From the NCBI GenBank assembly GCA_003132325.1, contig PKXK01000075.1, positions 23,763-87,762 on the forward strand: 64,000 bases of DNA, in the 5' to 3' direction. Below are positions 1 to 64,000 of the stretch, one piece after another. This DNA is from Acidobacteriaceae bacterium (GTDB lineage Bacteria > Acidobacteriota > Terriglobia > Terriglobales > Acidobacteriaceae). Under the pieces are notes generated by a model. It was not told the origin of the DNA and did not search any database. It saw nothing but the letters and a program-made list of their open reading frames with translations. The stretch's first letter is position 1, and the number at the start of each line of letters is the position of its first letter. The position numbers and the translations under genes are program-made.

Positions 1-381
1 ATTGGCGGACGCCCCACGCGCGTCCTCGGCGTGTGGCAAGGTTCAGCCGCTCAACAAGCTGCCGAACTTGTACCCAAAGCGATATCTGTAGTGGCAGCGT
101 TTCACAACGTCTCCGCGGATCTACTGAATGGTACTGGTGCACTCGATTGCGACGTAATCGTTTGCAGCGATGACGACAATGCTCGTAACCTTACCTTTGA
201 ACTCGTCTCGCAAATCTCCGGTCTCCGGGCGATCGATGGCGGCAAGTTGGAAAACGCGCGAATCGTGGAGCAGATCACCGCACTGCTGATCACTCTCAAC
301 ATCCGCTACAAAGTACACAGCGCTGGAATTCGAATAACGGGTCTCCCGCACCAGCAACCGGCGCCCGAGCGAGCACTATAG
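1..381 (+). CDS. npdG: F420H2:NADP+ oxidoreductase (Fno/NpdG), C-terminal part; gene begins upstream of the window
   Basis: Frame 1 is open from nt 1. The tail ..VVAAFHNVSADLL..CDVIVCSDDDNARNLTFELVSQISGLRAIDGGKLENARIVEQITALLITLN.. matches my recollection of the conserved C-terminal half of Fno/NpdG (..CGDDD.., ..GLRPLDAGPL..). Confidence 0.85.
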   Translation: MGGRPTRVLGVWQGSAAQQAAELVPKAISVVAAFHNVSADLLNGTGALDCDVIVCSDDDNARNLTFELVSQISGLRAIDGGKLENARIVEQITALLITLNIRYKVHSAGIRITGLPHQQPAPERAL

Positions 382-411
382 TTCCGACTTGCCTAGCGCT
401 GAAGCCACCCC

Positions 412-436
412 AAGACTCCTCCAATTGGGAGTCTTT
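412..436. terminator. Hairpin between convergent genes (possible terminator)
   Basis: AAGACTCC (412-419) pairs with GGAGTCTT (428-435) around an 8-nt loop, followed by a T. It lies between the npdG stop and the thiolase stop. The T-tract is weak. Confidence 0.3.
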
Positions 437-505
437 CCGCAGTTCCTGGTTCGCTTCGCTACTGTTGTCTTTGGAAGTGCGTCCGCGTGCTATCAACGGA
501 CCGAG

Positions 506-1675
506 CTAGGCTTCGCGCCCAAGAATCACAACGCAAGCGACCGCCCCCGGACCTCCAAGGTTGTGGGCGAGTCCGACTTTCGCATCCTTCACTTGCCGTG
601 CTCCTGCCCCTCCCCGCAACTGGGTTACGATCTCATAGATCATGCGGACACCCGTCGCACCAACCGGGTGTCCGAAGGATTTCAACCCACCGCTGGGATT
701 GACCGGCAGATCTCCTTGCAGGCTGCTGCGCCCTTCTTCGATGAACCTCGCGCCTTCGCCTTTCTTGCAGAAGCCTAGATCCTCATAGTTGCTGATCTCG
801 GTCCAGGTGAAACAGTCGTGGACTTCGGCGAAATCCACTTCCTTCAGGGGTTCGGCGATACCCGCAGCGACGTAGGCTTCCCGTGCGGCGGCCTCAGTGG
901 CAGGAAATCCGAGGTAGTCGCAAGTGGGATCGAGATAGGGCTTGCCCGACATGACCGCGAGGCCAATGCCGCGAACCACGATGAAATCCTTGCGAAACTG
1001 CTTGGCCAGGTCGGCACGGCAGAGAATGGCGGCAGCAGCGCCGTCCGTGGTAGGGCAGCAATCGAACAATCCGAAGGGATAGGCAATCATCGGGGCCTTG
1101 AGCACCTGTTCCTCGGTAATTTTCATCTGAAAATGCGCCTTGGGATTCAACGCTCCATTTGCGTGGTTCTTCACTGCGACTTTGGCGAGGGTGTCGCGCT
1201 GCATGCCGTAGGTGTGCATGTAGCGGTTGGCGGCTAGAGCGAAGATTCCGGGAGCCGTGGACCCGGCTTCAAAGTAAGGATGAATGCCTTCCCGCTGCAA
1301 CCCGCGCACCGGCCGGTCGCGCAGTTTTTCCGCGCCCACCACCATTACGATGTCGTATTGCCCCGCGGCAACGGCCGAAGCGGCATTGCGGAACGCATCC
1401 GTTCCGGTCGCGCAATAGTTCTCAACCCGGGTAATGGGACGGCCGCGGAATTTCAGCGCATCGGCCAGTGTAATCGTGGCTTTCCCTCCGCTGAAGCCGG
1501 GGGAGAAGGTGCCCAGCCACGCGGCTTTGACGTCATCCAGGCTCACGCCGGCATCTTTGCAGGCGCCGGTGGCGGCCTCGACCATCATCTCCTGCAGGCT
1601 CTGGTCAAAATTCTCCCCAAACTTGGTGCAGCCCACGCCAATGACGGCGACCTGGTTCGCTAAAGACTTGCTCAT
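506..1675 (-). CDS. Thiolase, SCP-x / DUF35-associated type, catalytic residues intact
   Basis: Start MSKSLANQVAVIGVGCTKFG follows RBS GAGGAGAGGGAA. Motifs NYCATGTDA, AEVHDCFTWTE and NPSGGLKSFGHPVGATG are present. ATGA overlap with the upstream gene. Confidence 0.9.
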   Translation of the reverse strand: MSKSLANQVAVIGVGCTKFGENFDQSLQEMMVEAATGACKDAGVSLDDVKAAWLGTFSPGFSGGKATITLADALKFRGRPITRVENYCATGTDAFRNAASAVAAGQYDIVMVVGAEKLRDRPVRGLQREGIHPYFEAGSTAPGIFALAANRYMHTYGMQRDTLAKVAVKNHANGALNPKAHFQMKITEEQVLKAPMIAYPFGLFDCCPTTDGAAAAILCRADLAKQFRKDFIVVRGIGLAVMSGKPYLDPTCDYLGFPATEAAAREAYVAAGIAEPLKEVDFAEVHDCFTWTEISNYEDLGFCKKGEGARFIEEGRSSLQGDLPVNPSGGLKSFGHPVGATGVRMIYEIVTQLRGGAGARQVKDAKVGLAHNLGGPGAVACVVILGREA

Positions 1676-3081
1676 TTCCCTCTCCTCGGGGTGCATTTCC
1701 AGTAATAGTGGTAGAGGCCGCCACCTTCCTTGAGTTTCCGCGGGGTTAATTCCACCGACATGCCGATCTTCACTTCCGACGGCGGAACATCCACCACCTC
1801 ACAATAGATGCGCCCGCCTCCGTCGAGGTCCACGACGGCCATCACCGTGGGTGGGAATGGGGATGGGTACAGCGTGTCTTCGGAAAATGTGTAGATTGTG
1901 CCGGTTCGCGCCAGGGCCACTTCTTCCAGCCCATCGCCCTTCTTACAGCCTACGCATACCTGCGCCACCGGAAACTGGCGCGTGCCGCAGTGGCGGCAGG
2001 CACTGCCGTGCAGACGCACGATCTGGGGCTCTTCCTTCGCATAGAAGATGTTGCTGATCTCCAGCCCCTGATCGGCCGAGCGGAAGAACTCTCTCGCACG
2101 ACGATACAGAGTGTAGGACTTGTAATCGACAGCGACAGCCTTCTGCACGCTGGAAGGGCTGTGCAGCTTGTAGGAATTGATGTAATTGGTGGCGCGAAAC
2201 AGCATTGCGTCTGCGCCGTTGCCATACCCTGCGACGAGCAGGAGATCGTCCGGCTTGGCCGACTCGAGAGCAATGCTCAACAGTACGAGGGGCATAGCGG
2301 TGCCGGTGATCCCGCCATCGTTGAACTGGATGTCCTGCAACTGCGCTTCGCTAAAGCCTAGCTTCTTCGCAAGCTGCTGCTGGGCCCGGCGATCGGGCGA
2401 GGGAACCACGAACTTGGCGATATCCTTGGCGCTTTTCCCCGCTTGCCCGAGCACATCTCCCACCACCTTGGCGATGGGAGCGATATAGCCGCGTTCGATC
2501 GAGAACTTGGAAGCAAAGGAGGTTACATGGACATCGCGATCGCGGCGAACCGCGTCGAAGAAGTCGTCGTAGGCCGTGGCGTCGGCGATCAATTCCGCGA
2601 TCACGTTTTGCGTACCGGCCGCGATCGCGGCTCCCCCATCCGAGTACAGCATCTCTTCGGCGGAGCCGGGTTCAGCTTCACGACAATCGCCGGCACAGAC
2701 GATGGTCGCGCTCGACCCGGAGTTGAGGCCCGTGAGGGCCAGCCGCAAGCCGCTGGTTCCGCCTCGCAGACTCGCGGCGAGATCGAGCGTCGAACATTTC
2801 TCCGGCAGATCACACAGCGCGGCGATCAGGCTCGCGTTGGAGCGCTCCAGGTATGGGCCCGTAGTAGAGGTGAAAAAGAGCCCGTCTACTTCTTCCGCTC
2901 CGCCAAGGCTACTCTGGCAGTCGAGCGCTGCGGCGGCGGCCAGCGTGAGCGCGTCTTCGTCGAAACGGCCCACCCGCTTGTGCCCGCCCGGGGAGGAAGA
3001 GGTCTGCCATGCGCGCGCAATCTCCTCACGCGCGATGCGGCAGGTAGGTATGCGTACAGCGTGTCCTACAATTCCCTTCAT
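1672..3081 (-). CDS. HMG-CoA-synthase/KAS-III-like domain fused to a C-terminal DUF35 (Zn-ribbon + OB-fold) domain
   Basis: Start MKGIVGHAVRIPTCRIAREEIARAW (HMGCS-type N-terminus) with RBS GGAAG. The C-terminus CRHCGTRQFPVAQVCVGC...VVDLDGGGRIYCEVVD is a typical DUF35. The longer ORF-track start at 3243 has no support. Confidence 0.8.
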   Translation of the reverse strand: MKGIVGHAVRIPTCRIAREEIARAWQTSSSPGGHKRVGRFDEDALTLAAAAALDCQSSLGGAEEVDGLFFTSTTGPYLERSNASLIAALCDLPEKCSTLDLAASLRGGTSGLRLALTGLNSGSSATIVCAGDCREAEPGSAEEMLYSDGGAAIAAGTQNVIAELIADATAYDDFFDAVRRDRDVHVTSFASKFSIERGYIAPIAKVVGDVLGQAGKSAKDIAKFVVPSPDRRAQQQLAKKLGFSEAQLQDIQFNDGGITGTAMPLVLLSIALESAKPDDLLLVAGYGNGADAMLFRATNYINSYKLHSPSSVQKAVAVDYKSYTLYRRAREFFRSADQGLEISNIFYAKEEPQIVRLHGSACRHCGTRQFPVAQVCVGCKKGDGLEEVALARTGTIYTFSEDTLYPSPFPPTVMAVVDLDGGGRIYCEVVDVPPSEVKIGMSVELTPRKLKEGGGLYHYYWKCTPRRGK

Positions 3082-3127
3082 TCGGTTCTTCCGTTCTGCT
3101 TCCAGATTGTTCCCGCTTGCGTGTACC

Positions 3128-4789
3128 TCACGGGATGAGCGACGCCAACAGGCCGCCCCGATCAATTTCGTTCCGCAGAAGCAGCAATTCTGCCTGGGTC
3201 GGGAGCACGGTTTCTGGGATATCGGCGGAAGTAACCAGCTCAAACCCGGTGTTCGCCTTGACCTGCTCCACGGTACATCCCGGATGGACGCTTTTCAGAC
3301 GCATACGCTTTGTCTCCGGGCAAAAATCCATTACGGCCAGGTTCGTAATGACCAGCACCGGGCCACGGTCATCGGGCGCTCCATCCTGCTGGCTCGAACT
3401 GGCTCCCGGTGCGTGCCCTCTGCCGGAAATAAAATCTACCTTATCCACGAACACCTGCCTGGTGTGGCTCCGAAAAAACGCAACCCATTGCGGAACACAG
3501 GGCGCGAATTCCAGGCCTACGGTCCCGGGCCCGCGGAATGCCGGTTTGTCATGCGGCCCCACGCAGACCAGGTTCACGTTGCCGTACTGGTCCATTTGCA
3601 TGCCGCTGACGAACATGATGTCGAAGGCTCCGCCCAGTTCCAGGTCGAACAGCTCTTCCAATCCAACGCGCGCCTCGCAATCAGTGAGGCCCTCATCTCC
3701 GTTGAGCGATGCTGGCAGATTCCGCAGACGAGGATTGAGCGCGCCGGCTCCGCCCATGGTGAAGCACAGGTTGGGCGCGTGCGTGAGTTGCGCCAGGCGC
3801 AGGCCGGCGAGCACTTCCCAGCAGCCGGTTCCCGCACCCGTGAACATGCCATCGCGAACCGAGCGGGAGAGTTCCGTCGCGATGATTTCTGCTTTCGACG
3901 CAGGATGAAGGTCGCGTTCGGCAGAAATAGAGCTTGCCAAGACCTTCGCAGCAGACTCGGCAGGAACCGGGTGCGGGCGAATCGCCTCTTGCAGATAGGC
4001 CTCAAGGTCGGCCGGATTGCGGCTTGCTTTCGCGTACCGTTTGATTTCCGCCCGGTCCACGTCATAGCAGCCAAAGCTGCCTGTCGGCCAGGCCGCGCCA
4101 CGGGACTCCACCACGGAGCGGACCAGCATGGCAGGAACGGTGGTGGCGCCAGAATGCTTGCGCAACTCTTCCGCTCCGACGACTTCCTCACAGCTCGCAA
4201 TCACCTGCCGGGAAGCGCGCACGAGCAGGGGATCCATGAATGCCGTGCCCTCGTGTTGCAGATTGCCGTACGCATCGGCGCGGCGGACATGCAGCAGCGT
4301 CCAATCGACCGGTATCGCCGGAACACAGAGCACATCCTTGCCGGTGAAGGGATCGGTTCCGCGTTGGTAGAGAGGGTTCACGCGAGCGCAGTCGGAGCCC
4401 GCCAGTGACCATGGCAATGCATAGAACGGAGCGCCACTCGAGGCTGCTTTCAGGCCAAAGGCGAGAAATGCCTCGCCGATTTCGACAACCTCGATCTGCT
4501 TTTTCTCCGCCGCCCGGCGAAAATTCGGGGCAAGCCCCAGCTCTTCGAATGCGACGTAAGAACTGACGATCTTGCGGACACATCCCGCCGCGATCAGCAG
4601 GTCCGCCTGGATTGAGGTGACCGCAGCCGTTACCAGCGTAAGATTTCGCGCTTTGCGCCGGATCAGTGCACGGACCAGTTCCATCGGAGCACCGTAATAG
4701 GAAAGCCCGCCAACGGCAACCGTGCTGCCATCGGGGATCCCGGCCACCGCTTCATCGGCGCTTGCGAGTTTGGATGTCCGTTGGACCAA
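3128..4789 (-). CDS. Family-I CoA-transferase, fused subunit A + subunit B (glutaconate-CoA-transferase-like)
   Basis: The N-terminal half (..GSTVAVGGLSYYGAPMELVRALIRR..LLHVRRADAYGNLQ) resembles the separate A subunits at 12106 and 42615. The C-terminal half (..MQMDQYGNVNLV..FVDKVDFISG..VMDFCPETKRMRLKSVHPG) resembles the B subunits at 11316 and 41800. Confidence 0.85.
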   Translation of the reverse strand: MVQRTSKLASADEAVAGIPDGSTVAVGGLSYYGAPMELVRALIRRKARNLTLVTAAVTSIQADLLIAAGCVRKIVSSYVAFEELGLAPNFRRAAEKKQIEVVEIGEAFLAFGLKAASSGAPFYALPWSLAGSDCARVNPLYQRGTDPFTGKDVLCVPAIPVDWTLLHVRRADAYGNLQHEGTAFMDPLLVRASRQVIASCEEVVGAEELRKHSGATTVPAMLVRSVVESRGAAWPTGSFGCYDVDRAEIKRYAKASRNPADLEAYLQEAIRPHPVPAESAAKVLASSISAERDLHPASKAEIIATELSRSVRDGMFTGAGTGCWEVLAGLRLAQLTHAPNLCFTMGGAGALNPRLRNLPASLNGDEGLTDCEARVGLEELFDLELGGAFDIMFVSGMQMDQYGNVNLVCVGPHDKPAFRGPGTVGLEFAPCVPQWVAFFRSHTRQVFVDKVDFISGRGHAPGASSSQQDGAPDDRGPVLVITNLAVMDFCPETKRMRLKSVHPGCTVEQVKANTGFELVTSADIPETVLPTQAELLLLRNEIDRGGLLASLIP

Positions 4790-4839
4790 GTCGTTGCGGG
4801 CCTTCCTGCACCCTCAGCCATCTACGAGCGCGCCGAGGT

Positions 4840-5526
4840 TCAAAGATTTGCGGCGGGCGGCAAGTTCATCTCCGGCACGGTTGCCGGCACCATCAATCTC
4901 GGTTCGGTCACAGCTTGCACGTCTTCCGCCGTCAATCCAGGAGCAACTTCCCGCAGCACCAAGCCTTTGGGCGTGACCTCCACCACGGCCATGTCGGTCA
5001 CGATGGTCGTTACGCACTCCAGCCCGGTGAGTGGGTAGGTGCAACGCTTCACGATCTTGGGTTCGTTGTCCTTGGTCGTGTGCTCCATGCAGATGATGAG
5101 GTGACGGGCGCCCGCGGCAATGTCCATGGCGCCGCCAATTCCTCCCGAACCCTTCGCTCCCGGAACCTTCCAGTTGGCGAGATCGCCGTTCTCGGAAACT
5201 TGCAGGCCACCCATCACGCAGAAATCCAGGTGCCCGCCGCGCGTCATCATGTGCGCGTCCGCCTGCGTGAAAAAACAGGCACCCGGAAGCAGCGTAACCG
5301 GAACCTTCATGGCGTCCACCTGGTCAGGGTCTTCTTCGCCCGGATTCGCACGCGGTCCCATGCCGAGAATTCCGTTCTCACTGTGAAAGTACACGGTGAT
5401 ATTCGGGGGAATGTAGGCGGCTATGAGGTTGGGAATTCCCCAGCCCAGATTGACACAAGCTCCGTCGGGCAACTCCTGTGCGGCCCGCTGCGCAATCTGT
5501 TCGCGAGTGAGACGTAATTTGGTCAT
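4840..5526 (-). CDS. scoB: 3-oxoacid CoA-transferase subunit B
   Basis: MTKLRLTREQIAQRAAQEL..VNLGWGIPN..SENG..GGAMD.. is a classic ScoB/AtoA pattern. ATGA overlap with scoA. Confidence 0.9.
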   Translation of the reverse strand: MTKLRLTREQIAQRAAQELPDGACVNLGWGIPNLIAAYIPPNITVYFHSENGILGMGPRANPGEEDPDQVDAMKVPVTLLPGACFFTQADAHMMTRGGHLDFCVMGGLQVSENGDLANWKVPGAKGSGGIGGAMDIAAGARHLIICMEHTTKDNEPKIVKRCTYPLTGLECVTTIVTDMAVVEVTPKGLVLREVAPGLTAEDVQAVTEPRLMVPATVPEMNLPPAANL

Positions 5527-6194
5527 GAGCGAAGTGTCTTTGCCTGCACGACGCGGTCCACGAACACGAACGGCGTGGCGATCGCTTCCGGATCGAGCAC
5601 GCCGGCCGGAACGATCTCGTCCACTTCGACGATGGTCGTGGCCGCCGCAGTCGCCATAATGGGATTGAAATTTCGGGCAGCCTTCCTGTAAACGAGGTTG
5701 CCCAGCGTATCGGCGCGGTGGGCTTTAACAAAAGCGTAGTCAGCGCCCAGCGCAGCTTCGAGCACACAACGTTTTCCGTTGAAAACGCGCTCTTCTTTTT
5801 GGGCGGCAATTTCGGTTCCGGCTCCGACGGGCGAAAAGAAAGCATAGATGCCGGCCCCTTGCGCGCGCATCCGCTCACAAAGAATTCCTTGCGGAACCAG
5901 CTCCAGCTCGACTTCCCCGGCCGCGAATTGGTCCTGAAAATAGTTCGACTTCGGTCCTGGAAACGATGCGATCACTCGCTTGACCTGTTTGCTCTTGAAA
6001 AGGATGCCGAGCTCGCCATCGCCCGTGCCGCAGTTATTGCTAATGGCCGTCAGGTTGCGCGTCCCCTTGCGCAGCAGTGCCTGAATCAAATTGTTTGGGA
6101 AGCCGGCGCCACCGAAACCACCGAACATAATGCTGGCGCCATCGGGGACATCGGCGATGGCGTCGTCCGCGGAGTTGTAGATTTTTTGTTTCAC
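5523..6194 (-). CDS. scoA: 3-oxoacid CoA-transferase subunit A
   Basis: GTG start at 6194 follows GGAGGAGAAGATTGCC. (V)KQKIYNSADDAIADVPDGASIMFGGFGGAGFPN is the ScoA/AtoD N-terminus. The ORF-track extension to 6311 overlaps the next gene. Confidence 0.9.
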   Translation of the reverse strand: MKQKIYNSADDAIADVPDGASIMFGGFGGAGFPNNLIQALLRKGTRNLTAISNNCGTGDGELGILFKSKQVKRVIASFPGPKSNYFQDQFAAGEVELELVPQGILCERMRAQGAGIYAFFSPVGAGTEIAAQKEERVFNGKRCVLEAALGADYAFVKAHRADTLGNLVYRKAARNFNPIMATAAATTIVEVDEIVPAGVLDPEAIATPFVFVDRVVQAKTLRS

Positions 6195-6219
6195 GGCAAT
6201 CTTCTCCTCCCGCGCGGCA

Positions 6220-6687
6220 TCAGATCTCGTCCTTGACCCACTTGCCGTCCTGAACTTTGTAACGCTGGGCCACTTCGATGAGCACACCGTGGGCTTTTCT
6301 CGGAGGCACAAACGTCCATTTCAACCAGGGGATGTGGTTGGGGCCGCTCAGTTCCTTGCTGGTCAGCGGAATGCCCGCCTTGTCGAGATCCTCCACCGTC
6401 TTAGCGATCTCGTCGGAAGTGAACGCGATGTGATGCACACGCTCGCCATATTTTTCGAGCAGCTTTAGATCGTTTGGGTTCTCGCTTTCGAAAAATTGCA
6501 GCGACGCGCCATTGGGGTTCACGAACGTCGCCCAGCGGAGCTTGTATCCTTGTTCGACGCCTTCATCCCAAACGATTTGCTTCGCCTGCTCGGGGTCCAA
6601 TACCTCGAGCATTTGCTGGTAGTCCTTGACCGCCTGGTCGAGGTTACGAACGAGAAATGACACATGATCAAATTTCAGTCTTGGCAT
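6220..6687 (-). CDS. VOC (glyoxalase/epimerase-fold) family protein
   Basis: MPRLKFDHVSFLVRNLDQAV...VHHIAFTSDEI...HGVLIEV shows the paired beta-alpha-beta-beta-beta metal-binding pattern of VOC/methylmalonyl-CoA-epimerase-like proteins. Confidence 0.75.
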   Translation of the reverse strand: MPRLKFDHVSFLVRNLDQAVKDYQQMLEVLDPEQAKQIVWDEGVEQGYKLRWATFVNPNGASLQFFESENPNDLKLLEKYGERVHHIAFTSDEIAKTVEDLDKAGIPLTSKELSGPNHIPWLKWTFVPPRKAHGVLIEVAQRYKVQDGKWVKDEI

Positions 6688-6721
6688 AATTCCTGCGATC
6701 TCATGGCAGGCTGTTTGGGGC

Positions 6722-7540
6722 TCAACCGACCACGTTAATGAATTCCACGCCTCCGTCAATCTGGATTACCTGGCCGGTGATGAAGTCGGAGGCCGGCGAA
6801 CTGAGAAACTCGATGGCGCCCGCCACATCGTCGGGCGTACCAATGCGGCCAAAGGGCATTTGCTTGACGATCTTTTCCCGCACTTCCACCGGAATGCCCA
6901 AGTCGGGATTTTTCTCCTCATCGCGAGCCGCAGTCAACCGCGTGTCGATGACTCCCGGAGCAACGGCATTGCAGTTGATCAGGTATTGCCCCCACTCCCG
7001 CGCTACGGCTTTGGTCAGTCCGAGGAGGGCGGCCTTTGCGGTCGCATAGTTCGCGTTTCCGACTGCCCCGTACATCCCCGCGATCGAAGACACATTTACG
7101 ATTTTCCGGTGCCCATGCTTTCCAGCTTGACGATCTTTCTTTCCGGCGTCACGCATGTAAGGGGCGGCCGCGCGGATGCAGTTGAACGCTCCCCGCACGA
7201 TCACGTCCATGACCATGTTGAATTGCTCATCGGTCATGCGATGAATCATGGCATCGCGCGTGATCCCGGCATTGTTGACCAGAATGTCCAAGCGGCCCCA
7301 CTTGGCTGCAGCCGCGTCCACCATCGCACTCGCGACCTTGGGATCGGCTACCGACCCGAGCACAGTGACAGCATCGCTGCCTGCCGCTTTGATTTCACGC
7401 TCCACTTCCGATGCTGGCACTGAATCGAGGTCGTTGATCACCACCCGGACACCGCTCTGCGCCAGCCGGAGCGCAGTGGCGCGACCGATGCCACGGCCCG
7501 AGCCGGTCACGATAGCGACTTTGCCTTCCAGCGGATTCAT
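6722..7540 (-). CDS. SDR-family oxidoreductase (FabG/3-hydroxyacyl-CoA dehydrogenase-like)
   Basis: TGSGRGIGRA, NNAG and the Y..ATKAA (YxxxK) motifs are present. Confidence 0.9.
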   Translation of the reverse strand: MNPLEGKVAIVTGSGRGIGRATALRLAQSGVRVVINDLDSVPASEVEREIKAAGSDAVTVLGSVADPKVASAMVDAAAAKWGRLDILVNNAGITRDAMIHRMTDEQFNMVMDVIVRGAFNCIRAAAPYMRDAGKKDRQAGKHGHRKIVNVSSIAGMYGAVGNANYATAKAALLGLTKAVAREWGQYLINCNAVAPGVIDTRLTAARDEEKNPDLGIPVEVREKIVKQMPFGRIGTPDDVAGAIEFLSSPASDFITGQVIQIDGGVEFINVVG

Positions 7541-7562
7541 TCGCGCGCTGCTCCTAATCGCC

Positions 7563-8765
7563 TCAGTAACTGCGTGGCAATCCCATCCGTTCGCCGATGA
7601 AGTTCAGGACCATCTCATCGCTGACCGGCCCTACCTTGTGCAGGCGGCAATCGCGCCAGTAGCGCTGCATATCGTACTCGCGGCTGTAGCCGTAGCCTCC
7701 GAAGACTTGCATGCCGGCGTCGGTTACCTCGCAGGCGAAGTTCGCCGCCACCAACTTCGCCATGTTCGCCTCGATCGCACAGTCGCGGCCGAGCGATTGC
7801 AGCCACGCCGCCTTATAGGTGATGAGCCGGGCCAATTCGACCTTCGTCCGCATCCAGGAAATCTTGTGCTGGATCGCCTGGAACTGCCCGATGGGCTTGC
7901 CGAACGCGCGCCGCTCTTTCGCATATTGCAGCGCATCTTCAAACGCTGCCTGAGCCTCGCCCAGGCACAGTGCGGCAGTCAGTATGCGCTCGTTGTTGAG
8001 CATCGCCAGCGTTTGATAGAACCCTTTGTCCTTCTCGCCGATCAGGTGATCTTTCGGCACCTTTACGTTGTCGTAGAAAACCTCGAACGACTGCGTGGCC
8101 CGAATACCGACCTTGTCGAGTTTTCGGAGGCGAATCCCGGGCGTGTCTGTCTTCACCAGGAATACCGAGATGCCATCCGCCTTCTTGACCACGTCCTCCT
8201 TGCTGCGCGCGACCACCACGAGGTAGTCGGCCACATTTGCGGAGGTGGTCCAAACCTTCTGCCCGTTGATCACCCAGTGATCGTCCTTCTCCACGGCCCG
8301 GGTCTTCATGGCCCCCAGCACATCGGTGCCACCGTCGGGCTCGGTCAGGGAGAAAGAAAACATGAGTTTCCCCTCCGCCAACAGAGGGAGGTACTTGCGC
8401 TTGAGCATCTCGCTGCCCGCAAATTGCAGCGTTTTCGCACCAAAACAACTCGACATGAAAAAGGTCAGCCCAATCGAACCGCTGCGGTGCGCCAGTTCCT
8501 CGGTGACGATGACCATATCCACGATGTCCCCGCCCACTCCGCCATACTCCTCAGCGATGGGAATCCCCAGATAGCCGCTTTCCGCCAGCGCCTTCCACAC
8601 CTTGTGCGGAAACTCTTCCTTCTCGTCCAACTCGCGGGCGTATTCCCGCGGAACTTCGCGCTCCACCAGCGCCCGCACATTCTGACGGAGAAATTCTTTT
8701 TCTTTCCCCAGTTCGAAATTGAGTCCCCCGACCTCTTCCGCTGCCTGCATCGCTTGATTGCTCAT
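7563..8765 (-). CDS. Acyl-CoA dehydrogenase
   Basis: Start MSNQAMQ follows RBS GGGAGAG. ..LTEPDGGTD.., ..FGGYGYSREYDMQRYWRD.. are the ACAD signature. Confidence 0.9.
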   Translation of the reverse strand: MSNQAMQAAEEVGGLNFELGKEKEFLRQNVRALVEREVPREYARELDEKEEFPHKVWKALAESGYLGIPIAEEYGGVGGDIVDMVIVTEELAHRSGSIGLTFFMSSCFGAKTLQFAGSEMLKRKYLPLLAEGKLMFSFSLTEPDGGTDVLGAMKTRAVEKDDHWVINGQKVWTTSANVADYLVVVARSKEDVVKKADGISVFLVKTDTPGIRLRKLDKVGIRATQSFEVFYDNVKVPKDHLIGEKDKGFYQTLAMLNNERILTAALCLGEAQAAFEDALQYAKERRAFGKPIGQFQAIQHKISWMRTKVELARLITYKAAWLQSLGRDCAIEANMAKLVAANFACEVTDAGMQVFGGYGYSREYDMQRYWRDCRLHKVGPVSDEMVLNFIGERMGLPRSY

Positions 8766-8779
8766 TGTTCTCTCCCTGC

Positions 8780-9382
8780 TCACCTTTCCCGTTTCACAAT
8801 TCCACCCTTGATCAAGGCAACGAATGTCTTCGTCACCACTTCCAGCTTCGGCGAATTTTCCTGGTGGTACCACCGGTAAATCCAGTTACACATTCCCAGC
8901 ATCGCGTTTACCAGGAGATCGGGGTCGCCGCTTATGAAGACACCGGAAGACTGACCGTTCTTGACGATCCCGGTAAAGATCTTCTGATATTCCTTTTGCG
9001 ACTCCTGGACCCGCTGTTTGCGCCGTCCGGAGAGCGAACCGAACTCGTGCAGAAACAACCCGACGCGCACCTGGTTGCGGATGATGTGTTCGATGTGCTG
9101 CTCAATTCCCTTCTCCAGGCGCTCCAACGGATCTTCCACGCCCTCAAGCGCCTTCTCGACTCCTTCCGTGCCTTGCTTGATCACGCCCAGAAGAAGGCCG
9201 TAAAGCAGGTCCTCCTTTGACTTGATGTAGTAATAGAGAGAACCCTTGAGCATGCCCACATCACGGGCCACATCTTCGATGGAAGTTGCGTGGTACCCTT
9301 TGGTGTAAAAAAACTTCGCCGCACTGTCCAGGATCTCGTCCATACGGACATTGGCTTTCGTAGACTCGTCGGCTCCGGCCAA
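8780..9382 (-). CDS. TetR-family transcriptional regulator (only regulator in the window)
   Basis: HTH ..YHATSIEDVARDVGMLKGSLYYYIKSKEDLL... Proposed TTG start at 9382 follows AAGGAGG; ATG at 9340 (MDEILD) is an alternative. The ORF-track start at 9454 overlaps the upstream gene. Confidence 0.85.
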   Translation of the reverse strand: MAGADESTKANVRMDEILDSAAKFFYTKGYHATSIEDVARDVGMLKGSLYYYIKSKEDLLYGLLLGVIKQGTEGVEKALEGVEDPLERLEKGIEQHIEHIIRNQVRVGLFLHEFGSLSGRRKQRVQESQKEYQKIFTGIVKNGQSSGVFISGDPDLLVNAMLGMCNWIYRWYHQENSPKLEVVTKTFVALIKGGIVKRER

Positions 9383-9413
9383 ATGAACCTCCTTATGGTT
9401 CCGCGCCCTAATT

Positions 9414-11312
9414 CTAGATGCGCGCGGCAATATTAGCTCCCGCGGTGATGGCATCCAAGATGGTTCCGGGCTTCTCGCAGTCTCCTATGCGGTAACTGGG
9501 AATCTCAAAATCTTCGTCGCAAAAGTCCAAGTCGTCATTGGGCCGGTATCCCAGGGCAACCACGACGTTGTCGCATTCGAAGGTCTTCTCTTCGCCGTTA
9601 TGGTCGGTGTAGATCACACGGTCCGGCTCGATACGGACTACCTTGGACCTGGTCATCAGCGCTACCCCGGCCTTGCGCAGCTCATAAAACATCCAGCGAC
9701 GTGTGATCGCCTCGATATTCAAACCGATGTGCGCCATCATTTCGAGGATGGCGATCTGGTGTCCCCGCGCAGCAAGGTATTCAGCCGTTTCGCAGCCGGT
9801 GCCGCCGCCGCCCACGATGGCGACTCGCTTCCCCACCTTCACCCGCTGCATCAGCAGATCTTCGGCGACCACCACATTCGGCCCGTTGACCCCGTTAATC
9901 GGCGGTACGACCGGCGAGCTTCCGGTGGCGAGCAGAATGATGTCGGGCCGCATTGCGAGTACGTCATCCTGGCTCAGGGCGCGCCCGGTTTCCACCTTCA
10001 CGCCGGTTTTATACACCTGCTGTGACAGGTAGTTGATAAAGTTGTTAATTTCTGCCTTGGAAGGTGCCGCCGCGGAAACGTGCAGCTTCCCGCCCAAGCG
10101 CAAGCTCTTCTCGACCAGCGTGACCTCGTACTTGCGCTGCCGGGCAACGCGCGCCGCTTCCAGCCCTGCGGGGCCCGCACCCACCACCAGCACTTTCAAT
10201 TTGTGGGCCGCCGGCACAACGTGGAAATCATATTCGCGTCCTAATTCTGCGTTCACTGTGCAGCGAGCTTCCAGAGCACGGGACACGAAATCCACGCAGG
10301 TGTTGCAGGAAATACAGGGACGAATGTCGTCGGGATGCCCCTCCTGCAGCTTTGAGGCCCATTCCGGATCAGCGATCAAAGCCCGTCCTAGTGCCACCAT
10401 GTCGGCCTTGTTTTCCTGCAGAATGCTTTCGGCGATCTTCACGCTGTGAATCCGTCCTACCGCGATCACCGGAACATGCGTCGCCTTCTTGATGCCAGCA
10501 GCATCGTCAGCCAAGTAGCCGGGCGGCATGAACATCGGTCCCATGATGTAGTGCAAAGTCTGCCAGTTTCCCGCGGAAACGCTAATCGAACCCACGCCCG
10601 AGGCTACCAGTTTCGGCACGACCTTCGAGTTTTCCTCGATGGTCAGGCCGCCTTCCACATACTCGCTCCCGGAAATGCGGAACTGAATTGGGAAACCAGG
10701 TACCAACTTGCGGATCCCTTCCACAATCTGCACGGGGAACAGGCAGCGGCCGTCGGTGCTGCCTCCGTATTTGTCCTCCCGCTTGTTCGCCAGAGGCGAC
10801 ATGAACTCACAGATCAGATAGCCGTGGGCCCCGTGAATCTCGACGAAGTCAAAGCCCGCATCGCGGGCGCGTCGCGCCGCCTGGACAAACTCCTCGACCA
10901 CATATTCGATCTCCGGAATCGTGAGTACCTTGGGCAGGGGACCACGCGTCGAGATGGGAATCGGACTCGGCGCGACCGGCGTGCCCAGAGTTGTCTGCCG
11001 GCCCATGTGGTTGAGCTGAATGCCCGCCACCGCTCCATGCTTCTGGATGGTCTTCGCCAGCTTGCTCAGCCCAGAAACAAAGCAATCATCGTGCAGCTTG
11101 AGCTCCGGGCCGACGCCGAGCACATCGGGATCGACAATGCAGTTTTCAACCACCACCATGCCAACATCGCTGGCCGCGCGTTTGTCGTAGTATCCGAGCA
11201 AGCGCTCCGATACGCTGCCATCCTCATGGGCGTAACCCATGCCCATGGGTGGCATCACGATGCGGTTCTTCACCCGCATGGGGCCGATTTGGATGGGCTC
11301 GAGTAGTTTCAT
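9414..11312 (-). CDS. OYE-family NADH:flavin oxidoreductase with C-terminal FAD/NAD(P) domain (2,4-dienoyl-CoA reductase / enoate reductase type)
   Basis: N-terminus PIQIGPMRVKNRIVMPPMG..EIHGAHGYLI. The Cys cluster CISCNTCVD is followed by VLVVGAGPAGLEAA and VAIVGGGGTGCETA dinucleotide folds. Confidence 0.9.
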   Translation of the reverse strand: MKLLEPIQIGPMRVKNRIVMPPMGMGYAHEDGSVSERLLGYYDKRAASDVGMVVVENCIVDPDVLGVGPELKLHDDCFVSGLSKLAKTIQKHGAVAGIQLNHMGRQTTLGTPVAPSPIPISTRGPLPKVLTIPEIEYVVEEFVQAARRARDAGFDFVEIHGAHGYLICEFMSPLANKREDKYGGSTDGRCLFPVQIVEGIRKLVPGFPIQFRISGSEYVEGGLTIEENSKVVPKLVASGVGSISVSAGNWQTLHYIMGPMFMPPGYLADDAAGIKKATHVPVIAVGRIHSVKIAESILQENKADMVALGRALIADPEWASKLQEGHPDDIRPCISCNTCVDFVSRALEARCTVNAELGREYDFHVVPAAHKLKVLVVGAGPAGLEAARVARQRKYEVTLVEKSLRLGGKLHVSAAAPSKAEINNFINYLSQQVYKTGVKVETGRALSQDDVLAMRPDIILLATGSSPVVPPINGVNGPNVVVAEDLLMQRVKVGKRVAIVGGGGTGCETAEYLAARGHQIAILEMMAHIGLNIEAITRRWMFYELRKAGVALMTRSKVVRIEPDRVIYTDHNGEEKTFECDNVVVALGYRPNDDLDFCDEDFEIPSYRIGDCEKPGTILDAITAGANIAARI

Positions 11313-11315
11313 CCC

Positions 11316-12104
11316 TTACTGCCTCAACATTCCTTCCACGTCGATCCGCTCGCGCAAGGTCCTCAATTCTTCTTCCGTAGGGCCGGTCGTCTGCGGAACG
11401 TCGGAAGGAACGATCAAATCGAAACCGGTGTTGTCGATTACCTGTTGCACGGTCACGCCGGGGTGTACGCTTTTCAGGCGCATGCGTTTGGACTTTTCTT
11501 CAAAGTCCATCACGCAGAGCGGAGTAATGCAATAGACCGGGCCGTTTCCCGGAATGCCGAGCTTTTGCCTCCCAGCGGGTCCACCCTCGCCCCACCCAAC
11601 GGTCGAAATGAAGTCGCATTTATCTACAAAGATCCGTTTGTCATGCGACTGCACAAACAGGTAGTAGCGGTCCACGTAGTGCGCCATGGAAAGCGTCCCC
11701 ACCGCTCCCGGTCCGCGAAAAGTAAGATGTTTGTAATCCTTGCCCACACCAATCAGGTTCGAGTTGCCGAACTTATCGATCTGCAACGCACCCACGACGA
11801 ACGTGTCCGATACAAGCCTCGGATCTTCCTGAAAGTCATCGTGCAGTACATACGCTTCCGCCCATTTCGCCGGCCGGATGTCATACACCGTGTAGAACGG
11901 CTCCATCCGCGGCTCTTTGGTTAGATTGGTGAACGTCATGGTCACGTACAACCGCACGTTCGGACAGCGCAATAGATGCGCCAGCAGAATTCCCGCACGA
12001 GGCACATGCAAGCCTGCGCCTACGGCCACGCGCTCGCCATCGCGCACCTGGTGCGAGATAAACGTCGCCAGCAGTTCCTTCGTCGTGTAGTCAGCGCTGC
12101 TCAT
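11316..12104 (-). CDS. CoA-transferase subunit B (glutaconate-CoA-transferase-like)
   Basis: ..LQIDKFGNSNLIGVG..FRGPGAVG..FVDKCDFIS..VMDFEEKSKRMRLKSVHPG... Paralog of 41800-42612. Confidence 0.85.
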   Translation of the reverse strand: MSSADYTTKELLATFISHQVRDGERVAVGAGLHVPRAGILLAHLLRCPNVRLYVTMTFTNLTKEPRMEPFYTVYDIRPAKWAEAYVLHDDFQEDPRLVSDTFVVGALQIDKFGNSNLIGVGKDYKHLTFRGPGAVGTLSMAHYVDRYYLFVQSHDKRIFVDKCDFISTVGWGEGGPAGRQKLGIPGNGPVYCITPLCVMDFEEKSKRMRLKSVHPGVTVQQVIDNTGFDLIVPSDVPQTTGPTEEELRTLRERIDVEGMLRQ

Positions 12105-12105
12105 T

Positions 12106-13005
12106 TCAGTACTCGTGTAACGAAATCAACCGGCGGATCCCGATCGCTTCCAGGTAATCCTCATGCGTCTTCGGGGCGAGAACATATTTCTGCAAGTAGT
12201 CTTCAAAGGGCTTGCGATCTCCGTTCTTCGCGTAAGCATTCCCGGCCGCAACGTATTCGCGGATGTGTGCGCCATCCTCGATGTAGTATCCCGGACCCGC
12301 AAACGGGTGCGATCCGTACGGAGCCCGGACCACCGCATCCACTCCGTAGAGCGAAGTTGCCCGAGGATCTTTCCGGATTTCTTCGTTGGGCAGCACGCGC
12401 TCAACTTGCGCTATGGTCTTCTTCGCCGCACGCCACATGGCGCGATCGCCAAATCCGGTCCCCACATGCTGCACGTTGCCGTAGGCATCTGAATGCGCGG
12501 CATAAATAATGGCCAGCTCCGGCGTGATCGCCGGGATCGCCAGCACCGGCTCGCCGCTGATGGGGTCGTTATAGACCTTGATCTCCGGATTGATCTCCGG
12601 AAACGAGGTGCCGATGCCTGCCTTCCAGGGCGTGGACGGCAGCCCCTGCGCAGCGGCGCGCAGCGCGCAATAAAACATTCCCTCGTCGCACTCGAAGATC
12701 TCCAGTTCCCCGCGCTGCGCGGCCACCCGAAAAAATGGAGCTACCGGGCAGTAATGCTCTCCGCCCATGTACGTGGTGACCAGCTTTCTTACACACCCCG
12801 CGGCTATCAGCAGATCGAGATCAAGTCCGCCCGACGCCGCGCCGACCACCGTCAAATTCCTGACGCCACGGCGGATGATCTGGCGCACCAGGGCCATGGG
12901 ATGACTCGAGTTGATGAAACCGCCAATGGCAATGGTCATGCCATCGCGGACCATCTCCGCGGCTTCGGTCTCGCCGATGACCAGGCTTTTGCGTTCTGCA
13001 AGCAT
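12106..13005 (-). CDS. CoA-transferase subunit A (glutaconate-CoA-transferase-like)
   Basis: ..MTIAIGGFINSSHPMALVRQIIRRG..LLIAAGCVRK..AAHSDAYGNVQ... Paralog of 42615-43514. Confidence 0.85.
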   Translation of the reverse strand: MLAERKSLVIGETEAAEMVRDGMTIAIGGFINSSHPMALVRQIIRRGVRNLTVVGAASGGLDLDLLIAAGCVRKLVTTYMGGEHYCPVAPFFRVAAQRGELEIFECDEGMFYCALRAAAQGLPSTPWKAGIGTSFPEINPEIKVYNDPISGEPVLAIPAITPELAIIYAAHSDAYGNVQHVGTGFGDRAMWRAAKKTIAQVERVLPNEEIRKDPRATSLYGVDAVVRAPYGSHPFAGPGYYIEDGAHIREYVAAGNAYAKNGDRKPFEDYLQKYVLAPKTHEDYLEAIGIRRLISLHEY

Positions 13006-14396
13006 CAGTCGTGCCAGGATTCCTTGAATTCAGGAATTTTCGTTCCCAGGATCTGCTCTACGCACGTCAGTCCCGCCCGCGCCGCGCGGTCCACGCCAAT
13101 GCCGCGCGAGCGGAAGGTCTCGGAAGCAAACCACAATCCCTCCACCCCCGGGGCCGTGTAGTCCGGACGAAACATTCCGACCAGCGCCGGCTTCTGAAAC
13201 ACTCCGAAGGCCGGCTGCTGCACCACGTGCCGCCGCTTCCAAATGATGTTTTTCGCGGTCCAGCGGTTGGGATAAAACGCCGCCAGATCTTTCTCGATGA
13301 GGTTAAATTTTTGCTCGATCCACTCCCGGCCCCGCGCTCCCTGGTAAGCGAACCCGCAGTTGTAGAGGTGAACCCCAGGCGGCGCGACCGAGGGATCGTA
13401 GCCCGTCGCCAGGAAAGCCCAGCCCGGCAGGCGACTGTTGGCGGAATCAAACCAGATTGCCAGTTCGGTGGGATCCAGGCCGGTGAAGATCGGCTCATGG
13501 CTGGCAACGTACATGCCAAGCCAGCAGACTTTGTACTCATCGGCGGCCAGCGTCTTGATCTTGGTGGCATACCAATCTGGAAGATTCTTCTCGGGCACCA
13601 CGTTCAGCACATTCCACACCGGCAGCGTGCTGATCACCGCATCGGCTTCAATCACATCCCAGTTGAACCCTTCAGTCATCATTGCTTTCGGACCTTTGTC
13701 AAACGCCACACCCTTGACGCGGCCGTTCTCGATGATAACCTTCTGGGCGCTGGTCTCAGTCCACAGATCGCCGCCGTTGGCCTTGAGTGACGCCGCCAGC
13801 TTGTCGAAGATGCCGTGCCATCCGCCTTCGGGCCAGCAGGAGTAGCCGGCGACGCGGCGTTCCATGTAGTGCATTTTGCGGGTGTAAAGATTATCGCTGG
13901 CGGAATGGTCCCACCACTTGTCGGTGAGGCATTCGGCGCAGGCGATGTACTCGAAGAGCGCGATGACGCCTTCGCTCGTCGTGTACTGCAGCAGCCACTC
14001 GCGCATGGGCTTGTCGTCCCACTTGTCGAGTTCTTTCCAATCGGTATCGCAAAGAATCTTGATGACTTTCTTGAGTTCGTTCTTGTCGGTGCTGTAGAGC
14101 GACTGGATGCTCTGCCACTTGCCGTCCACCCAAACCGGCATGCCCTTGCTGGTGAGCCCGTGCTTCAGTTCGCCGCCAAGGTACGAAATGATCTTGGTGA
14201 TCCCCGAGCCGCCATCCTCCAGCAGATGCCCGCCCAGGCTGAGCCGATAGCCTTCGAAGGGCACAGCCATGGCCCGGCCGCCCAGATGTTTCTCGCGATC
14301 CATGACCACAACTCTCTTGCCCTGTTTGGCGAGCAACGCGCCCGCGGTCAGTCCCGCCGCCCCTGCCCCAATTACGACAACGTCATATTTAGCCAT
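13005..14396 (-). CDS. FAD-dependent oxidoreductase, phytoene-desaturase (CrtI)-like family
   Basis: Start MAKYDVVVIGAGAAGLTAGALLAKQGKRVVVMDREKHLGGRA (Rossmann GxGxxG + E..LGGR) follows RBS GGAGAG. Confidence 0.8.
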   Translation of the reverse strand: MAKYDVVVIGAGAAGLTAGALLAKQGKRVVVMDREKHLGGRAMAVPFEGYRLSLGGHLLEDGGSGITKIISYLGGELKHGLTSKGMPVWVDGKWQSIQSLYSTDKNELKKVIKILCDTDWKELDKWDDKPMREWLLQYTTSEGVIALFEYIACAECLTDKWWDHSASDNLYTRKMHYMERRVAGYSCWPEGGWHGIFDKLAASLKANGGDLWTETSAQKVIIENGRVKGVAFDKGPKAMMTEGFNWDVIEADAVISTLPVWNVLNVVPEKNLPDWYATKIKTLAADEYKVCWLGMYVASHEPIFTGLDPTELAIWFDSANSRLPGWAFLATGYDPSVAPPGVHLYNCGFAYQGARGREWIEQKFNLIEKDLAAFYPNRWTAKNIIWKRRHVVQQPAFGVFQKPALVGMFRPDYTAPGVEGLWFASETFRSRGIGVDRAARAGLTCVEQILGTKIPEFKESWHD

Positions 14397-14409
14397 TCGC
14401 TCTCCGTCG

Positions 14410-15564
14410 CTAATCGCTGCGATATCCCAATGCGTATTCGGCGACCACGCTTCGATGCAGTTGGTTCTGCCCCTCGACAATCTGAAAAATCTTGGCGTCG
14501 CGGAAATACCGGCTCACCGGCGACTCTCCCAGGCAACCATAGGCCCCGTGAATCTGCACCGCATGAGTCGCCGCCATCAAAGCCGCGTCACTCGCCATCA
14601 TCTTTGCCAGACTTGCCTGGGCCCGCGTTCCCGGCAATTTCTGGTCTTTCATCCAAGCCAGACGATAGGTGGCGGCACGCGCGCCCTCAAGGCCGGCTGC
14701 CATGTCGGTCAACATGGATTGCACCAACTGAAACCGCCCGATCGGCTGGTCGAACACGATGCGCTCGCGAGCGTACTTGACCGAAGCGTCGTAGGAAGCC
14801 TGCGCCAGTCCCAGGGCCCGAGCGGCCACTCCCAAGCGGCCGTTTTCCACCGCACACATCGCCACTTTCAGCCCTTGCCCCTCTGCCCCGACGCGGTTGC
14901 CTGCCGGAACCCGGCAGTCTTCCAGAAACACATCTCCGGAACTCAGCGGGCGGAATCCCAGCTTGTTCTTGTACGGCTTCAGCTTCATGCCGGGCGTGTC
15001 GCGTTCAATGATGAAAGCGCAAATATTCTTGCGCGGGTGGGCGCGATCCAGCGTGGCAAAGGTCAGCACGAAATCGCAAACATCCAGAAAGCTGATCCAA
15101 GCCTTGTTGCCGTTGAGGACGTAGCTGTTGCCATCCTTTACCGCCAGGGTCTGCATCGCGGCCACGTCGGTCCCGGAATGCGGCTCGGTGACTGCGGTCG
15201 CGGCGAAGATTTTCCCCTGCGCCAGGGGCTTCAGATATTTCTGTTTCTGCTCTTCCGTGCCGTATTGCAGGATGCCCGCCCCGCAAAGCCCACTGGGAAA
15301 CGACAGCGCGCAAGCCACGGCATGGCAAACTTTAGAGATCTCTTCCAGAATGATGGTGTAACTGACAAAATCGAGCGCGGATCCGCCGTACTCGGTGGGC
15401 ACCACGCCGCCCATGAAGCCGAGTTCCGCGGCTTTGCGGGCGATCCCGGCGGGAAATCGTTCTTCCTGGTCGTACTCGGTGACGAACGGAGCAATCTCAC
15501 GCTCGGCAAACTCCCGCGCCGTCTTGCGGATCTGTTGCTGTTCGTCGCTCCAGCCGAAATGCAC
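14410..15564 (-). CDS. Acyl-CoA dehydrogenase (short/medium-chain type); first gene of the long minus-strand operon
   Basis: GTG start. ..AVTEPHSGTD.., ..IHGAYGCLGESPVSRYFRDAKIFQIVEG... Confidence 0.9.
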   Translation of the reverse strand: MHFGWSDEQQQIRKTAREFAEREIAPFVTEYDQEERFPAGIARKAAELGFMGGVVPTEYGGSALDFVSYTIILEEISKVCHAVACALSFPSGLCGAGILQYGTEEQKQKYLKPLAQGKIFAATAVTEPHSGTDVAAMQTLAVKDGNSYVLNGNKAWISFLDVCDFVLTFATLDRAHPRKNICAFIIERDTPGMKLKPYKNKLGFRPLSSGDVFLEDCRVPAGNRVGAEGQGLKVAMCAVENGRLGVAARALGLAQASYDASVKYARERIVFDQPIGRFQLVQSMLTDMAAGLEGARAATYRLAWMKDQKLPGTRAQASLAKMMASDAALMAATHAVQIHGAYGCLGESPVSRYFRDAKIFQIVEGQNQLHRSVVAEYALGYRSD

Positions 15565-15590
15565 GATACCCCCGCGGAGAAGAGTATTCT

Positions 15591-15604
15591 ACCAAACGTT
15601 TGTT
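15591..15604. promoter_or_regulatory. Operator-like palindrome, copy 1 (ACCAAACGTTTGTT)
   Basis: 13/14 match to ACCAAACGTTTGGT. It lies 27 nt upstream of the ACAD start and abuts the -10 element. Confidence 0.7.
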
Positions 15605-15631
15605 TATATACTAACTGGCCCTTGCGGTCAA
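15603..15631 (-). promoter_or_regulatory. Sigma70-type promoter TTGACC-17-TATAAA
   Basis: The minus strand reads TTGACC gcaagggccagttagta TATAAA, running straight into the palindrome. Confidence 0.55.
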
Positions 15632-15654
15632 CGGTTTTCCCAAGCGGAGGATTC

Positions 15655-16068
15655 TTACCCCGCCAACACGCGGAAATGCTCGATGTCGAGGATGCTGGCG
15701 GAACGTTCCGATCGCCATACCGGCTCGACCGGGCTGCCGATCTTGAGGCGCCCACCATCGGCGACCACCCAATGCAAAAAAGATGAATCGGCCCCGTCCA
15801 AATGAATCAGCCCGAACGTCCGGTCCGCGCTGCTCGAGTAACTCAAGAGCTGCCCGGTTCCTGTCAGTTCCCGAAATTCCGTGACCGGCTGCCAGCACCG
15901 TCCGCAAAATGAAAGGGGCGGAACGCTCCGCCGGCCGCATTTCGAACACACGCTGGCCACGATCTTCTGGTCCGTCAGCCCTTGCAGAAAGCGTGTGACC
16001 GCCGGCCCTGCCGTGTATTGGAACGGGATCTCGATTCTCTGCCGCACACTCCAGTGCGCTGCGCTCAT
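15655..16068 (-). CDS. DUF35 (Zn-ribbon/OB-fold) protein
   Basis: Start MSAAHW follows GGAGGAGG, with ATGA overlap with the upstream gene. CSKCGRRSVPPLSFCGRC + ..FGLIHLDGAD... Confidence 0.8.
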   Translation of the reverse strand: MSAAHWSVRQRIEIPFQYTAGPAVTRFLQGLTDQKIVASVCSKCGRRSVPPLSFCGRCWQPVTEFRELTGTGQLLSYSSSADRTFGLIHLDGADSSFLHWVVADGGRLKIGSPVEPVWRSERSASILDIEHFRVLAG

Positions 16069-16556
16069 CGCGCCTCCTCCAGCGTGCGGAAATGCTGAAT
16101 GTCCAGCAAGCTGCCGGTGCGCTGCTCGCGGAACACGGCTTTGACCCGCTGCCCGACGTAAATCTTCTTCGGGTCGGTTTCTTCGAGAAAGTGATACATC
16201 GCCGTATCCGCGCCATCCAGGCGCACCATGGCAAATCCATAAGGTACCGGGCGCTGTTCGCCGGTCATGGGATCGATGAACGGCAACTCCACCACCGTAC
16301 AGCCGACCAGCGAGCCCTCGTCGCTGACCGGAACCCACTCTTTGGTCTCCGCAAAGCAGATGCCGCAGACCGGTCGCGGGGGCACGTACACGCGCTGGCA
16401 CGAAGGACACCGAACTCCGAGGATCCGCCCGTGATCGCGCAGTTCGCCGAAGAATCGTTCCGCGTGTGCACCCAGCGCGTACTCGTATTCCATACTCAGC
16501 TGGAACGGGATTCGCAAAGCCTTCTGTTCCACGACTTCCGCCTTCATCGCAGCCAT
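16065..16556 (-). CDS. DUF35 (Zn-ribbon/OB-fold) protein
   Basis: CPSCQRVYVPPRPVCGIC + ..YGFAMVRLDGAD..; 163 aa. Confidence 0.85.
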   Translation of the reverse strand: MAAMKAEVVEQKALRIPFQLSMEYEYALGAHAERFFGELRDHGRILGVRCPSCQRVYVPPRPVCGICFAETKEWVPVSDEGSLVGCTVVELPFIDPMTGEQRPVPYGFAMVRLDGADTAMYHFLEETDPKKIYVGQRVKAVFREQRTGSLLDIQHFRTLEEAR

Positions 16557-16560
16557 CTCT

Positions 16561-17718
16561 TTAGTTGCTCGCCAGAATCAATGCGTCGGTCCACGCGTTG
16601 CCGCCGTAGCCCGTCGCCAGCGCGGTGCGGACATTCGGCACCTGCCGCTTCCCCGCCTTGCCCATCACCTGGAGCGCGGCTTCGGCAACCCGGATCATCG
16701 CCGTGGCTCCAATCGGATTTGTGCTCAGCACCCCTCCTGAAGGATTGACGGGCAGCTCGCCAGTCATGCTGGTCACGCCTTCGTCGATCAGCCTGCCACC
16801 GTGCCCGCGTTCGCAGAACCTCAGGTTCTCGTACATCGCCATCTCGGCATAAGTCGCCACTTCGTAAATCTCGGCGACGTCCAGCTCTTTCCGCGGATTC
16901 GTGATTCCCACCGCCTTGTAAACCTTCTGCGACGCCGCGATTTGGCTGCGCATGATCGCCAAGCGCTTGGGGCTATCGCCCATGTATTGTTGTTCGTGCG
17001 CCGTCGCCACGGCCCTGATCCACGCCGGACGGGGCGCCAGTTTCCTGGCCTTGGACTCCTCGGCAATCACCATGGCCACCGCTCCATCGGACTGCGGACA
17101 CATATCCAGCTTACGGATGGGATGCGCCAGGATCTGCGAAGCCAGAACTTCTTCCACCGTAAGATTCGGCATTTGCAGGTGAGCGTATTCGTTGTTGCAG
17201 GCGTTGCGCCGGGCCTTCACGGCGACCTTGGCCGCCTGCTCGGGGGTCACCCCGCTTTCATGGATGTAGGTGCTCGCCATGACAGCGAAATTTCCCACCG
17301 CACCGGCCATCATCGTGCGCTCCCAAACGGGATCACCCACCGTAGTGATCGCGGCCTGCGTATGCCCGTCCGATTGCTTTTCAAATCCCACGGCCAGCAC
17401 GGTGTCATAAAGCCCAGCAGCAACGTAGTAGTAAGCGGCCATGGTGGTAGTGGTACCCACCGTGCCGCCAGTATTGAACTTCACCGAAGGCTTCAGATAT
17501 CCACCCCAACCTTCGACGCTCCACAGTTCGGGAAACATAAAGCCCTCAAAGGGCTCCATGTTGCCGAGAAACACGGCATCCACATCTTCCATGCGCAGGT
17601 CGGCATCTTCCAGCGCCTTGGTGACGACCTCGGTTATCAGTTCGCGGAGATTGACGTCGAGGCGCCTGGAGCCGTGCTTGGTCTGTCCGGTCGCAACGAT
17701 GCCGACTTTCCTACCCAT
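16561..17718 (-). CDS. Thiolase-fold protein lacking the canonical Cys/His/Cys residues (Ltp2-like / non-catalytic partner)
   Basis: Overall SCP-x thiolase pattern (..DMCPQSDGAVAMVIA.., NPSGG). However, it has FNTGGTVGTT where 506-1675 has NYCATGTDA, AEIYEVATYAE instead of AEVHDCFTWTE, and TNPIGATA instead of GHPVGATG. Confidence 0.85.
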   Translation of the reverse strand: MGRKVGIVATGQTKHGSRRLDVNLRELITEVVTKALEDADLRMEDVDAVFLGNMEPFEGFMFPELWSVEGWGGYLKPSVKFNTGGTVGTTTTMAAYYYVAAGLYDTVLAVGFEKQSDGHTQAAITTVGDPVWERTMMAGAVGNFAVMASTYIHESGVTPEQAAKVAVKARRNACNNEYAHLQMPNLTVEEVLASQILAHPIRKLDMCPQSDGAVAMVIAEESKARKLAPRPAWIRAVATAHEQQYMGDSPKRLAIMRSQIAASQKVYKAVGITNPRKELDVAEIYEVATYAEMAMYENLRFCERGHGGRLIDEGVTSMTGELPVNPSGGVLSTNPIGATAMIRVAEAALQVMGKAGKRQVPNVRTALATGYGGNAWTDALILASN

Positions 17719-17721
17719 AAT

Positions 17722-18849
17722 CTATGCCTCTCCCCGGCGCAGGATTACCACCGCCTGGGTCTGCCCACAAATTCCGTCGGCGCCATGGGCCAACGCAACG
17801 CTCGCGCCCGGAACCTGGTGGGCCCCGGCCGCGTCCGAGAGTTGCAGGTAAGCCTCGGCGACGCGCGTCAGTCCCGCGACCGTGGCTGGGTTTCCTGTAA
17901 TCGCACCACCGGAGGGGTTCACCTTTCCGCCGTTTTCCGATGCGGCGACCTTGGCCACGTCTTTTCTGGCCCACAATCCAAGCGCCTCGCCGTAAAGCAG
18001 TTCCTCTTGCGCGTAGCGGGCGGAGATCTCAGCGACGTCAATGTCTTTTGCACCCACGCCTGCCATCTGGTAAGCGCGCTTCGCGGCCTGCGAAAGGGCC
18101 ACAGCTTGAGCCAGATCGCGATCCGTCCAGTAGGCGTCGGTGGAATTTCCCATCCCGCTGATCCATACTGCGCGACTGCCGAATGTTTTTGCTTTCTCAG
18201 GACTCGCCAGCAACAAGGCGCAAGCTCCGTCCGACGTCGGGGCCGCCATGAGCTCCGTCAAAGGATCGGCGTATGCGGCCGCACTAAGAATCTGTTCGAT
18301 TTTGTACTCGCCGGCCCGCAGAGCCAGGGGATTTTTCATCGCATCGCGATGATTTTTCTGTGATACCTGGGCTAGCGTCTCGCTCCCGATTCCCGCCGCG
18401 TTCATGTACGCTCGGGCCTGCAGCCCAGCCGCGGTCGGCGCAAGGACTCCCAAGGGCCGCTGGCAGTAGGGATCGAACATCACAGCCGTAATCTTCTGCC
18501 CTTGGCCCTCGGACTCCTTGCAGTGCGCCACCACCAGCGTGTATTCGAAAGCCCCAGCCAAAATACGGGCGGCGCCATAGATCAGCGCCTGGATCCCGTC
18601 GGATGCGACTTTGGCCTCGGACTTCAGATACCCGCCCACCACTTCGCTGACCGACATGCTGGAGATCGTTTTGCCATCCCAGAAGTCCTGCGACGCGGTG
18701 ACCATGCTTTCGATCTCCTGCATGGGGACGCCGGTCTGCTTCAAAAGCCCGGCAACGACCTCGTACACAAGTTCGTTGTAAGTCTGGTGGGCTTTCTTCG
18801 CCTCATACCGGGTCTGCACTGCTCCGACAATGGCCACGCCTGCACTCAT
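17722..18849 (-). CDS. Thiolase-fold protein lacking the canonical Cys/His/Cys residues (second paralog)
   Basis: Start MSAGVAIVGAVQTRYE (ATGA overlap). KVASDGIQAL, AEISARYAQEE and GNPATVAGL sit at the three catalytic positions. The ORF-track start at 19083 overlaps the crotonase gene. Confidence 0.8.
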   Translation of the reverse strand: MSAGVAIVGAVQTRYEAKKAHQTYNELVYEVVAGLLKQTGVPMQEIESMVTASQDFWDGKTISSMSVSEVVGGYLKSEAKVASDGIQALIYGAARILAGAFEYTLVVAHCKESEGQGQKITAVMFDPYCQRPLGVLAPTAAGLQARAYMNAAGIGSETLAQVSQKNHRDAMKNPLALRAGEYKIEQILSAAAYADPLTELMAAPTSDGACALLLASPEKAKTFGSRAVWISGMGNSTDAYWTDRDLAQAVALSQAAKRAYQMAGVGAKDIDVAEISARYAQEELLYGEALGLWARKDVAKVAASENGGKVNPSGGAITGNPATVAGLTRVAEAYLQLSDAAGAHQVPGASVALAHGADGICGQTQAVVILRRGEA

Positions 18850-19643
18850 TTTCCCAACCAACGCGCCTTTCGTTTCTCGACAAATGCCGAGATCCCCTCC
18901 CGTGCATCCTGCGAGAGCACCGCTTTCCGGCAATGCTCCTTCTCGACTTCGAATCCCTCGCGATACGATCTTCCGATTGACTCGCGTAGACACTGCTTGA
19001 TCAGGGAGACGGCAACCGGAGCCTGGCCCGCCAGTTGCGAAGCGAACGCCTGCGCCTCGCCCAGTGTCTTCTCGGCATCGCAAGCGCGAGTGACTAGTCC
19101 GATCCGCGCCGCCTCGTCAGCATCCAAATAGGCGCCGGTCATCATTAGCTCGAGAGCTTTGGCGTATCCCACGGCCCGCGGCAGGCGCTGTGTGCCGCCG
19201 CCCCCGGGGATGATGCCGAGGTTCACCTCGGGCAGTCCGATGCGCGCCGGGCCCCGGCTCATGAAGCGGAAATCCAGGCACAGAGAAAATTCGCAGCCGC
19301 CGCCCAGCGCGTAGCCGGTAATCGCCGCAATCGTCGGCTTGGTAATGCGCTCCAGTCGCCCGAATACCTGGTGTACCCGCGCGATCACCTTATTCACGTA
19401 TTCTTCTTCGAAGCGGTATTCCTTCATCCGCTTGATGTCGGCGCCCGCCATAAATATCTTGGGATTGCGAGTGGCGAAAACTACTGCCCGCGTCTCCGAA
19501 TCCGCATCCATCTGGTCGCTTAGCCGCAGCAGTTCGTCATAGAGGTCGTTGTCGAGCGTGTTCGCCGGCGGCTTATCGAGATAAACCGTCGCGACCCCGC
19601 CCGACTGCTCGAGGCTGAGAAACTTGAACGAGTCAAAACTCAC
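18846..19643 (-). CDS. Enoyl-CoA hydratase/isomerase (crotonase) family
   Basis: GTG start at 19643, 4 nt after the upstream stop. ..VATVYLDKPPANTLD..FMAGADIK..ITGYALGGGCEFSLCLDFR..PEVNLGIIPGGGGTQRL... Confidence 0.85.
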   Translation of the reverse strand: MSFDSFKFLSLEQSGGVATVYLDKPPANTLDNDLYDELLRLSDQMDADSETRAVVFATRNPKIFMAGADIKRMKEYRFEEEYVNKVIARVHQVFGRLERITKPTIAAITGYALGGGCEFSLCLDFRFMSRGPARIGLPEVNLGIIPGGGGTQRLPRAVGYAKALELMMTGAYLDADEAARIGLVTRACDAEKTLGEAQAFASQLAGQAPVAVSLIKQCLRESIGRSYREGFEVEKEHCRKAVLSQDAREGISAFVEKRKARWLGK

Positions 19644-19647
19644 GCGA

Positions 19648-20535
19648 TTATTTCTTCTCCTTGCCGGCCGACTTCTTTTTGGGAGCGGATTCGAACTTGA
19701 AAACCGCCGCCGCCGCATCATGCAACAATGATTGTTTGTGTTCCGGCTTGAGATTCAGCAACTCGATCTGGCTCAGGCTCTCTTCATGCAGGATGAGCGG
19801 ATAGTCCGTACCCCACAACACCTTGCCTTTGCCACGGCTGTTCAGGAAATGCACCAGTTTCTTGTCCCAGTATTTCGGAGCATGCCCGCTGGCCGCGATG
19901 TACACATTCGGATGCTTCCACGCCATGGCAATCAGCTCTTCTACCCAAGGCCAGCCGCAATGCCCGCCAATCAACTTCAGTTCTGGGAAATATAAGGCAA
20001 TATCGTCGAGCAGGATGGGCTTCCCGCACGCGCTGGGCATGAACTCCGCCGAGTGTCCGACCTGAAACACGACCGGAATATCGAGCTCCGCACATTTCGC
20101 GTAGAAGGGAAACCATTCGGCCGCATTGATCGGCAGGCCGAACCCGAACGGATGCACGTGCGCACCCTTGAAGCCATATTCCTTCACGGCATGTTCGAGT
20201 TTGCGGACGCCCTCCATGCGTTCGAAAGGATTGATTCCCGCCAGCCCCACGATCCGGTCGGGATACTGTTTTACAAGCTTGGCAATGTCGGCGTAGTCGA
20301 AATCCGCCCCCATCTTGTTCTTGCGGTAGAAAGCCTGCTTCAGGGCCGGCACGCATACTTTTTCCACGCCCAGACGATCCATGTTGGCCACGAACTCATC
20401 CGCCGTGAAGCCTTTCATGTTGGCCTTGCGTCCCCACTGCACGCCCATCATGAAGAACACCTCTTCATTATCCAGAAAGAGATGCTTGATACCTTCCGGG
20501 GTGAACGGATTGCACCAGACGTCAATTGCTCCCAT
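19648..20535 (-). CDS. Amidohydrolase-2 family (ACMSD/LigI-like metal-dependent hydrolase or decarboxylase)
   Basis: MGAIDVWCNPFTPEG.., ..GFKGAHVHP.., ..VVFQVGHS.., ..GGHCGWPW.., ..VLWGTDYP.. show the typical TIM-barrel amidohydrolase_2 metal-ligand spacing. Confidence 0.8.
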   Translation of the reverse strand: MGAIDVWCNPFTPEGIKHLFLDNEEVFFMMGVQWGRKANMKGFTADEFVANMDRLGVEKVCVPALKQAFYRKNKMGADFDYADIAKLVKQYPDRIVGLAGINPFERMEGVRKLEHAVKEYGFKGAHVHPFGFGLPINAAEWFPFYAKCAELDIPVVFQVGHSAEFMPSACGKPILLDDIALYFPELKLIGGHCGWPWVEELIAMAWKHPNVYIAASGHAPKYWDKKLVHFLNSRGKGKVLWGTDYPLILHEESLSQIELLNLKPEHKQSLLHDAAAAVFKFESAPKKKSAGKEKK

Positions 20536-20537
20536 GC

Positions 20538-20957
20538 TCAGTCGTGCTCCTTATAAGAGTTCTCTTCCGCCAGTTCGATTAGGATGCCGCTCGTATCTTG
20601 CGGTGCGAGGAATGCGATTTGCCGGTCATGCAGGCCGCGCCGCGGCACTTCGTCCAGCAACTTGATGCCGTGGCTGCGCAGCTCGGCAAGGCGCTCCGAG
20701 ATTCCGTTAACTTCGAACGAGAGATGATGGACCCCTTCCCCGCGCTCGCGCAACAGCCGTCCTACCTTGGTGTTCGGTTCGCGCGAACTCAGCAGTTCCA
20801 GGTGGATTCCGCCCAGGTCCAACACAGTGACGTCGGTCTTGGTTTCGGAGATATGTCCGGTCTCGACCACCTGCGCTCCCAGTACCGAGCAAAAACGCTC
20901 GACCGCAGCCGGAAGGTCGCTCACCAGAACCCCAATGTGGCTGAAACGGCCAAGCAT
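20538..20957 (-). CDS. VOC family protein, methylmalonyl-CoA-epimerase-like
   Basis: Start MLGRFSHIGVLVSDL (RBS GGAGG upstream). ..IHLELL.., ..GVHHLSFEV.., ..ILIELAE... Confidence 0.8.
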   Translation of the reverse strand: MLGRFSHIGVLVSDLPAAVERFCSVLGAQVVETGHISETKTDVTVLDLGGIHLELLSSREPNTKVGRLLRERGEGVHHLSFEVNGISERLAELRSHGIKLLDEVPRRGLHDRQIAFLAPQDTSGILIELAEENSYKEHD

Positions 20958-21000
20958 GAAGCCAGCGCCTCCTGCGCGTTGCGGCAAGGGACTATTACCA

Positions 21001-21014
21001 ACCAAACGTTTGCT
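21001..21014. promoter_or_regulatory. Operator-like palindrome, copy 2 (ACCAAACGTTTGCT)
   Basis: 13/14 match. It lies 44 nt upstream of the 20957 start and abuts the -10 of the minus-strand promoter. Confidence 0.7.
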
Positions 21015-21042
21015 TTATAGCAGAGCGGAAGCGCCCCGTCAA
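21014..21042 (-). promoter_or_regulatory. Sigma70-type promoter TTGACG-17-TATAAA
   Basis: The minus strand reads TTGACG gggcgcttccgctctgc TATAAA, followed by GCAAACGTTTGGT. Confidence 0.55.
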
Positions 21043-21110
21043 TCCAACCTCCACTCCTCGGCGCGCCAAGGTCCCACCCCTAAGGAAAATGCGGAGAGCT
21101 CGCCCGGTTC

Positions 21111-21139
21111 TTGACAACCTAACCCGTGCTCCCTATTAT
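21111..21139 (+). promoter_or_regulatory. Sigma70-type promoter TTGACA-17-TATTAT for the etfB operon
   Basis: TTGACA (21111-21116), a 17-nt spacer, then TATTAT (21134-21139). The palindrome starts 13 nt downstream of the -10. Confidence 0.6.
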
Positions 21140-21151
21140 CATATCGAACCA

Positions 21152-21165
21152 AACAAACGTTTGGT
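21152..21165. promoter_or_regulatory. Operator-like palindrome, copy 3 (AACAAACGTTTGGT)
   Basis: 13/14 match. It lies at the predicted transcription start region, 28 nt upstream of the etfB ATG. Confidence 0.7.
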
Positions 21166-21192
21166 ACTTTAGTCTCCCGTGGGGACTCGTCC

Positions 21193-21996
21193 ATGCACTT
21201 GGTCGTCTGCCTCAAGCAAATCCTCGATCCCGAGATTCCATCGAGCGATTTCAAATTAGACACGCAGGCACGCGGTCCAGCGGAAGGTATTGCTTCGTTC
21301 GTGCCCAGTATCTTCGACGAAAATGCCCTCGAAGTCGCTCTCCAGGTCCGTGAAGCCGCAGGAGCCGGAAAGATCACCGCCATCTCGATCGGGCCGGATT
21401 CCACGATTGACGTTGTGCGCAAAGCGCTTTCCATGCGGGCCGACGAGGCCATTCTCATTCGCCAGGGCGAATTCCCCGATCTTGACACCTATGGCACCGC
21501 GCGCATTCTCGCCTCCGCTATTCGCAAGCTGGAACCTGCCGACCTTATTCTTTGCGGCCGGGAGTCCGGCGACTGGTACGGAGGTCAAGTGGCCGCCTTC
21601 CTCGCGGTAGAATTCAATTATCCTTACACCGCGCTCGTGGCTGCCGTTTCCCAGCAGGGAATGGAATGGCACTTTCGCCGCCAGTCTGATGACGGCTGGG
21701 AAACCATTGCGTGCTCGGTTCCGGCAGTGGTGAGCGTGACCAACGACGATCATAATTTACCCCGCATACCCAAGGTCCGCGACAATATGATCGCCTTCCG
21801 CAAAACCATTCCGGCATGGACCGCGAAGGACCTCGGCCTCGAACCCCAGTCGACCCGCGGACCCAACGCTGAGCTTGAACTGGAAAAACTCTATATTCCC
21901 CAGGTATCCCGGCAATGCCGCATTATCGCAGGGGACAACGTGGATCAGAAGGCAGAGCAGTTGGCGCAACAACTCGCCGACCTGCATGCCATTTGA
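21193..21996 (+). CDS. etfB: Electron transfer flavoprotein beta subunit
   Basis: MHLVVCLKQILDPE.., ..LILCGRESGDWYGGQV.., ..VVSVTND.. form the typical EtfB pattern. Confidence 0.9.
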   Translation: MHLVVCLKQILDPEIPSSDFKLDTQARGPAEGIASFVPSIFDENALEVALQVREAAGAGKITAISIGPDSTIDVVRKALSMRADEAILIRQGEFPDLDTYGTARILASAIRKLEPADLILCGRESGDWYGGQVAAFLAVEFNYPYTALVAAVSQQGMEWHFRRQSDDGWETIACSVPAVVSVTNDDHNLPRIPKVRDNMIAFRKTIPAWTAKDLGLEPQSTRGPNAELELEKLYIPQVSRQCRIIAGDNVDQKAEQLAQQLADLHAI

Positions 21997-22014
21997 AAGA
22001 GATCTGGATAGCAC

Positions 22015-23016
22015 ATGCGTAGTGTGGTTGCTGTTCTTATCGCCAATCATAACGAGCTCGGGCGCACCGAAATCGAAGTGTTGAGCGTCGGCGTGCGCCT
22101 CGCGGAGGATCTGGGCGGCACGCTGACTGCCGTCCTTCTCGGCGAACCGCCCGCCAGCTTCGCGCCCAGCTGCTTCAGCTATGGAGTGAACCGGGTAGCA
22201 GTTGCCGAAGGTCCAGTGTTCTCTGCATACCAGCCGATAGCGTTCTCTGCCGCGATCAAGCAGGTCATTCGAACTATCGGGGGCGACGTTCTCCTCTTCC
22301 CCAGCACCACCTCCGGACTGGAATTGGCCCCTCTCTCTGGACACAAGCTAGGCGCCAGTGTAGTGATGGACGCCGTCGGGGTTGATGGCAAAGTAGACGG
22401 CGGCGGAATCCGCATCCACAAGCCAGTCTTTGGTGGAAAAGCCCAAAGTCTGCTCATCGCCCGCAAAGCGCCGGTTGTCGTTGCGCTCCGGATGCGCTCG
22501 ATCGCACCCGTCGCCAAGCAGGAGAACACCCCGGGAGAAATCATCAAAGTTCCCGTGACCGTTACTTCTCCCGCCGGAACTTGGCGCTTAGTTGATCGCA
22601 ACGTGGAGCAGTCCGAGGGCCTTCGTCTCGAGGACGCCCGCATTGTGGTCAGCGGCGGCCGCGGTCTCGGCGGCAAAGAAAACTTCGCTTGCCTGGAAGA
22701 ACTCAGCAGAGTACTCGGCGCCGCTCTCGGTGCATCCCGCGCCGCCGTGGATCTGGGATGGGTCCCTTCCACCTGGCAGATCGGTCAGACCGGCAAAAAG
22801 ATTGCGCCAGACCTGTACCTCGCGGTGGGCATCTCCGGAGCTAGCCAGCACATGGTTGGGATCGCCGGGGCCAAGCATATCGTCGCCATTAATAAAGATG
22901 ACAAAGCGCCGATCTTTCAGATGGCGGAATTAGGGGTCATCGAGGACTATCGCGAATTCATTCCCAAGTTGATTGAGGCGGTCAAGAAACGCAAGGCTTC
23001 CGCCACCACACTATGA
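22015..23016 (+). CDS. etfA: Electron transfer flavoprotein alpha subunit
   Basis: ..[60 protein letters not shown].. is the EtfA FAD-binding signature. Confidence 0.9.
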
Positions 23017-25019
23017 CGCCGACGCGCCAAGTCTATTTCAACATCACCCAGGTTTGGGTGATGTACCTGCTGTTCGCGATCACGCTGGCGGTGTTTTGCC
23101 ATGGCATCTACCGTCATTGGCGTCGCTGGCAAATCGGAAGGCCCGTACAGCGTCTCGATCAGCTTGGTACCCGTCTGAGGCTATTGCTAAAGCAGGCCCT
23201 CGGCCACGAGAAGCTCCTCAAGCGCTATTCCGGCGCGGGAGTTGCGCATCTTCTCATTTTCTGGGGCTTCGTTTTTCTCTTCATCGGCACCGTCGTGGTC
23301 TTTATTCACGAGGATCTCCACATCCACATCATGCAGGGCAGCTTCTATCTGTATTTCGAATCGCTGACCCTGAACACCTTTGGCGTGTTGTGCATCGCGG
23401 GAATCGTCGCCGCGCTGGCTCAGCGCTACGTCCGCAGGCCGAAACGGCTGAAGCCCGATAAGCCGGACGATGCCATTATTCTGCTTGCAATGCTGCTCAT
23501 CCTGGTGACCGGCTTCATGATCCAAGGTCTGCGGATTCAAATCACCCACGATCCGTGGGCGGCTTGGTCACCCTTCGGCAAGGCTGCCGGAATCCTCTTT
23601 GCCAGATTTCTCAGCTCTGCTCAAATGCTCGTCCTGCACCGCGCGATCTGGTGGTTCCACCTCGTCGTCGTCTTCTCCTTCATCGGCTGGATCCCCTACT
23701 CCAAGCTGTTCCACGTCTTCACCGCTCCAGCGAGCATCTTCACGCAAAACCTCACGCCCCGCGGCCAGCTTCCCTTGCTGAACCTGGAAAAAGAAGAGGA
23801 ACCGCTCGGAGTAAGCCGGCTGCAGAATTTCTTCTGGAAAGACCTGCTCGATCTCGACGCCTGCACCGAGTGCGGCCGCTGCGAGGTGAACTGTCCGGCC
23901 TTTCTAACCGAGAAACCGCTCTCCCCCAAATGGCTCATCCTGGACGCGCGCGAGTCTCTGCACGCTCACGCGTCCAATGGAGACGGAAACTCGACGGACC
24001 CGGAGGCGCCATCTCCGCTGGTTGGGCCAGTTATAAAGGAAGAGACTTTGTGGTCCTGCACAACCTGCGGCGCTTGCATGGAACAGTGCCCGGTCGCGAT
24101 TGAGCACGTGCCCAAGATCGTCGGTATGCGCCGCCATCTGGTGATGGAGCGCGCGGAGTTCCCCGGAGACCTGGAAAACATGGTGCGCAGCCTCGAAGCC
24201 CGGGGCCATCCTTATCCTGGAGCCAGCGCGTCGCGCACCGACTGGATGCAAGGGCTTCCCGTAAAGTCCCTGGCCGACCAGCCCAACGCCGAGTTTGAAG
24301 TTCTGTTCTGGGTCGGCTGCGCCGGGGCCCTTAACCAGAGGAGCCAGTCCGTTACCCGCGCTGTCGCGGAACTGCTGGCCCGTGCGGGGGTGAAGTTTGC
24401 CGTGCTCGGGCGCGAAGAGCGATGTACCGGAGACTCCGCGCGACGCATTGGGCACGAATTCCTCTTCCAGACCTTGGCGCAGCAGAACATCGCCACCCTC
24501 GACCGTTATAAGGTCAAGAAGATCGTTACCGCCTGCCCGCACTGCTTTAACACAATTAAGAACGAGTATCCGCAACTTGGCGGCAATTATGAGGTCGTGC
24601 ATCACAGCGAGTTCTTGGCCGAACTCGTCGCCCAAGGGCGCCTGAAACCGAGAGAAGCCCCGACCGGCAAAGTCACCTTCCATGATCCCTGTTACCTCGG
24701 CCGCTACAACCAGATCTACGATGCGCCACGGAATCTGCTGGACAGCCTTCCCGGAGTCGAGCGCTCGGAACCCGAATGGAACCGCCGCAACGCTCTCTGC
24801 TGCGGCGGAGGTGGCGGCTTCTCCTTCATGGAAGAAAAACGTGGCACGCGCATGAACCAAAACCGCTCCCGCCAGCTATTGGCGACTGGGGCCGACACCA
24901 TCGCCGTCGGCTGCCCCTTCTGCATGATCATGCTGGAAGACGGCGTGAAGACCGCGGCCCCGGACGAGGCCGTACCAGTGCGGGATATCGCCGAAATCTG
25001 GAAGGCGGCAACCGAATGA
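23013..25019 (+). CDS. Membrane-bound Fe-S oxidoreductase, HdrD/DsrK-like with NarI-like N-terminal membrane domain (EtfD-like ETF:quinone oxidoreductase)
   Basis: About 5 hydrophobic helices in the first ~250 aa. Two ferredoxin motifs (CTECGRCEVNCP, CTTCGACMEQCP) and two CCG-type Cys-rich regions (..WVGCAG.., ..ALCCGGGGG..). ATGA-type overlap with etfA. Confidence 0.85.
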   Translation: MTPTRQVYFNITQVWVMYLLFAITLAVFCHGIYRHWRRWQIGRPVQRLDQLGTRLRLLLKQALGHEKLLKRYSGAGVAHLLIFWGFVFLFIGTVVVFIHEDLHIHIMQGSFYLYFESLTLNTFGVLCIAGIVAALAQRYVRRPKRLKPDKPDDAIILLAMLLILVTGFMIQGLRIQITHDPWAAWSPFGKAAGILFARFLSSAQMLVLHRAIWWFHLVVVFSFIGWIPYSKLFHVFTAPASIFTQNLTPRGQLPLLNLEKEEEPLGVSRLQNFFWKDLLDLDACTECGRCEVNCPAFLTEKPLSPKWLILDARESLHAHASNGDGNSTDPEAPSPLVGPVIKEETLWSCTTCGACMEQCPVAIEHVPKIVGMRRHLVMERAEFPGDLENMVRSLEARGHPYPGASASRTDWMQGLPVKSLADQPNAEFEVLFWVGCAGALNQRSQSVTRAVAELLARAGVKFAVLGREERCTGDSARRIGHEFLFQTLAQQNIATLDRYKVKKIVTACPHCFNTIKNEYPQLGGNYEVVHHSEFLAELVAQGRLKPREAPTGKVTFHDPCYLGRYNQIYDAPRNLLDSLPGVERSEPEWNRRNALCCGGGGGFSFMEEKRGTRMNQNRSRQLLATGADTIAVGCPFCMIMLEDGVKTAAPDEAVPVRDIAEIWKAATE

Positions 25020-25069
25020 GCACAGACATGAAACCGACCTCGATGGAGGCAGAGTTCTAACCGACCTTT

Positions 25070-26236
25070 ATGATCTCAACTGGTCAAACCATCCGGCAAA
25101 CGCCGCCGCTTGAGGTCCTGAACGGCTATCTCCACGACTACGGAGAGAGCGTGCGCCGTTTCTTTCGCGAACAGCAGCGCTCGGCGATGATCTCGCCACT
25201 CTTCAATCTGCCGGGACGGCTCATCCTGGGAAGCTACTGCTATTACGAAAACCTGAGACCACTTCTCCTCGAGTTGCTGCAACACACCACGCCGGAAGCG
25301 ATCGGCCGCAATATGCGCAAGCTCGGTTCGCGCGCCAATTCCATCCATCTGAACTCGCTGATGCTCGGCTACTTCAACGGCCGCGAGCAGCTTCGGTTGC
25401 TGGGAAAGCAGCCGCAGGACGACCTCGACGAACTCGCCTTTATCCTCGACTTCTGGGCCCGTGCTGCAAAGTCCTATCGCAGCGATGGCCACCACCTTCC
25501 CGACGACGCGGATTTCACGATGCCTGTTCTTTCGAAGCAAGATGTGGAAGCCCTCACTGCACAGCTGCGTGGAAGCTGGCCCGAAGAGATCAAGAACAAG
25601 ATCCGCCGCATGATGGCCACCCTCGAGCTCTACACCTTTATCCTCAACGGAGAGGCGCGCATCGGAGTTTTCCATCACGGACCTTACGCCCTCGCTAACG
25701 GGGACGTGCTGGTGGTCAAGGAACTGATTGGCCTGCGAGAGAACTTCTTCCCGTGGGCACATACCGACGCGCGTCCCGGCTGTGATGCCGTTGCCCGGGT
25801 GATGCGCCTTCGCGGGGTGCAAGCGAAGATCGTGCTGATGGGCAGCATGACCACGGTTCCTTCGTCCTACGAGGGAAACATCGTCGCGCAAGCAATTTTG
25901 CGGGTGGACGGCGGCGAAATCCGCTCCGTGGTGCCCGAAGAAATGGACGCGATCACCCAGGCAGCGGCCGAAGCTCAGCTCGAACTCTATCGCCGCATGA
26001 TTGACTGGGACAACCGCTACCGCGTGGAGTATGGGGCTGAACTATACGCCTGCATCCTGAATACTTTCGCGCAAAAGTTGCCTTTGCCCGATTTCGCGGA
26101 CAGCATCCGCCAGAATTTCCGCCGGTCAATTGACCGGCACCTCGACGACCTGTTCACCGGTCGCGAAACCCCGGCGGTGTTGAGTCACATTGCCAAAACC
26201 GATGGGCCGATTTATTCACCCATCGTGGTGAAATAA
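25070..26236 (+). CDS. Conserved hypothetical, unknown family A, copy 1
   Basis: 388-aa ORF in the operon frame with normal composition. Clear paralog of 26241-27452 and 57846-59036 (shared LFNLPGR, RRMMATLELYxFILxGExRxGxFxHGPY, FxPW, TxGPxxxP). I recognise no known domain. Confidence 0.7.
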   Translation: MISTGQTIRQTPPLEVLNGYLHDYGESVRRFFREQQRSAMISPLFNLPGRLILGSYCYYENLRPLLLELLQHTTPEAIGRNMRKLGSRANSIHLNSLMLGYFNGREQLRLLGKQPQDDLDELAFILDFWARAAKSYRSDGHHLPDDADFTMPVLSKQDVEALTAQLRGSWPEEIKNKIRRMMATLELYTFILNGEARIGVFHHGPYALANGDVLVVKELIGLRENFFPWAHTDARPGCDAVARVMRLRGVQAKIVLMGSMTTVPSSYEGNIVAQAILRVDGGEIRSVVPEEMDAITQAAAEAQLELYRRMIDWDNRYRVEYGAELYACILNTFAQKLPLPDFADSIRQNFRRSIDRHLDDLFTGRETPAVLSHIAKTDGPIYSPIVVK

Positions 26237-26240
26237 CTTA

Positions 26241-27452
26241 ATGAGCGCCGTGCACAACCCGATGTCGGTCGAAGAGATCAACCGCTGCATCCGGCTTTTC
26301 GGAGATGCCCAGAAGTCCTTCATGCACGCTGAAAAGCGTGCCGGGTTGCGCTCCGTGCTCTTCGACATCCCTCGCCGGTCCTCGATCGGCTGGCACTGCA
26401 TTTATGAAAAGGGCGCCGCGTTCCTCCGCGAGTTGTCGAATTACGCTTCCCCGGAAGAGCTGGGGCGGCGCATGCAGCGCCTGTGCTCGCGTCCTTACTA
26501 CCTGACACTCTCGATCATGATGTGCAGTTACCTGGGAGCGCGGCAGCAAATTATGCTTGACCACGGCCTCTTGCCTGACAGTGGATTCTCGGAGGAGAAA
26601 ATCGAAGAATTGGGTTTCATCATTGACTGGTGGAGCCGTGTTTGTCGCGCTTATCGTAGCGATGGACTGCTTCTCCCAGAACAAGCGAATAACACCCAGG
26701 AAATCCTCCCAGCCCCAACTGCGAGCGCAATCGATGGGCAGTTACTGCCGATGGAAACGGAAACCACCCACCGGCTTCGCCGCATGATGGCCACTCTCGA
26801 GCTCTATTGCTTCATCCTGCACGGCGAGCAGCGAGATGGTATCTTCGGCCACGGTCCGTACCCCGCCTGCGATGGTTCTCAGCTCGTCATCCTGGAATTT
26901 ACTGATCTCCAGAATGATTTTCTTCCGTGGGCGGAAACCAAAGTTAGGAATCCATATGCCAACCTCGCCGTCGCCCTGCGGATCAAAGGCGCGGCTGCCG
27001 AGTTCCGGCTCTTCGGCAGCATGCTGCTGAACCCGCCGGACCTCGCGGAGTCCTTGCAAGCGGGGCGCCTCTTCACGCGCGCTGCCGACGACCAGATTCT
27101 GCCCATTCCTTTCTCCGAAATGCCGTTTATCCAGCGCTGTGCCGCCGATGCGCAAAACGAACTTTATCTGAAAGCTGGGGAATGGTCGCCCCGCTTTCAG
27201 GCAGAATACGGCGTCCACTTGTTCGCCAATCACCTGCGCTCATTTTTTCATCTGACAGAACTCGGCAGCAGTTATGACGAGCGGATTCGCCAGGAGTTTC
27301 AATCCGCGGCGGTCCCGCTGATCGAGACTTTACTTTTGCAAAAGGAACCGCCTTCCATGTGGAGGTTCATGGCCACCACGGAAGGCGACTTTTTCTGGCC
27401 TATAGCGATCCACCAGGAGGTGCCGGCACACAATGTCCACTCGCAAGGTTAA
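26241..27452 (+). CDS. Conserved hypothetical, unknown family A, copy 2 (tandem paralog)
   Basis: 403 aa. RRMMATLELYCFILHGEQRDGIFGHGPY.., ..DFLPW.., ..TTEGDFFWPIAI. It starts 5 nt after copy 1 ends. Confidence 0.7.
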   Translation: MSAVHNPMSVEEINRCIRLFGDAQKSFMHAEKRAGLRSVLFDIPRRSSIGWHCIYEKGAAFLRELSNYASPEELGRRMQRLCSRPYYLTLSIMMCSYLGARQQIMLDHGLLPDSGFSEEKIEELGFIIDWWSRVCRAYRSDGLLLPEQANNTQEILPAPTASAIDGQLLPMETETTHRLRRMMATLELYCFILHGEQRDGIFGHGPYPACDGSQLVILEFTDLQNDFLPWAETKVRNPYANLAVALRIKGAAAEFRLFGSMLLNPPDLAESLQAGRLFTRAADDQILPIPFSEMPFIQRCAADAQNELYLKAGEWSPRFQAEYGVHLFANHLRSFFHLTELGSSYDERIRQEFQSAAVPLIETLLLQKEPPSMWRFMATTEGDFFWPIAIHQEVPAHNVHSQG

Positions 27453-29583
27453 ACCCGCCGCCCACGCGGCCACAACAAACGGTAAGGAAAAGGGCGAGTA
27501 CTTCTGCGGCATCGACATCGGTGGCACGTTCACCGATTGCGTGGTGCGCGACCAGGCGGGACGCCTGACTATCGCCAAAGCGCTCTCTACGCCGGAAGAG
27601 TCTTCCAAAGGCTTTTTCGCGGCGCTCGATGCCGCCGCCGCCAAACTCGGCCTGACTCTGCACGACCTGCTGTCGAACACGCAGCTTCTGCTGCACGGGA
27701 CCACTCTCGGCACCAACGCACTGCTGGAACGCAAGGGCGCCAAGACCGGACTCATCACCACTCGCGGTCACGCCGACGCCATCATCATGATGCGTTCGGT
27801 TGGCCGCTCCGCCGGACTCCCGCTTGACAAACTCCACCACGTCTCGCGTCATCAGAAGCCGGTTCCTCTCGTCCCTCGCAGCCTGATCCGCGAAGTCAGC
27901 GAGCGCATCGACTTCAGCGGGGAAGTTCTCCTGCCGCTGAACGAAGACGAAGCTCGCACCGCCATCCGCGAGTTGCTCGATCAGGGCGTACAAGCAATCG
28001 GCATCTGTTTTCTCTGGGGATTTGCCAATCCTGCCCACGAGATCCGTGTGCGCGAAATGATCGAAGAAATGGCGCCTGACGTGTACGTTACCTGCGGGCA
28101 TGAACTGATCTCCAAACCCGGCGAATATGAACGCGCCGCCGCCGTCGCCATCAACTGCTTCATTGGCCCCATGATGTCGCGCTACGTCATTCGCATCGAG
28201 GAACAAGCCCGTGCCCTCGGATATCGCCGGCCGCTTGTCATCATGCAATCTTCCGGAGGCGTGGCCGGCGCGGCGGAAGTTGCCCGTACGCCGGTCTTCA
28301 CTATCGGCTCCGGGCCCGCCGGGGGCCTCACTGCCAGCGGTTTTCTCGCCTCGCTGCTCAAGCAAAACAATGTTATCGCCTCCGACGTCGGCGGTACCAG
28401 CTTCGACGTTGGATTGGTGAGCGACGGCGTTCCCCTCTCCGGGACGGAGACAACCGTAAATCAATACACATTTTCCGCCCCCCACCTCGATCTGGTCTCG
28501 ATCGGCAGCGGCGGCGGCTCCATCATCTGGGTGGATGAGAAAACCGGGGGCCTCAAAGTCGGGCCCGAATCCGCCGGAGCCAATCCCGGCCCCGCTTGCT
28601 ACGGCCACGGCGGCACGCGCCCTGCGGTCACTGACGCCGACCTGATTCTCGGCTACTACAATCCCGATTACTTCCTCGGAGGGAAGCTGCAACTCGACAA
28701 GGCCGCCGCCACCTCCGCCATGGACAGAGTCGGTCGCCTGCTTGGCATGACCGCCGTGGAGACCGCTGCCGGAGCCGTCCAGATCGTTGAGTTCCAAATG
28801 GCAGAACTCATGCGCCAGATGACCGTCGAACGCGGCTTTGATCCCCGCGATTTCGTCGTCTACGGGTACGGAGGCGCAGCCGGCGCGCACGTCGCCGAGT
28901 ACACCCGCGAATTGGGCTGCCGTCGGGTCGTAGTCCCGCTCGGCGCCACCGCCTCCACCTGGTCGGCGCTGGGAGTCCAGGCGGCCGATCTTCTGCACGT
29001 TTACGAAAAATCGCGGCTGTTCATGGCACCGTTCCCCAGCAAGGAGTTCAACCAGATTTTCGAAGAGCTCGAACGGCCAGCCCGTCTGCAACTCCACAAA
29101 GATGGGCTGAAAGACAGCGATATTGCCATCGAACGCGCCGTGGAAATGAAATTCAAACTCCAGATCCACACCGTCGAGGTTCCGCTGCGCTGCGGCAAGC
29201 TCAGCGACCGGCACGTCAAGGAACTTGAGACTGCGTTCATCGAGAAGTACGAACGCACTCACGGGCGCGGCTCGGCCTTCACCGCCGCCGGAATTGAAAT
29301 CGGCCTTTTCCGCGTGCGGGCACGCGGCCGCATTCGCCGGCCATCGCTTCAGAAAAGGACAGCCGTCAAATCGGCCGGCGCCATCGACCGCCGCGAAGTT
29401 TACTGGCGCCGTTTTAAGGCATTCCGCACAACGCCCATCTACGATGGGGCGCGGCTGAAAACCAACGCGGTCGTGAAGGGCCCAGCCATTGTTCAGCTGC
29501 CCGAAACCACCATCGTCGTTCCACCGCGTGATGAAGGACATTTTGATGGTTACGGAAATTTTCTTTTGACCTTGTCCGACTGA
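27433..29583 (+). CDS. Hydantoinase/oxoprolinase A family ATPase (acetone-carboxylase beta-subunit-like)
   Basis: GIDIGGTFTDCV (Hydant_A_N), ..DVGGTSFDV.., ..IGSGGGSI..; 716 aa. It overlaps the previous gene by 20 nt. Confidence 0.9.
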   Translation: MSTRKVKPAAHAATTNGKEKGEYFCGIDIGGTFTDCVVRDQAGRLTIAKALSTPEESSKGFFAALDAAAAKLGLTLHDLLSNTQLLLHGTTLGTNALLERKGAKTGLITTRGHADAIIMMRSVGRSAGLPLDKLHHVSRHQKPVPLVPRSLIREVSERIDFSGEVLLPLNEDEARTAIRELLDQGVQAIGICFLWGFANPAHEIRVREMIEEMAPDVYVTCGHELISKPGEYERAAAVAINCFIGPMMSRYVIRIEEQARALGYRRPLVIMQSSGGVAGAAEVARTPVFTIGSGPAGGLTASGFLASLLKQNNVIASDVGGTSFDVGLVSDGVPLSGTETTVNQYTFSAPHLDLVSIGSGGGSIIWVDEKTGGLKVGPESAGANPGPACYGHGGTRPAVTDADLILGYYNPDYFLGGKLQLDKAAATSAMDRVGRLLGMTAVETAAGAVQIVEFQMAELMRQMTVERGFDPRDFVVYGYGGAAGAHVAEYTRELGCRRVVVPLGATASTWSALGVQAADLLHVYEKSRLFMAPFPSKEFNQIFEELERPARLQLHKDGLKDSDIAIERAVEMKFKLQIHTVEVPLRCGKLSDRHVKELETAFIEKYERTHGRGSAFTAAGIEIGLFRVRARGRIRRPSLQKRTAVKSAGAIDRREVYWRRFKAFRTTPIYDGARLKTNAVVKGPAIVQLPETTIVVPPRDEGHFDGYGNFLLTLSD

Positions 29584-29595
29584 GGAGGCTCGCTC

Positions 29596-31887
29596 ATGGT
29601 TTCACCGTCTGTGCAATGGGATGGCCGCAACTATCCGTACGTGGCCCCGAAAAAACTCTCGATTGATCGCAGCCTCAAGCTGCACACTGCCGCCGAGGCA
29701 AGCATCGATCCTGTCACCTACGAAGTCGTGCGCCACGCCATGTGGAACATGAATGTCGAACACGGCAACACCATCATGAAGATTTCGGGCTCGCCCATCT
29801 GCGCCTACGGGCACGACTTCAATCCTTGCCTGCTCGATGAGATCGGAGACTTCGTTTTTTTCGGTCCCTTCCTGCAATACCTTGGCTCTGCCACTACCTC
29901 TGCCATCAAGTGGACGCTGGAAAATCGTTCCACTAATCCCGGCATCGAGGACGGGGACATCTTTCTGACGAACGATCCGTGGATTGGAGCCACGCATCAA
30001 TCCGATGTCACCCTGATCGCTCCGCTGTTCTGGGAAGGCAAACTCTTTTGCTGGGTGGGCAACACGCTCCACCAGTGGGATCTCGGCGGGACTTCCCCCG
30101 GGGGCTTCAATCCCCAGGCGCCGGATATCTTTTCGGAAGCCGGCTGCATTCCGCCGATAAAGATAGTCGAAAAAGGTCGCCTGCGCCGCGATATCGAAGA
30201 GGAATACATCCGCCGCTCCCGTGTGCCGCAGTTGGTGGCCCTCGATCTGCGCGCCGAAATCGCTGGCTGCAATGTGGCCCGCGAGCGCATGCTCAGTCTC
30301 ATCAAGCGCTACGGCCCGGAAACCATCAAAGGCGTCATCCGCAAACTCCAGAACGATTCCGAGAAGGCTTTCCTGGCCCGCCTGAACACCATTCCCGACG
30401 GCACCTGGCGCGAAGTCGGCTGGATCGAGATGGCAAACACGCAGGATCGCCATATTTACCGCAACGCTCTCACGCTCACCAAACGAGGCAACAAGCTGAT
30501 CTTCTCCAACGAAGGCACCGACCCGCAGTCCGGCACGCTGAACTGCACCATGGTCGCGTGGAAAGGCGCCATCGCCTCCATGATCTGCGCCCAGATGCTG
30601 TTCGACCAGATGTTCGTGGTCGAAGGCGCCTATCGTCACTGTGAATTCAACGCGACCCCGGGGACGCTGACCTGCGCCACCTATCCCGCCGCGGTAAGTG
30701 CCGCACCCGCTCTGACGCTGCTGCAGACGATTGCGCTGGCCGGACTGGTTATCTCGAAAATGCTGGCCTGCTCTTCCGATCCCGAACTCCGCAAGGAGGT
30801 GCAAAGTTGCATGGGAGCGGCCATGTATCCGATTGCCGCATTCAACGGAATCGATCAGCGCAAATCTCCATTCGTTTCCTTCCTGCTCGATCCGGTGGGC
30901 GCCGCACTGGCCGGCCTCTCGTGGCGCGACGGCGTGGACACCGGCGGTTGGCCCTGGGACCTGCAAAGCACCATGCCCAACGTCGAAGAGCATGAATGGT
31001 TCTATCCCATCTTTTATCTATGGCGGCGTGAACTGAGAGATTCCGGCGGTGCCGGCAAGTTCCGGGGAGGCAACTCCGCCGAACTCGCCTTCATCCCGCA
31101 CAAAACCGATCGGCTCACCTTCATTACCGCAACCGGCCACGCCGCGGTTCCTCCGCCGGGATTGTTCGGCGGATCGCCTCCCTCGACGACCCGCTATACC
31201 ATCAAGCGCGACGCCCGCGTCCGCTCGCACATGAGCGAGACGGGCAAGATGCCCGACACGCTGGAAGATCTGCCCGGCAAGACTGAGTATCTCGCGCCGA
31301 AAAGCTTTAACATTCCCGCCCTTCCCGACGACGTGTTTGTGCTTGCCTGGGCAGGCGCCGGGGGCTACGGAGATCCGCTCGAGCGCGATCCGGAAGCCGT
31401 GCACCGCGACCTGGTGAATGGCAACATTACCGCGGACTGGGCCAAGCAGGCGTATGGTGTGGTATTCGATCAGAGTGGCAAGCTTGATAAAGCCGCCACC
31501 GATCATATCCGCGATCAACTTCGTGCCGGGCGACTGGCCAACGCGCCGAAGAAGGAGCATTTCAAAGCCAACGTGGACGGCGCCCGCCAGGTGGCAGAAG
31601 GGTTGTTGCTCGTCGGCTTCGGCAGCGAGGCCTTCCTCGCCTGCGCCAAGTGTCACACCCGCATCAGCCGTGCTCGCGACAATTACAAGCTGCACTGCGT
31701 AACCGAATCACACCCGGTTACCGCAGCGAATCCGCACATCTTGGATCCTAAAACTTACATCGACGATGCTGTCGTTTTCCAGACTTACGTGTGTCCCGGA
31801 TGTGGCCTGCTCCTGCAAACTGAGATCCTGCGACCGGGCGGCGAACCGCTCTGGGATCTGCAACTCGCCGAGGTGAAGCGCAAGTGA
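29596..31887 (+). CDS. Hydantoinase B/oxoprolinase family subunit (acetone-carboxylase alpha-like) with fused C-terminal gamma-subunit-like Zn ribbon
   Basis: DPVTYEVVRHAMWNMNVEHGNTI.. and ..GAGGYGDPLERDPEAVHRDL.. form the HyuB core. The last ~110 aa carry CAKC...CPGC (two CxxC pairs). Confidence 0.9.
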   Translation: MVSPSVQWDGRNYPYVAPKKLSIDRSLKLHTAAEASIDPVTYEVVRHAMWNMNVEHGNTIMKISGSPICAYGHDFNPCLLDEIGDFVFFGPFLQYLGSATTSAIKWTLENRSTNPGIEDGDIFLTNDPWIGATHQSDVTLIAPLFWEGKLFCWVGNTLHQWDLGGTSPGGFNPQAPDIFSEAGCIPPIKIVEKGRLRRDIEEEYIRRSRVPQLVALDLRAEIAGCNVARERMLSLIKRYGPETIKGVIRKLQNDSEKAFLARLNTIPDGTWREVGWIEMANTQDRHIYRNALTLTKRGNKLIFSNEGTDPQSGTLNCTMVAWKGAIASMICAQMLFDQMFVVEGAYRHCEFNATPGTLTCATYPAAVSAAPALTLLQTIALAGLVISKMLACSSDPELRKEVQSCMGAAMYPIAAFNGIDQRKSPFVSFLLDPVGAALAGLSWRDGVDTGGWPWDLQSTMPNVEEHEWFYPIFYLWRRELRDSGGAGKFRGGNSAELAFIPHKTDRLTFITATGHAAVPPPGLFGGSPPSTTRYTIKRDARVRSHMSETGKMPDTLEDLPGKTEYLAPKSFNIPALPDDVFVLAWAGAGGYGDPLERDPEAVHRDLVNGNITADWAKQAYGVVFDQSGKLDKAATDHIRDQLRAGRLANAPKKEHFKANVDGARQVAEGLLLVGFGSEAFLACAKCHTRISRARDNYKLHCVTESHPVTAANPHILDPKTYIDDAVVFQTYVCPGCGLLLQTEILRPGGEPLWDLQLAEVKRK

Positions 31888-33458
31888 ACATCGGCCTCAT
31901 CGCATCGCGTAACGCACACCGCTATTGCAATAAGATCGCGCTGGTTGACGCCAACGCCGGCCGCCAGGTGACTTGGCGAGAATTCAACGATCGTGTCAAT
32001 CGCTTGTCGCATGCTCTCCTCTCGCGACAGCTGACCAAGGGCGACCGCGTTGCCATCTACTCCAGAAATTCGCTTGAGTACCTCGAACTCTTCATGGCCT
32101 GTGCCAAAACTGGAATCGTGGTTGAACCGATGAACTGGCGGTTTACACCCGAAGAAGTCGCGGCCACGCTGCGTGACGGCACGCCTCGCGTCATCCTGGT
32201 CAGCAATGAATACGCGGACTGCTATCGATCGATCAGCTCCGGTCTGCCGTTCATCGAACTGGTGGTCGGAATCGGCAATGGGCATGGTTTCGACACGGAT
32301 TACGATGCGTGGATCGCTACCTGTGCGAATTCCGAGCCCGAAACCGTCCACACCGTGGGCGATGACGATCTCTACTTCATCTGCTACACCGGTGGCACCA
32401 CGGGCGTGGCGAAGGGCGCCATGATCACCCATAAGAACGCCTACACCACCATGGTGAACATGACGGTTGCCGAGCAGATTACCTCGAACGACGTTTACAT
32501 CATCATGGGCCAGATGTTCCACATCGCAGTGCTCCTGCCGCACGGTTACATGTTCCATGGCGCCAAGGTCATCATTCTCAACTTTGATCCGCGCCGCGTG
32601 TTGCAGGTCATCCAGGAGCATCGAGTCACGACCCTTCTGGCCATCTCCACGATGATGAACTACATCATGGACGTGCCCGGCTTCGGCAACTTCGACACCA
32701 GCACACTCCGTCTCATCTCCTACGGCGGCGGCCCCTTCGCGTCCACCACCCTCGAACGCGCCATGCGAATGTTTCCGGGCATAGGCTTCCTGCAATATAT
32801 GGGACAAACCGAAGTCAGCATCATGTCGGCATGGCTGGGCCCCGAAGATCACGTCCGCGGGTTGGAAGACAATCCCGGCCTGCTCCACTCCTGCGGGCGC
32901 GAGGCCCTTCTTTGTGACGTTCGGGTCGTGGACGAACACGATCAGGACGTCCCGCGCGACGGGAAAACTCCCGGCGAGATGATTGTGCGCGGCGGAAACG
33001 TTATGCGCGGCTACTGGAACATGCCCGAACTCACCGCGGAGACCCTGCGCGGAGGCTGGTGCCACACCGGGGACATCGCCACCTGGGACGCCGACGGCTA
33101 CATGTACGTGGTCGATCGCAAGAAAGACATGATCGTCTCCGGAGGCGAAAACATCTTCAGCGCCCGCGTTGAGGAGATCATCTACCGGCACCCGGCCGTA
33201 AAGGAATGTGCTGTGATCGGAGTCCCTCATCCCGTGTACGGAGAAACTGTGAAGGCCTGCGTCGTGCTGCGGGAAGGCTACACCGCCACCGCCGAAGAAA
33301 TCATCGAGAGTTGCCGCCCTCACCTCGCCAGCTATCAGAAGCCGACCTCGGTAGAATTCCTTGATGCCCTCCCCAAATCCCCAACCGGCAAGCTCCTCAA
33401 ACGGGTCCTGCGGGAAAAACATTGGGGCGACCACTCCCGCCGAGTAGGAGGCGCCTGA
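31884..33458 (+). CDS. AMP-forming acyl-CoA synthetase/ligase
   Basis: GTG start overlapping the hyuB stop (GTGA). ..ICYTGGTTGVAKGAM.., ..GWCHTGDIA.., ..DRKKDMIVSGGENI.., ..PKSPTGKLLKR... Confidence 0.9.
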   Translation: MNIGLIASRNAHRYCNKIALVDANAGRQVTWREFNDRVNRLSHALLSRQLTKGDRVAIYSRNSLEYLELFMACAKTGIVVEPMNWRFTPEEVAATLRDGTPRVILVSNEYADCYRSISSGLPFIELVVGIGNGHGFDTDYDAWIATCANSEPETVHTVGDDDLYFICYTGGTTGVAKGAMITHKNAYTTMVNMTVAEQITSNDVYIIMGQMFHIAVLLPHGYMFHGAKVIILNFDPRRVLQVIQEHRVTTLLAISTMMNYIMDVPGFGNFDTSTLRLISYGGGPFASTTLERAMRMFPGIGFLQYMGQTEVSIMSAWLGPEDHVRGLEDNPGLLHSCGREALLCDVRVVDEHDQDVPRDGKTPGEMIVRGGNVMRGYWNMPELTAETLRGGWCHTGDIATWDADGYMYVVDRKKDMIVSGGENIFSARVEEIIYRHPAVKECAVIGVPHPVYGETVKACVVLREGYTATAEEIIESCRPHLASYQKPTSVEFLDALPKSPTGKLLKRVLREKHWGDHSRRVGGA

Positions 33459-33797
33459 ATGCCAAAAATTGGACAAGGCCTGCTCACTTCCGGCCGCGAA
33501 TGCCAAGGCACGCTGCGCGTCGTGGACACTATTCCGGATGTCCTCCGACTCATGCGGGAGGACCTCTCGGACGTAATCCTCTTCATGCAGTCGGCATCGG
33601 CCACCGCCGCTACTCCGCTTTTTGCGAAGATCAAGGGCATTGTCTGCACTGCCGGTGGGGCCACGTCTCACCTGGCGATCGTCGCACGTGAATTTGATCT
33701 ACCTTGCGTGATGGCCAGCGCGATGGAACACACCAACGGTCTTGACGGCCGCAGAGTCAGACTGAACCAGAAAGGCGAGATTTTTCTCGACAACTGA
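33459..33797 (+). CDS. Stand-alone PEP-utilising-enzyme mobile (phosphohistidine swivel) domain protein
   Basis: 112 aa. ..IKGIVCTAGGATSHLAIVAREFDLPCVM.. is the PEP_mobile signature with the catalytic His. The ATG directly abuts the ligase TGA. Confidence 0.85.
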   Translation: MPKIGQGLLTSGRECQGTLRVVDTIPDVLRLMREDLSDVILFMQSASATAATPLFAKIKGIVCTAGGATSHLAIVAREFDLPCVMASAMEHTNGLDGRRVRLNQKGEIFLDN

Positions 33798-34705
33798 TGG
33801 ATCGCCCCCCCACTCAAACCCGCGTCTACATCAATCTCGGCTTCCCCGAACTGGCGGCCAAGTATGCCAAGCTGCCCTGCGACGGCGTTGGCTTAATGCG
33901 TGCCGAGTTTTTTGCGCTCTCCATGGGAATCCATCCCAAGAAGCTGATCGCCGACGGGGGCGACATTGCGTTCATCGATTCCTTCGCCAATGGCTTGGCC
34001 ACAGTCGCCCAGGAATTCGCACCCCGACCGGTATTCTTTCGAACGCTGGACCTAAAATCCAATGAATACGCCGGCCTCGAAGGCGGCGGCCAATACGAGC
34101 AGCGCGAAGAAAATCCCATGCTCGGCTTTCGCGGCGCCTCCCGCTACCTTGCCGATCCCGAAAGCTTTCGCCTCGAACTCCGGGCGGTGAAGCGCGTGCG
34201 CGACGGAGGCCTGCGAAACGTTCGCCTGCTGCTCCCCTTCGTCCGTTTTCCACGAGAACTGAAAAGATGCCGCGAAATCGTTGAACAGGAGGGCCTGTTC
34301 GCCGATCCGGAGTTCGAACTCTGGATGGTCGCCGAGGTCCCCTCCAACGTCTTGCTGATTGACGAATTTCTGCCGCTGGTGTCCGGCATCTCGATCGGTT
34401 CCAACGACCTCACGCAGCTTATGCTCGGAATTGACCGCGACAGCGCTCGCCTGGCTAAGGAATTCGACGAGCGCGATCCCGCGGTCCAGAACGCAATCGC
34501 AATCATCGCGAAGGCCTGCCGGGCCGCGGGGAGGCCGGTCTCCATTTGCGGAAATGCGCCATCGCGCTATCCGGAACTCGTTCCCAGGTTGATTTCCGCG
34601 GGCCTGACCAGCCTGTCGGTTTCACCGGAAGCGTTTGAAGCCACGCTCAAGGCTGTGGTCGAGGCCGAAGCCATGTTGGGATTTGCTGCAAGACCGCTCC
34701 AATAG
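33797..34705 (+). CDS. Stand-alone PEP-utilising-enzyme C-terminal TIM-barrel (PEP/pyruvate-binding) domain protein
   Basis: ..DGVGLMRAEFF.., ..NPMLGFRGASRY.., ..ISIGSNDLTQLMLG.., ..VSICGNAPS.. are the PEP-utilizers_C signatures. The start overlaps the previous stop (TGATG). Confidence 0.85.
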   Translation: MDRPPTQTRVYINLGFPELAAKYAKLPCDGVGLMRAEFFALSMGIHPKKLIADGGDIAFIDSFANGLATVAQEFAPRPVFFRTLDLKSNEYAGLEGGGQYEQREENPMLGFRGASRYLADPESFRLELRAVKRVRDGGLRNVRLLLPFVRFPRELKRCREIVEQEGLFADPEFELWMVAEVPSNVLLIDEFLPLVSGISIGSNDLTQLMLGIDRDSARLAKEFDERDPAVQNAIAIIAKACRAAGRPVSICGNAPSRYPELVPRLISAGLTSLSVSPEAFEATLKAVVEAEAMLGFAARPLQ

Positions 34706-34759
34706 AACGGCCGTCAGGTTACTGCCGGCCGAATGACGAAATGCTGGGTGCTAACTCCT

Positions 34760-35686
34760 ATGTCTGAACCTCAACCGCAAGACGACTTCATCCATCCCAC
34801 CGGCGAAGAGCCCACCTGGCGCGAAGCCTGCTATTTTGATTTCTTCGATCCCGCCAGCCGCCTCTCCAGCTTCGGCTACATTGGCGTGCACCCCAACCAG
34901 CAAGTTGGCGACGTCATTTTCGCCCTCTGGCGCGACGACGTTCTTCTCGGCAGCTTCACCCGCTGGGACTTCAACATCCCGCGCGATATCGGCGCAGAGC
35001 GCCTCGGCTTCGGGCATCTCTTCTTCCGGCCGGTCGAGCCGTTCAAAACCTGGGAAATTTATTTCGATGATGGCCGCGTCCGCGTGGACACCACCTTCCA
35101 CGCTATCCATCCCGCCTACTTTTGGGGCCAGTCTCACGGTGCGCTCGAGAAAACCAACAGCCATCACTACGAACAGCAGGGACGCTACACCGGCGAAGTG
35201 CGGGTTGGAGCGGAACGCTACAAAATCGATGGCGTCGGCGTCCGCGACCACGCCTGGGGATGGGGCGCCCGCGCGGGCATCCGCCGCTGGATCTGGGCCT
35301 CCGCGCAGTTTTCCAGCGGCTTTGCTTTCAATACCTTTCTGATTACCCTGGCGGACGGCCGCGAAATTCTATACGGATATATCTGGCGGGGAAAACAGAA
35401 CGAATTGATCCGCCGTTCGACGCTGAAGGCTGAATACGCGCCCAAAGGCCAGGCTCCCGCCGCGCTCACGCTCGCCATGGAAGGCCGCAATGGGGATCGG
35501 GTCAGCGCCACCGCTAGAGTCCTCAATGCCTTCAACACCTCGTTCCAGGAGCGCAACAAGACTGGCTATCACTACTTCGGCGCGGCCAAATTCCAATGCG
35601 AAGGCCAAGTTGGCTACGGACAGATCAACGTGCACTGGCAAAAACAGGAAGACCGTCCGGAAAACTGGACGGTCTCGCAGGAGTAA
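34760..35686 (+). CDS. Conserved hypothetical, unknown family B, copy 1 (beta-rich, RDHAWGWG motif)
   Basis: Paralog of 56766-57701 and 60005-60877 (shared ..EPxWREAxYFxFYD.., ..GxGxRDHxWGxx..W..). The MSEPQPQ start was chosen by alignment to the paralogs; ATG at 34733 is possible. Confidence 0.7.
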   Translation: MSEPQPQDDFIHPTGEEPTWREACYFDFFDPASRLSSFGYIGVHPNQQVGDVIFALWRDDVLLGSFTRWDFNIPRDIGAERLGFGHLFFRPVEPFKTWEIYFDDGRVRVDTTFHAIHPAYFWGQSHGALEKTNSHHYEQQGRYTGEVRVGAERYKIDGVGVRDHAWGWGARAGIRRWIWASAQFSSGFAFNTFLITLADGREILYGYIWRGKQNELIRRSTLKAEYAPKGQAPAALTLAMEGRNGDRVSATARVLNAFNTSFQERNKTGYHYFGAAKFQCEGQVGYGQINVHWQKQEDRPENWTVSQE

Positions 35687-35692
35687 ACCACT

Positions 35693-36871
35693 TCAATTGT
35701 AGGACTCAACGATCAGTGTGATGCCTTGCCCGCCGCCAATGCAGGCGGTCGCCAAGCCGTACTTCCCTTTTCTGCGCCGCAGTTCGAGCAGCAACGTGAA
35801 CACCAGCCGTGTTCCGGTCGCGCCCAGGGGGTGCCCCAGCGCAATCGCGCCGCCATTCACGTTGGTCTTCTCACGATCCAGCCCGAGTTCTTTTTCCACT
35901 CCGAGATACTGCGCCGCAAAGGCCTCGTTCACTTCGACCAGGTCCATGTCCGCGAGTTTCAGACCCGCTTTTTTCAAGGCTTCCTTCGAGGCCGGCACAG
36001 GCCCCAACCCCATCTCGGCTGGATCCACACCTGCGATTCCCCAGGACACGATTCTTCCCAGCGGCTTGCCGCCCGATCCTGCGATCGCGTTTTCATCCGC
36101 GATCACGACCGCGGCTCCGGCGTCAACGATGCCGGAGGCATTCCCGCCGGTGACCGTACCATCTTTTCCAAAAGCTGGCCTCAGCTTAGCCAATGCCTCA
36201 ACGGTTGTGTCGGTCCTTACGTGGTCGTCAAGCTCGTACTGTTCTGTTCCCTTTTTCGATTTGATTTCGACCGGCTGGATTTCTTCCTTCAATCTTTCAC
36301 GCGCCGCCGCGGCGCGCTTCTGGCTCACGCAAGCGAACTCGTCCTGATGCTCGCGAGTAAGGCCATATCTCTTCGCCACACGCTCCGCCGTTTGTGCCAT
36401 GTAAAGGCCGCAGTAGGTGTCGTAGAGAGATGACATCAGCATATCGATCAATGTCGACGATCCCAATCGCAGTCCCCACCGCGCCCCAGGGATGACGAAT
36501 GGCGCCTGGCTCATCGATTCCATCCCGCCCGCCAGCACCCGCGTTGCCTCGCCCAATTGGATCATCTGGGCGCCGCTCACAATGGACTGAATCCCCGACC
36601 CGCACAGCCGGTTCACCGCAAAAGCCGGCCGTTCCTTCGGGATTCCCGCCCGCAATGCTACATGGCGCGCGGCATAGATTGCATCCGGCCCGCTTTGCAC
36701 CACGTTGCCCATCACCACGTGATCGATCTGCTCCGGCGCGGTTCCCGTGCGCTCCAGCGCCGCTTTCGCCGCCACCACCGCAAGATCGGTCGCCGACATC
36801 TCTTTGAACTGCCCGCAGTACTCCGCCATCGGGGTACGTGCTCCGCCAAGTATCACTACGCTCTTCTGCAT
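35693..36871 (-). CDS. Acetyl-CoA C-acetyltransferase (thiolase II)
   Basis: ..VNRLCGSGIQS.., ..NEAFAAQ.., ..NGGAIALGHPLGATG.., ..ACIGGGQG.. form the complete thiolase signature. Confidence 0.9.
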   Translation of the reverse strand: MQKSVVILGGARTPMAEYCGQFKEMSATDLAVVAAKAALERTGTAPEQIDHVVMGNVVQSGPDAIYAARHVALRAGIPKERPAFAVNRLCGSGIQSIVSGAQMIQLGEATRVLAGGMESMSQAPFVIPGARWGLRLGSSTLIDMLMSSLYDTYCGLYMAQTAERVAKRYGLTREHQDEFACVSQKRAAAARERLKEEIQPVEIKSKKGTEQYELDDHVRTDTTVEALAKLRPAFGKDGTVTGGNASGIVDAGAAVVIADENAIAGSGGKPLGRIVSWGIAGVDPAEMGLGPVPASKEALKKAGLKLADMDLVEVNEAFAAQYLGVEKELGLDREKTNVNGGAIALGHPLGATGTRLVFTLLLELRRRKGKYGLATACIGGGQGITLIVESYN

Positions 36872-36897
36872 GAAATCCCCTGAATCGACGGCATGGA

Positions 36898-38610
36898 CTA
36901 TTTACGGACTTTTTGTTGCTCTTGAAGAGCCTTCTGCCGAAGAAGAAATTTTTGGACTTTCCCGGTTCCGGTAGTCTGGAACTGCTCCACGAAGCGGACA
37001 TACTTAGGAACCTTGAACACTGCCACCCGCTCGCGGCAATATTCGACAATCTCACTCTCCGTCGCGGTCTCGCCCTCCTTGAGTTGCACAAACGCCATTC
37101 CGGCTTCCTGCAACTTTTCGTCGGGCACACCCACAACGGCTGCAGCCACGATCTTGGGATGGGTGCAAAGCAGGTGTTCCACCTCGACCGCCGAAACGTT
37201 TTCCCCTCCCACGCGGATCATGTCCTTGATGCGGCCCGTCCACACCAGGTACCCGTCTTTGGTCACGAATCCCGCGTCGCCCGTGTGCAGCCAGCCCGTT
37301 TCATCGAGGGCCTTCGCCGTCTCCTCCGGGTTGTTGTAATACCCCTTCATCACCGTCCAGCCCCGCACGCAGATTTCCCCAGGCTCCCCGCGCCGTAAGG
37401 GCGCGCTGGTGACGGGATCGGCCACCTTGACCTCCGTCCCCGGCTGCGGCCGTCCCATCGTCCCGATTCGTTTCTCGTAGGCATCGTTTTGCCAGTGCGC
37501 GATGCACACATTCGGGCTCCCTTCCGACAATCCATACAACGAACAGATATTCCGGATGCCGATCTCTTCCGCCACCATCCGCAAGATCGCCGGTGTCCCG
37601 GCCGTCCAGCCTTTTGTCAGAGACGCCCGCGAACGCCGCGGGAAGTCTTCGTGATTGCGCATCGCCAGGTACATCGGCTCCAAGCCTGCGTACGCGGTGA
37701 TTTTTTCTTCTTCGATCAGGCGCAGGGTTTCGCCTGCATCGAAATTCGATCCCGTATGCAACTGGTAGCCGATGGTGATCGCCCCCAGCAGCGCACACAC
37801 CGAGCCGCCCACATGAAACATCGGCATGGCGGAAAGCAGCCGGTCTGCTTCATCGAAGCCGGCGCGCTTCGCCATCTGAAAGGCATTGCGCAGGCTCTGC
37901 CCCTGCGTCAACATCGCCGCCTTGGGAAACGCGGTGGTGCCCGAGGTGTACTGCAAAACCAGAACACTGTCGGCGCGGACTTCCTCCTGGCTGCCGGCCG
38001 GGCTCGCGTCACCCAAGCCGAGCGCCTCCGAAAACGATCTCATCCCGGCACTTGCCGCGCCGACCAGAATCAGGTCCCGCAGTTTGGGCAGCGCCTCACT
38101 CTGCCTCTGGCTGCCGGCCGCCTGCATCAACTCCGGACAAATCGCGCGCACCATCGCGATGCAATCGGTCTTCAGCAAAGACGGACAAAACAACAGTGTC
38201 CTGGAATCCGACTGTCGCAGCGCATACTGAACTTCCTCTTTCTGATAGCGGATATTGATCGGGACCATGGCCGCACCCAAAGCGGCCAAAGCGAACTCCG
38301 CCACCGCATATTCCTTGACGTTTGCCAGCCACACGGCGACGTTGTCGCCCCGGCGAACGCCCAGCACGCGGAGTCCGCCCGCAAACCGGCTCACATCCCG
38401 GGCAAATGCATTTGCCGTGATCCGCTCCCCGGCAAAGACAAGCAGTTCCCGTTCCCCCCACTTCGAAACGCACCGCCGCAGGGCTTCCGGCAACGTCGTC
38501 CGGTCCCACTGCATGTCACACTGCATGCCTGGCTCATCTTCGCGGCCCCGCAGGTAGGCCAACTGCTCTGAATCGGAGTGGGCTGCTTCCTTGGCCATGG
38601 GGAGAATCAT
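36898..38610 (-). CDS. AMP-forming acyl-CoA synthetase/ligase
   Basis: ..LQYTSGTTAFPKAAM.., ..GWLHTGDAG.., ..GRIKDMIRVGGENV.., ..QTTGTGKVQK... ATGA overlap with the upstream gene. Confidence 0.9.
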   Translation of the reverse strand: MILPMAKEAAHSDSEQLAYLRGREDEPGMQCDMQWDRTTLPEALRRCVSKWGERELLVFAGERITANAFARDVSRFAGGLRVLGVRRGDNVAVWLANVKEYAVAEFALAALGAAMVPINIRYQKEEVQYALRQSDSRTLLFCPSLLKTDCIAMVRAICPELMQAAGSQRQSEALPKLRDLILVGAASAGMRSFSEALGLGDASPAGSQEEVRADSVLVLQYTSGTTAFPKAAMLTQGQSLRNAFQMAKRAGFDEADRLLSAMPMFHVGGSVCALLGAITIGYQLHTGSNFDAGETLRLIEEEKITAYAGLEPMYLAMRNHEDFPRRSRASLTKGWTAGTPAILRMVAEEIGIRNICSLYGLSEGSPNVCIAHWQNDAYEKRIGTMGRPQPGTEVKVADPVTSAPLRRGEPGEICVRGWTVMKGYYNNPEETAKALDETGWLHTGDAGFVTKDGYLVWTGRIKDMIRVGGENVSAVEVEHLLCTHPKIVAAAVVGVPDEKLQEAGMAFVQLKEGETATESEIVEYCRERVAVFKVPKYVRFVEQFQTTGTGKVQKFLLRQKALQEQQKVRK

Positions 38611-39005
38611 TTCGGCAGGTCGCCCACCATCTGCAACACCTTGGCGCTGTCGTAGAAAATATTGAGCTTCTGGATGAGATTGTTCTTGATGGTAAACACG
38701 TCCACTGCGTCGAAGATCACGTCCCGCCCTGTGGAGGTCCGGCCCTCAAAGTGGATCTCTGCCGCCACGTCGCCCGCCTCGCTCACGAACCACCGCGTTA
38801 CGTCGTCGTAGCGCTTGGGATAAAACTGCAGAACTCCCGCATAGAAATCGCGGATCGCCTTTCGCCCCTCGATGGGCGGAAGCATGGGAAAAGACAAAAC
38901 GCCATTCTCTGCAAAGACTCCCGCCAGATCGTCGAGCCGCGTCTCGTTTACTGCCGCGAAGTAGCTCTTGGCCACCGCTATGTTCTTGTCACCGCTTTCC
39001 GCCAT
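38607..39005 (-). CDS. NTF2/SnoaL-like fold protein
   Basis: 132 aa. ..AKSYFAAVNE..DDLAGVFAENGVLSFP.. Paralog of 50802-51215 (shared ..VFDAVDVFT..YDSAKVLQM.G.LP). Confidence 0.75.
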   Translation of the reverse strand: MAESGDKNIAVAKSYFAAVNETRLDDLAGVFAENGVLSFPMLPPIEGRKAIRDFYAGVLQFYPKRYDDVTRWFVSEAGDVAAEIHFEGRTSTGRDVIFDAVDVFTIKNNLIQKLNIFYDSAKVLQMVGDLPK

Positions 39006-39025
39006 TGTCCTCCTCGACCGGCACC

Positions 39026-39784
39026 CTATTGAGCGCTGAACCCGCCATCCACCGGCAAAGCGACCCCGGTGATGAAACTCGCTTCATCGCTGGCCAGGAA
39101 CAGAGCTGCTGCTGCAATCTCTTCCGGCTGCGCAATCCGCTTCAGCAAAGTGAAGCTGGCATATAATTCGCGAATCTTCCCTGGATCGCTCCCGCCCAGC
39201 TTCTCGCAGGCCCGCTGCAACAAAGGTGTATCCACCGCCCCCGGACACAAGCAGTTCACGCGGATCTTGTGGTCCGCGTAATCCGCCGCCATGCTGCGCG
39301 TGAGTTGGATCACCCCCGCCTTGGACGCGCCATACGCCGAGTATTCCCGCACCGCCACCAGCCCACCCACCGACGACATGTTGACAATCGCCCCGCCGCC
39401 CGCCTTGATGATCTCGGGTACGGCAAAGCGGCTCATGCGGTACACCCCATTCAGGTTGACGCCGATCTGCCGCTCCCACTGGTCATCGTCGGCGGTCGTC
39501 ACCGAACCTGTGGTCTCGATCCCCGCGTTGTTCACCAGGATGTCCAGCCCGCCGAGTTGCGCCACCGCCTCCTGCACCATGCGTTCGGCATCGCGCAGTT
39601 TGGACACATCGCCCACCGTCCGGCCAAACTTACCGCCGCTCTTCTTCACGGCATCGTCGGCTTGGGCCGGATTCACATCGGCAATCGCAACGTTTGCGCC
39701 CTCGTCGGAAAAGCGCTTCGCAATCGCGAACCCAATCCCCGACGCCCCGCCCGTCACCAGCGCTCTTTTCCCTTGCAATCGCAT
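39026..39784 (-). CDS. SDR-family oxidoreductase
   Basis: Start MRLQGKRALVTGGASGIGFAI. NNAG and YGASKAG are present. The ORF-track start overlaps the upstream gene. Confidence 0.9.
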   Translation of the reverse strand: MRLQGKRALVTGGASGIGFAIAKRFSDEGANVAIADVNPAQADDAVKKSGGKFGRTVGDVSKLRDAERMVQEAVAQLGGLDILVNNAGIETTGSVTTADDDQWERQIGVNLNGVYRMSRFAVPEIIKAGGGAIVNMSSVGGLVAVREYSAYGASKAGVIQLTRSMAADYADHKIRVNCLCPGAVDTPLLQRACEKLGGSDPGKIRELYASFTLLKRIAQPEEIAAAALFLASDEASFITGVALPVDGGFSAQ

Positions 39785-39791
39785 ATTGGCC

Positions 39792-40568
39792 CTATTCCTG
39801 GATCTGGTATCCACCGTCAACCATCAAAGCCGTGCCTGTGACAAAGCCTGCCTCATCGCTGGCCAGGAACAGCACTGCGCTGGCAATCTCCGCCGGGGCG
39901 GCCGCGCGTTTCAGAAGCTGGCCTTCGAGATAAGCCCGCTTGATCGCCTGCCAGTCCCCATTGGCCCCGGCTTGCGCCTTGCAGGCGTGCTCGAGCAAAG
40001 GCGTATCCACTACGCCGGGATTCACGGAATTAACGCGAATCTTGTGCTTGGCGAAGTCTCCCGCCATATTGCGGGTAAGCTGGACCACCGCTCCCTTCGA
40101 AGCGCCATACGCCGCCAAATCCGAGTATCCGAGGAATCCGGCGATCGAACCGATATTGACCACCGCGCCGCCCCCAGCCTTGATCATCTCTGGCACAGCG
40201 TACTTGCTCATGCGATAGACGCCACCGAGATTGACGCCGATCTGCCGCTCCCAATCTTCATCGCTGATCTCCACCACGGTCCCCTTGATGTCGATCCCGG
40301 CGTTGTTGACCAGAATATCCAACCCGCCCAGGAACTTCACCGTCTCGCTCACCAGCCGTGTCGCATCCGCCGACTTTGAGACATCGCCGACCAACCCGAG
40401 CACCTTGCACCCGTCTTTGCTGAACTCTTTTTCAGCCCGCCTGCATCCTTCAACGTTGATGTCGGCAAATGCAATGCCCGCTCCTTCGTGCAGAAAGCGC
40501 TCGACGATGGCATACCCAATCCCTGAGGCCCCTCCGGTCACCAGCGCGCGTTTACCTTTCAGCCGCAT
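39792..40568 (-). CDS. SDR-family oxidoreductase (tandem paralog)
   Basis: MRLKGKRALVTGGASGIGYAI, NNAG, YGASKGA. Confidence 0.9.
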   Translation of the reverse strand: MRLKGKRALVTGGASGIGYAIVERFLHEGAGIAFADINVEGCRRAEKEFSKDGCKVLGLVGDVSKSADATRLVSETVKFLGGLDILVNNAGIDIKGTVVEISDEDWERQIGVNLGGVYRMSKYAVPEMIKAGGGAVVNIGSIAGFLGYSDLAAYGASKGAVVQLTRNMAGDFAKHKIRVNSVNPGVVDTPLLEHACKAQAGANGDWQAIKRAYLEGQLLKRAAAPAEIASAVLFLASDEAGFVTGTALMVDGGYQIQE

Positions 40569-40586
40569 GTGAACTCCTTGCCATTG

Positions 40587-41717
40587 TCATTGCGCTGGCA
40601 CCGTCGTCCCCAGCAATTCCTTAATCCGGTCCATACCCTGGAAAGAAGACTTGGCCCGTCCCGGATCCGCGAACGGAGTGATGTTCCACAGCACGAGGTG
40701 ACGCAGTCCTGCAGCCGCCAGCGCGCTCACCTGCTCCGCCACATCCTCCGGCGTGCCATGCAGGGTAAAGTATTCCACCACTTCCCGCGGAACTTTGTTG
40801 ATCACGCGGATGGCATCATGGCGTCCGAAAAGCGAAGGCACATAATCATGGAACCCCGCCGAGCCTTCTCCGAAAGGAGGCTCGTAGCCGAAGCGCTTGA
40901 ACACTTCTCCCGGCAACAGCAGGCAAAGTCCCTTCACCAGCAGGTGATCGAGCAGTTGCGGAATGGCGTTCCGGTCCTCGTCAACCACAACATAAGCCAG
41001 CATCCCAGGTGTTACCGCGTCCACACTGCGTCCGGCTTCCGCGGATGCTTTGCGAATCGCCGCCAGCTTTTCGCCATACTCTGCCGGAGTCATCCTCGTC
41101 GGAAGCCAGCCGTCCGCCAGCTTCCCAGTGATCGTCAGCATCCGCGGGCCGTGCGCCGCAACCCACACCGGAGGCGTCCTGCCTTCATACGGCTCCAGCC
41201 CGAGTACCGCGCCTTCTAACTGAAAATGCTTCCCGTGAAACGAAACCGGATCACCGGCCGACTTCCACAGCAGGCGCAGAACCTGAATTCCCTCTTCGAG
41301 CTTCGAGACAGGCTGGCTGAAGTCAATACCGTAAGGAGTGAGATTGCACTGCTCGCCTGACCCGAGCCCCAGAATCAGCCGCCCGCGGCAGATGTGATCG
41401 AGTGTCAAAGCTGCTTGCGCCAGCATTGCGGGATGCCGCCGCAGGATGTCTGTTACTCCCACGCCTAACTGGATTTTCTGGGTGTTCGCGCCCACCGCGG
41501 ACATCGCCGCAATCGGATCAAAATAGACGTCAGCGCTTTTCTGGTACTTTGCCAGCGGAGTAACATCCGGAGTCCACACCGACCGCGGATGCCATCCCAT
41601 CAGGTGGCAAGGCCACCACGCTGAGTCATAGCCCTTGCTCTCGGCGCGCTGCGCCTGCTGAATCACTTTGTCGAACGGCGGCATGATCCCGCCGGGAACG
41701 CCTAGCTGTATATTCAC
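40587..41717 (-). CDS. Luciferase-like (LLM) flavin/F420-dependent oxidoreductase
   Basis: ..AESKGYDSAWWPCHL.., ..RLILGLGSGE.., ..VWVAAHGPRML..; TIM-barrel LLM pattern. Confidence 0.85.
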   Translation of the reverse strand: MNIQLGVPGGIMPPFDKVIQQAQRAESKGYDSAWWPCHLMGWHPRSVWTPDVTPLAKYQKSADVYFDPIAAMSAVGANTQKIQLGVGVTDILRRHPAMLAQAALTLDHICRGRLILGLGSGEQCNLTPYGIDFSQPVSKLEEGIQVLRLLWKSAGDPVSFHGKHFQLEGAVLGLEPYEGRTPPVWVAAHGPRMLTITGKLADGWLPTRMTPAEYGEKLAAIRKASAEAGRSVDAVTPGMLAYVVVDEDRNAIPQLLDHLLVKGLCLLLPGEVFKRFGYEPPFGEGSAGFHDYVPSLFGRHDAIRVINKVPREVVEYFTLHGTPEDVAEQVSALAAAGLRHLVLWNITPFADPGRAKSSFQGMDRIKELLGTTVPAQ

Positions 41718-41799
41718 AAACGCCCCGATTCGCTTGCGTCTCTATGTGAAACCGTGCCGTTCCAGGCGAAACGCGGAACTGCTATTTGCCTGGACGCGC

Positions 41800-42612
41800 T
41801 CACACCTTGGTCTTGGATCCGCGGAACTCCAGCTTCCGCATGTTCTTCGGATCAATCTTCTTCCTGAGTAACTCGACCTCTTCCACGCTGGGCGCCGGCG
41901 TTTCGGGAACGTCCGCGGGCATCAGCAGTTCGAAACCTGTCTCCTGCTGCACCTCCTTCGGGGTAATCCCGCGGTGCACCGACTTCAGCCGCATGCGCTT
42001 GCTGGTTGGCTCAAAATCCATCACGCAGAGATCGGTCACCACGATCTCCGGCCCGTTGCGCAGTCCCAGCTTCGCCCGCGCATCGCCCCCGGTGAGATAT
42101 CCCGGCGCCGCCAGAAAGTCCACCTTCTCGACGAGGGTCCGCGGGTTGTGGGTGGTGGACCAGATATAGATCCGCTTGTGCAGCGTGCACATGTCGCCCA
42201 TCCCCGCCGAACCCGGCAGACGCACCTTGGGCTTGTGATAATCCTTGCCAATAATGCTGTTGTTCACGTTTCCATACTGGTCGATCTGCGCCCCGCGTAT
42301 GCAGAAAATCTCCAGCGTATTGCGATGCACGTATCCCCACATATCGCCGATCTGCGGCAGGTACATCACGCAGTTCTTCCACATCGTGGGATCGAGCGTG
42401 TTGCCGATAATGTAGCCGGGGTCCGCATCCACGCCCACCGCCCCCGCGACCCAAGTCATTTTCGGGGCATGCGTCTCGCGGGCCAGCATGAACGCTGAGA
42501 CCGGAATATAAGACACAGTACCGTTCAGCATGATGTCGTCATCGGTGAACGCGTGCGCCAGCGTGACCACCATCAGCTCGTCAATCGTGTAGTCCTGCGA
42601 AGTCTTGCCCAT
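41800..42612 (-). CDS. CoA-transferase subunit B (glutaconate-CoA-transferase-like)
   Basis: ..AQIDQYGNVNNSIIG.., ..VEKVDFLAAPG.., ..VMDFEPTSKRMRLKSVHRG... Confidence 0.85.
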   Translation of the reverse strand: MGKTSQDYTIDELMVVTLAHAFTDDDIMLNGTVSYIPVSAFMLARETHAPKMTWVAGAVGVDADPGYIIGNTLDPTMWKNCVMYLPQIGDMWGYVHRNTLEIFCIRGAQIDQYGNVNNSIIGKDYHKPKVRLPGSAGMGDMCTLHKRIYIWSTTHNPRTLVEKVDFLAAPGYLTGGDARAKLGLRNGPEIVVTDLCVMDFEPTSKRMRLKSVHRGITPKEVQQETGFELLMPADVPETPAPSVEEVELLRKKIDPKNMRKLEFRGSKTKV

Positions 42613-42614
42613 GC

Positions 42615-43514
42615 TCAGCTCCAGAAACTCTTAATCCGCAGCAGCGCCTCGGCGCCACCCACCGCCTGCAAATACTCGGTCTGGTTCTTCGGGGCCAGCA
42701 CGTACTTCTCCAGGAATGCGTTGGTGCCGTCCTGCGTGCGCGACTCCGTCGCATACTGTTCCATCACGCTGCGATCAAAGTTGTAGTTGGGAAACAGCGA
42801 GCAAGGATGCGCCCCGTACGGCACATGCACGATCGCATCCACCTTGAAGTAAGGCAGCCCCGTGCGCTCCGGGGTGCGGCGGATTTCCTCGGTATCGACA
42901 ATTTCCTCCACCGTCACGATGACCTTGTTCGAAGCCCGCGGGAACACGTCCACATCTCCCCAGATGGGCTTGGGAAAGAACTGCACATTGCCCAGCGCAT
43001 CGGCCCGGTGCGCATGCAGAATGCACACATCGGGAACCAGAGCCCGGCACGCAATCACTTTCTGCTGCGTAAAAGGACACTCAATTACCTTGGTCGTATC
43101 GGGATGAAGATCGACCACCGCACTCCCCAAGCCGGACTGTGTGACCATGAACGGCAATCCGTACGCGCCCGCACTGAAGCGCGTGAACATCTGGTGCTCG
43201 GTGTACTCCTCCATCGTGACCTGGCCGGCTTCGACCGCGCGACGAAACGCGTTGGCCATGCCGAATTCGTCCAGGTTGACGATGATGGCCATCACTTTGC
43301 TCACGCAGCCGGCCGCGATCAGCCAGTCCAGCCCAATGCCACCGACGACCATTGCGGCTTTCAGATCGCGCTTGCCCGCCCGGATAATTTCGCGCACCAG
43401 CGCCAGCGGACTCATCTGCGTCCCCATGCCCTGGATCGCAAGGGTGTCCCCGTCGCGGATCATGGCCACCGCCTGCGCCGCGCTCATCACCTTGTTTTCT
43501 TTTCTGGCAGCCAT
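42615..43514 (-). CDS. CoA-transferase subunit A (glutaconate-CoA-transferase-like)
   Basis: ..DTLAIQGMGTQMSPLALVREIIRAG.., ..LIAAGCVSK.., ..HAHRADALGNVQ... Confidence 0.85.
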   Translation of the reverse strand: MAARKENKVMSAAQAVAMIRDGDTLAIQGMGTQMSPLALVREIIRAGKRDLKAAMVVGGIGLDWLIAAGCVSKVMAIIVNLDEFGMANAFRRAVEAGQVTMEEYTEHQMFTRFSAGAYGLPFMVTQSGLGSAVVDLHPDTTKVIECPFTQQKVIACRALVPDVCILHAHRADALGNVQFFPKPIWGDVDVFPRASNKVIVTVEEIVDTEEIRRTPERTGLPYFKVDAIVHVPYGAHPCSLFPNYNFDRSVMEQYATESRTQDGTNAFLEKYVLAPKNQTEYLQAVGGAEALLRIKSFWS

Positions 43515-43526
43515 TTCCTCTCCCGT

Positions 43527-44072
43527 TTACTTCTTCTCCCCGGCCAGGCTGTCCACGCGAAATACCTGGCAAGTGTTCTTCAGGTAAGGCATCCAGCGCT
43601 CGCGGTGCTCTTCTTCCGACATCGCCACGTCATCCAACCCTTCCCACCGCGCCCGTTTGCCGATGAGAATCGTGGCCGCAAAACTGACCGCCGCCTGGAA
43701 AATCTCCACCAGGTGAAAGCACCCGGTGTTGCGTCCCACCTTCTCAATAATCCGCCGGCTGATCCCCGGCCCAATCACGTCGCCCTTCAGTTTCTGCACG
43801 TTGTCGAGGGCGTAAGGGCAATACTTCTTGTAGGGCCCCTGCGCCATGGCGGCCGCGACTTCCTCAATGCGGCCGCTCTGAATGTCCACCACCATCTCCG
43901 CCTGGAAGCTGTGCTCCACATCGAGCAGCGAAGCATGCACGCGGAGGTACGTCTTCCCCTCGTCAATCACTTTTACGTTTACGTTGCGTTCGTGAATCTT
44001 GGGCAACGACGAACGGTCGTTGCTGGCATCGGCCAGGATCAGTGGCATGGGCTGCGAAGGCCTGTCACTCAT
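43527..44072 (-). CDS. Hypothetical protein (tentatively DUF2889-like); first gene of its operon
   Basis: 181-aa ORF with RBS GGGAGGAAG. The ..VGRNTGCFHLVEIFQAA.. motif resembles the GC(T/F)HL motif I associate with DUF2889. The assignment is tentative. Confidence 0.55.
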   Translation of the reverse strand: MSDRPSQPMPLILADASNDRSSLPKIHERNVNVKVIDEGKTYLRVHASLLDVEHSFQAEMVVDIQSGRIEEVAAAMAQGPYKKYCPYALDNVQKLKGDVIGPGISRRIIEKVGRNTGCFHLVEIFQAAVSFAATILIGKRARWEGLDDVAMSEEEHRERWMPYLKNTCQVFRVDSLAGEKK

Positions 44073-44092
44073 GGCAATCTTCCTCCCGACCT

Positions 44093-44106
44093 ACCAAACG
44101 CTTGTT
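44093..44106. promoter_or_regulatory. Operator-like palindrome, copy 4 (ACCAAACGCTTGTT)
   Basis: 12/14 match. It lies 21 nt upstream of the 44072 start and abuts the -10. Confidence 0.65.
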
Positions 44107-44134
44107 TTGTAACAGATCGTGAGGATTAGGTCAA
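44106..44134 (-). promoter_or_regulatory. Sigma70-type promoter TTGACC-17-TACAAA
   Basis: The minus strand reads TTGACC taatcctcacgatctgt TACAAA, followed by ACAAGCGTTTGGT. Confidence 0.5.
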
Positions 44135-44151
44135 TACAACTCTAGCCGGAA

Positions 44152-44910
44152 TCATGCCCGCCTGCCACCATCCACGCGAATCACCTGGCCGGTGATATAC
44201 GCCGCCTCCGCCGAAACCAGAAACAGCACCGCCGCAGCCACCTCTGCCGGCAAGCCCGTGCGTCCCAGGGCGCTCTCGCTCATCTTTTCCTGAATGTACT
44301 CTGGAGTCACGAAACGGCTCTGCATCTCCGTCGCGATCGAACCCGGCGACACCGCATTGACGGTCACGCCCCACTCTCCAAGCACCCGCGCCAATCCGCG
44401 CGTGAAAGTCCCCACCCCGCCTTTCGCCGCCGCATAAGGCAAGGTCCCAGGACTCCCGCCCGCCGCTGCCCCGATCGACGAAATATTGACGATCCTTCCC
44501 CAGCCCCGCTGCTTCATCGCCGGAATCGCCGCCTGCGCACAAAGAAACACGCTCCGCAGGTTCACCGCCAGCACACGATCCCAAAGCTCAGCGGTCCATT
44601 CTTCGATCGGTTGGCTGGCAACCGGGTCGGCCGCATTGTTGACCAGGATGTCGACTCCGCCCGCGTGTTCGCCGATCTGGGCAAACATCCAACGAACCGC
44701 TCCCGGGTCGGAAACATCGGCGCCATGCGTCCAGGCATGGCCGTTGGCGTCTTGGATCGCTCGCAGAGTCTGCCCGGCTCCGTCTTCATTCTTGCGGAAG
44801 TTGACCACCACCTGCGCGCCGCTCGCCGCCAGTGCAATCGCAATCGCCCGTCCGATCCCCGAACTCGCCCCGGTCACCAGCGCGACCTTACCCTCAAGCT
44901 CCACCCGCAT
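44152..44910 (-). CDS. SDR-family oxidoreductase (FabG-like)
   Basis: TGASSGIGRAI, NNAA, YAAAKGG. Confidence 0.9.
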   Translation of the reverse strand: MRVELEGKVALVTGASSGIGRAIAIALAASGAQVVVNFRKNEDGAGQTLRAIQDANGHAWTHGADVSDPGAVRWMFAQIGEHAGGVDILVNNAADPVASQPIEEWTAELWDRVLAVNLRSVFLCAQAAIPAMKQRGWGRIVNISSIGAAAGGSPGTLPYAAAKGGVGTFTRGLARVLGEWGVTVNAVSPGSIATEMQSRFVTPEYIQEKMSESALGRTGLPAEVAAAVLFLVSAEAAYITGQVIRVDGGRRA

Positions 44911-44925
44911 GGTGGCTCCGATCCG

Positions 44926-45486
44926 TCAACGGGCCGGTTCGCCTCCGCCCGCATGCGGCAACGGACATGCGTACTCGACCTGGAAAACGGAATTGAACTT
45001 CTGAAACCCGGTGACGATGGCGAAATAGCAGCCCAGTTCGACTATCTCGGGATCGCTAAAGTGCTTGTGCAACAGCGCCAGCGTTTCTTCGTCGATTCGT
45101 CCCCACGAGCGGAACGCATGCCAATCCGCCAACTTCAAAATCGCTTTCTCCCGCTCGCTAAATGCAGGGGAATCCCAGTAATGATCGATGTCGTCGACTT
45201 TCTGTTGCGGAATGTTGTTTCGTCTGGCCCAGACGATGTTTGCGATTTTTCAATACTCGCAGCTATTCAACCGCGCCATCCGCAGCCGAGCCAACTCCTT
45301 CGTCTCCGATTCCACCCGCCCGTTCAGGCAGGACATATAGAAGTCGTTAAACTTCCGGAAAATCTCCGGAACGTGTGCCATGAACGCCGAGTACACGGAA
45401 TCCCCGATCCATTCCTGGTACATCTCCATGGTCTGCCGAATGTCGGGTTCCATCTTCTCCGGCGGCACTAGCGGTAAAACTGGCAT
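44926..45486 (-). CDS. AhpD/carboxymuconolactone-decarboxylase (CMD) family protein with in-frame TGA at 45250-45252 (candidate selenocysteine, C-E-Y-U), or a recent pseudogene
   Basis: ATG at 45486 follows AAGGAGG (5-nt spacing). It reads MPVLPL...RLRMARLNSCEY-TGA-KIANIVWARRNNIPQQKVDDIDHYWDSPAFSEREKAILKLADWHAF...GGEPAR. The two ORF-track pieces (45250-45942 tail and 44926-45138) are in the same frame with no other stop. The total of 186 codons fits the CMD family. Confidence 0.6.
45221..45235 (-). other. Hairpin 14 nt downstream of the in-frame UGA (candidate bacterial SECIS core)
   Basis: The mRNA reads UGA-AAAAUCGCAAACAU-CGUCUG-GGC-CAGACG, a 6-7 bp stem with a G-rich apical loop. Confidence 0.35.
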
Positions 45487-45506
45487 ACGACCTCCTTGAA
45501 TTGGCG

Positions 45507-46532
45507 TCAGCGGAACGCCGGCATCACTTCCTTGCCCCACAGTCTGAGGCAGTCGAGCACTTTCTCCCGCGCCGGTCCGCCGGGCAGGCGGAAGCGCATG
45601 ATCAAGTAGTCTACGTCGTAATCGCGCCCATACATCTGCGCCTGCCGAATGCAATCCTCCGGCGTGCCGGTAATGAAATGTTTGCGCGCCCGCTCGCGCG
45701 TGAAATCCGACTCCTTCTGGAACTCGGGATGATGCGTGAGAATCCCCCAGTGAAAATAGAATAGCCACTCCTGGATCGCGAGATCGAGAAAAACCTCGTC
45801 CGACTCTTCCCTGCGCGGTGAAACCCACCCATCGCGCATCAGCACGACCGTGGATTTGTTTCCGTGCTTCTTCGCTTCCTCGCGATAAATTCGCACCTGC
45901 TCGTTCCACACCTTGGGATCGAGCGGAAACGGATCGCTGCACCAGGCATCGCCCATTCGTCCCGCGCGGGCGATCGTCTTCGGGAACATCCCGCCCACCC
46001 AGATCTCCGGCCTCGGCTGCTGATAAGGCTTTGGTGTCAAACGAACATCTTTGAGATTCCAGAACTTCCCTTCATAAGAGAACTTGTCCTGGGTCCACGC
46101 CCGCATCATGATCTCGTAGGACTCCTCAAAGCGCGCCCCGCGCTCCTTGTAGGGAACGTCCACGAATTCCTGATATCCCGGGTGATACCCGGAGGCAATC
46201 CCCACAATGACTCGCCCATGGGACAGGTGATCGATCATGGCGAACTGTTCCGCCAGATGCATGGGGTTGTAGAGCGGCGGGATGCAGATGTAAGTGCCCA
46301 GCCGGGCGTTTGATGTGCGCGTGGCAAGGGTGGAAAGCAAGATCAAAGGCGACGGAAACATGCACTCGGTTCGCCCGTGCCGCTCCGGCACAACAATGGA
46401 GTGAAAGCCGCCCGCCTCGGCCAGGTCGGCTTCCTGCAGCAAATGATCGACAAACGCGCTCGTCTGATCGCGGCTTGGAGGCGGCTGATCGTAAGGCCCG
46501 CCATGGGTGTCCAGCAGATATCCGATCTTCAT
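45507..46532 (-). CDS. Luciferase-like (LLM) oxidoreductase
   Basis: Start MKIGYLLDTHGGPYD... Close paralog of 47989-49032. ..VIVGIASGYHPGY.., ..IWVGGMFPKTIARAGRMGDAW... Confidence 0.85.
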   Translation of the reverse strand: MKIGYLLDTHGGPYDQPPPSRDQTSAFVDHLLQEADLAEAGGFHSIVVPERHGRTECMFPSPLILLSTLATRTSNARLGTYICIPPLYNPMHLAEQFAMIDHLSHGRVIVGIASGYHPGYQEFVDVPYKERGARFEESYEIMMRAWTQDKFSYEGKFWNLKDVRLTPKPYQQPRPEIWVGGMFPKTIARAGRMGDAWCSDPFPLDPKVWNEQVRIYREEAKKHGNKSTVVLMRDGWVSPRREESDEVFLDLAIQEWLFYFHWGILTHHPEFQKESDFTRERARKHFITGTPEDCIRQAQMYGRDYDVDYLIMRFRLPGGPAREKVLDCLRLWGKEVMPAFR

Positions 46533-46543
46533 TCTTTTACCTG

Positions 46544-47578
46544 TCAGGAAAAATGGGAGATCACTTTCTCTCCCCACATGCGAATGCACTTCATCGTGCG
46601 TTCGTGATCCGGTCCCGTAGGATGCCGGAAGTAGCACACGATGTATTCACTGCCCACCGTTTCCCGGTAGCGTTCCACCTCTTCGATCACCTGCGAGGGC
46701 GTGCCGGCGATGTCGCGATTCGGAGCAATCCGCTCGAAGGTCCACTCCTCGTCCTTGATGGTGCGTACCCACGGCTCCCATTCGGTATTGAATCGCCCCG
46801 ACTCAAAGAACCCGAGATTCTTGTAGAACAGGTGCATGGCCCTCAGCCCCGGCCACCACACCTCCTCGACCTCTTTCCGTGTCTCGGCCACCCAGCAATC
46901 CCGGATCAGCACGGCTTCCGTCTTGTTGCCGTGGGTCGCTGCTTCCTTGCGGTAAATGTCCGCCCACGCCTTCATGACGTTGATGTGGTGCAGGGGATCG
47001 GAAATCCAGCCATCACCCAGGCGAGCGGCCCGCTTTAACGCCGGCTCCGACATGGCCCCGATCCAGATCGGGGGGTGCGGCTTTTGCACCGGGCGCGGCG
47101 TGATGCCCACATTTTCGTAGTGATGAAATTTTCCGGAATAAGAGAATTGGTTCTGCGACCAGGCCTGGCGGATCACCTGCACCTGCTCGTTGAACAGCGG
47201 AGCGGCATCCTTGATGTTCCTGCCGAAGAGCTTGAACTCCGGCTCGACCAGCCCCAAACCGACTCCCAGGATGGAGCGCCCGCGGGAGATGTTGTCGAGC
47301 ACCGCCCATTCTTCCGCGATATGGATCGCATCCCATTCGGGCAACTGCAGAATCGAGGTCCCCAGCCGGATCTTTTTCGTCCGGCTGGCGATCGCAGCCA
47401 GCAGCACCGCCGGCGCCGGGAGATACCCGTCGGGCATCATGTGATGTTCGGGTACGAACACCGAGTCGAAGCCGACGGCTTCCGCTAGTTCCGCCTCGCG
47501 CAACACTTCTTCGTACAGACGCGCGATATTACGCCCGTCCGGCGGATCCTGCGTGTTGACCAGCATGCCGAACTTCAC
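46544..47578 (-). CDS. Luciferase-like (LLM) oxidoreductase
   Basis: MKFGMLVNTQDPPDGRN.., ..SILGVGLGLVEPEF.., ..IWIGAMSEPALKRAARLGDGW... Confidence 0.85.
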   Translation of the reverse strand: MKFGMLVNTQDPPDGRNIARLYEEVLREAELAEAVGFDSVFVPEHHMMPDGYLPAPAVLLAAIASRTKKIRLGTSILQLPEWDAIHIAEEWAVLDNISRGRSILGVGLGLVEPEFKLFGRNIKDAAPLFNEQVQVIRQAWSQNQFSYSGKFHHYENVGITPRPVQKPHPPIWIGAMSEPALKRAARLGDGWISDPLHHINVMKAWADIYRKEAATHGNKTEAVLIRDCWVAETRKEVEEVWWPGLRAMHLFYKNLGFFESGRFNTEWEPWVRTIKDEEWTFERIAPNRDIAGTPSQVIEEVERYRETVGSEYIVCYFRHPTGPDHERTMKCIRMWGEKVISHFS

Positions 47579-47663
47579 TCAGGGCATCTCCAACCAAGGA
47601 GGGTGGGAAACTTGCCTGGCCTGTCAAAACCGAATCTCGCATCAGAATCCGACTGGCGTACCA

Positions 47664-47677
47664 AACAAACGTTTAGT
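47664..47677. promoter_or_regulatory. Operator-like palindrome, copy 5 (AACAAACGTTTAGT)
   Basis: 12/14 match. It lies 86 nt upstream of the 47578 start. A TTTAAT -10-like hexamer sits just upstream on the minus strand; there is no good -35. Confidence 0.6.
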
Positions 47678-47702
47678 TGATTAAACATCGCGCCTATTCT
47701 CA

Positions 47703-47731
47703 GCCGAAAACCGGCCCAAGTCAAGCCGGTT
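47703..47731 (-). terminator. Rho-independent-type terminator after the 47989-51215 operon
   Basis: The minus strand reads AACCGGC-ttgacttgg-GCCGGTT followed by TTCGG (four Ts counting the stem end): a 7-bp GC-rich stem with a 9-nt loop. Confidence 0.45.
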
Positions 47732-47988
47732 ACGCCCTAATTGGAATGTCCCGAAACGGTACCTCTGAAGGCTTGACTCCTGCTGTCTCGCACGCGGGCC
47801 ACGCGGGAGTGCCCTGATCCCGTTTTCTGCGGCATCGGCAGAACGTTCCCTTTCTACGGCGAACGGACCCCCCCTCCACTCACCCTTGCTTCGCAGACTT
47901 GGGCACCTCCGGTTTGTCTCACTACACCTTACCAGGGGACAACGGGTCACTACCCGCCTGAGCCCGGGACAAATCGAAACATGGGCTG

Positions 47989-49032
47989 CTATACCGCTGT
48001 GCCCCTCTGGCGGAAGTGCGGCAGCACTTCCTTTCCGAACAGACGCACCGCGTCCAGAACCTTCTTGGGCTCGGGCCCCTGTGGGAACCGGAATCGCAGG
48101 ACAAAGTAGTCCGCCCCGAAGTCCCGTTCATACATCTCCAGTTGGCGGATGCAGTCCTCGGGCGTGCCCGTTACGTAATGCTTGCGCATGCGGTCGGGCG
48201 TGAAGTCCGCCTCGGTCTTGAAGTCTGGGTGATGCGCTACGATGCCGAAACGGAAGTAGAACAGGAGTTCCCGAATGGCTTCTGACAGGAAGACTTCATC
48301 GGCCTCCTCGCGGCGCGGGCTGACCCACGCATCACGCATCAGCACCACCTGCGAGGGCCGCCCCTGTTCGGCGGCGGATTTCCGGTAGAGATTCACCTTC
48401 TCCCGCCAAACCACCGCATCCAGGGGAAACGGATCCGTGCACCACCCGTCACCCAGCCGCCCGGCCCGCGCGATAGTCTTGGGAAACATGCCGCCCAGCC
48501 ACAACTCTGGGCGCGGCTTCTGGAACGGGGTGGGCGTGAGCAGGACGTCCCGATACTGGAAGTACTTCCCTTCAAACGTGAAGCGCTGGCCGCTCCATGC
48601 CTTTTCCAGCACCTCCATGCCCTCTTCGAAGCGTCCGCCGCGCTCCTCGAACGGCACGCCGAAAAACTGGTTGTATCCGGGATGGTAGCCCGACGCCACC
48701 CCCAGGATGACGCGTCCCCGCGAGAGGTGATCAATCATGGCCACCTCCTCCGCGACGTGCATCGGGTTGTACAGGGGCAGGATCAGGATGTAGGTGCCCA
48801 GCCGGATGCGCGAAGTGCGTACGGCCATCGCCGCCATCAGCGTCAGTACGGAGGGGAACAGCGTCTCGGTCCGTCCGTGGCGCTCGCCCCACAGAACGGA
48901 GTCGAAGCCCGCCTCTTCCGCCGCCGTGGCCTCGCGGAATAACTGGTCGGTGAACGCACCCACGCGCTCGCGGTTCGGAGCGGGCATGTCGTAAGGGCCG
49001 CCGTGGGTGTCCAGGAACAGGCCGACCTTCAC
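47989..49032 (-). CDS. Luciferase-like (LLM) oxidoreductase
   Basis: GTG start directly after the upstream stop. (M)KVGLFLDTHGGPYDMPAPNRE.. Paralog of 45507-46532. Confidence 0.85.
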   Translation of the reverse strand: MKVGLFLDTHGGPYDMPAPNRERVGAFTDQLFREATAAEEAGFDSVLWGERHGRTETLFPSVLTLMAAMAVRTSRIRLGTYILILPLYNPMHVAEEVAMIDHLSRGRVILGVASGYHPGYNQFFGVPFEERGGRFEEGMEVLEKAWSGQRFTFEGKYFQYRDVLLTPTPFQKPRPELWLGGMFPKTIARAGRLGDGWCTDPFPLDAVVWREKVNLYRKSAAEQGRPSQVVLMRDAWVSPRREEADEVFLSEAIRELLFYFRFGIVAHHPDFKTEADFTPDRMRKHYVTGTPEDCIRQLEMYERDFGADYFVLRFRFPQGPEPKKVLDAVRLFGKEVLPHFRQRGTAV

Positions 49033-49722
49033 CTAGGCTTTCTCCCGAAACGCCGCCGACTGCTGGATCTGGACCATATCTCCCTCATGTCCCCTTACGT
49101 GGATCCGGTGGCGGCACGACTGCCCGCCGTGCAGGGACGACTCCAGTTCTTTGACCTCGACCCGCACGTCCTCACCGGGAAACTTCTCGAAGAGCACCTC
49201 GAACCACGCGGCGGTGCACTCACAGCGGTTCGTGTGCGACGAATCCTGGATGCTCACGTGCCGGTGCGCGATCAGCGGACATGCACACCCGCCGGTGGTC
49301 GCATCGCTCAGAAAAGTCTGCGGGTCTTTCACGACGCAGTGGCTCCCGCCCCACATCTGCTCCAGGTATCGCACGTAGGCGTTGAACCACGATTGAATGC
49401 TCGCACCGTCGTAACCGAACTTTGCCGCCAGATTCTTGTCGAATACGCCCTGGCACGAGCGCGCTCCATGCTTGTACACCTGGTGCGCGACCGACGTCGG
49501 CACCAGATCCAGGCCGTTCATCACGCCCTCGAGATGCTTGACCCGCAGGGCGCGCGGATCGCTGGCCGGCAGCTTGCACACGTGCTCCTCGGCGAAGCCC
49601 AGCACCCGTTGGCGGCTGGCGGGGTCGATTTCCAGCAGTCCTCGCTCCAAGGATGCCAAGTAATCCAGCACCCACTCCAGTGGCACGTCGCGGGCCGTCG
49701 CACTGACCTTCACTTCCTCCAT
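49033..49722 (-). CDS. Cys-rich hypothetical protein
   Basis: 229-aa ORF contiguous with the downstream LLM gene. It contains ..TTGGCACPLIAH.., ..NRCECTAAWFEVLFEKF.., ..GGQSCRHRIHV... It faintly resembles ATC-hydrolase-family C-termini, but this is not secure. Confidence 0.55.
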   Translation of the reverse strand: MEEVKVSATARDVPLEWVLDYLASLERGLLEIDPASRQRVLGFAEEHVCKLPASDPRALRVKHLEGVMNGLDLVPTSVAHQVYKHGARSCQGVFDKNLAAKFGYDGASIQSWFNAYVRYLEQMWGGSHCVVKDPQTFLSDATTGGCACPLIAHRHVSIQDSSHTNRCECTAAWFEVLFEKFPGEDVRVEVKELESSLHGGQSCRHRIHVRGHEGDMVQIQQSAAFREKA

Positions 49723-49753
49723 GGTTTCCTCTCTCCAGCCGGACTTCCCATGC

Positions 49754-50698
49754 CTATAGCACGAACTTTGTCCCCACGCTGTTCTGGACGAACGCCTCGG
49801 GCATCTCCCGTGCGATGGTGTGGATCGCCTTCCATCCCGTGCAGTGCCCGGGGGCGATCAGCACCGGGTTCAGCGCCTTAAGCTCGTTGAGCGTGTCGGG
49901 AATAATCGGATCGAAAGCCGGGCCCGACAGGTGGAAACCGCCAATCACCGCGCACACCCGGTCCACGCCGCTGATCTTGCGCGCGTGGCGGATGGTATTG
50001 ACCACTCCGGCATGGCCGCAGCCGGTCAGGATGACCAAGCCCTTGTCCTTCAGGTTCATGACCACCGCCTGGTCATCATGCACGCTGGGATCCGACTGCC
50101 ATTGCCCGCCGTCAAATGCGAAGTGGAACGGCAGACCCTTCTCGAAAGTTGTGGTTCGCTCGATCTGCCCCGTCACCAGCGCAAGACCGCCAAGGACGTA
50201 GCTAGCTTTGCGGTCTTCGACGAAGTCGATACCCTCCTGGCCCAGGCTCTGACGATCTGGAGGGGGCAACACAATCTCCCGTCCGTCGGGAAAACACACC
50301 TTCCTCTGCATCCCGGCATCGGGATGGAGCAGCATTGGCAGCCGACGGCTTCCAAGACGCTTGGCCAGTCCCATCAGCCCGTTGGAGTGATCGGCGTGTC
50401 CATGACTGAGCACGATAGCGTGCAGTTCATGGGCCTTGATTCCGAGGACGTCCATGTTGTGGGTCAGTCCACCCCAGCTCAACCCTGCGTCAAACAGGAA
50501 CGATTCCCGGCGATCACCCGACTCCACCGTCACCAGCGCTGAGAAGCCGTGCTCCGCAACCAGTGTGTCGGAAAGGAAGAAATCTCGCTGAAGAACGTAC
50601 CGCTTGACCGTGTCCGTGCTGGGCAACAGCACGTCTACCATGTTATCGAGGATGGTCGTGATCTCGACCTTGTCGGCCAACTTTAACTCCCCCGTCAT
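49754..50698 (-). CDS. MBL-fold metallo-hydrolase
   Basis: ..ITTILDN.., ..EHGFSALV.., ..IVLSHGHADHSNGL.. (HxHxDH), ..LTGCGHAG... Confidence 0.85.
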   Translation of the reverse strand: MTGELKLADKVEITTILDNMVDVLLPSTDTVKRYVLQRDFFLSDTLVAEHGFSALVTVESGDRRESFLFDAGLSWGGLTHNMDVLGIKAHELHAIVLSHGHADHSNGLMGLAKRLGSRRLPMLLHPDAGMQRKVCFPDGREIVLPPPDRQSLGQEGIDFVEDRKASYVLGGLALVTGQIERTTTFEKGLPFHFAFDGGQWQSDPSVHDDQAVVMNLKDKGLVILTGCGHAGVVNTIRHARKISGVDRVCAVIGGFHLSGPAFDPIIPDTLNELKALNPVLIAPGHCTGWKAIHTIAREMPEAFVQNSVGTKFVL

Positions 50699-50801
50699 TC
50701 GTCGTGCCCTGCCTTCCTCTGCGCGAACTGTTCGTCGAGCGCAGGAATGGGATATCTTTCGCCGTCACTGCCTGGGGCAAGTCATCCGTGCCACGCGCGT
50801 G

Positions 50802-51215
50802 TTACGACTTCCCGGGTAATCCCCCGAGCATCTGCAGAACCTTCGCGCTGTCGTAAACGATCCACAAACGCTTGATCAGCCCGCTCTCGACCGTGAACAC
50901 ATCCACGGCATCGAACACAACGTCGCGTCCGGTATTGGTCGTTCCTTTAAAGTGGATCTGCGCGGCCACGGTGCCGTCCGCGCTGTGGAACCAGCGCGTG
51001 ATTTCGTCGTGCCGCTTGACGTAAAACTTGAATACATCGGCGTAGAAAGCGGCCACATTCGCTCTTCCGATGACCGGCTCTCGCGCAGGAAAGTGGACCT
51101 CGGCGTCCTCGGCAAAGGCTTTGGCTATCGCCGCGGTGCTTTCGGCATGAACGGCGTCGAAGTAGGCTTTGGCGGCGGCCTCGGCCGAGCCGCGTTGAGT
51201 GGATGTCTGCGTCAT
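50802..51215 (-). CDS. NTF2/SnoaL-like fold protein (paralog of 38607-39005)
   Basis: Start MTQTSTQ follows RBS GAGGGA. ..AKAYFDAVHA.., ..VVFDAVDVFTVESGLIKRLWIVYDSAKVLQMLGGLP... Confidence 0.75.
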   Translation of the reverse strand: MTQTSTQRGSAEAAAKAYFDAVHAESTAAIAKAFAEDAEVHFPAREPVIGRANVAAFYADVFKFYVKRHDEITRWFHSADGTVAAQIHFKGTTNTGRDVVFDAVDVFTVESGLIKRLWIVYDSAKVLQMLGGLPGKS

Positions 51216-51244
51216 GTGTTCCCTCGGAAATTCGCTGTGGCCAG

Positions 51245-51273
51245 AATCTACCAAACGTTTGTCTTGTTGTCAA
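51245..51273 (-). promoter_or_regulatory. Sigma70-type promoter TTGACA-17-TAGATT
   Basis: The minus strand reads TTGACA acaagacaaacgtttgg TAGATT, about 30 nt upstream of the 51215 start. Confidence 0.55.
51250..51263. promoter_or_regulatory. Operator-like palindrome, copy 6 (ACCAAACGTTTGTC)
   Basis: 12/14 match. It lies inside the 17-nt spacer of the promoter at 51245-51273. Confidence 0.65.
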
Positions 51274-51316
51274 GAAATGCGAAGTCGTGCCTGCTCGGTA
51301 ACGCCCTCAGAGGGCC

Positions 51317-51823
51317 TCAGCCGCTTGCCTTTTCCACCCGGAACATCTTTTCCCCATCGAAGGTCCGCATCTTCTCCACGTGCACAATCAGAACCAGACG
51401 ATCCGGGCTCAGATAGCGTTGAATTTCCTTCTCCTGCTGCGCCGGGGGGAAAGGTTTCAGCGCATTGGCCACGGTTGCTTCTGCCCACCGTCGCACCGTT
51501 TGTGGATTTTCGCAGAACTCCACCCTGCCCCGAATCGTAACCTGTTTCAGTCCGCTGCCCTGGAAACAGATGGAAATCGCCGGGTTCCGGCGCAGCGCCT
51601 TCACCTTGTCCCGGTTGCGGGTTGAGGTCAGCATGATCGTGCCCTCGATCACGGCGTAGGCCATCTCGCACACCACCGGCTCACACGCCCTGGTCACCCA
51701 GCCGATCACGCACTTCCACGGAGGCCCGTCGATGATCCGCCAGGCCTCTTCCTCCGAGAGCACGAACGAGTCGAGATACTGGCGTATCCACCAGGACGGA
51801 TGAGGCGCATCGTCAGACTTCAT
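51317..51823 (-). CDS. Pyridoxamine-5'-phosphate-oxidase-like split-barrel protein (PPOX/FDOR class, possibly F420- or FMN-dependent)
   Basis: ..IMLTSTRNRDKVKALRRNPAISICF.., ..VTIRGRVEF.. match the PPOX-class pattern. Confidence 0.7.
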   Translation of the reverse strand: MKSDDAPHPSWWIRQYLDSFVLSEEEAWRIIDGPPWKCVIGWVTRACEPVVCEMAYAVIEGTIMLTSTRNRDKVKALRRNPAISICFQGSGLKQVTIRGRVEFCENPQTVRRWAEATVANALKPFPPAQQEKEIQRYLSPDRLVLIVHVEKMRTFDGEKMFRVEKASG

Positions 51824-51841
51824 ACCCGTAGGCCGCTCAAA

Positions 51842-51879
51842 CAGAGAAAATGGCCGCGAGGCTGGTTCGCTCCGCGGCC
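51842..51879 (-). terminator. Rho-independent-type terminator after the TonB-receptor gene
   Basis: The minus strand reads GGCCGCG-gagcgaaccagcct-CGCGGCC followed by ATTTTCTCTGTTT. Confidence 0.5.
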
Positions 51880-51898
51880 CACGCTAGAGAAATGCGGT

Positions 51899-54800
51899 TT
51901 AGAAGACCAGCTTCAGGCTGAACTGAATCTCCCGCGGCACTCCGTCGGTGGTGCTGATCACTCCTACCTGCGGCGACGAGAGGTTCGAGTTCGGCAAACT
52001 GAAATTGGCGTGGTTTGCGATGTTGAAGAAATCCGTCCGGAACTGCAGGTTCGTGCTCTCGGTGAGCCGGAAGACTTTCGCCACCGAGGCATCGATCTGC
52101 GCGAATCCGGGACCGATCACCGGGGTACGGGAAGCGGTACCGATATGACCGGCCGCTGGCGTGGTGAAAGCGCTAACGTCGAAATATTCGTTTACCCCGC
52201 CCAGAACCGGGTTGGGGCGGGAGATATTCGGGCGATCTGGAAAATCAATGTAGTCGCCGATACCGCTAGCGTCGGTGCCCAATAGTACGGAGAATGGCTG
52301 ACCGGTCTGTGCCGACCCCAGCGAGCTGACGTTCCAACCTCCGAGTAGCGCATCCACTACGCCGTTGGCGCTGTCCAGATGTTTCCGTCCTTTGCCGAAC
52401 GGGAGTTGGTAGGTCACACTCTCGGTGAACCTTTGCCTCCGGCTGAACGCCGATTCGGAGCGATCCAGGCGAATATTGGCGGGATAGAGACTGGCCTGGG
52501 CCACTCCTGTCAGAATGTTAGAGGAATTGTAAGCGTCAGATTCGGAAATATTTTTCGCCCAGGTGTAACTAGTCTGGAAGTTCACGGCGCCCACCGCGCG
52601 GGACAGCTTCACTGTCCCCCCGTTGTACAGCGCGTTGGTATCATACCGCCGGGAGTACAGAGAGAAACCCACCCCGGCTTGAACGAATCCAGGCGCCCCG
52701 GTCGGCGGATTTGGTGCGGCGCACCCGCTTGCCGGAAAAACGGGAAAGCCGTTGCTATCGAGCACTGGATGCGCATCTCCGCCGCACGGCTGGTTGTAGT
52801 TGGCTTCCAGTTTCCGTGGCAGGTGCCACGACTGAGAACCCGTGTATGTAAGTTCCAGGCTCATGCGCCCTGGGAGTTCCCGTTCCACGCCGAAACTCCA
52901 CTGCTGCGTAGTAGGAGAGTTCATCGGTTCGAGCACACCGGTAATCAGCCCCGGGAACGGACTTGGCGCCGTGCAAGTGGCGCATGTCGGAAACTGCCCC
53001 ACTGGTCCAAAGAAGGTGTTCAAAACCGGCTGCGGATTGTTCCATTGCAGAATGCCCTGTGCCAGCCCGGCGAAATCCACGAAGTCATTAAAGATTCCGT
53101 ACCCCATCCGGAATACGGTTTTGCCGTCCCCGAAGGGATCGTAGGCAAACCCCACCCGGGGTTGAAATTGGGTTAAGGAATAATTGTTGTAGGGCACGCC
53201 CACATGCACGGAGGTTGCGTACGGCGATTGCCAGCTCCCCAACTGATTGTGTGCGTCCGAAAGAACCGGAATCTGCAAATCGTGGCGGATCCCGAAGTTG
53301 AGCGTCAGTTTGTGGGTAACGCGGAAAACGTCGTTGACATACCACGCAAGCGGCGTCGTGCGCGCATTGAAATGACTGGGCGGACCGTCGCGATGGATCA
53401 GAGTGACCGTGGGCGCGCCCTGCAACAGCGTAGTGAGGTCAGAGAAAGTGTAGCTGCCGCCCGGGATAGTAGCCGATGACCAGTTCCACTGGATGCGTTC
53501 CACCATGCCGCCAATAGCGATCGTGTGCTTGCCATGGACCCATAACAGGTCATCGTTGAAGGGCACAACGTTCTTCGCCTCGGTAAACGGACTGGCATCG
53601 TCGTTACCTAACAACGACAGACTTCCACCCGAGGTCCCCGCGCTGCCGTTACCCACTGTGATCACGCCAATAGTTTGCCTGGCAGGATTGCCGGTGTATT
53701 GATCGGACTGGAGTTGCACCGTGGGGTTCGTGCTGGAATTGAGGAACTGCCTGAGCAGACTCACGCTGGCCGTATTGACCAGGCTGGAGCTGATGGTGCG
53801 GCTCCACTTGACCAGAACGTTTTGGTCGCGGTCGAAGCGATTGAACTGGAAGTCGGGAAGATTGAATGCTTGCGTGGCGCTGGCATCCACGATCTGGTAA
53901 CGGAATTGGAGTTGGTCCTTGGAGGTCAATGCGTGAGTGAGGTTTGCCACCCCGAAATCCTGCCGTGTAGGTTGGTGGTTGGCGAACGCAGCCTCAGCGA
54001 TACCGGAGGCGGGGAAGGAAGGAAGCGAAGGCGACGGATCGGGGAACAGTGCCAGCAAGGGCAGAACTGCAGGCACGAGTCCGGGCACAGGCACACCGTT
54101 GATATTGCCAATACGCGCTCCCGCATCGGGCACAAAAGCAATGTTGGTGGTGTTCAGACTTTGCCGCAACCCCTCGTAGTTGATGAAGAAGAAGGTCCGG
54201 TCCTTCACGATTGGACCGCCTAACGTGCCGCCGAATTGGTTGCGTTTGAAGGCGGGCTTGTAGGGCGAGCCATCGGCATTGAAATCGAAGTACGACCGGG
54301 AATCAAAGATGTCGTTTCGCAGGTACTCGTACACATTCCCGTGAAACTTGTTGGTCCCGGTTTTGGTCGCAAACGTCACTACTGCCGCCCCCGCTCCGCC
54401 ATACTCCGCGCTGTAGTTGTGGCTCAGCACTTTGAATTCCTGGATTGCTTCCACACCCGGCATATCGCCCGCCGCTGCGGTTCCCGGCGCCGTCAGGCTG
54501 CCATTCGAGAAGTTCACGCCGTCCATCAAGTACGCGACCGAACTTCCCATCGACCCATCGGCAGAAATATAGGACCCCGTGTTCGTGGCCGCGCTCAATA
54601 CGCTTGGCGGCGGCGTGCTGGTGATCTGCACCAAGCCTGGCTGCTGTGTTACCAGCGCCGTAAAGCTGCGCTGGTTCAGCGGCAGGTCCTGCAGTTGCTG
54701 GGTCTGAACCACGTTGGAAACTTCGGACTCCGTGGTCTGCACCGTGACTTCTTCGGCGTTGACTTCCACCGTCTCGGTGACTTGGCCGACATTCAGTGCG

Positions 54801-55144
54801 ATTTTCAAGTTGGGATTCGCCCCAATATTCAGCCGCACCAAATCGACTACCGCTTTCTGGAAGTTGGCCTGCTCCACCGTGACCGAGTAGCTTCCGGGAG
54901 GTAGCTGCAGCACAGTAAAGTGTCCTTGCCCATCGGTCACGGACTGGCTGGTCTGCCCTGTGGCATTGTTCTTCACCGTAACTTTTGCCCCGGCGAGGGC
55001 GCTGCCCGTCTTGTCGACCACGTCTCCCGCCAGGGTCGCCGTGGTCACCCCGACTTGGGCCCACGCGGGGGATACCCAGCAAACCATTTGCAAGTACAGA
55101 AAACACACCAGTGCTGTTACCGCAATACGCTTGAAAATACGCAT
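51899..55144 (-). CDS. TonB-dependent outer-membrane receptor with N-terminal carboxypeptidase-regulatory-like domain (Acidobacteria-type)
   Basis: Start MRIFKRIAVTALVCFLYLQ...AWAQ (signal peptide). ..GDVVDKTGSALAGAKVTVKN..TDGQGHFTVLQLPPGSYSV.. is the CarboxypepD_reg domain. A long beta-barrel follows, with C-terminal ..FSLKLVF. Confidence 0.9.
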   Translation of the reverse strand: MRIFKRIAVTALVCFLYLQMVCWVSPAWAQVGVTTATLAGDVVDKTGSALAGAKVTVKNNATGQTSQSVTDGQGHFTVLQLPPGSYSVTVEQANFQKAVVDLVRLNIGANPNLKIALNVGQVTETVEVNAEEVTVQTTESEVSNVVQTQQLQDLPLNQRSFTALVTQQPGLVQITSTPPPSVLSAATNTGSYISADGSMGSSVAYLMDGVNFSNGSLTAPGTAAAGDMPGVEAIQEFKVLSHNYSAEYGGAGAAVVTFATKTGTNKFHGNVYEYLRNDIFDSRSYFDFNADGSPYKPAFKRNQFGGTLGGPIVKDRTFFFINYEGLRQSLNTTNIAFVPDAGARIGNINGVPVPGLVPAVLPLLALFPDPSPSLPSFPASGIAEAAFANHQPTRQDFGVANLTHALTSKDQLQFRYQIVDASATQAFNLPDFQFNRFDRDQNVLVKWSRTISSSLVNTASVSLLRQFLNSSTNPTVQLQSDQYTGNPARQTIGVITVGNGSAGTSGGSLSLLGNDDASPFTEAKNVVPFNDDLLWVHGKHTIAIGGMVERIQWNWSSATIPGGSYTFSDLTTLLQGAPTVTLIHRDGPPSHFNARTTPLAWYVNDVFRVTHKLTLNFGIRHDLQIPVLSDAHNQLGSWQSPYATSVHVGVPYNNYSLTQFQPRVGFAYDPFGDGKTVFRMGYGIFNDFVDFAGLAQGILQWNNPQPVLNTFFGPVGQFPTCATCTAPSPFPGLITGVLEPMNSPTTQQWSFGVERELPGRMSLELTYTGSQSWHLPRKLEANYNQPCGGDAHPVLDSNGFPVFPASGCAAPNPPTGAPGFVQAGVGFSLYSRRYDTNALYNGGTVKLSRAVGAVNFQTSYTWAKNISESDAYNSSNILTGVAQASLYPANIRLDRSESAFSRRQRFTESVTYQLPFGKGRKHLDSANGVVDALLGGWNVSSLGSAQTGQPFSVLLGTDASGIGDYIDFPDRPNISRPNPVLGGVNEYFDVSAFTTPAAGHIGTASRTPVIGPGFAQIDASVAKVFRLTESTNLQFRTDFFNIANHANFSLPNSNLSSPQVGVISTTDGVPREIQFSLKLVF

Positions 55145-55190
55145 AGCCACTCTCCCGGGGGCAGTCGATCGGATTCGCAAAACAATGCTT

Positions 55191-55199
55191 GGGGGGGGG
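55191..55199. repeat. G9/C9 homopolymer in the 5' leader of the TonB-receptor gene
   Basis: Nine consecutive G on the plus strand (C9 in the mRNA), 47-55 nt upstream of the ATG at 55144. Confidence 0.9.
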
Positions 55200-55348
55200 A
55201 AGCGAAGAACAGGTCTGCAGCGACCACGGTGTCGTGCCCACGAAGAAGTGGGCTAGGCCGCTTCCGGCGAAATGGCAATAAGGATCCCACTTGTGGCTCT
55301 CCCGCCAAACAACCGCTGCCTACTCTTTCGCAATGTCTGACCTTTTCG

Positions 55349-55362
55349 ACCAAACGATTGGT
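55349..55362. promoter_or_regulatory. Operator-like palindrome, copy 7 (ACCAAACGATTGGT)
   Basis: 13/14 match. It lies 7 nt downstream of the -10 of the promoter at 55369-55397. Confidence 0.7.
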
Positions 55363-55368
55363 TGGTAC

Positions 55369-55397
55369 TATTTAATCGTTTCCCGCACGCTTGTCAA
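55369..55397 (-). promoter_or_regulatory. Sigma70-type promoter TTGACA-17-TAAATA for the TonB-receptor unit
   Basis: The minus strand reads TTGACA agcgtgcgggaaacgat TAAATA. Confidence 0.55.
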
Positions 55398-55643
55398 GCA
55401 TTTTTTGGATGGCGGCTCCGCATCTGCCCAGTTCCACAAAAATGGAATCGGCTAGGATTCAAAACTCGCGGTTCTGTAACGGTAGGTAGCGATTGGCGCC
55501 AGGTTCTAACATATCTCAAAAGCGGCCGGGTCAAGCCGACTCGCGATCAAACGAGGAGCGACAAAGGGCGGGCCTGACGAAGATCAGCGATGGGAAGAAC
55601 TACCAGCAGCAAGAGTGCGCGGCAACCGCACGACATCGAAGGC

Positions 55644-55673
55644 GGGAATGCGTTTGCAACTCCGCGCATTCCC
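55644..55673 (-). terminator. Hairpin downstream of the cytochrome c gene (possible terminator, no T-tract)
   Basis: GGGAATGCG (55644-55652) pairs with CGCATTCCC (55665-55673): a 9-bp stem with a 12-nt loop, 19 nt after the stop. Confidence 0.3.
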
Positions 55674-55691
55674 GGCTCTCGATCAGGATGT

Positions 55692-56129
55692 TTACTTCTT
55701 TTGCAGGGACTCGATGTACTTGTTCAGATTGGCGACACGCTGCTGCACTTCGGCTTCGTGTCCGGCGCTTATACTCCAGAACAGGTGGCCCCAGATCGGC
55801 ATATCCTTGCTCCCGTGGGCGGCCAGCACGTCATCTCCACGAATGATCGCAGAAACCTTCATTGCCGGATACTTGCCTCCGTTCTTGCCGGCCAACGCGG
55901 TCAGATCGGTCGGCGGCACCTTCAAGGCATCCGCAGCCGGACCGTTCCCTTTGCCGTCCGTACCGTGACAAACGGCGCAATACGTCTTGTACATCTCTGG
56001 CCCCGATGCTGCTGAGGTGGGTTTGATCGGGACACGTTTGATTTCTTTCTTCGGCGCCTGAGCCGATGCCATCATCACCATGGCGATGACTACCGCGAGA
56101 ACTATCCAAAGACTCCTACGAGCACGCAT
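55692..56129 (-). CDS. Class I c-type cytochrome, secreted
   Basis: Signal peptide MRARRSLWIVLAVVIAMVMMASAQA. Haem motif CAVCH, and a distal Met candidate in ..SKDMPIW... Confidence 0.85.
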   Translation of the reverse strand: MRARRSLWIVLAVVIAMVMMASAQAPKKEIKRVPIKPTSAASGPEMYKTYCAVCHGTDGKGNGPAADALKVPPTDLTALAGKNGGKYPAMKVSAIIRGDDVLAAHGSKDMPIWGHLFWSISAGHEAEVQQRVANLNKYIESLQKK

Positions 56130-56190
56130 TGATTTCCTCCTTGAGATCTAACTTCTCCCTCGTCTTACACTGCGTACAACAAGTCAGTCT

Positions 56191-56213
56191 AGTTTGGAGA
56201 CAAACTCCAAACT
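56191..56213. other. Perfect 9-bp inverted repeat AGTTTGGAG-acaaa-CTCCAAACT
   Basis: It lies in the gap between the thioesterase stop and the cytochrome c start. It contains GTTTGG/CCAAAC, the operator half-sites in everted order. Confidence 0.3.
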
Positions 56214-56271
56214 GTGAAGACCGTCACATCCCGGCGTGATTAAAGACGCAACGGTAACCAACCGTAGAGCG

Positions 56272-56706
56272 CTATTTCAGTTCCACATTTCGTTCATATG
56301 CCGCAATCGCCTGGCGAACTCGCGCCGGAAGCGCTTGCGCCCGCCTCGTTTCCGGGTTCGCATTCACGTGCACCACTTCCCCGGTCGTCAGCAGTTGGCC
56401 TTCACGCCGGATCTCAATCGCAAACGTGACACTGGAATTCCCCAACCGTGCCGCTCGCACTCCTATCTCGAGCACATCATCGTAACCAGCCGAACCGTGG
56501 TAGTTCACTAGTGCCTTCGCCACATACAGATCGCTACCCGTTCCCGCTAACCCATCTGGATACGGAAGCCCGATCGCACGCCAGTATTCCGTTATCGCCA
56601 CATCGAAATAAGTGAGATAGTGTGCATTGAACACGATTCCCTGCTGGTCCACTTCCGCCCAGCGCACCCGCAATGCCATCGTGAACGCATATCCCTGGAT
56701 CGCCAT
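56272..56706 (-). CDS. Acyl-CoA thioesterase, 4HBT/YbgC hot-dog fold
   Basis: ..VRWAEVDQQGIVFNAHYLTYFD.. is the typical YbgC-type N-terminus; 144 aa. Confidence 0.85.
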   Translation of the reverse strand: MAIQGYAFTMALRVRWAEVDQQGIVFNAHYLTYFDVAITEYWRAIGLPYPDGLAGTGSDLYVAKALVNYHGSAGYDDVLEIGVRAARLGNSSVTFAIEIRREGQLLTTGEVVHVNANPETRRAQALPARVRQAIAAYERNVELK

Positions 56707-56765
56707 GCTGCCCCTGGTGCACGCAGTATCGCAACTGAGGACCTCTCACCTCGAACCAACCGCAT

Positions 56766-57701
56766 TTACAAGGCTGCTGTGCACAGCCACCGATGTGGCT
56801 TCTCCGCTTCCGTTCGATAATAGTAAGCAAAATCTCCGTACCCAGTGCGTTCTCCGCAAGTGTATTTCGCGGTGCCAAACAACAAGTGCCCAGTGCGGTG
56901 TGGCCAGTGACCCGAAGTGTCCACGATATTGAGCGGTTGCACCCCCAGCACCAGCTTTTCACCCGCCTTGCTCACCACCTCCGCTTGGACCCGGGCTGGG
57001 ACGCGTCCGCTCTCCGGCCAGTGAACGGTGAAGTCCGCCGACTGAAGGAGATCGCGATTTCCGTTGCGCAGAATGTATCCGCAGAGTTGCTCGCGTCCAT
57101 CCGTAAACCCCTGGGGATAGACATTGACCGTAAGTGACTCGTCAAACAGCGGCCACAGCATGATGTACTGTTTCCACTTGGAACGTCCGCCCCAGCCCCA
57201 CATCCGGTCGCGGTAGCCCAGGCTGTCAATTGCGATCGTCGTATTCTGCAATCGGACCTCACCCGTGAACCGGCCGACCTGGTCAAAGTGGTTGCTGGAC
57301 GGTCCCTTGCTTTCCGACTCCATCCATAATTTCGATTCCGCCCAGGAGTAAGGGGCGTGGACAGCGTCGAACTGAAGATCCAACTGAATCTCTGGACTCA
57401 CATAGTAGACCCGCCACCGTTTCATTGGCTCCACGTTTTTCATAAAAACCGGGCCGAAGCTCAGACGATCTTCCTGAATATCCGCGGGGATGTGGTAATC
57501 CATCTTCATGTGATGGTGCAGGACCCGATTCCCCTGAAACACAGCGGCGATCACATCGGCGCGCTCCTGGTTGGGAAAAACGCCGAGGTAACACACGAAC
57601 TGCAAATCGTGCCGGCGGTCGTAGAAACCCCAGTACCAAGCCTCGCGCCACCAAGGTTCGGTCCCGGTCTGGTGGGTGAGATCATCGTGCGGCTGCAACA
57701 T
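56766..57701 (-). CDS. Conserved hypothetical, unknown family B, copy 2
   Basis: ..QTGTEPWWREAWYWGFYD.., ..SLGYRDRMWGWGGRSKW... Paralog of 34760-35686 and 60005-60877. Confidence 0.7.
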   Translation of the reverse strand: MLQPHDDLTHQTGTEPWWREAWYWGFYDRRHDLQFVCYLGVFPNQERADVIAAVFQGNRVLHHHMKMDYHIPADIQEDRLSFGPVFMKNVEPMKRWRVYYVSPEIQLDLQFDAVHAPYSWAESKLWMESESKGPSSNHFDQVGRFTGEVRLQNTTIAIDSLGYRDRMWGWGGRSKWKQYIMLWPLFDESLTVNVYPQGFTDGREQLCGYILRNGNRDLLQSADFTVHWPESGRVPARVQAEVVSKAGEKLVLGVQPLNIVDTSGHWPHRTGHLLFGTAKYTCGERTGYGDFAYYYRTEAEKPHRWLCTAAL

Positions 57702-57808
57702 GGGTGTACCCCCGGAAGACGCTTGTCAGCGTGGCGCCGGGCGGCATCGTTTCGTCCCGGTGACGCGAGGCACGAGCACCGAATCTGACATGCTATGCTC
57801 GTTCAACA

Positions 57809-57822
57809 AACAAGCGTTTGTT
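57809..57822. promoter_or_regulatory. Operator-like palindrome, copy 8 (AACAAGCGTTTGTT)
   Basis: 11/14 match, in the divergent gap between family B copy 2 and family A copy 3. Confidence 0.55.
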
Positions 57823-57845
57823 TTAACAACGGCAAAGATTATCAC

Positions 57846-59036
57846 ATGCCCTTCGGTGGGACCAGTGATTTGGATGGGAGAATGTCCGCCATGGTCGAGC
57901 GCGTAAATCGCGAGATTGCCATCTTCGAAAAGTATTTCCGGAGATTCTTCCGCGGAGAGGATCGCTCCAATCTACAGTCGGCCCTGTTCAATGTGCCGGG
58001 ACGACTGGTTGCCGGCTGTTGCGCCGACTACGAGAACATGGCTGCAGTCTTCCGGCACCTTCTGACAACCGCTTCGGCGGAGCAAATCGGCCGTCGGATG
58101 AAGCAGACTGCCTCGCGGCCCGGAATTTTTCAGATCACCTGCCTGCTCGTGAGTTATCTGATCGGGCGCCAACAGGAGATTCTGTTACGGCACGGCGAAG
58201 GCTTGTCCTACAGCGACGAGAAACATCTGGAAGAGATGGATCTGCTTTTCGAGGCGGGCCGGACAATTTTGAGTGCAGCCCGCAACGACGGCGCGCATTT
58301 TCCGGGCGAATCGCGGGATGAGATGCCTCTTCTGGACGATGCCGCCCAGCATACCCTGGTGCACCAGTTAAGCGAACCCTCCCTGCAGGATCTGTCCTGG
58401 AGGCGCCGCCCATGGGCAACTCTCACCGCCTATAACTTCTTGCTCCATGGTGAGATGCGGGACGGCATTTTCAATCACGGGCCTTACGATCTTGGAGGTG
58501 GCCACTGTCTCCTGGTCAGGGAGCTAACGGAGTTGCACAACGACTATTTCCCCTGGTCCACCAACATTCGCAAACTTCCCGCGGGATTCGTGCGGGCCAT
58601 GATCCTGAAGGACGTAGAATGCCGTTTCGATGTGCTCGGCGGCGTTGCCACGCAGCCGCAAGTATTCGAGGACAGGATCGTTCTCGATGGGCTATTTGAA
58701 ATATCCAAGGGCCGACTGGTTCCGACCGATGAGTCTGCCACCAGGAAGATTCTGGAGGTTGTGTCGGAAAACAGTAGAGTCCTATACGAAGAATTCTGCG
58801 GCTGGGAGGAATCCCGGAAACTTCGCTACGGCACGCTCCTGCACGCGAATTTTCTGCGCGGTTTTTGGGAACTGATCCCTGGGATTAGCGCCCATGGACT
58901 CGCCCGTAGCACAATTGTGGGATACGAACGCTCTGGGGAAGCGCACTTTTCTGAGTTGTCTAGTCGCCGAATTCCGTTGGTGATGGAGCACATCGCTAAC
59001 ACCACAGGACCCATCTTTTCTCCGCTTCGTCTCTGA
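57846..59036 (+). CDS. Conserved hypothetical, unknown family A, copy 3
   Basis: ..LFNVPGRL.., ..RRRPWATLTAYNFLLHGEMRDGIFNHGPY.., ..DYFPW.., ..NTTGPIFSPLRL. The start is uncertain (ATG 57846 or 57882). The ORF-track start at 57795 would put the palindrome inside the CDS. Confidence 0.65.
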   Translation: MPFGGTSDLDGRMSAMVERVNREIAIFEKYFRRFFRGEDRSNLQSALFNVPGRLVAGCCADYENMAAVFRHLLTTASAEQIGRRMKQTASRPGIFQITCLLVSYLIGRQQEILLRHGEGLSYSDEKHLEEMDLLFEAGRTILSAARNDGAHFPGESRDEMPLLDDAAQHTLVHQLSEPSLQDLSWRRRPWATLTAYNFLLHGEMRDGIFNHGPYDLGGGHCLLVRELTELHNDYFPWSTNIRKLPAGFVRAMILKDVECRFDVLGGVATQPQVFEDRIVLDGLFEISKGRLVPTDESATRKILEVVSENSRVLYEEFCGWEESRKLRYGTLLHANFLRGFWELIPGISAHGLARSTIVGYERSGEAHFSELSSRRIPLVMEHIANTTGPIFSPLRL

Positions 59037-59091
59037 TTAGTCTCGGGTAATCCGGCAGCGACCGCCGTGGAGCTCTCATTTAGCATCCGAA

Positions 59092-59105
59092 ACCAATCGT
59101 TTGTT
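59092..59105. promoter_or_regulatory. Operator-like palindrome, copy 9 (ACCAATCGTTTGTT)
   Basis: 12/14 match, 25 nt upstream of the ATG at 59130. Confidence 0.6.
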
Positions 59106-59129
59106 TGATACAGTGTTTTGGAAATTACG

Positions 59130-59930
59130 ATGCAGAAGGGTCGATCGCAAATTACGATCTCGCGCTTATGGGTTTTGCCCGGCGGCGATTTCACCGTGGA
59201 TTACTCCATCCTCGTGGAAGGGGGAGCCTCGCGAGAATATACGGTGCCGTGCCCCGCATTTCTCATCGAACACCCGGCCGCGCTCGTCCTCTTCGATACG
59301 GGCCTCAGCCCCCGTGCCATCGATGACCCGGCCAGTTACTACGGGGAGGAGATCGCTCTAGCCATGAAACTCCGCTTCTCCCGGGAACAACAGATTGACG
59401 CGCGACTGGCTGAGCTCGGATACCGTCCAACCAATGTCAGCCATGTGATCATGTCCCATCTCCACATTGATCATGCAGGTGGAATGTGCCTGTTTCCCCA
59501 CGCGACATTCCACGCGTTTGCCGATGAACTGACCGAGGCCCGGGCAGTGCGCCATGCACCTCATGCCGTCTACAAGCTGGAGGATCTGGCTCCCGTCGAA
59601 AACTCCGCATGGAAGCTCTATGGCAGTGACGTAGATATTTTCGGAGACGGTAGTCTACGGTTCTTCCGATTGTCTGGCCACAGTGCGGGCGAGGGGAGCC
59701 TCCTGGTCAGGCTGGCTTCTCGCAATCTCATGCTCACCGCCGATACGGTGCACGTGCGCGAAGCTCTCGAGCGTGAAAAGCCGACCCTTTTTGACTCTGA
59801 TCCGGTTGCGGCTGTCCGGAGCGTGCAGCGGCTCAAGCAGTTGATCGCGGAGAACGGTGCGGACTCCTGGATCGCACATGATGCGGAGGATTGGCAACGC
59901 TATTGCACCTTCCCGAATCCGCTAACCTAA
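59130..59930 (+). CDS. MBL-fold metallo-hydrolase, N-acyl-homoserine-lactonase-like subgroup
   Basis: ..VPCPAFLIEHPAALVLFDTG.., ..IMSHLHIDHAGG.. (HxHxDH), ..LSGHSAG.., ..AHD... Confidence 0.8.
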   Translation: MQKGRSQITISRLWVLPGGDFTVDYSILVEGGASREYTVPCPAFLIEHPAALVLFDTGLSPRAIDDPASYYGEEIALAMKLRFSREQQIDARLAELGYRPTNVSHVIMSHLHIDHAGGMCLFPHATFHAFADELTEARAVRHAPHAVYKLEDLAPVENSAWKLYGSDVDIFGDGSLRFFRLSGHSAGEGSLLVRLASRNLMLTADTVHVREALEREKPTLFDSDPVAAVRSVQRLKQLIAENGADSWIAHDAEDWQRYCTFPNPLT

Positions 59931-60004
59931 CTCAATTCCCCTAAGTCTGCTGCGTCTGCCAATTCCGACACCTTCGCACGCTGACGAAGAAATTGTAGCC
60001 GACT

Positions 60005-60877
60005 TCAGATCGTGAACCCGTATTCGATGATGCCCATAGTTTCGTGGCCGTGGGCGTCCCTGAAGGTGCCGTAGGACTCGCCGACGTGACAGCGTCCGAA
60101 GAGGATGGGAGAGGTGAGGCGGAGCGTGCCGGAGAAATCGTGGGTGCCGCCCTCGTTGTCGAAGAGGCGGATGGTGAAGCGAGTGGGGTATTCGCGGCCG
60201 GGTGGAATCTCACAGGCGACATCGGCATCGCGCAGCGGGATGTTCCGTCCGTTGTGATGGAGAAAACCGTGGCGCGTCAGGCCGCTGGACTCTTCATTGA
60301 ACTGCTCGAGATGCAGATAGGAGCCGTTGCCAAACGGGGCCATGAAGGCCACCCATCCGCGGAAACCTTCCCAGTGACGAACTCCCCAGGAGTGATCGCG
60401 ATGGCCGAATCCATTGATGGCGACGGAGGCGCCCTGGAATCCGAACGCGCCCGTGACAATGCCGGATTGTTCGTAGTGTTCGGCGGCGAGAGAAGGCGGA
60501 AGCGGGGAGATGCAGTCTTTGTAATCAAAGACGGGGGTGCGAGCGCGCCAGGTGATGTCGAAGTGCAGAGCGACATCGTGGAATTGCAGGCGAAAATCCG
60601 ACATCGTGTTCAGCGTTTGGAAGTGGAGGCCACCGACCGAGATGTCGGTCCATTCGGAGGCGGGGAGATCCTGGTTGACGGCGAGGTCGTGGTAGACGAC
60701 GCGACCCCGGTAGGCGATGACGACCCAGCGGTTGCATTTGCCACGGTTGGGCTCGAGCCCAATGCGGCAGGAGACCCAGAAGTCGAGAGCGGGATCGTAG
60801 AACGAGAACCATTTGCTCTCGCTGAAGTTGGATTCGGGCGAGGGCAGGTGGCGAAGTTCGTCGCGGTCGGAGATCAT
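60005..60877 (-). CDS. Conserved hypothetical, unknown family B, copy 3
   Basis: ..FSESKWFSFYDP.., ..GFGHRDHSWGVRHWEGFRGW... Paralog of 34760-35686 and 56766-57701. Confidence 0.7.
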   Translation of the reverse strand: MISDRDELRHLPSPESNFSESKWFSFYDPALDFWVSCRIGLEPNRGKCNRWVVIAYRGRVVYHDLAVNQDLPASEWTDISVGGLHFQTLNTMSDFRLQFHDVALHFDITWRARTPVFDYKDCISPLPPSLAAEHYEQSGIVTGAFGFQGASVAINGFGHRDHSWGVRHWEGFRGWVAFMAPFGNGSYLHLEQFNEESSGLTRHGFLHHNGRNIPLRDADVACEIPPGREYPTRFTIRLFDNEGGTHDFSGTLRLTSPILFGRCHVGESYGTFRDAHGHETMGIIEYGFTI

Positions 60878-61000
60878 CGGATCCTTTCACCCTTAAACGG
60901 TTGAGTTTCGTGTTCCCATCCCCAGCTCACGCCGTGGGTCTTGTTCCTGGCCGCTATGCGGCGCAGGGTCGGCACGCGTAACAAATCCCCGGGAAGACCA

Positions 61001-63631
61001 TCAGGGATCGGAGAGGTGGATCGTACCGTGCGTGCCGTCGATGGTGATTCGGTCGCCTTCCCGGATGAGGCGAGTGGCGTTCTTGAGCGACGTGACGGCG
61101 GGAATGCCGTACTCGCGCGAGAGCACGGTGCCATGCGCCAGGATGCCGCCGGTTTCGAGGACGAGGCCGCGAATAATAAGAAAGACCGGCGTCCAGCCGG
61201 GGTCGGTGCTGTTGGTGACCAGAATGTCGCCGGGTTTTACGCGGCTCAGTTCTTTGATATCGCGCACGACGCGAGCCGTGCCGGTGGCCTGGCCGGAACT
61301 GGCCGCGACGCCGGTGAGCACATTGCCGGTGGCGGTTTGAGGAACGGCATCCGTTTCGAGATCGAATTCCCGATCGCCCTGCAAAAACATCGGGGGCGTG
61401 GTGCGGAGATATTTGCGGTATTCGGCGCGGCGCGGCGTGATGAGGCGCGCGGCAGCCGCGGCAGGAATCTTGCCGTTCATCACATCGAACACTTCTTCTT
61501 TGGAGAGGAACCAGATGTCGTCCGGATCGGCGAGACAGTTCCTCTCGACGAGATTGCGACCGATGGCGACAAAGGCTTTGCGCTGTCCGTAGAAGACGCG
61601 ATCAACCTCGAAGCGCTGGTTTTCACGGAAGAGTGAATAAATCTGCGCGTACTTCAACAGAAAGCGGAAGATGCGCTTTTTGAAGAAGCCCCACGAGGTG
61701 CGTGCGAGTTTTTGTTCGATTTCGCGGGTGAGGGCTTCCCGGCGGGCTTCATTTTTCTTGAGAGCAGCTTCAGGAGCAGCATCGTCGGGGACACCGACGA
61801 AGAGCTTGAGAACGTCGATTAGGAGAGCGGGATCGTCGCCCCAGCGCGGGAAGGAGATCTCACGATCTTCCGCGCCCCGGAAAGCGTATGTCTGGCGGAA
61901 GGCCTCGAGCTCGGCGGCAAACTCACGGCCAGAAGTGGTTTCATTGAGGCGGGTGGGGATTTCCGAAGAAAGGACGTTCGTAAAGATATCGCGCAGCTCA
62001 TCAGATGCGGCGATTTTACGCGCGAGGTGCCAGACTTTTTCGTTGAATTCAACGGTGTAGTTACTGGGCAGGCCGCTGAGCAGGACACTGGCGGAACTGG
62101 AATCGCCGAGCCACTTCTGCAGAACCGTGCCCAGGAAGGTGACGGCCGCAAAGGTGTGCACCATGACGCCGAAGCCGATGGGCTGGCAATGGTCTTTGAT
62201 GAGGCGATCCATGGCCCAGTAGTACTCGCTGAGTTCTGCGGGGGTAGCGCGGTCGAGATTCAACGTGTCGAGCTTGCGAACACGCGCGAGGAGTTCGGGC
62301 AGCCAGTCATCGTAGAACGTCTTGTAGCAGCGGGTGAGCGTGTACTTCTTGTAGTGCCGTGAGAGATAGAGTTCGCTCTTGATCTTGGCCCATAACAGGA
62401 ACGGCATGGATCGTGCTTCTTCTTTTTGCACGGGCGTGAAGAACTTGAGAGCGTCGTCGCCGCGAACAAACTTGGGAGCGTAGCGCAGGCATTCCATCAA
62501 GTAACGCGTGCTGAAGTAGCCGCGGTTCTTGTGGAAGCGCATCAGCTTGAGGGGAAGAAACTGATTCATGCCGGAGGCGCGATACATGAAGTCGTAGGTT
62601 TCCGTGATGAGGTCAGCCTGTACGGAGTAGAAAAGCGGGGTGATGGCGCGGGTGAGAACTTCGTCGCTCCAGGCGCGCGTCCATATGATTTCCCCTTCGT
62701 CGGTTTCGGCCGGTTTGTTCCAGCGTTCGAGACCGGCGACGTCGGGCCGAAGCTCATCGGCATGTTTTACGTTGCGGGATTGCAGGATGTATATCCGACC
62801 GCCTGCGAAGGCCCATTCAATATCCTGCGGGCGGCCATAGTGTTTCTCAATGTCGCGTGCGATTGAGGCAACTTGAAGAATGAGGTCGGCAGGGGTTTCC
62901 GAAGAGGAAGGGCGCTGCGCGAGAGAAAGCGTTTCTTTCGCAACGACAAAAGCATCTGGCGTGACCTTGCCGGAGACGAGCGCTTCGCCGAGGCCGGGGA
63001 TGGCTTCGATGACAAGCTCTTCGGCCATGCTGACGGGGTTGACCGTGAAGGCGACACCGGAAAACTCGGAGGGAATCATCTGCTGCACGAGGGCACAAAC
63101 ATGGACCGCGAAATGATCAATGCCCTTGTTCCAACGGTTGGCTGCGGCGCGCGCGGTCCAGACAGACGTCCAGCAGAGTTTGATGTATTCGAGGAGCTGG
63201 TCGAGGCCGCGGATGTTGTAGAAGGTGTCCATCATGCCGGGGAAGGAACTGACGCCAATATCGGGTACTGAAGAAGAAGAGCGGATCGCCACGAGCGAAT
63301 CGGCGCCGAGCCGGGCGTAAGCCTGGCCGATCTCCTCGACGAGAGCGGCGGGAATGGGAGATGCGTTCAGCAGGCTGCGGATTTTTTCGGTATCGGCAGC
63401 CACTTGCTCATGATTGTCGAAGTTCATCGCGGCGGCGATCTCGCGGATCTTCGGCTCGAGCCGGTTGCATTCGAGGAAACTGCAGTACGCGTCGGCAGTG
63501 ACGCCAAAACCGCGAGGGACGGGGAATCCCGCAGCGGAGAGTTCGCCGAGGTTCGCCCCCTTGCCGCCCATCAAGGCGACATCTTTTAACGAGCACTGCT
63601 CGAAGAAAAGGATGTTGGTGGTTGGGTTCAT
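61001..63631 (-). CDS. PEP-utilising-enzyme family protein: N-terminal PPDK_N ATP-grasp, long middle domain, C-terminal phosphohistidine swivel (rifampicin-phosphotransferase-like architecture, no TIM barrel)
   Basis: Start MNPTTNILFF (ATGA overlap with the upstream LLM gene). ..VALMGGKGANLGELSAAGFPVPRGF.. is the ATP-grasp. The C-terminus ..ILVTNSTDPGWTPVFLIIRGLVLETGGILAHGTVLSREYGIPAV.. is the mobile His domain. Confidence 0.85.
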   Translation of the reverse strand: MNPTTNILFFEQCSLKDVALMGGKGANLGELSAAGFPVPRGFGVTADAYCSFLECNRLEPKIREIAAAMNFDNHEQVAADTEKIRSLLNASPIPAALVEEIGQAYARLGADSLVAIRSSSSVPDIGVSSFPGMMDTFYNIRGLDQLLEYIKLCWTSVWTARAAANRWNKGIDHFAVHVCALVQQMIPSEFSGVAFTVNPVSMAEELVIEAIPGLGEALVSGKVTPDAFVVAKETLSLAQRPSSSETPADLILQVASIARDIEKHYGRPQDIEWAFAGGRIYILQSRNVKHADELRPDVAGLERWNKPAETDEGEIIWTRAWSDEVLTRAITPLFYSVQADLITETYDFMYRASGMNQFLPLKLMRFHKNRGYFSTRYLMECLRYAPKFVRGDDALKFFTPVQKEEARSMPFLLWAKIKSELYLSRHYKKYTLTRCYKTFYDDWLPELLARVRKLDTLNLDRATPAELSEYYWAMDRLIKDHCQPIGFGVMVHTFAAVTFLGTVLQKWLGDSSSASVLLSGLPSNYTVEFNEKVWHLARKIAASDELRDIFTNVLSSEIPTRLNETTSGREFAAELEAFRQTYAFRGAEDREISFPRWGDDPALLIDVLKLFVGVPDDAAPEAALKKNEARREALTREIEQKLARTSWGFFKKRIFRFLLKYAQIYSLFRENQRFEVDRVFYGQRKAFVAIGRNLVERNCLADPDDIWFLSKEEVFDVMNGKIPAAAAARLITPRRAEYRKYLRTTPPMFLQGDREFDLETDAVPQTATGNVLTGVAASSGQATGTARVVRDIKELSRVKPGDILVTNSTDPGWTPVFLIIRGLVLETGGILAHGTVLSREYGIPAVTSLKNATRLIREGDRITIDGTHGTIHLSDP

Positions 63632-64000
63632 GCGCGTCCGTGAAAGTACGGCAAGACTTTTTCTCCGAAAAGTTGCATGCACCGGCGAGTCTGCTCGCGC
63701 GCCGGGCCGTATGCAGAGCGGAAACGCATTACCACGTAGTCGGCATGATACTCGTCGCGGTAGTTCTGGAGCGAAGCGATACAGTCCTCAGGACTGCCGA
63801 GGACAAGATGCTTGCGCATGTTTTCGATGGTGACGTCCGAGCGCGATTTCAGTGTTGGATCCTGCTGGCTGAGCACGCCCGCGTCGAAGTAGTAAAGCCA
63901 CTCCGGCATATAAGCTTCCCCGCAGATACGGTCGGCTTCGGCCCGAGTTTCAGCAACAAAGCCATCGCGCATGAGGATGACCTTGGGATTTTCGACACCA
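63628..64000 (-). CDS. Luciferase-like (LLM) oxidoreductase, C-terminal part (gene continues beyond the window)
   Basis: The tail ..LVLGSPEDCIASLQNYRDEYHADYVVMRFRSAYGPAREQTRRCMQLFGEKVLPYF.. parallels the C-termini of 45507-46532 and 47989-49032. The frame is open to nt 64000. Confidence 0.8.
   Translation of the reverse strand, partial: GVENPKVILMRDGFVAETRAEADRICGEAYMPEWLYYFDAGVLSQQDPTLKSRSDVTIENMRKHLVLGSPEDCIASLQNYRDEYHADYVVMRFRSAYGPAREQTRRCMQLFGEKVLPYFHGRA

Follow-up and report, generated by a model that had tools for sequence, protein, structure and literature searches.

Nine inverted repeats at the promoters of a catabolic gene cluster in a peat-soil Acidobacterium: probable operators of a cluster-encoded TetR-family repressor

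A degradation gene cluster of ~60 kb in an uncultured peat-soil Acidobacterium carries nine copies of a short inverted repeat at its promoters, raising the question of whether these copies define a single regulon and, if so, which protein recognizes them. A sequence-only reading of the 64,000-nt stretch analyzed here (the window) had proposed one near-window-wide regulon under the TetR-family gene at 8780-9382; the coordinates and sequences that it gave for the nine sites were all correct. Eight sites match ACCAAACGTTTGGT with at most two mismatches, against 0.10 expected from dinucleotide shuffles of the window (0 of 100 shuffles reached eight), and the ninth, at 57809, has three. The remaining three-mismatch matches, at 4958 and 39501, both lie in coding sequence and look like chance. 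With an 18-position weight matrix made from the nine sites, the sites themselves scored 27.3-32.6, while the next independent match in the window reached 10.5 and lay in coding DNA. Since scores are bimodal (27-33 versus at most 10.5), the window holds exactly nine sites and no weaker copies, and the earlier impression that no copy lies in a called CDS is borne out.

Non-coding DNA makes up 6.4% of the window in our gene map, and all nine sites fall within it (p ~2e-11), as had been read by eye; shuffling the non-coding DNA alone gave 0.012 expected hits versus 8 observed. Each site also immediately precedes, as proposed, the leading gene of a co-directional string. Three of them (21001, 51250 and 57809) overlap the longest possible ORF of the adjoining gene. 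Gene calls on a contig of the same species, however, start SnoaL (137 aa) at 51215 and a 396-aa protein without assigned family at 57846, both downstream of their sites, and for the glyoxalase the sequence shows an ATG at 20957 preceded by an AGGAGG ribosome-binding site. The site at 57809 occupies a divergent gap and may serve both flanking units.

The element is an 18-bp, 7-4-7 inverted repeat, ACCAAAC-N4-GTTTGGT, with a spacer that in this lineage is mostly GTTT or GATT. The 14-mer was rejected as the true element: it is an off-centre window on the 18-bp repeat, whose usual GTTT spacer gives the 14-mer the appearance of a palindrome. In this lineage the registers with 0-nt and 4-nt spacers describe the sites equally well, but more distant relatives retain only CAAAC-N4-GTTTG, with ACCT, AGGT, GCTC and GGTG as spacers, so that the half-sites persist and the central CG does not. 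The half-sites had been likened to those of PsrA but without a spacer; the half-sites stand, whereas the missing spacer does not, as the 14-mer covers only part of the element and the conserved 4-nt register is the PsrA-type spacing. The nine operators are as follows (L numbers are loci of the comparison set).

O1, 15591..15608, ACCAAACGTTTGTTTATA: overlaps the -10 box of the ACAD...TetR...thiolase operon promoter; kept at the same operon head in L007-L022.
O2, 20997..21014, minus-strand reading AGCAAACGTTTGGTTGGT: abuts the -10 box of the glyoxalase-operon promoter; kept in L094-L096 and L098.
O3, 21148..21165, ACCAAACAAACGTTTGGT: perfect 7-4-7 repeat beginning 9 nt downstream of the ETF promoter -10 box.
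O4, 44093..44110, ACCAAACGCTTGTTTTGT: overlaps the -10 box of the DUF2889-operon promoter; orthologous counterparts in L087 (15978) and L088 (17637).
O5, 47660..47677, minus-strand reading ACTAAACGTTTGTTTGGT: begins 18 nt downstream of the -10 box; 18-mer identical before the orthologous monooxygenase pair in L087, L088 and L089.
O6, 51250..51267, ACCAAACGTTTGTCTTGT: fills the -35/-10 spacer.
O7, 55349..55366, ACCAAACGATTGGTTGGT: begins 2 nt downstream of the TonB-receptor promoter -10 box; orthologous sites at L087 8326, L088 9780, L089 9807 and L090 9892.
O8, 57805..57822, AACAAACAAGCGTTTGTT: in a 144-nt divergent gap with no strict promoter match; orthologous site at L087 5422.
O9, 59092..59109, ACCAATCGTTTGTTTGAT: follows a TAGCAT -10-like box by 5 nt and precedes an ATG by 20 nt.

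The promoters and transcription units adjoining these operators (assigned from Pfam; for units 1 and 2, also from gene calls, which for unit 1 came from a contig of the same species) are:

Unit 1 promoter, 15603..15631, minus strand: TTGACC-N17-TATAAA.
Unit 1, 506..15564, minus strand, 14 genes: ACAD, FAD oxidoreductase, IpdAB-like CoA-transferase pair, OYE/FadH-like reductase, TetR, ACAD, SDR, glyoxalase, three CoA-transferase genes, DUF35/HMG-CoA-synthase-like protein, thiolase.
TetR regulator (proposed cognate repressor), 8780..9382, minus strand: 200 aa, TetR_N + TetR_C_24, sixth gene of unit 1.
Unit 2 promoter, 21014..21042, minus strand: TTGACG-N17-TATAAA.
Unit 2, 15655..20957, minus strand, 7 genes: glyoxalase, amidohydrolase_2, enoyl-CoA hydratase, two thiolase-like proteins, DUF35, zf-ChsH2.
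Unit 3 promoter, 21111..21139, plus strand: TTGACA-N17-TATTAT (11/12 consensus matches).
Unit 3, 21193..35686, plus strand, 11 genes: ETF beta, ETF alpha, membrane FeS (CCG) oxidoreductase, two paralogous proteins without assigned family, hydantoinase A/B (acetone-carboxylase-like), acyl-CoA ligase, split PEP-utilising enzyme, DUF7065/7064.
Unit 4 promoter, 44106..44134, minus strand: TTGACC-N17-TACAAA.
Unit 4, 35693..44072, minus strand, 9 genes, synteny in L087-L090: DUF2889, CoA-transferase pair, luciferase-like monooxygenase, two SDRs, SnoaL, acyl-CoA ligase, thiolase.
Unit 5 promoter, 47696..47724, minus strand: TTGACT-N17-GAGAAT.
Unit 5, 44152..47578, minus strand: two luciferase-like monooxygenases, CMD/AhpD-like ORF, SDR.
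Unit 6 promoter, 51245..51273, minus strand: TTGACA-N17-TAGATT.
Unit 6, 47989..51215, minus strand, 4 genes, block missing from this place in L087-L090: SnoaL, metallo-beta-lactamase fold, protein without assigned family, luciferase-like monooxygenase.
Unit 7 promoter, 55369..55397, minus strand: TTGACA-N17-TAAATA.
Unit 7, 51317..55144, minus strand: Oar-like TonB-dependent receptor (a 100% identical database protein has 1081 aa), PNPOx-like flavoprotein.
Unit 8a, 55692..57701, minus strand: DUF7065/7064, 4HBT thioesterase, cytochrome c.
Unit 8b, 57846..59036, plus strand: the 396-aa protein.
Unit 9, 59130..59930, plus strand: metallo-beta-lactamase-fold protein.

The CMD/AhpD-like ORF of unit 5 (44926-45486) contains an in-frame TGA. 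The cytochrome c gene is preceded by a 142-nt gap and has no site directly in front of it within the window. The earlier caution that it belongs to the regulon only if co-transcribed was sensible; it is probably co-transcribed within unit 8a. In relatives, a site stands directly before this gene (L087 7197, L089 9649) or heads a short unit containing it (L009 15633).

Seven of the nine sites touch a canonical TTGAC-N17-TAnnnn promoter, overlapping the -10 box, filling the spacer or covering the predicted start region, a placement that, judged from these predicted promoters, is repressor geometry. The pattern TTGAC.-N16-18-TA.A[AT][AT] has only five matches on both strands of the 64 kb, every one at a site, and the strict promoter scan added two further promoters adjoining sites; no convincing -35 box was found at 57809 or 59092. 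Alternatively, the repeats might bind no protein and instead form hairpins that serve as intrinsic terminators or attenuators between co-directional genes, be REP-like elements or belong to the promoter itself. The 7-4-7 repeat can fold as RNA (-7.2 to -7.7 kcal/mol), a terminator scan flags two sites, and several sites lie between same-strand genes. However, the stems are A/T-rich and lack a proper U-tract, and no Rfam family matched. Most sites are located no further downstream than the predicted transcription start, where they overlap the -10 box or spacer. A promoter element is disfavored because the sites do not keep a fixed position with respect to the -35 and -10 boxes, and a REP or mobile element because the flanks of the nine sites share no similarity. 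Furthermore, sites persist at orthologous promoters while the surrounding sequence has diverged. On all these grounds a structural or selfish element is very improbable.

Operators of a single repressor, the TetR-family protein at 8780-9382, are to be weighed against operators of some other regulator. Among 57 ORFs scanned, TetR was the sole protein in the window with a DNA-binding domain, as had been claimed, and the exact protein is present on 24 metagenome contigs. Its best PDB relatives include the acyl-CoA-sensing repressors PfmR (3vpr), KstR2 (4w1u/4w97), AibR (5k7f) and Bacillus FadR, as well as MbdR, and its TetR_C_24 domain assigns it to the group of the first four. A PsrA-like protein was ruled out by this grouping. 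The likeness to PsrA is in the DNA site and not demonstrably in the protein, since no PsrA-named chain was among the best 60 PDB matches of either the whole protein or the HTH alone.

Comparison with related Acidobacteriaceae genomes ties site and regulator together: sites recur at orthologous promoters, and 69 of the 80 genomic loci, reaching down to 46% protein identity, have one site at the head of an operon that contains TetR. The recognition-helix segment TSIEDVARDVGMLKGSLYYYIKSK(E/D)DLL is nearly invariant in most loci of the set. In the TetR operon leader of L007-L022 (TetR identity 92 to 51%), conservation is confined to the two promoter boxes (-35 and -10) and the site, and the flanks diverge. 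Of the 56 distant loci whose upstream flank is long enough, 53 have exactly one CAAAC-N4-GTTTG, which heads the TetR-containing operon and overlaps the -35 box TTGACC; in three distant loci with full flanks (L050, L071 and L085) a TetR homologue is present, whereas sites are absent within 10 kb. Sites also recur before the orthologous TonB receptor (53-87% protein identity), monooxygenase pair, DUF2889 operon, divergent DUF7065/8b-protein pair and ETF operon (ETF-beta 59-97%), where the O3 counterpart is kept down to 59%. They travel with promoters when genes are rearranged: in the reshuffled L009, two sites occupy a new divergent gap directly before FADox-TetR-ACAD. As a negative control, ~29 kb of neighboring non-cluster DNA in L088-L090 contained no site.

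LacI/PurR-family operators are 14-16-bp palindromes centred on CG (PurR box GCAAACGTTTGC), and in the 14-mer register the repeat is likewise a CG-centred palindrome with core CAAACGTTTG. The sites could therefore belong to such a regulator encoded outside the window; the ~72 kb of genome inspected leaves room in principle for a gene elsewhere. Yet distant relatives lose the central CG while keeping the half-sites, the site is linked to the TetR-encoding operon, the regulated genes serve acyl-CoA chemistry and not sugar or purine metabolism, and LacI-type genes are absent from the window and from the 20-kb orthologous loci with gene calls. We consider an outside regulator improbable. Promoter geometry and comparative genomics instead support the proposed single regulon, and the nine repeats are most likely operators of TetR, whose binding is predicted here.

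Several characterized systems resemble this one. KstR2 of Mycobacterium and Rhodococcus, the TetR repressor of the steroid C/D-ring 'HIP' regulon, has the same Pfam architecture (TetR_N + TetR_C_24; PDB match E 1e-18), lies within its own regulon as TetR does here, and controls from several operators a cluster rich in IpdAB-type CoA-transferase-like genes, acyl-CoA dehydrogenases, crotonase, thiolase, acyl-CoA ligase and SDRs. Its 14-bp operator AnCAAGnnCTTGnT (PMC3068626) is one symmetric position pair from ACCAAACGTTTGGT, in the 14-mer register only. However, TetR is not its orthologue (no KstR2 or steroid-pathway equivalog reaches the NCBIfam cut-off here), the operator sequence differs and the conserved register here is 7-4-7 instead of a 14-bp palindrome, nine operators and ~55 genes contrast with three and 15, and the Acidobacterium cluster has an additional TonB receptor, luciferase-like monooxygenases and acetone-carboxylase-like and PEP-utilising enzymes. 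PsrA of Pseudomonas, a fatty-acid-responsive TetR regulator, binds C/GAAAC-N2-4-GTTTG/C, with TTCAAAC-N4-GTTTGAA at P. putida rpoS (PMC13104628); half-sites and spacing resemble those here and in distant relatives (ttCAAAC-N4-GTTTGac), as do control of acyl-CoA metabolism and autoregulation (here proposed), but PsrA also works as an activator and responds to long-chain fatty acids in free form. PfmR (TTHB023) of Thermus thermophilus, the second-best solved relative (E 1.4e-26), is a repressor of phenylacetate and fatty-acid genes. The consensus predicted for it, TACCGACCGNTNGGTN, as cited in PMC7022988, has the outer ACC...GGT and inner CG in common with our sites, but its half-site core is CGAC instead of CAAAC, and it governs a small regulon in a Deinococcus-Thermus thermophile. 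The closest match in regulatory logic is MbdR, the TetR repressor that controls the 3-methylbenzoate cluster in Azoarcus sp. CIB: one cluster-encoded TetR with an 18-bp operator that recurs at several promoters of its large catabolic cluster, where the copies cover the -10 box, -35 box or +1 (PMC4424350). MbdR is a more distant protein (4uds, E 3.6e-10) with an unrelated operator (ATAC-N10-GTAT), four promoters and an anaerobic aromatic pathway.

TetR might also bind the sites without being a classical inducible repressor, through AibR-like ligand-dependent binding or as an activator at some promoters. AibR, among the five closest solved relatives, needs isovaleryl-CoA to bind its operator (PMC5389471), PsrA shares the half-sites and activates rpoS (PMC13104628), and the sites at 57809 and 59092 have no clear overlapping promoter. 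Against this, seven operators sit on the -10 box, immediately after it or in the spacer, all polymerase-blocking positions, the regulon is catabolic, and PfmR, KstR2 and MbdR are repressors (PMC3068626, PMC7022988, PMC4424350). We regard a non-classical mode as unlikely, though the direction of the ligand response is uncertain because AibR requires its acyl-CoA for DNA binding.

For classical repression, we infer TetR binding, the sign of regulation, the effector and the pathway substrate as follows. A TetR dimer on each operator would block RNA polymerase at sigma-70-type promoters by covering their -10 box, -35/-10 spacer or predicted start region, and would so hold off ten transcription units (~55 genes, window 506-59930). 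TetR would be autoregulated because its own operon, headed by the 15591 site, is among these units, as had been suggested and as the arrangement kept in relatives supports. A CoA-thioester intermediate of the pathway would bind the C-terminal domain, by analogy with the nearest characterized relatives: the KstR2 ligand is HIP-CoA (PMC5389471), and for MbdR relief of repression by a CoA ester, the first such intermediate, was demonstrated (PMC4424350). The ligand-bound repressor would then leave the DNA and the whole pathway would be induced: TonB-dependent uptake, flavin monooxygenases, hydrolases, an ATP-dependent carboxylase-like enzyme, IpdAB-like ring-opening enzymes, beta-oxidation and ETF. 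Such a system would be of a kind already known, an acyl-CoA-type TetR repressor with a multi-operator catabolic regulon, and the cluster is most likely a real, well-conserved regulon of this familiar type.

The nine palindromes listed in the sequence-only reading (at 15591, 21001, 21152, 44093, 47664, 51250, 55349, 57809 and 59092) were all found in the window at their positions and with their sequences. Eight differ from ACCAAACGTTTGGT at no more than two positions, against 0.10 expected from dinucleotide-preserving shuffles of the whole window and 0.012 when the non-coding DNA alone was shuffled; the ninth (57809) has three mismatches. All nine are non-coding, although non-coding DNA makes up only 6.4% of the window (p ~2e-11; gene map combining ORFs, Pfam matches and database gene calls). 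The proposed weight-matrix scan gave scores of 27.3-32.6 for the nine sites and 10.5 for the next independent position, which is coding (128 kb, both strands); given this bimodal distribution, there are nine sites without a grey zone. No further or weaker site turned up directly before tetR or the cytochrome c gene, in the gaps 41718-41799, 50699-50801, 56130-56271 and 60878-61000, or within 6.9 kb past the right end of the window, the source-genome sequence covered being the window plus flanks of ~1 kb (left) and 6.9 kb (right). Approximately 29 kb of unrelated neighbor genes (groEL, thiG, cofH and others) in L088-L090, loci retrieved via the TonB receptor, also lacked a site.

The predicted operators are 18-bp inverted repeats, ACCAAAC-N4-GTTTGGT, inside the 14-20-bp range of TetR-type operators, and the nine yield the consensus ACCAAACG(T/A)TTG(T/G)TTGGT. 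Read in a consistent orientation, four of the nine have a perfect TGGT extension and four more have three of its four bases. The original description of a palindrome without a spacer captured part of this element: because the spacer is in most cases GTTT, the same bases that open the right arm, a 14-bp zero-spacer palindrome arises and fits in this lineage, but the full element is a 7-4-7 repeat, with a 4-nt spacer in distant loci. Both registers fit equally well in the window genome and close relatives (mean mismatches for 7-4-7 versus the 14-mer of 1.7 versus 1.9 and 1.85 versus 1.62, respectively), and 7-4-7 is clearly better in mid-distance relatives (0.94 versus 2.25), as exemplified by the site in front of the receptor in L090, ACCAAACggtgGTTTGGT. 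The pure 14-mer was rejected as the entire motif because it is incomplete: both the TGGT extension and the mid-distance relatives favor 7-4-7.

Oriented with their downstream genes, seven of the nine sites overlap or adjoin a predicted TTGAC-N17-TAnnnn promoter.

Predicted promoters at seven operator sites
Site 15591: TTGACC-N17-TATAAA; operator overlaps the -10 box
Site 21001: TTGACG-N17-TATAAA; operator abuts the -10 box
Site 21152: TTGACA-N17-TATTAT; operator begins 9 nt downstream
Site 44093: TTGACC-N17-TACAAA; operator overlaps the -10 box
Site 47664: TTGACT-N17-GAGAAT; operator 18 nt downstream
Site 51250: TTGACA-N17-TAGATT; operator fills the spacer
Site 55349: TTGACA-N17-TAAATA; operator 2 nt downstream

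The entire window contains just five instances of the loose pattern TTGAC.-N16-18-TA.A[AT][AT], each at a site, and overlap of operator and promoter is likewise seen in relatives. The repeat does not keep a fixed distance from the hexamers and hence is no promoter element in its own right; at these predicted promoters, a protein bound to it would occlude RNA polymerase. A terminator scan flagged 21148-21165 and 55346-55365, but a terminator or attenuator reading was rejected because these A/T-rich stems have no U-tract and are located on promoters. REP elements and RNA motifs were also rejected as readings of the sites, and no Rfam model matched the window at gathering thresholds.

As the sequence-only reading had suggested should be examined, the motif is conserved upstream of orthologous clusters, recurring at the TetR-operon, receptor, monooxygenase, DUF2889 and ETF promoters. 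In 16 loci with TetR 92-51% identical to that of the window, one site heads the ACAD-...-TetR operon, ~6.2 kb upstream of tetR, and conservation in the aligned leaders is limited to the -35 box, the -10 box and the site; in the more distant of these, the site no longer lies at the -10 box but 10-11 nt further downstream. Loci found through the TonB receptor (87-53% receptor identity) share the gene order of the window. Sites there precede the receptor gene, the monooxygenase pair, the DUF2889 operon and the divergent DUF7065/unknown pair, and in two of these loci the cytochrome c gene as well. Loci found through ETF-beta (97-59%) retain TTGACA-N17-TATTGT or TACTCT with a perfect ACCAAAC-aaac/aatc-GTTTGGT after it, and the divergent partner site is kept as well in L094-L096 and L098. 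In the rearranged TetR locus L009, the order is HydB-HydA-unk403-unk388, two sites, then FADox-TetR-ACAD, so the sites occupy a new divergent gap.

Across the 80 genomic loci, a site heads the TetR-containing operon in 69, and in the rearranged L009 it has moved together with tetR. This linkage in cis supports, at the level of sequence, the claim that the regulator controls its own operon and, with the predicted promoter geometry and the conservation, leaves the earlier idea of a window-wide regulon essentially right once the spacer is corrected. The sites might instead belong to a distant LacI/PurR-type regulator, an unlikely alternative given that mid and far relatives have lost the central CG and that the site stays with the TetR operon; moreover, Pfam detected no LacI-type domain in the window.

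Of the distant loci (TetR identity <=52%, mostly Acidoferrales), 56 have enough flank, and 53 of these carry CAAAC-N4-GTTTG exactly once per 20 kb, at the operon head. The site usually reads ttACCAAACaccTGTTTGACC, in which TTGACC serves as the -35 box of a promoter of the form TTGACC-N17-TAACCT. At positions ~2500-5100 of the distant loci L023-L086, the arrangement is ttACCAAAC-N4-GTTTGACC, N17, TAACCT, with a single operator overlapping the -35 box, again mostly in Acidoferrales. Compared with one site per 20 kb in distant relatives, the window has nine in 64 kb; the regulon appears to have grown larger within the Acidobacteriaceae. The stretch around the recognition helix, TSIEDVARDVGMLKGSLYYYIKSK(E/D)DLL, is almost unchanged in most loci of the set, which, together with the distant sites, leads us to infer that half-site and spacing are identical throughout. 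Three loci with full 10-kb flanks and a TetR homologue of ~47-52% identity (L050, L071 and L085; one each labeled Blastocatellia, uncultured Blastocatellia and Acidobacteriota) contain no CAAAC-N4-GTTTG, even with one mismatch allowed; operon organization or operator may differ there. The MAG palsa_296 holds two TetR copies, in L009 (PKUV01000113; 89% identical to the window TetR) and L011 (PKUV01000137; 72%). Their gene arrangements differ, L009 being compact and reshuffled with two operators directly before FADox-TetR-ACAD, and the pair represents either a true paralogous second cluster or a strain mix in the bin.

TetR (8780-9382, reverse strand) was rightly singled out as the only protein with a DNA-binding domain among the window ORFs: Pfam and NCBIfam scans of 57 ORFs, four of which have no family in either, found no second one. 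It combines an N-terminal PF00440 HTH (E 1.5e-13) with a C-terminal PF17932 TetR_C_24 domain (E 7e-27) and has 111 TetR-type PDB matches. Its best solved relatives are 3dcf, PfmR (3vpr), KstR2 (4w1u/4w97) and AibR (5k7f), followed by DarR, Bacillus FadR and MbdR. PfmR, KstR2, AibR, FadR and MbdR belong together as regulators that sense acyl-CoAs, with HIP-CoA the effector of KstR2, isovaleryl-CoA that of AibR and 3-methylbenzoyl-CoA that of MbdR (PMC5389471, PMC4424350). The C-terminal WIYRWY of TetR aligns with the AibR segment WIYKWF, which includes Lys175, a residue making a backbone contact to the CoA adenine (PMC5389471). By analogy, an acyl-CoA is a reasonable inference for the effector.

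TetR and the nine sites are confidently predicted to form a repressor-operator pair, in kind a standard TetR regulon, a well-known type of system. The apo-TetR dimer would occupy the nine operators and block ten units (506-59930, ~55 of 57 genes), its own operon included, until a CoA-thioester intermediate released it. Alternatively, TetR may be an AibR-like ligand-dependent binder or an activator, which we consider improbable. The predicted repressor resembles MbdR and KstR2 in regulatory logic, namely a cluster-encoded TetR, several operators on -10/+1 and a CoA-ester ligand, putative here.

Resemblance to KstR2 extends to the same Pfam C-terminal domain and a PDB match at E 1e-18, yet 3dcf and PfmR are closer to the window TetR, and the only steroid-regulator model matched in NCBIfam was KstR (20 bits, cut-off 280). 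The KstR2 operator AnCAAGnnCTTGnT (PMC3068626) is similar but not identical to the sites here, ACCAAACGTTTGGT, in which A and T replace its G and C, and the 4-nt spacer of the conserved register counts against a match. The PfmR consensus TACCGACCGNTNGGTN (PMC7022988) is likewise similar without being identical. The KstR2 regulon comprises ipdAB, ipdC, ipdF, fadD3, echA20, fadE30-33 and fadA6, which the window resembles only at family level: in NCBIfam, FadD3 scored 346 bits against a cut-off of 657, EchA19 203 against 400 and IpdE2 91 against 450, and the CoA-transferase pair had no IpdA or IpdB match. Canonical steroid catabolism was rejected for the pathway as no NCBIfam steroid equivalog reached its cut-off, and the system is therefore not classed as a KstR2 regulon. 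A likeness to PsrA, noted earlier for the half-sites, holds for the DNA: the sites match its operator consensus, C/GAAAC-N2-4-GTTTG/C (PMC13104628), though with a 4-nt spacer rather than the spacerless arrangement first described. CAAAC-N4-GTTTG is exact in two window sites, has one mismatch in six and two in one, and is exact in 53 distant loci. By name, no PsrA chain appeared among the best 60 PDB matches to the whole TetR or its HTH.

The window (59.5% G+C) corresponds to the reverse strand of WOOD18-1 scaffold_76, a metagenome scaffold of 115 kb; its proteins recur on many contigs from peat and soil, and the closest genomes are uncultured Acidobacteriaceae/Terriglobales MAGs. Its genes form ten tightly packed units. 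Acyl-CoA metabolism is represented by acyl-CoA dehydrogenases, thiolases with DUF35/ChsH2-type partners, a crotonase, two acyl-CoA ligases and four CoA-transferase-like systems (three pairs and one fused), and redox functions by an OYE/FadH-like reductase, SDRs, four luciferase-like monooxygenases, an ETF with a membrane FeS oxidoreductase, and cytochrome c. SnoaL and metallo-beta-lactamase-fold proteins, an acetone-carboxylase-like hydantoinase pair, PEP-utilizing enzymes, an Oar-type TonB-dependent receptor and several DUF or unknown families complete the set. The DUF7065c/PPDK-like unit at 60005-63682, whose operon starts >6.9 kb past the right end, is the only one in the window without a site.

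Three DUF7065/DUF7064 paralogues (34733-35686, 56766-57701 and 60005-60877) weakly match the Rv3169 family, and two lie in operator-headed units. Two adjacent paralogues directly upstream of hydantoinase A/B (25070-26236 and 26241-27452; 388 and 403 aa, ~35% identical) match no Pfam or NCBIfam family and remain attached to the hydantoinase genes in rearranged L009; they may be unrecognized subunits or accessory proteins of the acetone-carboxylase-like enzyme. The block at 47989-51215 (SnoaL, metallo-beta-lactamase fold, an unknown 229-aa protein and a luciferase-like monooxygenase) has its own predicted promoter and operator (site 51250) and sits between the PNPOx gene and the monooxygenase pair, which are adjacent in L087-L090; it looks like a unit recruited into the regulon along with its operator. 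F420 biosynthesis genes (CofH, F420 ligase and CofC) adjoin the cluster in one relative (L089, 6301-8882) and an F420-dependent-oxidoreductase-family gene adjoins the window's left end (L001, 19002-19703); therefore, the luciferase-like monooxygenases may use F420, not FMN.

An apparent 596-nt gap between monooxygenase and SDR genes holds one 186-codon frame (44926-45486, reverse strand) with a single in-frame TGA (45250-45252) in the CxxU motif (...NSCEY-TGA-KIAN...) of a CMD/AhpD-like domain (PF02627, E 2e-7 with TGA read as Cys). Gene callers divide the frame into 78 aa and 48-106 aa. L087-L090 conserve the TGA, the peptide past it and, 14-17 nt downstream, a hairpin, with pairing preserved between CGTCTGGGCCAGACG in the window and CGCTTGGGCCAAGCG in L090, making this a candidate AhpD-like selenoprotein with a SECIS-like element.

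Tentatively, and with some doubt about the whole, the operators could delimit, gene by gene, a large undescribed catabolic pathway of peatland Acidobacteriaceae, ~60 kb of which would lie in the window and the rest past its right end. Its substrate would be alicyclic or polycyclic (steroid-, hopanoid- or terpenoid-like), taken up in a TonB-dependent manner and processed by several flavin (possibly F420-dependent) luciferase-like monooxygenases, an acetone-carboxylase-like enzyme, PEP-utilizing enzymes, three IpdAB-like ring-opening systems and the AhpD-like selenoprotein. Under the same proposal, the regulon would have grown from one autoregulated operon with a single operator, as in Acidoferrales, to at least nine operators, and the operator may have gained an overlapping zero-spacer register as a possible alternative binding mode.

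Acidobacteria are among the most abundant bacteria in soil and peat and are a phylum with few genetic tools; to our knowledge, almost nothing is known of their transcriptional regulation or of the substrates of their large catabolic clusters. The value of the finding is practical: the predicted pair yields an objective gene list for one uncharacterized Acidobacterial pathway, including six families without known function, opens a direct way to find the inducer and, through it, the substrate, and would be a ready-made inducible promoter-repressor module for Acidobacteria.

Follow-up and report, generated by a model that had tools for sequence, protein, structure and literature searches.

Gene organization of the locus

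The window considered here, meaning the whole stretch of DNA that was analyzed, comprises 64,000 nt from an uncultured Acidobacteriaceae bacterium from peat (GCA_003132325.1, contig PKXK01000075.1, positions 23,763-87,762, forward strand). Domains were assigned through Pfam and NCBIfam profile searches, together with PDB sequence and Foldseek comparisons. Its plus strand carries a densely packed gene string, and an ORF check of the window recovered, on that strand and at the same positions, all the reading frames that the first-pass annotation placed in the string.

The string is preceded by etfB (21193-21996, +; Pfam ETF) and etfA (22015-23016, +; ETF_alpha), whose upstream position is conserved across Acidobacteriota loci, and by a gene overlapping etfA by 4 nt that encodes an EtfD-like membrane Fe-S oxidoreductase (23013-25019, +; CCG, Fer4_8, Nitrate_red_gam) with a NarI-like N-terminus, a 4Fe-4S region and two CCG domains. 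The cassette then opens with two copies of a protein family, A1 (25070-26236, +) and A2 (26241-27452, +), separated by 4 nt and paralogous as first thought (34% identity, E 5e-75). A2 overlaps by 20 nt the gene of a HyuA-type ATPase subunit (27433-29583, +; Hydant_A_N/Hydantoinase_A/Hydant_A_C), followed after 12 nt by that of a HyuB-type subunit (29596-31887, +; Hydantoinase_B plus Acetone_carb_G). Next come an AMP-forming acyl-CoA ligase starting with GTG (31884-33458, +; AMP-binding and AMP-binding_C), a free phosphohistidine swivel of 112 aa (33459-33797, +), a free PEP-synthase-type TIM barrel of 302 aa (33797-34705, +) and, 27 nt further, a family B protein, Bb (34733-35686, +). Bb probably starts at 34760, the position originally chosen, because the resulting length agrees more closely with its orthologs than that of the longest ORF (34733). 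The tight junctions reported earlier are confirmed: HyuB/ligase overlap by 4 nt (GTGA), ligase and swivel abut (TGA-ATG), and swivel/TIM overlap by 1 nt (TGATG). Junction spacing indicates that the cassette genes are translationally coupled with enzyme genes. This arrangement is far from chance, since other phyla retain the gene set, with 44-70% identity between the proteins.

A BktB-like thiolase II (35693-36871, -; Pfam/NCBIfam) converges on the cassette and holds the same position in loci L004 and L012. This gene and the ScoAB-like genes (4840-6311) had been assigned to the same putative regulon; lying on the minus strand, they fall outside the cassette transcript. A divergent operon (15655-21005, -) encodes a VOC/methylmalonyl-CoA-epimerase-like protein (20538-21005), an Amidohydro_2 protein (19648-20535), an enoyl-CoA hydratase (18846-19721), two SCP-x-type thiolase-like proteins (17722-19083 and 16561-17718) and a DUF35/ChsH2-type OB protein (15655-16410), in an order identical in L001-L004 and L008-L025. 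The neighborhood is of steroid/terpenoid type, with IpdAB-like CoA-transferase pairs, ChsH2/DUF35 and SCP-x thiolases on the CoA side, accompanied by a BaiCD-like OYE, a CrtI-like flavoprotein, luciferase-like enzymes, SnoaL and TetR; the substrate may accordingly be sterol- or terpenoid-like. The window holds no Mo hydroxylases, and no hydroxylase able to make a tertiary alcohol was identified.

A putative split phosphotransfer unit and its partner

The swivel gene encodes the PEP-utilizers mobile domain alone (PF00391) and keeps the phospho-His motif GGATSH...ARE, with S70, H71, R77 and E78 invariant. The TIM gene likewise encodes PEP-utilizers_C alone (PF02896), with its PEP/pyruvate site; it is about 50% identical to the C-terminal domain of PEP synthase (9dae, 289 bits) and retains all catalytic motifs (RAEF, GFRG, EVPS, GSNDLTQ and SICG), Cys included. 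Loss of such residues in orthologs had been named at the outset as a finding against a phosphotransfer role; all 35 unique swivel orthologs have the His, and 30 of 31 TIM sequences have the Cys motif. The pair thus resembles PEP synthase, PPDK and PTS Enzyme I in combining a phospho-His swivel with a PEP-binding TIM barrel, but it is split into separate proteins, lacks an HPr-binding domain and, as previously stated, has no ATP-grasp partner inside the operon; the third site is apparently supplied by family A.

Neither A1 nor A2 falls in any Pfam or NCBIfam family, even at E<=10, and PDB sequence comparison with A1 returned no match. The AF2 model of A1 (pLDDT 92.6, pTM 0.91) is neither an ATP-grasp nor another known fold, and Foldseek found no PDB match for it, so that family A has a predicted novel fold. 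The family is rare (298 clusters among 1.84e9 representatives), and three arginines, a tyrosine and a tryptophan (R37, R105, R197, Y206 and W229) are conserved throughout the superfamily, which fits a phosphate or anion site. Some clade-3 members are extended at the C-terminus by a segment in which a winged-helix-like signal falls short of significance (E 0.076).

The swivel adjoins family A in every clade and is fused to it in nature (P0184, P0204, P0268), and swivel plus A, or swivel, TIM, A1 and A2 together, occur without HyuAB in Actinomycetota. The first-pass annotation had wired the swivel to the Hyu enzyme or the ligase; fusions and HyuAB-free loci indicate instead that its direct evolutionary partner is family A. 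The donor, in turn, is interchangeable: TIM accompanies A and swivel in 25 of 26 clade-1 loci and in 0 of 41 clade-3 loci, where a PPDK_N ATP-grasp is found in 32. A donor that varies while A and swivel stay constant fits A as the acceptor side, and we propose that A1, together with the swivel, serves as the substrate subunit receiving the phosphoryl group, which would flow from donor to A. In Acidimicrobiia, A+swivel loci have no TIM or other donor module within 10 kb.

A second module occupies 56.7-63.7 kb. It includes another family B copy, Ba (56766-57701, -; DUF7064/7065, motif RDRMWG), orthologous to the copy that other genomes place immediately before A1 (44-45% identity to these 'a' copies versus about 31% to 'b' copies); a third family A paralog (57795-59036, +; hhalign match to the family A alignment with E 1.5e-56, probability 100% and 32% identity); and a further DUF7065/DUF7064 protein (60005-60877, -; Pfam 60 bits, motif RDHSWG). 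The latter gene lies 123 nt downstream of, and in the same direction as, a gene for an 893-aa protein (61001-63682, -) composed of a PPDK_N ATP-grasp (266 bits), a middle domain and its own C-terminal swivel (PEP-utilizers, 74 bits). An ATP-grasp protein therefore does exist in the window, near the third A paralog and a B copy. It shares its architecture with rifampicin phosphotransferase (RPH) and PigC-type enzymes, which phosphorylate hydroxyl groups via a swivel His; its PRK06241/RPH/PigC-like NCBIfam matches, however, are all below cutoff, and adjacency to family A and 25-PSL-like genes is undescribed for RPH or PigC. Since this RPH-like protein has its own middle domain, the acceptor site of the second module may lie elsewhere than in A.

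These observations bear on two rival roles. The module has PEP synthase architecture minus the ATP-grasp, and A could be a novel nucleotide- or PPi-binding replacement, its invariant arginines binding phosphates; A1A2, swivel and TIM would then interconvert pyruvate and PEP and recycle AMP, Pi or PPi from HyuAB and the ligase. HyuAB-type enzymes and AMP-forming ligases both release AMP. Such recycling, also suggested at first, is nevertheless highly improbable: family A has no known nucleotide-binding fold, a genuine PPDK_N ATP-grasp exists besides A in clade 3 and in the second module, which argues that A is not its replacement, Thermoleophilia retain the module despite ADP-forming ligases and no HyuAB, and A+swivel occurs without TIM in Acidimicrobiia. 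Slightly less credible still is a regulatory phosphorelay, in which TIM and swivel, like Enzyme I(Ntr), report PEP/pyruvate status and phosphorylated A proteins control the activity or expression of catabolic enzymes. Enzyme I is the nearest non-dikinase relative of the pair, and the winged-helix-like hint (E 0.076) points the same way; yet A1 and A2 lack a DNA-binding domain, the loci already have TetR or GntR regulators, translation is coupled to that of the enzyme genes, and TIM scores higher against PEP synthase (289 bits) than against EI (79 bits). A relay would also leave unexplained the steady pairing with the lyase-like family B.

Family B as a relative of 25-phosphosteroid lyase

Family B, initially regarded as unknown, is DUF7065/DUF7064 by Pfam and a structural relative of 25-phosphosteroid lyase (25-PSL). 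The best five Foldseek matches of the Bb AF2 model (pLDDT 92.3) are all 25-PSL structures (9g4c/9fzn/9g2i; E 2.4e-16, TM 0.70), with Diels-Alderases and kievitone hydratase ranking below, and 25-PSL is the sole significant match of the B profile among PDB sequences (9fzn_A, E 1e-4); in Pfam, the 25-PSL fragment matches DUF7065 only. In 9g4c, the product complex, one Asp was changed to Asn; this residue lines up with the B motif RDHxWG, and RD[HR]xWG, with this putative catalytic Asp, is conserved in Ba, Bb and the 60005-60877 copy. Identity to 25-PSL is only about 15%, and the fold also occurs in enzymes of other chemistry. B may be a lyase, and its kinship suggests a kinase-plus-lyase logic.

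The precedent is the 25-HSK and 25-PSL pair of Sterolibacterium denitrificans, which dehydrates tertiary steroid alcohols at the expense of ATP (PMC7411048, PMC8449060). Both systems pair a lyase-type protein with a phosphotransferase in a steroid/terpenoid-type catabolic context with CoA ligase, CrtI-like flavoprotein and luciferase-like proteins. They differ in that 25-HSK is a single, unrelated APH-type kinase converting ATP to ADP, whereas the proposed counterpart has three parts (swivel-His protein, PEP-type TIM barrel and novel-fold family A); the cassette also has HyuAB in addition and no Mo hydroxylases.

The carboxylase-like and CoA-ligating enzymes

The HyuA superfamily includes acetophenone and acetone carboxylases (Apc, Acx), caprolactamase and oxoprolinase. 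The best PDB matches of HyuA and HyuB are Apc subunits (gamma subunit 5l9w_B, 432 bits, and 5l9w_A, 186 bits, respectively), and the gamma-like zinc ribbon noted before is borne out by a C-terminal Acetone_carb_G domain on HyuB (E 7.6e-7) with Cys4 signature CxxC...CxxC at 683/686 and 733/736. HyuA-, HyuB- and gamma-type parts thus recall Apc/Acx, but here gamma is fused to HyuB, a second HyuA-like subunit and epsilon are missing, and the genes sit among those for A, B, swivel and TIM. Scores are far under NCBIfam equivalog cutoffs, all of which HyuA misses; because its highest match, also below cutoff, is caprolactamase alpha, HyuA may be a hydrolase, while HyuAB would more probably act as a carboxylase. 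The ligase comes close to NCBIfam PRK06187 (469 bits versus a cutoff of 476).

Conservation across genomes

Across MAGs of Acidobacteriota, Gammaproteobacteria, Clostridia and Actinomycetota, the cassette genes recur together at 26 species-level loci and in several gene orders, and a literature search found no description of this combination. The first-pass annotation is therefore partly upheld: the co-occurrence it predicted is real, and its proposed wiring is revised. The A1-A2 pair is kept in 26 of 26 long loci, B accompanies A and swivel in 22 of 26 clade-1 loci, CoA ligases of two superfamilies are found in 23 of 26, and thiolases recur. HyuAB stays with the module in all 18 non-actinobacterial loci (18/26 of clade 1), even where gene order is rearranged. 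Actinomycetota loci with swivel, TIM, A1, A2, ligase and B have no carboxylase detected within 10 kb. In Acidimicrobiia, a half-size B homolog lies beside A+swivel, and motif alignment shows the putative catalytic Asp to be absent from it. The 41 clade-3 loci have no detectable B, and about 19-25 of them carry, in variable order, biotin-dependent BC/BCCP/PYC-type CT genes; A+swivel hence co-occurs with two unrelated carboxylase types, and B is missing exactly where the biotin carboxylase occurs.

Proposed pathway

We tentatively favor, as a possible reading, a PEP-driven phosphotransfer-lyase-carboxylase catabolic cassette around an undescribed phosphotransfer unit. The stand-alone TIM barrel would move a phosphoryl group from PEP onto His71 of the swivel, which would pass it to a lipid-like substrate held by the A1/A2 complex; B would then release phosphate by elimination, leaving an alkene. 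Overall, PEP would drive the dehydration of a sterol/terpenoid-like molecule at an otherwise unreactive alcohol group, probably a tertiary one. Against this dehydration stand the low identity of B to 25-PSL, the occurrence of its fold in enzymes of other chemistry, the failure to identify a hydroxylase that could make the alcohol, and the Acidimicrobiia loci, with neither a donor module within 10 kb nor the Asp in the B-like partner. Phosphorylation by 25-HSK has a Keq of 0.34 (PMC8449060); with a donor at the PEP level, such a step would become irreversible. HyuAB-gamma would most likely carboxylate a ketone arising in the same pathway, the AMP-ligase would form a CoA thioester to be shortened by thiolases and the divergent beta-oxidation-type operon, and ETF/EtfD would link acyl-CoA dehydrogenases to the quinone pool by electron transfer.

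The main rival, essentially the phosphoenol-ketone idea of the first-pass annotation, is rather unlikely, though serious because A+swivel also accompanies the unrelated biotin-dependent carboxylase. Here A1/A2 would bind a ketone whose enolate the PEP-charged swivel phosphorylates, an isoenergetic PEP:ketone transphosphorylation; HyuAB-gamma, or the biotin-dependent enzyme in clade 3, would turn the phosphoenol-ketone into a beta-keto acid for CoA ligation and thiolysis, and B would either carry the hydrophobic phospho-intermediate or assist in another way. Precedents exist: pyruvate is phosphorylated as its enolate by PEP synthase, and acetone carboxylase probably runs via phosphoenol-acetone. 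In anaerobic phenol degradation, phenylphosphate synthase, a split PEP-synthase-like enzyme, precedes a carboxylase and a CoA ligase, so that there, too, a catabolic operon encodes a phosphotransferase of swivel type made of several proteins, and the steps of phosphorylation, carboxylation and CoA ligation match the set of enzymes co-occurring here; the synthase, however, uses ATP through an ATP-grasp subunit and has no TIM barrel, family A or family B, and the carboxylase is UbiD-type. Two non-homologous carboxylases, frequent CoA ligases and recurrent thiolases suit this rival, and both observed donors, PEP and ATP-grasp dikinase chemistry, can attain enol-phosphate energy levels. Clade 3, without B and with a biotin carboxylase, and HyuAB in 18/18 loci suggest that carboxylation rather than elimination may couple to phosphorylation. 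Against it, HyuA-type subunits self-activate the ketone with ATP, making a second activation system redundant; the Actinomycetota loci do without a carboxylase within 10 kb; B is absent where the biotin carboxylase is present; and 25-PSL cleaves an alkyl phosphate C-O bond, a reaction inapplicable to an enol phosphate.

On the favored reading, phosphorylation by the cassette probably serves to activate, in the absence of oxygen, a sterol- or terpenoid-like compound that resists degradation.

Gene Organization and Conservation of the Cassette

The plus-strand cassette (21193–35686) contains every open reading frame listed in the first-pass annotation, in the orientation and at the coordinates reported there. 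Two paralogous proteins that match no Pfam or NCBIfam family, A1 (25070–26236) and A2 (26241–27452), constitute family A, as had been proposed. They are followed by a HyuA-type subunit (27433–29583), a HyuB-type subunit with a C-terminal Acetone_carb_G domain and two CxxC pairs (29596–31887), an AMP-forming ligase (31884–33458), a 112-aa swivel protein consisting of the PEP-utilizers mobile domain alone (33459–33797), and a 302-aa TIM-barrel protein consisting of PEP-utilizers_C alone (33797–34705), all on the plus strand. Pfam and NCBIfam scans upheld the domain calls for HyuA, HyuB with its gamma-like ribbon, the ligase, the swivel, and the TIM barrel. The tight junctions were also borne out (etfA/etfD-like −4, A1/A2 +4, A2/HyuA −20, HyuA/HyuB +12, HyuB/ligase −4, ligase/swivel 0, swivel/TIM −1, and TIM/B +27). 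The same scans corrected the description of the last gene (34760–35686) as an unknown family B, since it encodes a DUF7065+DUF7064 protein of the Rv3169 family; the thiolase II and ScoAB-like genes, previously placed in the same putative regulon, both lie on the minus strand.

Family A homologs with 55–69% identity sit in a conserved gene order (etfBA, EtfD-like, B, A1, A2, HyuA, HyuB, ligase, swivel, TIM, B). A gene-neighborhood survey, suggested in the first-pass annotation, found the co-occurrence in other genomes and ruled out its uniqueness to this one. A scan of species-representative genomes returned 41 loci, every one from a metagenome-assembled genome (MAG); among the 26 loci of at least 15 kb, the swivel and TIM pair occurs in 25, a CoA ligase in 23, B in 22, and HyuAB in 18. 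The gammaproteobacterial order is rearranged (HyuA-HyuB-B-A1-A2-swivel-TIM-B), which argues for functional linkage rather than inherited synteny. In Actinomycetota, swivel-TIM-A1-A2 precedes genes for ADP-forming acyl-CoA synthetases, B-like proteins, a CrtI-like flavoprotein, and luciferase-like proteins, and HyuAB lies within 10 kb in none of their 8 loci. GC3-based gene calling was used for high-GC loci, where longest-ORF calling is unreliable. The window shares 90–99% protein identity with peat and bog Acidobacteriaceae MAGs (L008–L011).

The conserved cassettes adjoin the same divergent operon (VOC-amidohydrolase-ECH-thiolase-like-DUF35). The Amidohydro_2 protein (19648–20535), without an NCBIfam match at E ≤ 1e-10, is 68–69% identical to its counterparts in Thermoleophilia/Miltoncostaeaceae MAGs (L035 and L044), while the other genes common to these loci and the window all fall below it, at 38–55%. 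Such identity suggests horizontal transfer or very strong constraint. The longest ORF of a second thiolase-like gene (17722–19083) overlaps the ECH gene (18846–19721) by ~240 nt; family matches start near residue 80, so the true start is probably near 18846.

Stand-Alone Swivel and TIM-Barrel Proteins and a Second Module

The swivel matches PF00391 (E 9.9e-14) and contains the phospho-accepting motif GGATSH...ARE, whose histidine (H71) is invariant in 35 unique orthologs. The TIM barrel matches PF02896 (E 1.6e-64) and keeps the catalytic-site motifs RAEF, GFRG, EVPS, GSNDLTQ, and SICG in alignment to 9dae, 2ols, and 8a8e, with the Cys motif present in 30 of 31 orthologs; the residue conservation in question since the first-pass annotation is therefore observed in both proteins. 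A mobile His domain and a PEP/pyruvate TIM barrel are common to the cassette and to PEP synthase, PPDK, and Enzyme I. However, the dikinases PEP synthase and PPDK have an N-terminal ATP-grasp, whereas the Pfam scan found no PPDK_N ATP-grasp domain in 21193–35686. Enzyme I of the PTS has an HPr-binding N-terminal domain and an HPr partner, neither of which was found in the cassette by Pfam and NCBIfam scans, and the TIM barrel scores 289 bits to PEP synthase versus 79 bits to Enzyme I. Phenylphosphate synthase combines a separate ATP-grasp (PpsB-like) subunit with a swivel-containing one; the cassette lacks the ATP-grasp, but clade-3 relatives of family A do have PPDK_N and swivel proteins.

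The earlier statement that the swivel and TIM barrel have no ATP-grasp partner in their operon thus holds, but the window does encode an ATP-grasp elsewhere. The sole PPDK_N domain belongs to an 893-aa protein (61001–63682, minus strand) that comprises an ATP-grasp, a middle domain, and its own swivel, in the rifampicin-phosphotransferase/PigC architecture. Its gene is directly upstream of, and co-directional with, a DUF7065/7064 gene (60005–60877, minus). The same module, at 56.7–63.7 kb, includes Ba (56766–57701, minus), which sequence comparison shows to be orthologous to the B copy found "upstream" in other genomes. It also includes a third A paralog (57795–59036, plus; hhalign probability 100%, E 1.5e-56) and a metallo-beta-lactamase-fold gene (59118–59930, plus). 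This genome therefore has two groupings of A, B, and a swivel phosphotransferase, one with a PEP-type and the other with an ATP-type donor. A PEP synthase-like role in AMP or PPi recycling is very improbable, given that true ATP-grasp domains occur beside A. A regulatory phosphorelay is highly improbable, the context being enzyme-like.

Family A as the Proposed Acceptor Component

A1 and A2 share 34% identity (E 5e-75) and have no Pfam match even at E ≤ 10 and no NCBIfam match at E ≤ 0.01. The AlphaFold model, built from a 48-sequence alignment, is very confident (pLDDT 92.6, pTM 0.91) and has no structural neighbor in the PDB (Foldseek best E 2.4, TM ≤ 0.14) or BFVD, which argues against a hidden ATP-grasp or kinase fold. 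The assignments to a hidden ATP-grasp, an APH kinase, or an RPH substrate domain were rejected on these grounds and on the lack of Pfam matches.

Among 1.84 billion representatives, an exhaustive profile search recovered only 298 clusters. In three distant members, an N-terminal swivel domain that keeps its His motif is naturally fused to an A domain. A search seeded with one swivel-A fusion revealed a second clade of more than 1,390 proteins from Acidimicrobiia and others, in which the swivel, either free or fused, precedes A, and a ~215-aa protein that overlaps the A stop codon comes next. Homology searches relate this partner to the DUF7065 half of B (phmmer E 1.8e-24; profile E 7e-13); its kinship with the C-terminal extension of long A proteins was discarded, as BLAST gave no match. 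The Acidimicrobiia trio of swivel, A, and half-size DUF7065-like protein (L005, 10001–12135; L006, 9613–11775) has a housekeeping-type neighborhood (H+-PPase, succinate dehydrogenase, and DUF3097), with no TIM barrel, ATP-grasp, carboxylase, or ligase within 10 kb at these two loci. A third clade, gathered with a single-protein query, comprises 80 loci (L050–L129) from soil, freshwater, and marine metagenomes, arranged as swivel, A, an unrelated "A3C" domain, and a PPDK_N ATP-grasp+swivel protein; neither TIM nor B was found in these loci. A3C was rejected as a diverged A or B (hhalign probability <1%). Across 149 members of the superfamily, R37, R105, R197, Y206, and W229 (A1 numbering) are conserved.

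A with a dedicated swivel is thus the invariant core, while the donor module is interchangeable (TIM/PEP or ATP-grasp/ATP). This constancy is the main argument for placing A on the acceptor, or substrate, side, and we consider it quite probable that A and the swivel, with or without the TIM barrel, form a phosphotransfer unit.

Family B and 25-Phosphosteroid Lyase

The cassette copy of B (Bb) scores above the Pfam gathering cutoffs for both DUF7065 and DUF7064 (55.5 and 55.2 versus 27 and 24.7), and reaches 60.5 bits against NCBIfam Rv3169_fam, under its cutoff of 150. Mycobacteria also have this DUF7065/7064 (Rv3169) family. The AlphaFold model is confident and all-beta (pLDDT 92.3), and its five best PDB neighbors in Foldseek are all 25-phosphosteroid lyase (25-PSL) structures (9g4c, 9fzn, and 9g2i, released January 2026; E 2.4e-16, TM 0.70/0.62), which outrank the fungal Diels-Alderases and kievitone hydratase of the same fold. 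25-PSL is also the only significant PDB sequence found by the B profile (E 1e-4); in Pfam, DUF7065 is the sole match of a 25-PSL fragment, and a weak one (E 0.006). The motif G-x-R-D-[HR]-x-W-G, conserved in B, aligns with GSRDRSWG of 25-PSL. The two share the fold, detectable sequence homology, and the Asp of this motif. In the trapped product complex 9g4c, this position is occupied by Asn, a deposited variant that suggests a catalytic role for the Asp. The motif is kept in all three full-length B copies of the window (Ba, Bb, and 60005–60877); the half-size Acidimicrobiia form lacks it.

For a long time the partner of 25-hydroxysteroid kinase (25-HSK) was missing; it is 25-PSL, and the two enzymes dehydrate the cholesterol side chain in an ATP-dependent manner (PMC7411048, PMC8449060, PMC11061730). 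25-HSK is a 40-kDa, APH-type member of the phosphotransferase family, whereas Pfam and NCBIfam scans found no APH domain in the cassette proteins. The cassette was therefore rejected as the Sterolibacterium dehydratase itself, whose kinase is APH-type, and no Mo hydroxylases are present here. A heteromeric 25-PSL paralleling Ba/Bb was also dropped, given one sequence per entry in the PDB sequence table. Whether B acts as a lyase on the phospho-product of A and the swivel is, in our estimate, evenly balanced.

In more distant Acidobacteriota and in Gammaproteobacteria, a DUF7065/7064 gene lies directly upstream of A1. This slot is empty here and in L008–L011, leaving a 50-nt gap (25019–25070); in the window, the ortholog (Ba) is found at a distance of 31 kb.

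Carboxylases and CoA Ligases Associated with the Module

The best solved-structure matches of HyuA and HyuB are acetophenone carboxylase subunits (432 and 186 bits). As in acetone and acetophenone carboxylases, HyuA-, HyuB-, and gamma Zn-ribbon-type parts are all present, the gamma part as a C-terminal fusion to HyuB, but membership at the NCBIfam ApcA-D level is missed (ApcC, 435 versus 1500; ApcD, 211 versus 1500). The top NCBIfam model for HyuA is caprolactamase alpha (563 bits, cutoff 1000); the gamma-type Zn ribbon on HyuB favors a carboxylase over a lactamase. In clade 3, the A, swivel, and ATP-grasp genes share an operon with genes for a biotin carboxylase, BCCP, a PYC_OADA-type carboxyltransferase, an AMP-ligase, and thiolases. 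The biotin carboxylase association occurs in 19–25 of 41 loci, in several gene orders (for example, L061, 961–13944), and these operons may encode an undescribed biotin-dependent ketone-carboxylating system. Two non-homologous carboxylases and CoA ligases from two superfamilies thus accompany A and the swivel, which points to a carboxylic acid on the pathway, probably a beta-keto acid. The chance that HyuAB is the ketone carboxylase of the same pathway appears roughly equal to the chance that it is not.

The main rival, raised in the first-pass annotation, is that A binds a ketone whose enol phosphate feeds the carboxylase. It accounts for the association with two carboxylase types and for the need of very high-energy donors, but leaves unexplained B, the carboxylase-free actinobacterial loci, and the reason for supplying an ATP-dependent HyuA with a ketone that is already activated; we regard it as doubtful.

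Flanking Catabolic Genes

The window flanks encode steroid/terpenoid-type catabolism, including IpdAB-like CoA-transferase pairs, ChsH2/DUF35, SCP-x-type thiolase-like proteins, acyl-CoA dehydrogenases, a BaiCD-like OYE flavoenzyme, a CrtI/HpnE-family flavoprotein, SnoaL, SDRs, a TetR regulator, a methylmalonyl-CoA-epimerase-like VOC protein, and four luciferase-like (LLM) proteins (40587–41717, 45507–46637, 46544–47578, and 47989–49032). IpdAB pairs open rings hydrolytically when steroid C/D rings are degraded, and two IpdAB-like CoA-transferase-fold pairs (about 299 + 262–270 aa) lie at 11316–13005 and 41800–43514. A third, ScoAB-like pair (4840–6311) and a fused 553-aa CoA-transferase (3128–4789) are also present. 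Between the catabolic genes and the second module, 51899–55180 encodes a 1093-aa outer-membrane barrel of the TonB-dependent type, whose N-terminus carries a CarboxypepD_reg domain and which might take part in importing a bulky hydrophobic substrate. LLM and CrtI-like genes also occur near the module in Gammaproteobacteria (L049) and Actinomycetes (L031). An acyl-CoA synthetase, a "phytoene dehydrogenase", and a "luciferase" were co-enriched with 25-HSK from cholesterol-grown Sterolibacterium (PMC8449060); the recurrence of these three families beside the module may be coincidence.

Proposed Mechanism and Implications

In the model that we find best supported, although only tentatively as a whole, PEP would phosphorylate His71 of the swivel at the TIM barrel, and the phospho-swivel would transfer the group to a hydroxyl of a lipid-like intermediate held on A1/A2. 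B would then eliminate the phosphate to yield an alkene, and a ketone from the same pathway would undergo carboxylation by HyuAB-gamma, CoA ligation, and thiolysis, with ETF and EtfD serving acyl-CoA dehydrogenases. Phosphorylation by 25-HSK, with ATP converted to ADP, is fully reversible (Keq 0.34; PMC8449060); a donor at the PEP level would, unlike that reaction, make phosphorylation irreversible. Tertiary alcohols of sterol side chains, hopanoids, and other terpenoids are chemically attractive candidate substrates.

Kinase-plus-phospho-lyase dehydration, PEP-utilizing phosphotransfer, and Hyu-type carboxylases are each already known separately. In the literature searched, we found no description of the split TIM/swivel/novel-fold architecture and its donor-module swap, nor of the pairing of swivel and A with 25-PSL-like proteins or their association with carboxylases; searches on Rv3169, on hydantoinase with PEP-utilizing and steroid, and on isoprenoid ketone carboxylation yielded nothing usable. 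It is conceivable, if rather speculative, that A and its dedicated swivel represent a new modular branch of the PEP-utilizing enzyme superfamily. This branch would phosphorylate small molecules at an acceptor site formed by a fold not seen before, and would draw the phosphoryl group from either of two exchangeable donor modules, a PEP-type TIM barrel or an ATP-grasp. With it, uncultured soil, peat, freshwater, and marine bacteria would activate inert sterol or terpenoid alcohols or ketones for oxygen-independent elimination or carboxylation. The kinase of the window, acting alongside 25-PSL-like lyases and a fused enzyme resembling acetophenone carboxylase, would be the first to activate a lipid catabolite with PEP rather than ATP.

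To our knowledge, only a handful of model denitrifiers have shown how bacteria can attack sterols and terpenoids at tertiary alcohols, unactivated side chains, and non-activated ketones without oxygenases. Our analysis suggests that abundant uncultured peat Acidobacteriaceae and members of other phyla possess a different modular phosphorylation machine for this purpose, combining a PEP or ATP donor and a new-fold acceptor site with 25-PSL-like lyases and/or carboxylases downstream. Family A, so far unannotated, and DUF7065/7064 thereby gain a testable role; the PEP-utilizing enzyme family would reach beyond dikinases and the PTS, and the genes would serve as markers with which to find such metabolism in metagenomes from peat, soil, and the sea.

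Follow-up and report, generated by a model that had tools for sequence, protein, structure and literature searches.

The window, a stretch of 64,000 nucleotides from an Acidobacteriaceae bacterium, carries three open reading frames of a protein family that we call family A, all on the plus strand: famA1 (25070-26236, 388 aa), an A1-type member; famA2 (26241-27452, 403 aa), an A2-type paralog directly 3' of it; and famA3 (57846-59036, 396 aa), for which an in-frame ATG upstream at 57795 would give a protein of 413 aa. Both famA2 and famA3 can be aligned with famA1 over the whole length, the identities being 34% and 32%, respectively, and the pairwise BLAST E-values (A1-A2, 8e-74; A1-A3, 9e-63; A2-A3, 2e-50) place the similarity far above chance, marking the three, at the level of sequence, as the true paralogs that the original prediction had taken them to be. 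The motifs that it had described are also present: LF(N/D)xP(G/R)R on the N-terminal side, RRMMATLELY.FIL.GE.R.G.F.HGPY in the centre (in copy 3, RRRPWATLTAYNFLLHGEMRDGIFNHGPY), (F/Y)(F/L)PW, and T.G..(Y/F).P at the C-terminus, although copy 3 opens the last of these with N (NTTGPIFSP) rather than with K or T.

The family A genes are genuine; searches at E ≤ 1e-3 gave 177 homologs, with identities of up to 92% and none of them named. Clustering at 50% identity puts family A in 314 clusters out of 1.84 billion representatives, a small family, and orthologs of famA1, 48-92% identical, occur in Acidobacteriota, Gammaproteobacteria and Gemmatimonadota. Nearly all loci of the close subfamily keep the A1>A2 gene pair; A1 and A2 are separate lineages, and their retention as neighbours across phyla suggests that famA1 and famA2 form a hetero-oligomer. 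The residues conserved throughout the family are mainly five arginines (R37, R105, R137, R180 and R197), together with E195 and G204-P-Y206, and the arginine set would fit an anion or phosphate site.

famA1 and famA2 belong to a tightly packed operon on the plus strand, the first three genes of which (21193-25019) encode ETF-beta, ETF-alpha and a membrane Fe-S/CCG oxidoreductase, a trio kept upstream of famA1 in Acidobacteriota loci. As originally described, the tandem pair lies directly upstream of HyuA, the end of famA2 overlapping by 20 nt the start of the gene for this HyuA-type subunit (27433-29583, 716 aa; Hydant_A_N, Hydantoinase_A and Hydant_A_C). The HyuB-type subunit that follows (29596-31887, 763 aa; PF02538) has a C-terminal fused domain (PF08882, residues 678-755) that resembles the small Zn (gamma) subunit of acetone and acetophenone carboxylases; HyuB matched 5l9w_A with an E-value of 1e-53, and its residues 682-755 matched 5l9w_C with 3e-5. 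HyuA resembles caprolactamase alpha and ApcC, and both subunits score under all NCBIfam equivalog cut-offs, caprolactamase being equally close. An AMP-forming acyl-CoA ligase (31884-33458, 524 aa; PF00501 and PF13193), which scored 469 bits against the long-chain fatty-acid-CoA ligase model NF004837 (cut-off 476), precedes two small proteins: a stand-alone PEP-utilising swivel protein, or phospho-His carrier (33459-33797, 112 aa; PF00391, E 1e-13), with the catalytic His motif GGATSHLAIVARE, and a stand-alone PEP/pyruvate-binding TIM-barrel protein (33797-34705, 302 aa; PF02896, E 1.6e-64). The TIM protein resembles the C-terminal domain of PEP synthase (9dae, E 3.5e-85; NF005057, E 1.8e-102) and, as read from its sequence, keeps the SICGNAPS Cys motif. 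Next to it lies the first of three genes for proteins resembling 25-phosphosteroid lyase (25-PSL), with DUF7065 and DUF7064 domains (34733-35686, plus strand).

The second 25-PSL-like gene (DUF7064/7065; 56766-57701, minus strand) is divergently oriented from famA3, the 3' partner of which (59118-59930, plus strand; PF00753) encodes a metallo-beta-lactamase-fold (MBL) protein. Beside the third (DUF7065/7064; 60005-60877, minus strand) lies a gene for a rifampin-phosphotransferase (RPH)-like protein (61001-63682, minus strand, 893 aa; PPDK_N and PEP-utilizers) with the layout ATP-grasp, central domain, swivel; it matches the RPH structures 5hv1/5fbs over its full length (E 2e-93), its NCBIfam scores lying under the equivalog cut-offs. 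The island around family A also encodes DUF35/thiolases, ECH, ETF and acyl-CoA dehydrogenase (ACAD), a genuine ACAD being encoded at 14410-15564, and is reminiscent of steroid or isoprenoid catabolism.

Relationship of family A to known proteins

Family A had been described as having no recognisable domain and as belonging to no known family, and this description stands. Sequence-family searches used single sequences as well as profiles built from 3, 26 and 43 sequences; they brought no Pfam match above noise (none at E ≤ 1) and no NCBIfam match, and the best E-values of two family A profiles against the sequences of the PDB were 0.086 and 2.7. The AlphaFold (AF2) model of famA1 is of high confidence (pLDDT 92, pTM 0.91); with this model, Foldseek returned a best E-value of 2.0 and TM-scores of at most 0.14 against the PDB, and nothing at E ≤ 0.001 against the PDB and BFVD together. 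By homology, no nucleotide-, metal- or phosphate-binding signature was recognisable, nor was any likeness to ATP-grasp, P-loop or Rossmann proteins in sequence or fold. Family A is previously undescribed and, as judged from the predicted model, its fold is apparently new.

Several specific relationships were considered, and most were rejected. An ACAD fold had seemed conceivable from the alpha/beta/alpha order, the length of about 390 aa and the adjoining ETF genes; ACAD chains gave E-values of 3-4, TM-scores of 0.12-0.13 and rmsd values of 18-20 Å, and family A has no ACAD Pfam domains. Neither is it a stand-alone RPH central domain or PpsA substrate domain, since hhalign against the RPH-like protein gave a probability of 0.2; the Foldseek library included RPH, PPDK, PEP synthase and EI structures, none of which was matched at E ≤ 0.001. 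Family A itself shows no homology to ATP-grasp PPDK_N, RPH central, TIM or swivel domains. For a likeness to Apc/Acx subunits, the comparison covered the chains of 5l9w, 5m45 and 5svb, which gave no match in sequence or fold; the solved complex does not include Apc-epsilon. Small-molecule kinases such as APH (PF01636), the Pfam family to which we take 25-HSK to belong, likewise gave no Pfam match at E ≤ 1 and no PDB fold. Identity with 25-HSK is rejected, that enzyme being placed in the 'phosphotransferase family' (PMC8449060) and family A matching no kinase family, as is identity with HpeH, HpeI or CreHI, which are PPDK_N/swivel proteins (PMC9618137).

Genomic partners of family A

The original prediction regarded famA1 and famA2 as accessory, specificity or chaperone-like subunits of HyuAB, comparable to Apc-epsilon. 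An additional subunit is a known requirement of acetophenone carboxylase, and the window operon, with HyuA and HyuB, a gamma-like Zn domain fused to HyuB and then a CoA ligase, has a likeness to the apc-bal arrangement. The grouping of famA1 and famA2 in one tightly packed operon with HyuA/HyuB and the swivel and TIM genes is indeed present, with famA2 running into the HyuA start. The condition that the original prediction had named for its own refutation, orthologs that never adjoin such genes, does not hold, since orthologs elsewhere do adjoin both Hyu and PEP-utilising genes. Our neighbourhood counts cover 39 loci (L numbers) of at least 9 kb, from a genome scan that reached close relatives only; HyuA/HyuB lie within 10 kb of family A in 27 of them and are confined to the close subfamily. 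However, no HyuAB was found within 10 kb at L005, L007, L032, L037, L040, L045, L047, L050, L051, L056 or L057, nor any at L058 or L059, and in the distant contexts (Rhodococcus plasmids, Methylibium PM1, L007, L037, L040 and L050-53) it is absent throughout, so that family A has no obligate genomic association with HyuA/HyuB. In Gammaproteobacteria and Gemmatimonadota a PSL-like gene stands between the family A pair and HyuAB, and the family A pair abuts the swivel-TIM pair; family A is found fused to swivel domains and never to Hyu; no NCBIfam model matches it, although the library includes Apc subunit models; and it is not found in the solved Apc/Acx structures. The Hyu proposal is borne out in part, HyuAB co-occurring with one subfamily, and we consider a HyuAB subunit an improbable role for family A. 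A literature search on Hyu plus PEP-utilising clusters in Acidobacteria gave nothing relevant.

The near-constant partner of family A across subfamilies is instead the phospho-His swivel domain. A swivel ORF lies at most 9.1 kb from family A in 37 of the 39 loci, often overlapping it or within 40 bp, and in the short contig of L039 (P0168) the swivel gene is directly upstream; the 1.5-kb contig of P0187 shows no neighbours that are informative. Of the 49 distinct swivel ORFs, about 38 carry GGATSHLAIVARE under a strict pattern, and most of the remainder also show the His. In at least three representative clusters the two are a single protein, with PF00391 N-terminal to family A (P0267, 777 aa; P0205, 575 aa; P0179, 516 aa), and the same order is seen in Rhodococcus opacus B4 (WP_043827458, 793 aa) and R. 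pyridinivorans (WP_268655838, 577 aa). The link to the swivel is looser at famA3-type loci: no swivel gene lies within 10 kb at L047, and the closest one at L045 is 9.1 kb away. An MBL gene adjoins famA3-type genes in L042-L047 and L049, and the micro-synteny <PSL-like / famA3> MBL> is conserved in L044-L049.

The phosphoryl donor module beside family A appears, from the gene content, to be interchangeable. One variant is a PEP-synthase-type TIM (the window, L013-L035 and L040) and the other a truncated PPDK consisting of ATP-grasp and swivel (Rhodococcus, L007, L036 and L050-53; NF004531, 768 bits). The window holds both hallmarks of PEP-utilising enzymes, a swivel with a phosphorylatable His and a PF02896 TIM, and its operon encodes no ATP-grasp. 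In the TIM operons, family A is the sole remaining candidate acceptor module. The same gene content accommodates a different reading, in which family A is a new nucleotide-binding donor module and TIM, swivel and family A make up a split PPDK/PEP-synthase-like enzyme that would supply the AMP-forming HyuAB and CoA ligase with ATP remade from AMP (PEP + AMP + Pi/PPi -> pyruvate + ATP). Acetone carboxylases and acyl-CoA ligases do release AMP, and the conserved arginines could bind nucleotide phosphates. Yet a bona fide ATP-grasp + swivel protein stands beside family A in Rhodococcus, L007, L036 and L050-53, where a second nucleotide module would be redundant; family A lacks the ATP-grasp, P-loop or Rossmann likeness noted above; and recurrent PSL-like lyases and phosphatases would be left unexplained. 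We judge ATP regeneration to be very unlikely.

The second recurrent partner, unrecognised in the original prediction, is by sequence and predicted fold a 25-PSL homolog. The AF2 model of copy 1 (pLDDT 92.3) matched the 25-PSL structures 9g4c/9fzn in Foldseek with E-values of 4e-17 to 1e-15 and TM-scores of 0.68-0.69, 9g4c being the best (TM 0.69), and a profile search with hmmsearch found the 25-PSL sequence at E 4.9e-9. Copies 1 and 2 are 34% identical, copy 3 was aligned together with them, and the motifs D..H and G.RD..WG are common to DUF7065/64 proteins and 25-PSL. The DUF7065/7064 proteins are, by both fold and sequence, homologs of 25-PSL with an AttH/CrtC-like double beta-barrel; fold matches also include kievitone hydratase (7a0t) and pericyclases, and because the fold is shared with hydratases and pericyclases it does not by itself assign their activity. 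Such homologs adjoin family A in the window, with its three copies, and in most close loci, as well as in cassettes of Rhodococcus sp. 008 (famA-swivel-Acc200-PSL-PPDK) and Methylibium PM1 (PSL-famA-153aa-swivel); a Y_phosphatase3 phosphatase closes some family A clusters outside the lineage of the window. Literature searches on DUF7064/7065 and on the PM1 family A genes gave nothing relevant.

A putative split swivel-His kinase

The reading that we prefer, and to which we give an even chance, is that family A serves as the catalytic module that binds the acceptor in a split swivel-His kinase; in the window this kinase would depend on PEP, act on alcohols and feed a phospho-lyase. The stand-alone TIM protein would accept the phosphoryl group from PEP, the 112-aa swivel protein would carry it on its conserved His, and family A would bind the acceptor substrate and receive the group from swivel-His~P, the putative famA1/famA2 hetero-oligomer passing it to the hydroxyl of a hydrophobic substrate, probably the tertiary alcohol of an isoprenoid- or steroid-like molecule. 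The adjacent 25-PSL homolog(s) would then eliminate phosphate, for a net PEP-driven dehydration to an alkene, and the product might be processed further by the HyuAB-gamma enzyme, the CoA ligase, DUF35/thiolases, ECH, ACAD and ETF. famA3 may perform the same chemistry with its own two lyase homologs, its source of phosphate being either the Swiv/TIM pair or the neighbouring RPH-like protein. Direct phosphotransfer from swivel to family A is argued for by their covalent fusion, the swivel being active-site-competent, and the kinase reading as a whole by the 25-PSL homologs and phosphatases further along, which would require a substrate that carries phosphate. In phosphoryl-transfer potential, the product of the 25-hydroxysteroid kinase comes near ATP (PMC8449060), which would rationalize PEP as donor. 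What the analysis establishes is the identity of the domains, their fusions and synteny and the conserved carrier His; the direction of phosphotransfer, family A as the acceptor site, the hetero-oligomer, the type of substrate and the lyase step are predictions.

Some observations sit less easily with a split kinase. APH-type kinases also occur in some clusters (L037, L040 and pROB02) and the RPH-like protein brings its own central domain, so that another protein could be the kinase; the model does not account for the HyuAB of the same operon; and phosphoryl flow could run in reverse, with a phosphorylated metabolite as donor and pyruvate or AMP as acceptor. In another reading, family A might be no phosphotransferase at all and instead a lipid or substrate carrier, scaffold, regulator or hydratase/isomerase that presents hydrophobic substrates to a lyase, kinase or carboxylase, the kinase being the RPH-, APH- or PPDK-like protein. 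The presence of other kinases in several clusters, the lack of any PDB fold matching the family A model, and the conservation at famA3 loci of a PSL-like gene and MBL, instead of a swivel, all accord with such a role. Nevertheless, TIM and swivel have no other candidate acceptor domain in the window operon or in its relatives from Gammaproteobacteria, Gemmatimonadota and Actinomycetota, the fusion to a competent swivel speaks for direct phosphotransfer, and the invariant Arg/Glu/GPY core has the look of a catalytic or ligand-binding site more than of a purely structural one. A non-phosphotransferase role appears to us rather unlikely.

A fuller form of the split-kinase reading is put forward tentatively, as somewhat less than an even prospect. 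In it, famA1/famA2 would be the new-fold core of a PEP-dependent tertiary-alcohol kinase (PEP->TIM->swivel-His->family A->substrate) that, with the 25-PSL-like lyases, dehydrates the side chains of isoprenoids or steroids at the expense of PEP and independently of oxygen. This dehydratase would be common among the Acidobacteriota, Gammaproteobacteria and Gemmatimonadota of soil and peat that have not been cultured, and versions driven by ATP-grasp, on catabolic plasmids of Rhodococcus and Methylibium, would serve other alcohols or phenols.

Comparison with known systems and implications

Among PEP synthase, PPDK and PTS enzyme I, the swivel and TIM proteins of the window are clear homologs of the corresponding parts of PEP synthase, with the catalytic His and Cys kept; the difference from these enzymes is that the domains are here separate small proteins and that the ATP-grasp (or HPr-binding) module is missing, family A apparently taking its place. 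In swivel-His small-molecule kinases, PF00391 shuttles the phosphoryl group from a donor module to the hydroxyl of a hydrophobic substrate, and the phosphate is later removed (PMC9618137). Phenylphosphate synthase PpsAB(C), the 4-cresol kinase CreHI, the hydroxyphenylethanone kinases HpeHI/AcvAB and RPH are multi-component or multi-domain, like the family A system, the parts of which are split over four polypeptides. Their substrate site lies in PPDK_N-related or RPH-central domains, both unlike family A, and the donor is ATP-grasp rather than, as here, a stand-alone PEP-binding TIM. The Rhodococcus family A clusters follow the logic of Hpe (kinase/biotin carboxylase/phosphatase) or of Cre (kinase/P450/ADH/ALDH/phosphatase).

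Alcohol phosphorylation followed by phosphate elimination, the logic proposed for the window, is that of 25-HSK and 25-PSL in Sterolibacterium denitrificans, where 25-HSK is a monomeric, ATP-using enzyme of 43 kDa from the 'phosphotransferase family' (PMC8449060). No 25-HSK-type kinase was found among the scanned ORFs of the window; family A, swivel and TIM would stand in for it, with PEP as the donor. A further difference is that no Mo-hydroxylases occur near family A.

The combination of family A with a swivel domain, often with 25-PSL homologs, points, from gene content, to a new PEP- or ATP-driven phosphorylation of hydrophobic alcohols in soil bacteria, the products of which would then be dehydrated or dephosphorylated. 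The link to family A also offers a way into the function of two more orphan families, DUF7065/64 and the ~200-aa 'Acc200'. Strains that are in culture and open to genetics also have family A (Rhodococcus opacus B4, R. pyridinivorans P23, Rhodococcus sp. 008 and Methylibium petroleiphilum PM1), which makes the split-kinase hypothesis directly testable. If it is correct, family A would add a new acceptor module, apparently of new fold, to the phosphotransfer toolkit of PEP synthase, PPDK, PTS-EI and RPH, and would supply the missing kinase for the many 25-PSL homologs without a 25-HSK-type partner. The strategy of phosphorylating, eliminating or transforming, and dephosphorylating, so far known from Sterolibacterium, Corynebacterium (Cre) and Rhodococcus/Sphingobium (Hpe/Acv), would then extend to abundant uncultured soil Acidobacteriota, with PEP, not ATP, as its driving force there.

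Family A genes and predicted fold

The three open reading frames assigned to family A, an uncharacterised protein family, were confirmed at 25070-26236 (famA1, 388 aa), 26241-27452 (famA2, 403 aa) and 57846-59036 (famA3, 396 aa), all on the forward strand. Their predicted paralogy was borne out by full-length alignment (32–34% identity; pairwise BLAST E values of 8e-74, 9e-63 and 2e-50), and all the motifs quoted in the original prediction were found, the sole slip being the C-terminal motif of famA3, which starts with N. These are real, conserved genes, matching 177 database proteins at E ≤ 1e-3 with identities of up to 92%; none of these homologs contains a Pfam domain or is named beyond ‘hypothetical protein’. 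When 1.84 billion cluster representatives were searched exhaustively with a profile, only 314 relatives emerged, 91 of them at E ≤ 1e-30, and family A is a small, sharply bounded family. An alternative in-frame ATG at 57795 (+), 51 nt upstream of 57846, would extend famA3 to 413 aa, but we favour the shorter form because its closest homolog, P0123, has 384 aa. The famA2 ortholog in the metagenome-assembled genome (MAG) contig_3794 (L001/L012, 11054-12251) is broken into two ORFs of 261 and 140 aa, and HyuB, famA and TIM were each seen as multiple fragments at locus L034; these are likely to be frameshift errors of long-read assemblies rather than biology.

As predicted, no domain could be recognised: family A had no match in Pfam or NCBIfam, profiles of 3 and 43 sequences found no chain among PDB sequences (best E 0.086 and 2.7), and no account of the family turned up in Pfam, NCBIfam, PDB or the literature that could be searched. 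For famA1, AlphaFold2 with a 26-sequence alignment gave a confident model (mean pLDDT 92.0, pTM 0.91) comprising an N-terminal helical region (residues 14–192), a seven-strand β region (200–286) and C-terminal helices (289–376). The Foldseek comparison called for in the original prediction, against 350,542 PDB chains, returned none at E ≤ 0.001 (best E 2.0, TM ≤ 0.14), nor did BFVD at the same threshold. An acyl-CoA dehydrogenase fold, prompted by the α/β/α order and the length, was ruled out (TM about 0.12). Five arginines, one glutamate and a G-P-Y turn are conserved family-wide (numbering in the source alignment is offset by −3), a pattern that would fit an anionic or phosphoryl site.

Genomic setting in the window

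famA1 and famA2 belong to a single compact operon (intergenic spacing −20 to +50 nt), in the order ETF-β, ETF-α, membrane Fe-S/CCG oxidoreductase, famA1, famA2, HyuA, HyuB, AMP-forming CoA ligase, swivel, TIM, DUF7065/7064. The swivel, a PF00391 phospho-His carrier domain, is a stand-alone protein of 112 aa, and the PEP/pyruvate TIM domain, likewise stand-alone (302 aa), is closely related to the PEP synthase C-terminal domain (E 3.5e-85 and 1.8e-102). HyuB (29596-31887, +) carries a fused C-terminal PF08882 domain (residues 678–755) like 5l9w_C, the small Zn-binding subunit of acetone/acetophenone carboxylase, whereas HyuA is, if anything, nearer to caprolactamase α than to Apc subunits, so that the HyuAB reaction type is ambiguous; both fall below every NCBIfam equivalog cut-off. 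ETF-β/α and the membrane NarI-like/2×[4Fe-4S]/CCG protein (21193-25019, +) form an ETF:quinone-oxidoreductase-like module at the operon head, an arrangement kept in Acidobacteriota loci; the nearest ACAD is encoded on the other strand, about 5.6 kb before the operon begins.

Three DUF7065/DUF7064 paralogs (34733-35686, +; 56766-57701, −; 60005-60877, −) are homologs of 25-phosphosteroid lyase (25-PSL) by structure and sequence. The best fold match of an AlphaFold model of the first of them (pLDDT 92.3) is 25-PSL (9g4c/9fzn/9g2i; E 4e-17 to 2e-15, TM 0.68–0.69), followed by AttH, kievitone hydratase and fungal pericyclases, and the family profile also recovered 25-PSL on sequence (E 4.9e-9), with D..H and G.RD..WG motifs in common. 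Entries 9g4c/9fzn were released in 2026; a weak relation to the ‘Rv3169 family’ (NCBIfam, E 1e-16) is below cut-off. In Sterolibacterium, 25-hydroxysteroid kinase (25-HSK), a monomeric 43-kDa phosphotransferase-family enzyme, makes a tertiary phosphoester whose group-transfer potential is comparable to that of ATP, and 25-PSL removes the phosphate of this ester by elimination (PMC8449060; PMC11061730). Among the window ORFs scanned, there was no kinase of a family comparable to 25-HSK.

famA3 is flanked by two further DUF7065/64 genes, an MBL-fold gene and, adjoining it, an 893-aa full-length rifampin phosphotransferase (RPH) homolog (61001-63682, −) with ATP-grasp, central and swivel domains, whose substrate is probably not rifampin because its score is below the RPH equivalog cut-off. 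Outside these genes, the window is taken up by a CoA-dependent catabolic island (1-20535 and 35693-51823) reminiscent of steroid or isoprenoid degradation, with five CoA-transferase subunit genes, DUF35(ChsH2-like)/SCP-x thiolase pairs, two ACADs, an OYE-type dienoyl-CoA-reductase-like protein, a CrtI/amine-oxidase-like flavoprotein, SDRs, four luciferase-like monooxygenases, ECH, DUF2889, SnoaL-like and TetR regulator genes, and a TonB-dependent receptor (51899-55180).

Swivel linkage across loci and cultured hosts

Loci were mapped with probes from the window in 28 reference-genome loci, 12 metagenome loci and targeted look-ups. The reference-genome loci are all MAGs, from Acidobacteriaceae/Terriglobia/Blastocatellia, Gemmatimonadota, several Gammaproteobacteria and one Miltoncostaeaceae actinomycete. 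The close-subfamily core is (PSL-like)-famA1-famA2-(HyuA-HyuB)-(ligase)-Swiv-TIM-(PSL-like), PSL-like denoting the DUF7065/7064 proteins; the order is HyuA-HyuB-PSL-famA1-famA2-Swiv-TIM-PSL in Gammaproteobacteria and Gemmatimonadota, Swiv-TIM-famA1-famA2 in the actinomycete and, at one Hyu-free locus (L040), Swiv-TIM-PSL-PSL-famA. Of the 39 loci spanning 9 kb or more, many related to one another, a swivel ORF lies within 9.1 kb of family A in 37; the two others are a famA3-type locus and a truncated contig. HyuAB occurs in 27 of the 39, all within the close subfamily.

Two Rhodococcus plasmid proteins and three representative clusters (P0267, P0205, P0179) have an N-terminal PF00391 swivel fused to family A; fused and neighbouring swivels alike retain an intact phosphorylatable His motif. 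The original prediction suggested that family A could be an accessory, specificity or chaperone-like subunit of HyuAB, its neighbour in the close subfamily; the Hyu-free contexts and the swivel fusions weaken that reading. A second orphan family of about 200 aa, Acc200 (motif SYHTVW.EMHE.LL, winged-helix-like region), is fused at the family A C-terminus in P0203, P0217, P0267 and a 793-aa pROB02 protein, and encoded beside family A at L007 (3012-3620, −), L038 (2823-3446), L056 (18278-18886) and L059 (13499-14095). It occurs in ATP-grasp-driven subfamilies and is absent from the window.

Family A was found in five cultured backgrounds by tblastn against plasmids. On R. opacus B4 pROB02, truncated PPDK, Fd and FdR diverge from P450-ALDH-ADH-CoA ligase-APH-swivel~famA~Acc200-Y_phosphatase, an arrangement presumably analogous in logic to the CreHI/JEF/G/C/D cresol pathway. 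Rhodococcus sp. 008 has famA-swivel-Acc200-PSL-like-truncated PPDK, adjoining P450/ADH/ALDH and DUF35-thiolase genes. The R. pyridinivorans P23 pA cluster, swivel-famA-AMP ligase-Acc200-truncated PPDK (NF004531, 768 bits)-BCCP-BC-pyruvate-carboxylase-type CT-DUF35-thiolase-Y_phosphatase3, shares kinase/carboxylase/phosphatase logic with the Hpe pathway (PMC9618137). On M. petroleiphilum PM1 plasmid RPME01 (480093-483884), the cluster PSL-like-famA-153 aa-swivel is separated by a few kb from the MTBE/tert-butyl-alcohol pathway genes for 2-hydroxyisobutyryl-CoA mutase, ligase and MeaB, and this proximity hints at tertiary-alcohol substrates.

The donor protein of the Rhodococcus cassettes is the truncated PPDK, with ATP-grasp and swivel but no TIM domain (L056 18883-20622; L057 2242-3954, −; L059 15185-16768; NF004531/PRK05878 above cut-off). 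NF004531 may correspond to short mycobacterial ‘PpdK’ proteins; family A could be a missing partner of truncated PPDKs of this kind. The co-occurrence of family A with genuine ATP-grasp proteins weakens the alternative that it is itself a nucleotide-binding donor, with ATP regenerated from AMP.

A proposed role in phosphoryl transfer

Phosphoryl donors vary (PEP-TIM domain or ATP-grasp), as do consumers of the phosphorylated intermediate (PSL-like lyase, or a biotin carboxylase/P450 pathway closed by a phosphatase), and the constant part is family A plus swivel; in TIM operons, family A is the only candidate for the acceptor site. Because of this constancy, and because the conserved Arg/Glu/G-P-Y residues fit a phosphoryl site, we propose family A as the acceptor-binding part. 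That it works with swivel-His~P is the sole explanation covering all contexts, and we give it an even chance. Family A may instead be a non-catalytic carrier or scaffold, as further kinases in some clusters and the looser tie of famA3 loci to a swivel gene would allow.

Under the swivel-dependent reading, famA1/famA2, probably a hetero-oligomer because they are two ancient, always-paired lineages, would make up the catalytic, acceptor-binding portion of a split kinase that depends on PEP, with transfer running towards the acceptor, and PSL-like proteins would remove phosphate from its product by elimination. By analogy with apc-bal, the substrate of HyuAB-γ and the ligase is probably a ketone or acid that arises later as an intermediate. 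The specific reading as a PEP-driven alcohol dehydratase is more tentative. Domain identities, fusions, synteny and the conserved His are direct observations; the transfer direction, the class of substrate, the oligomeric state and the lyase activity are inferred. The family A system, centred on a protein for which no structural relative could be detected, brings together known themes, modular swivel-His phosphotransferases and phosphorylation-driven elimination.
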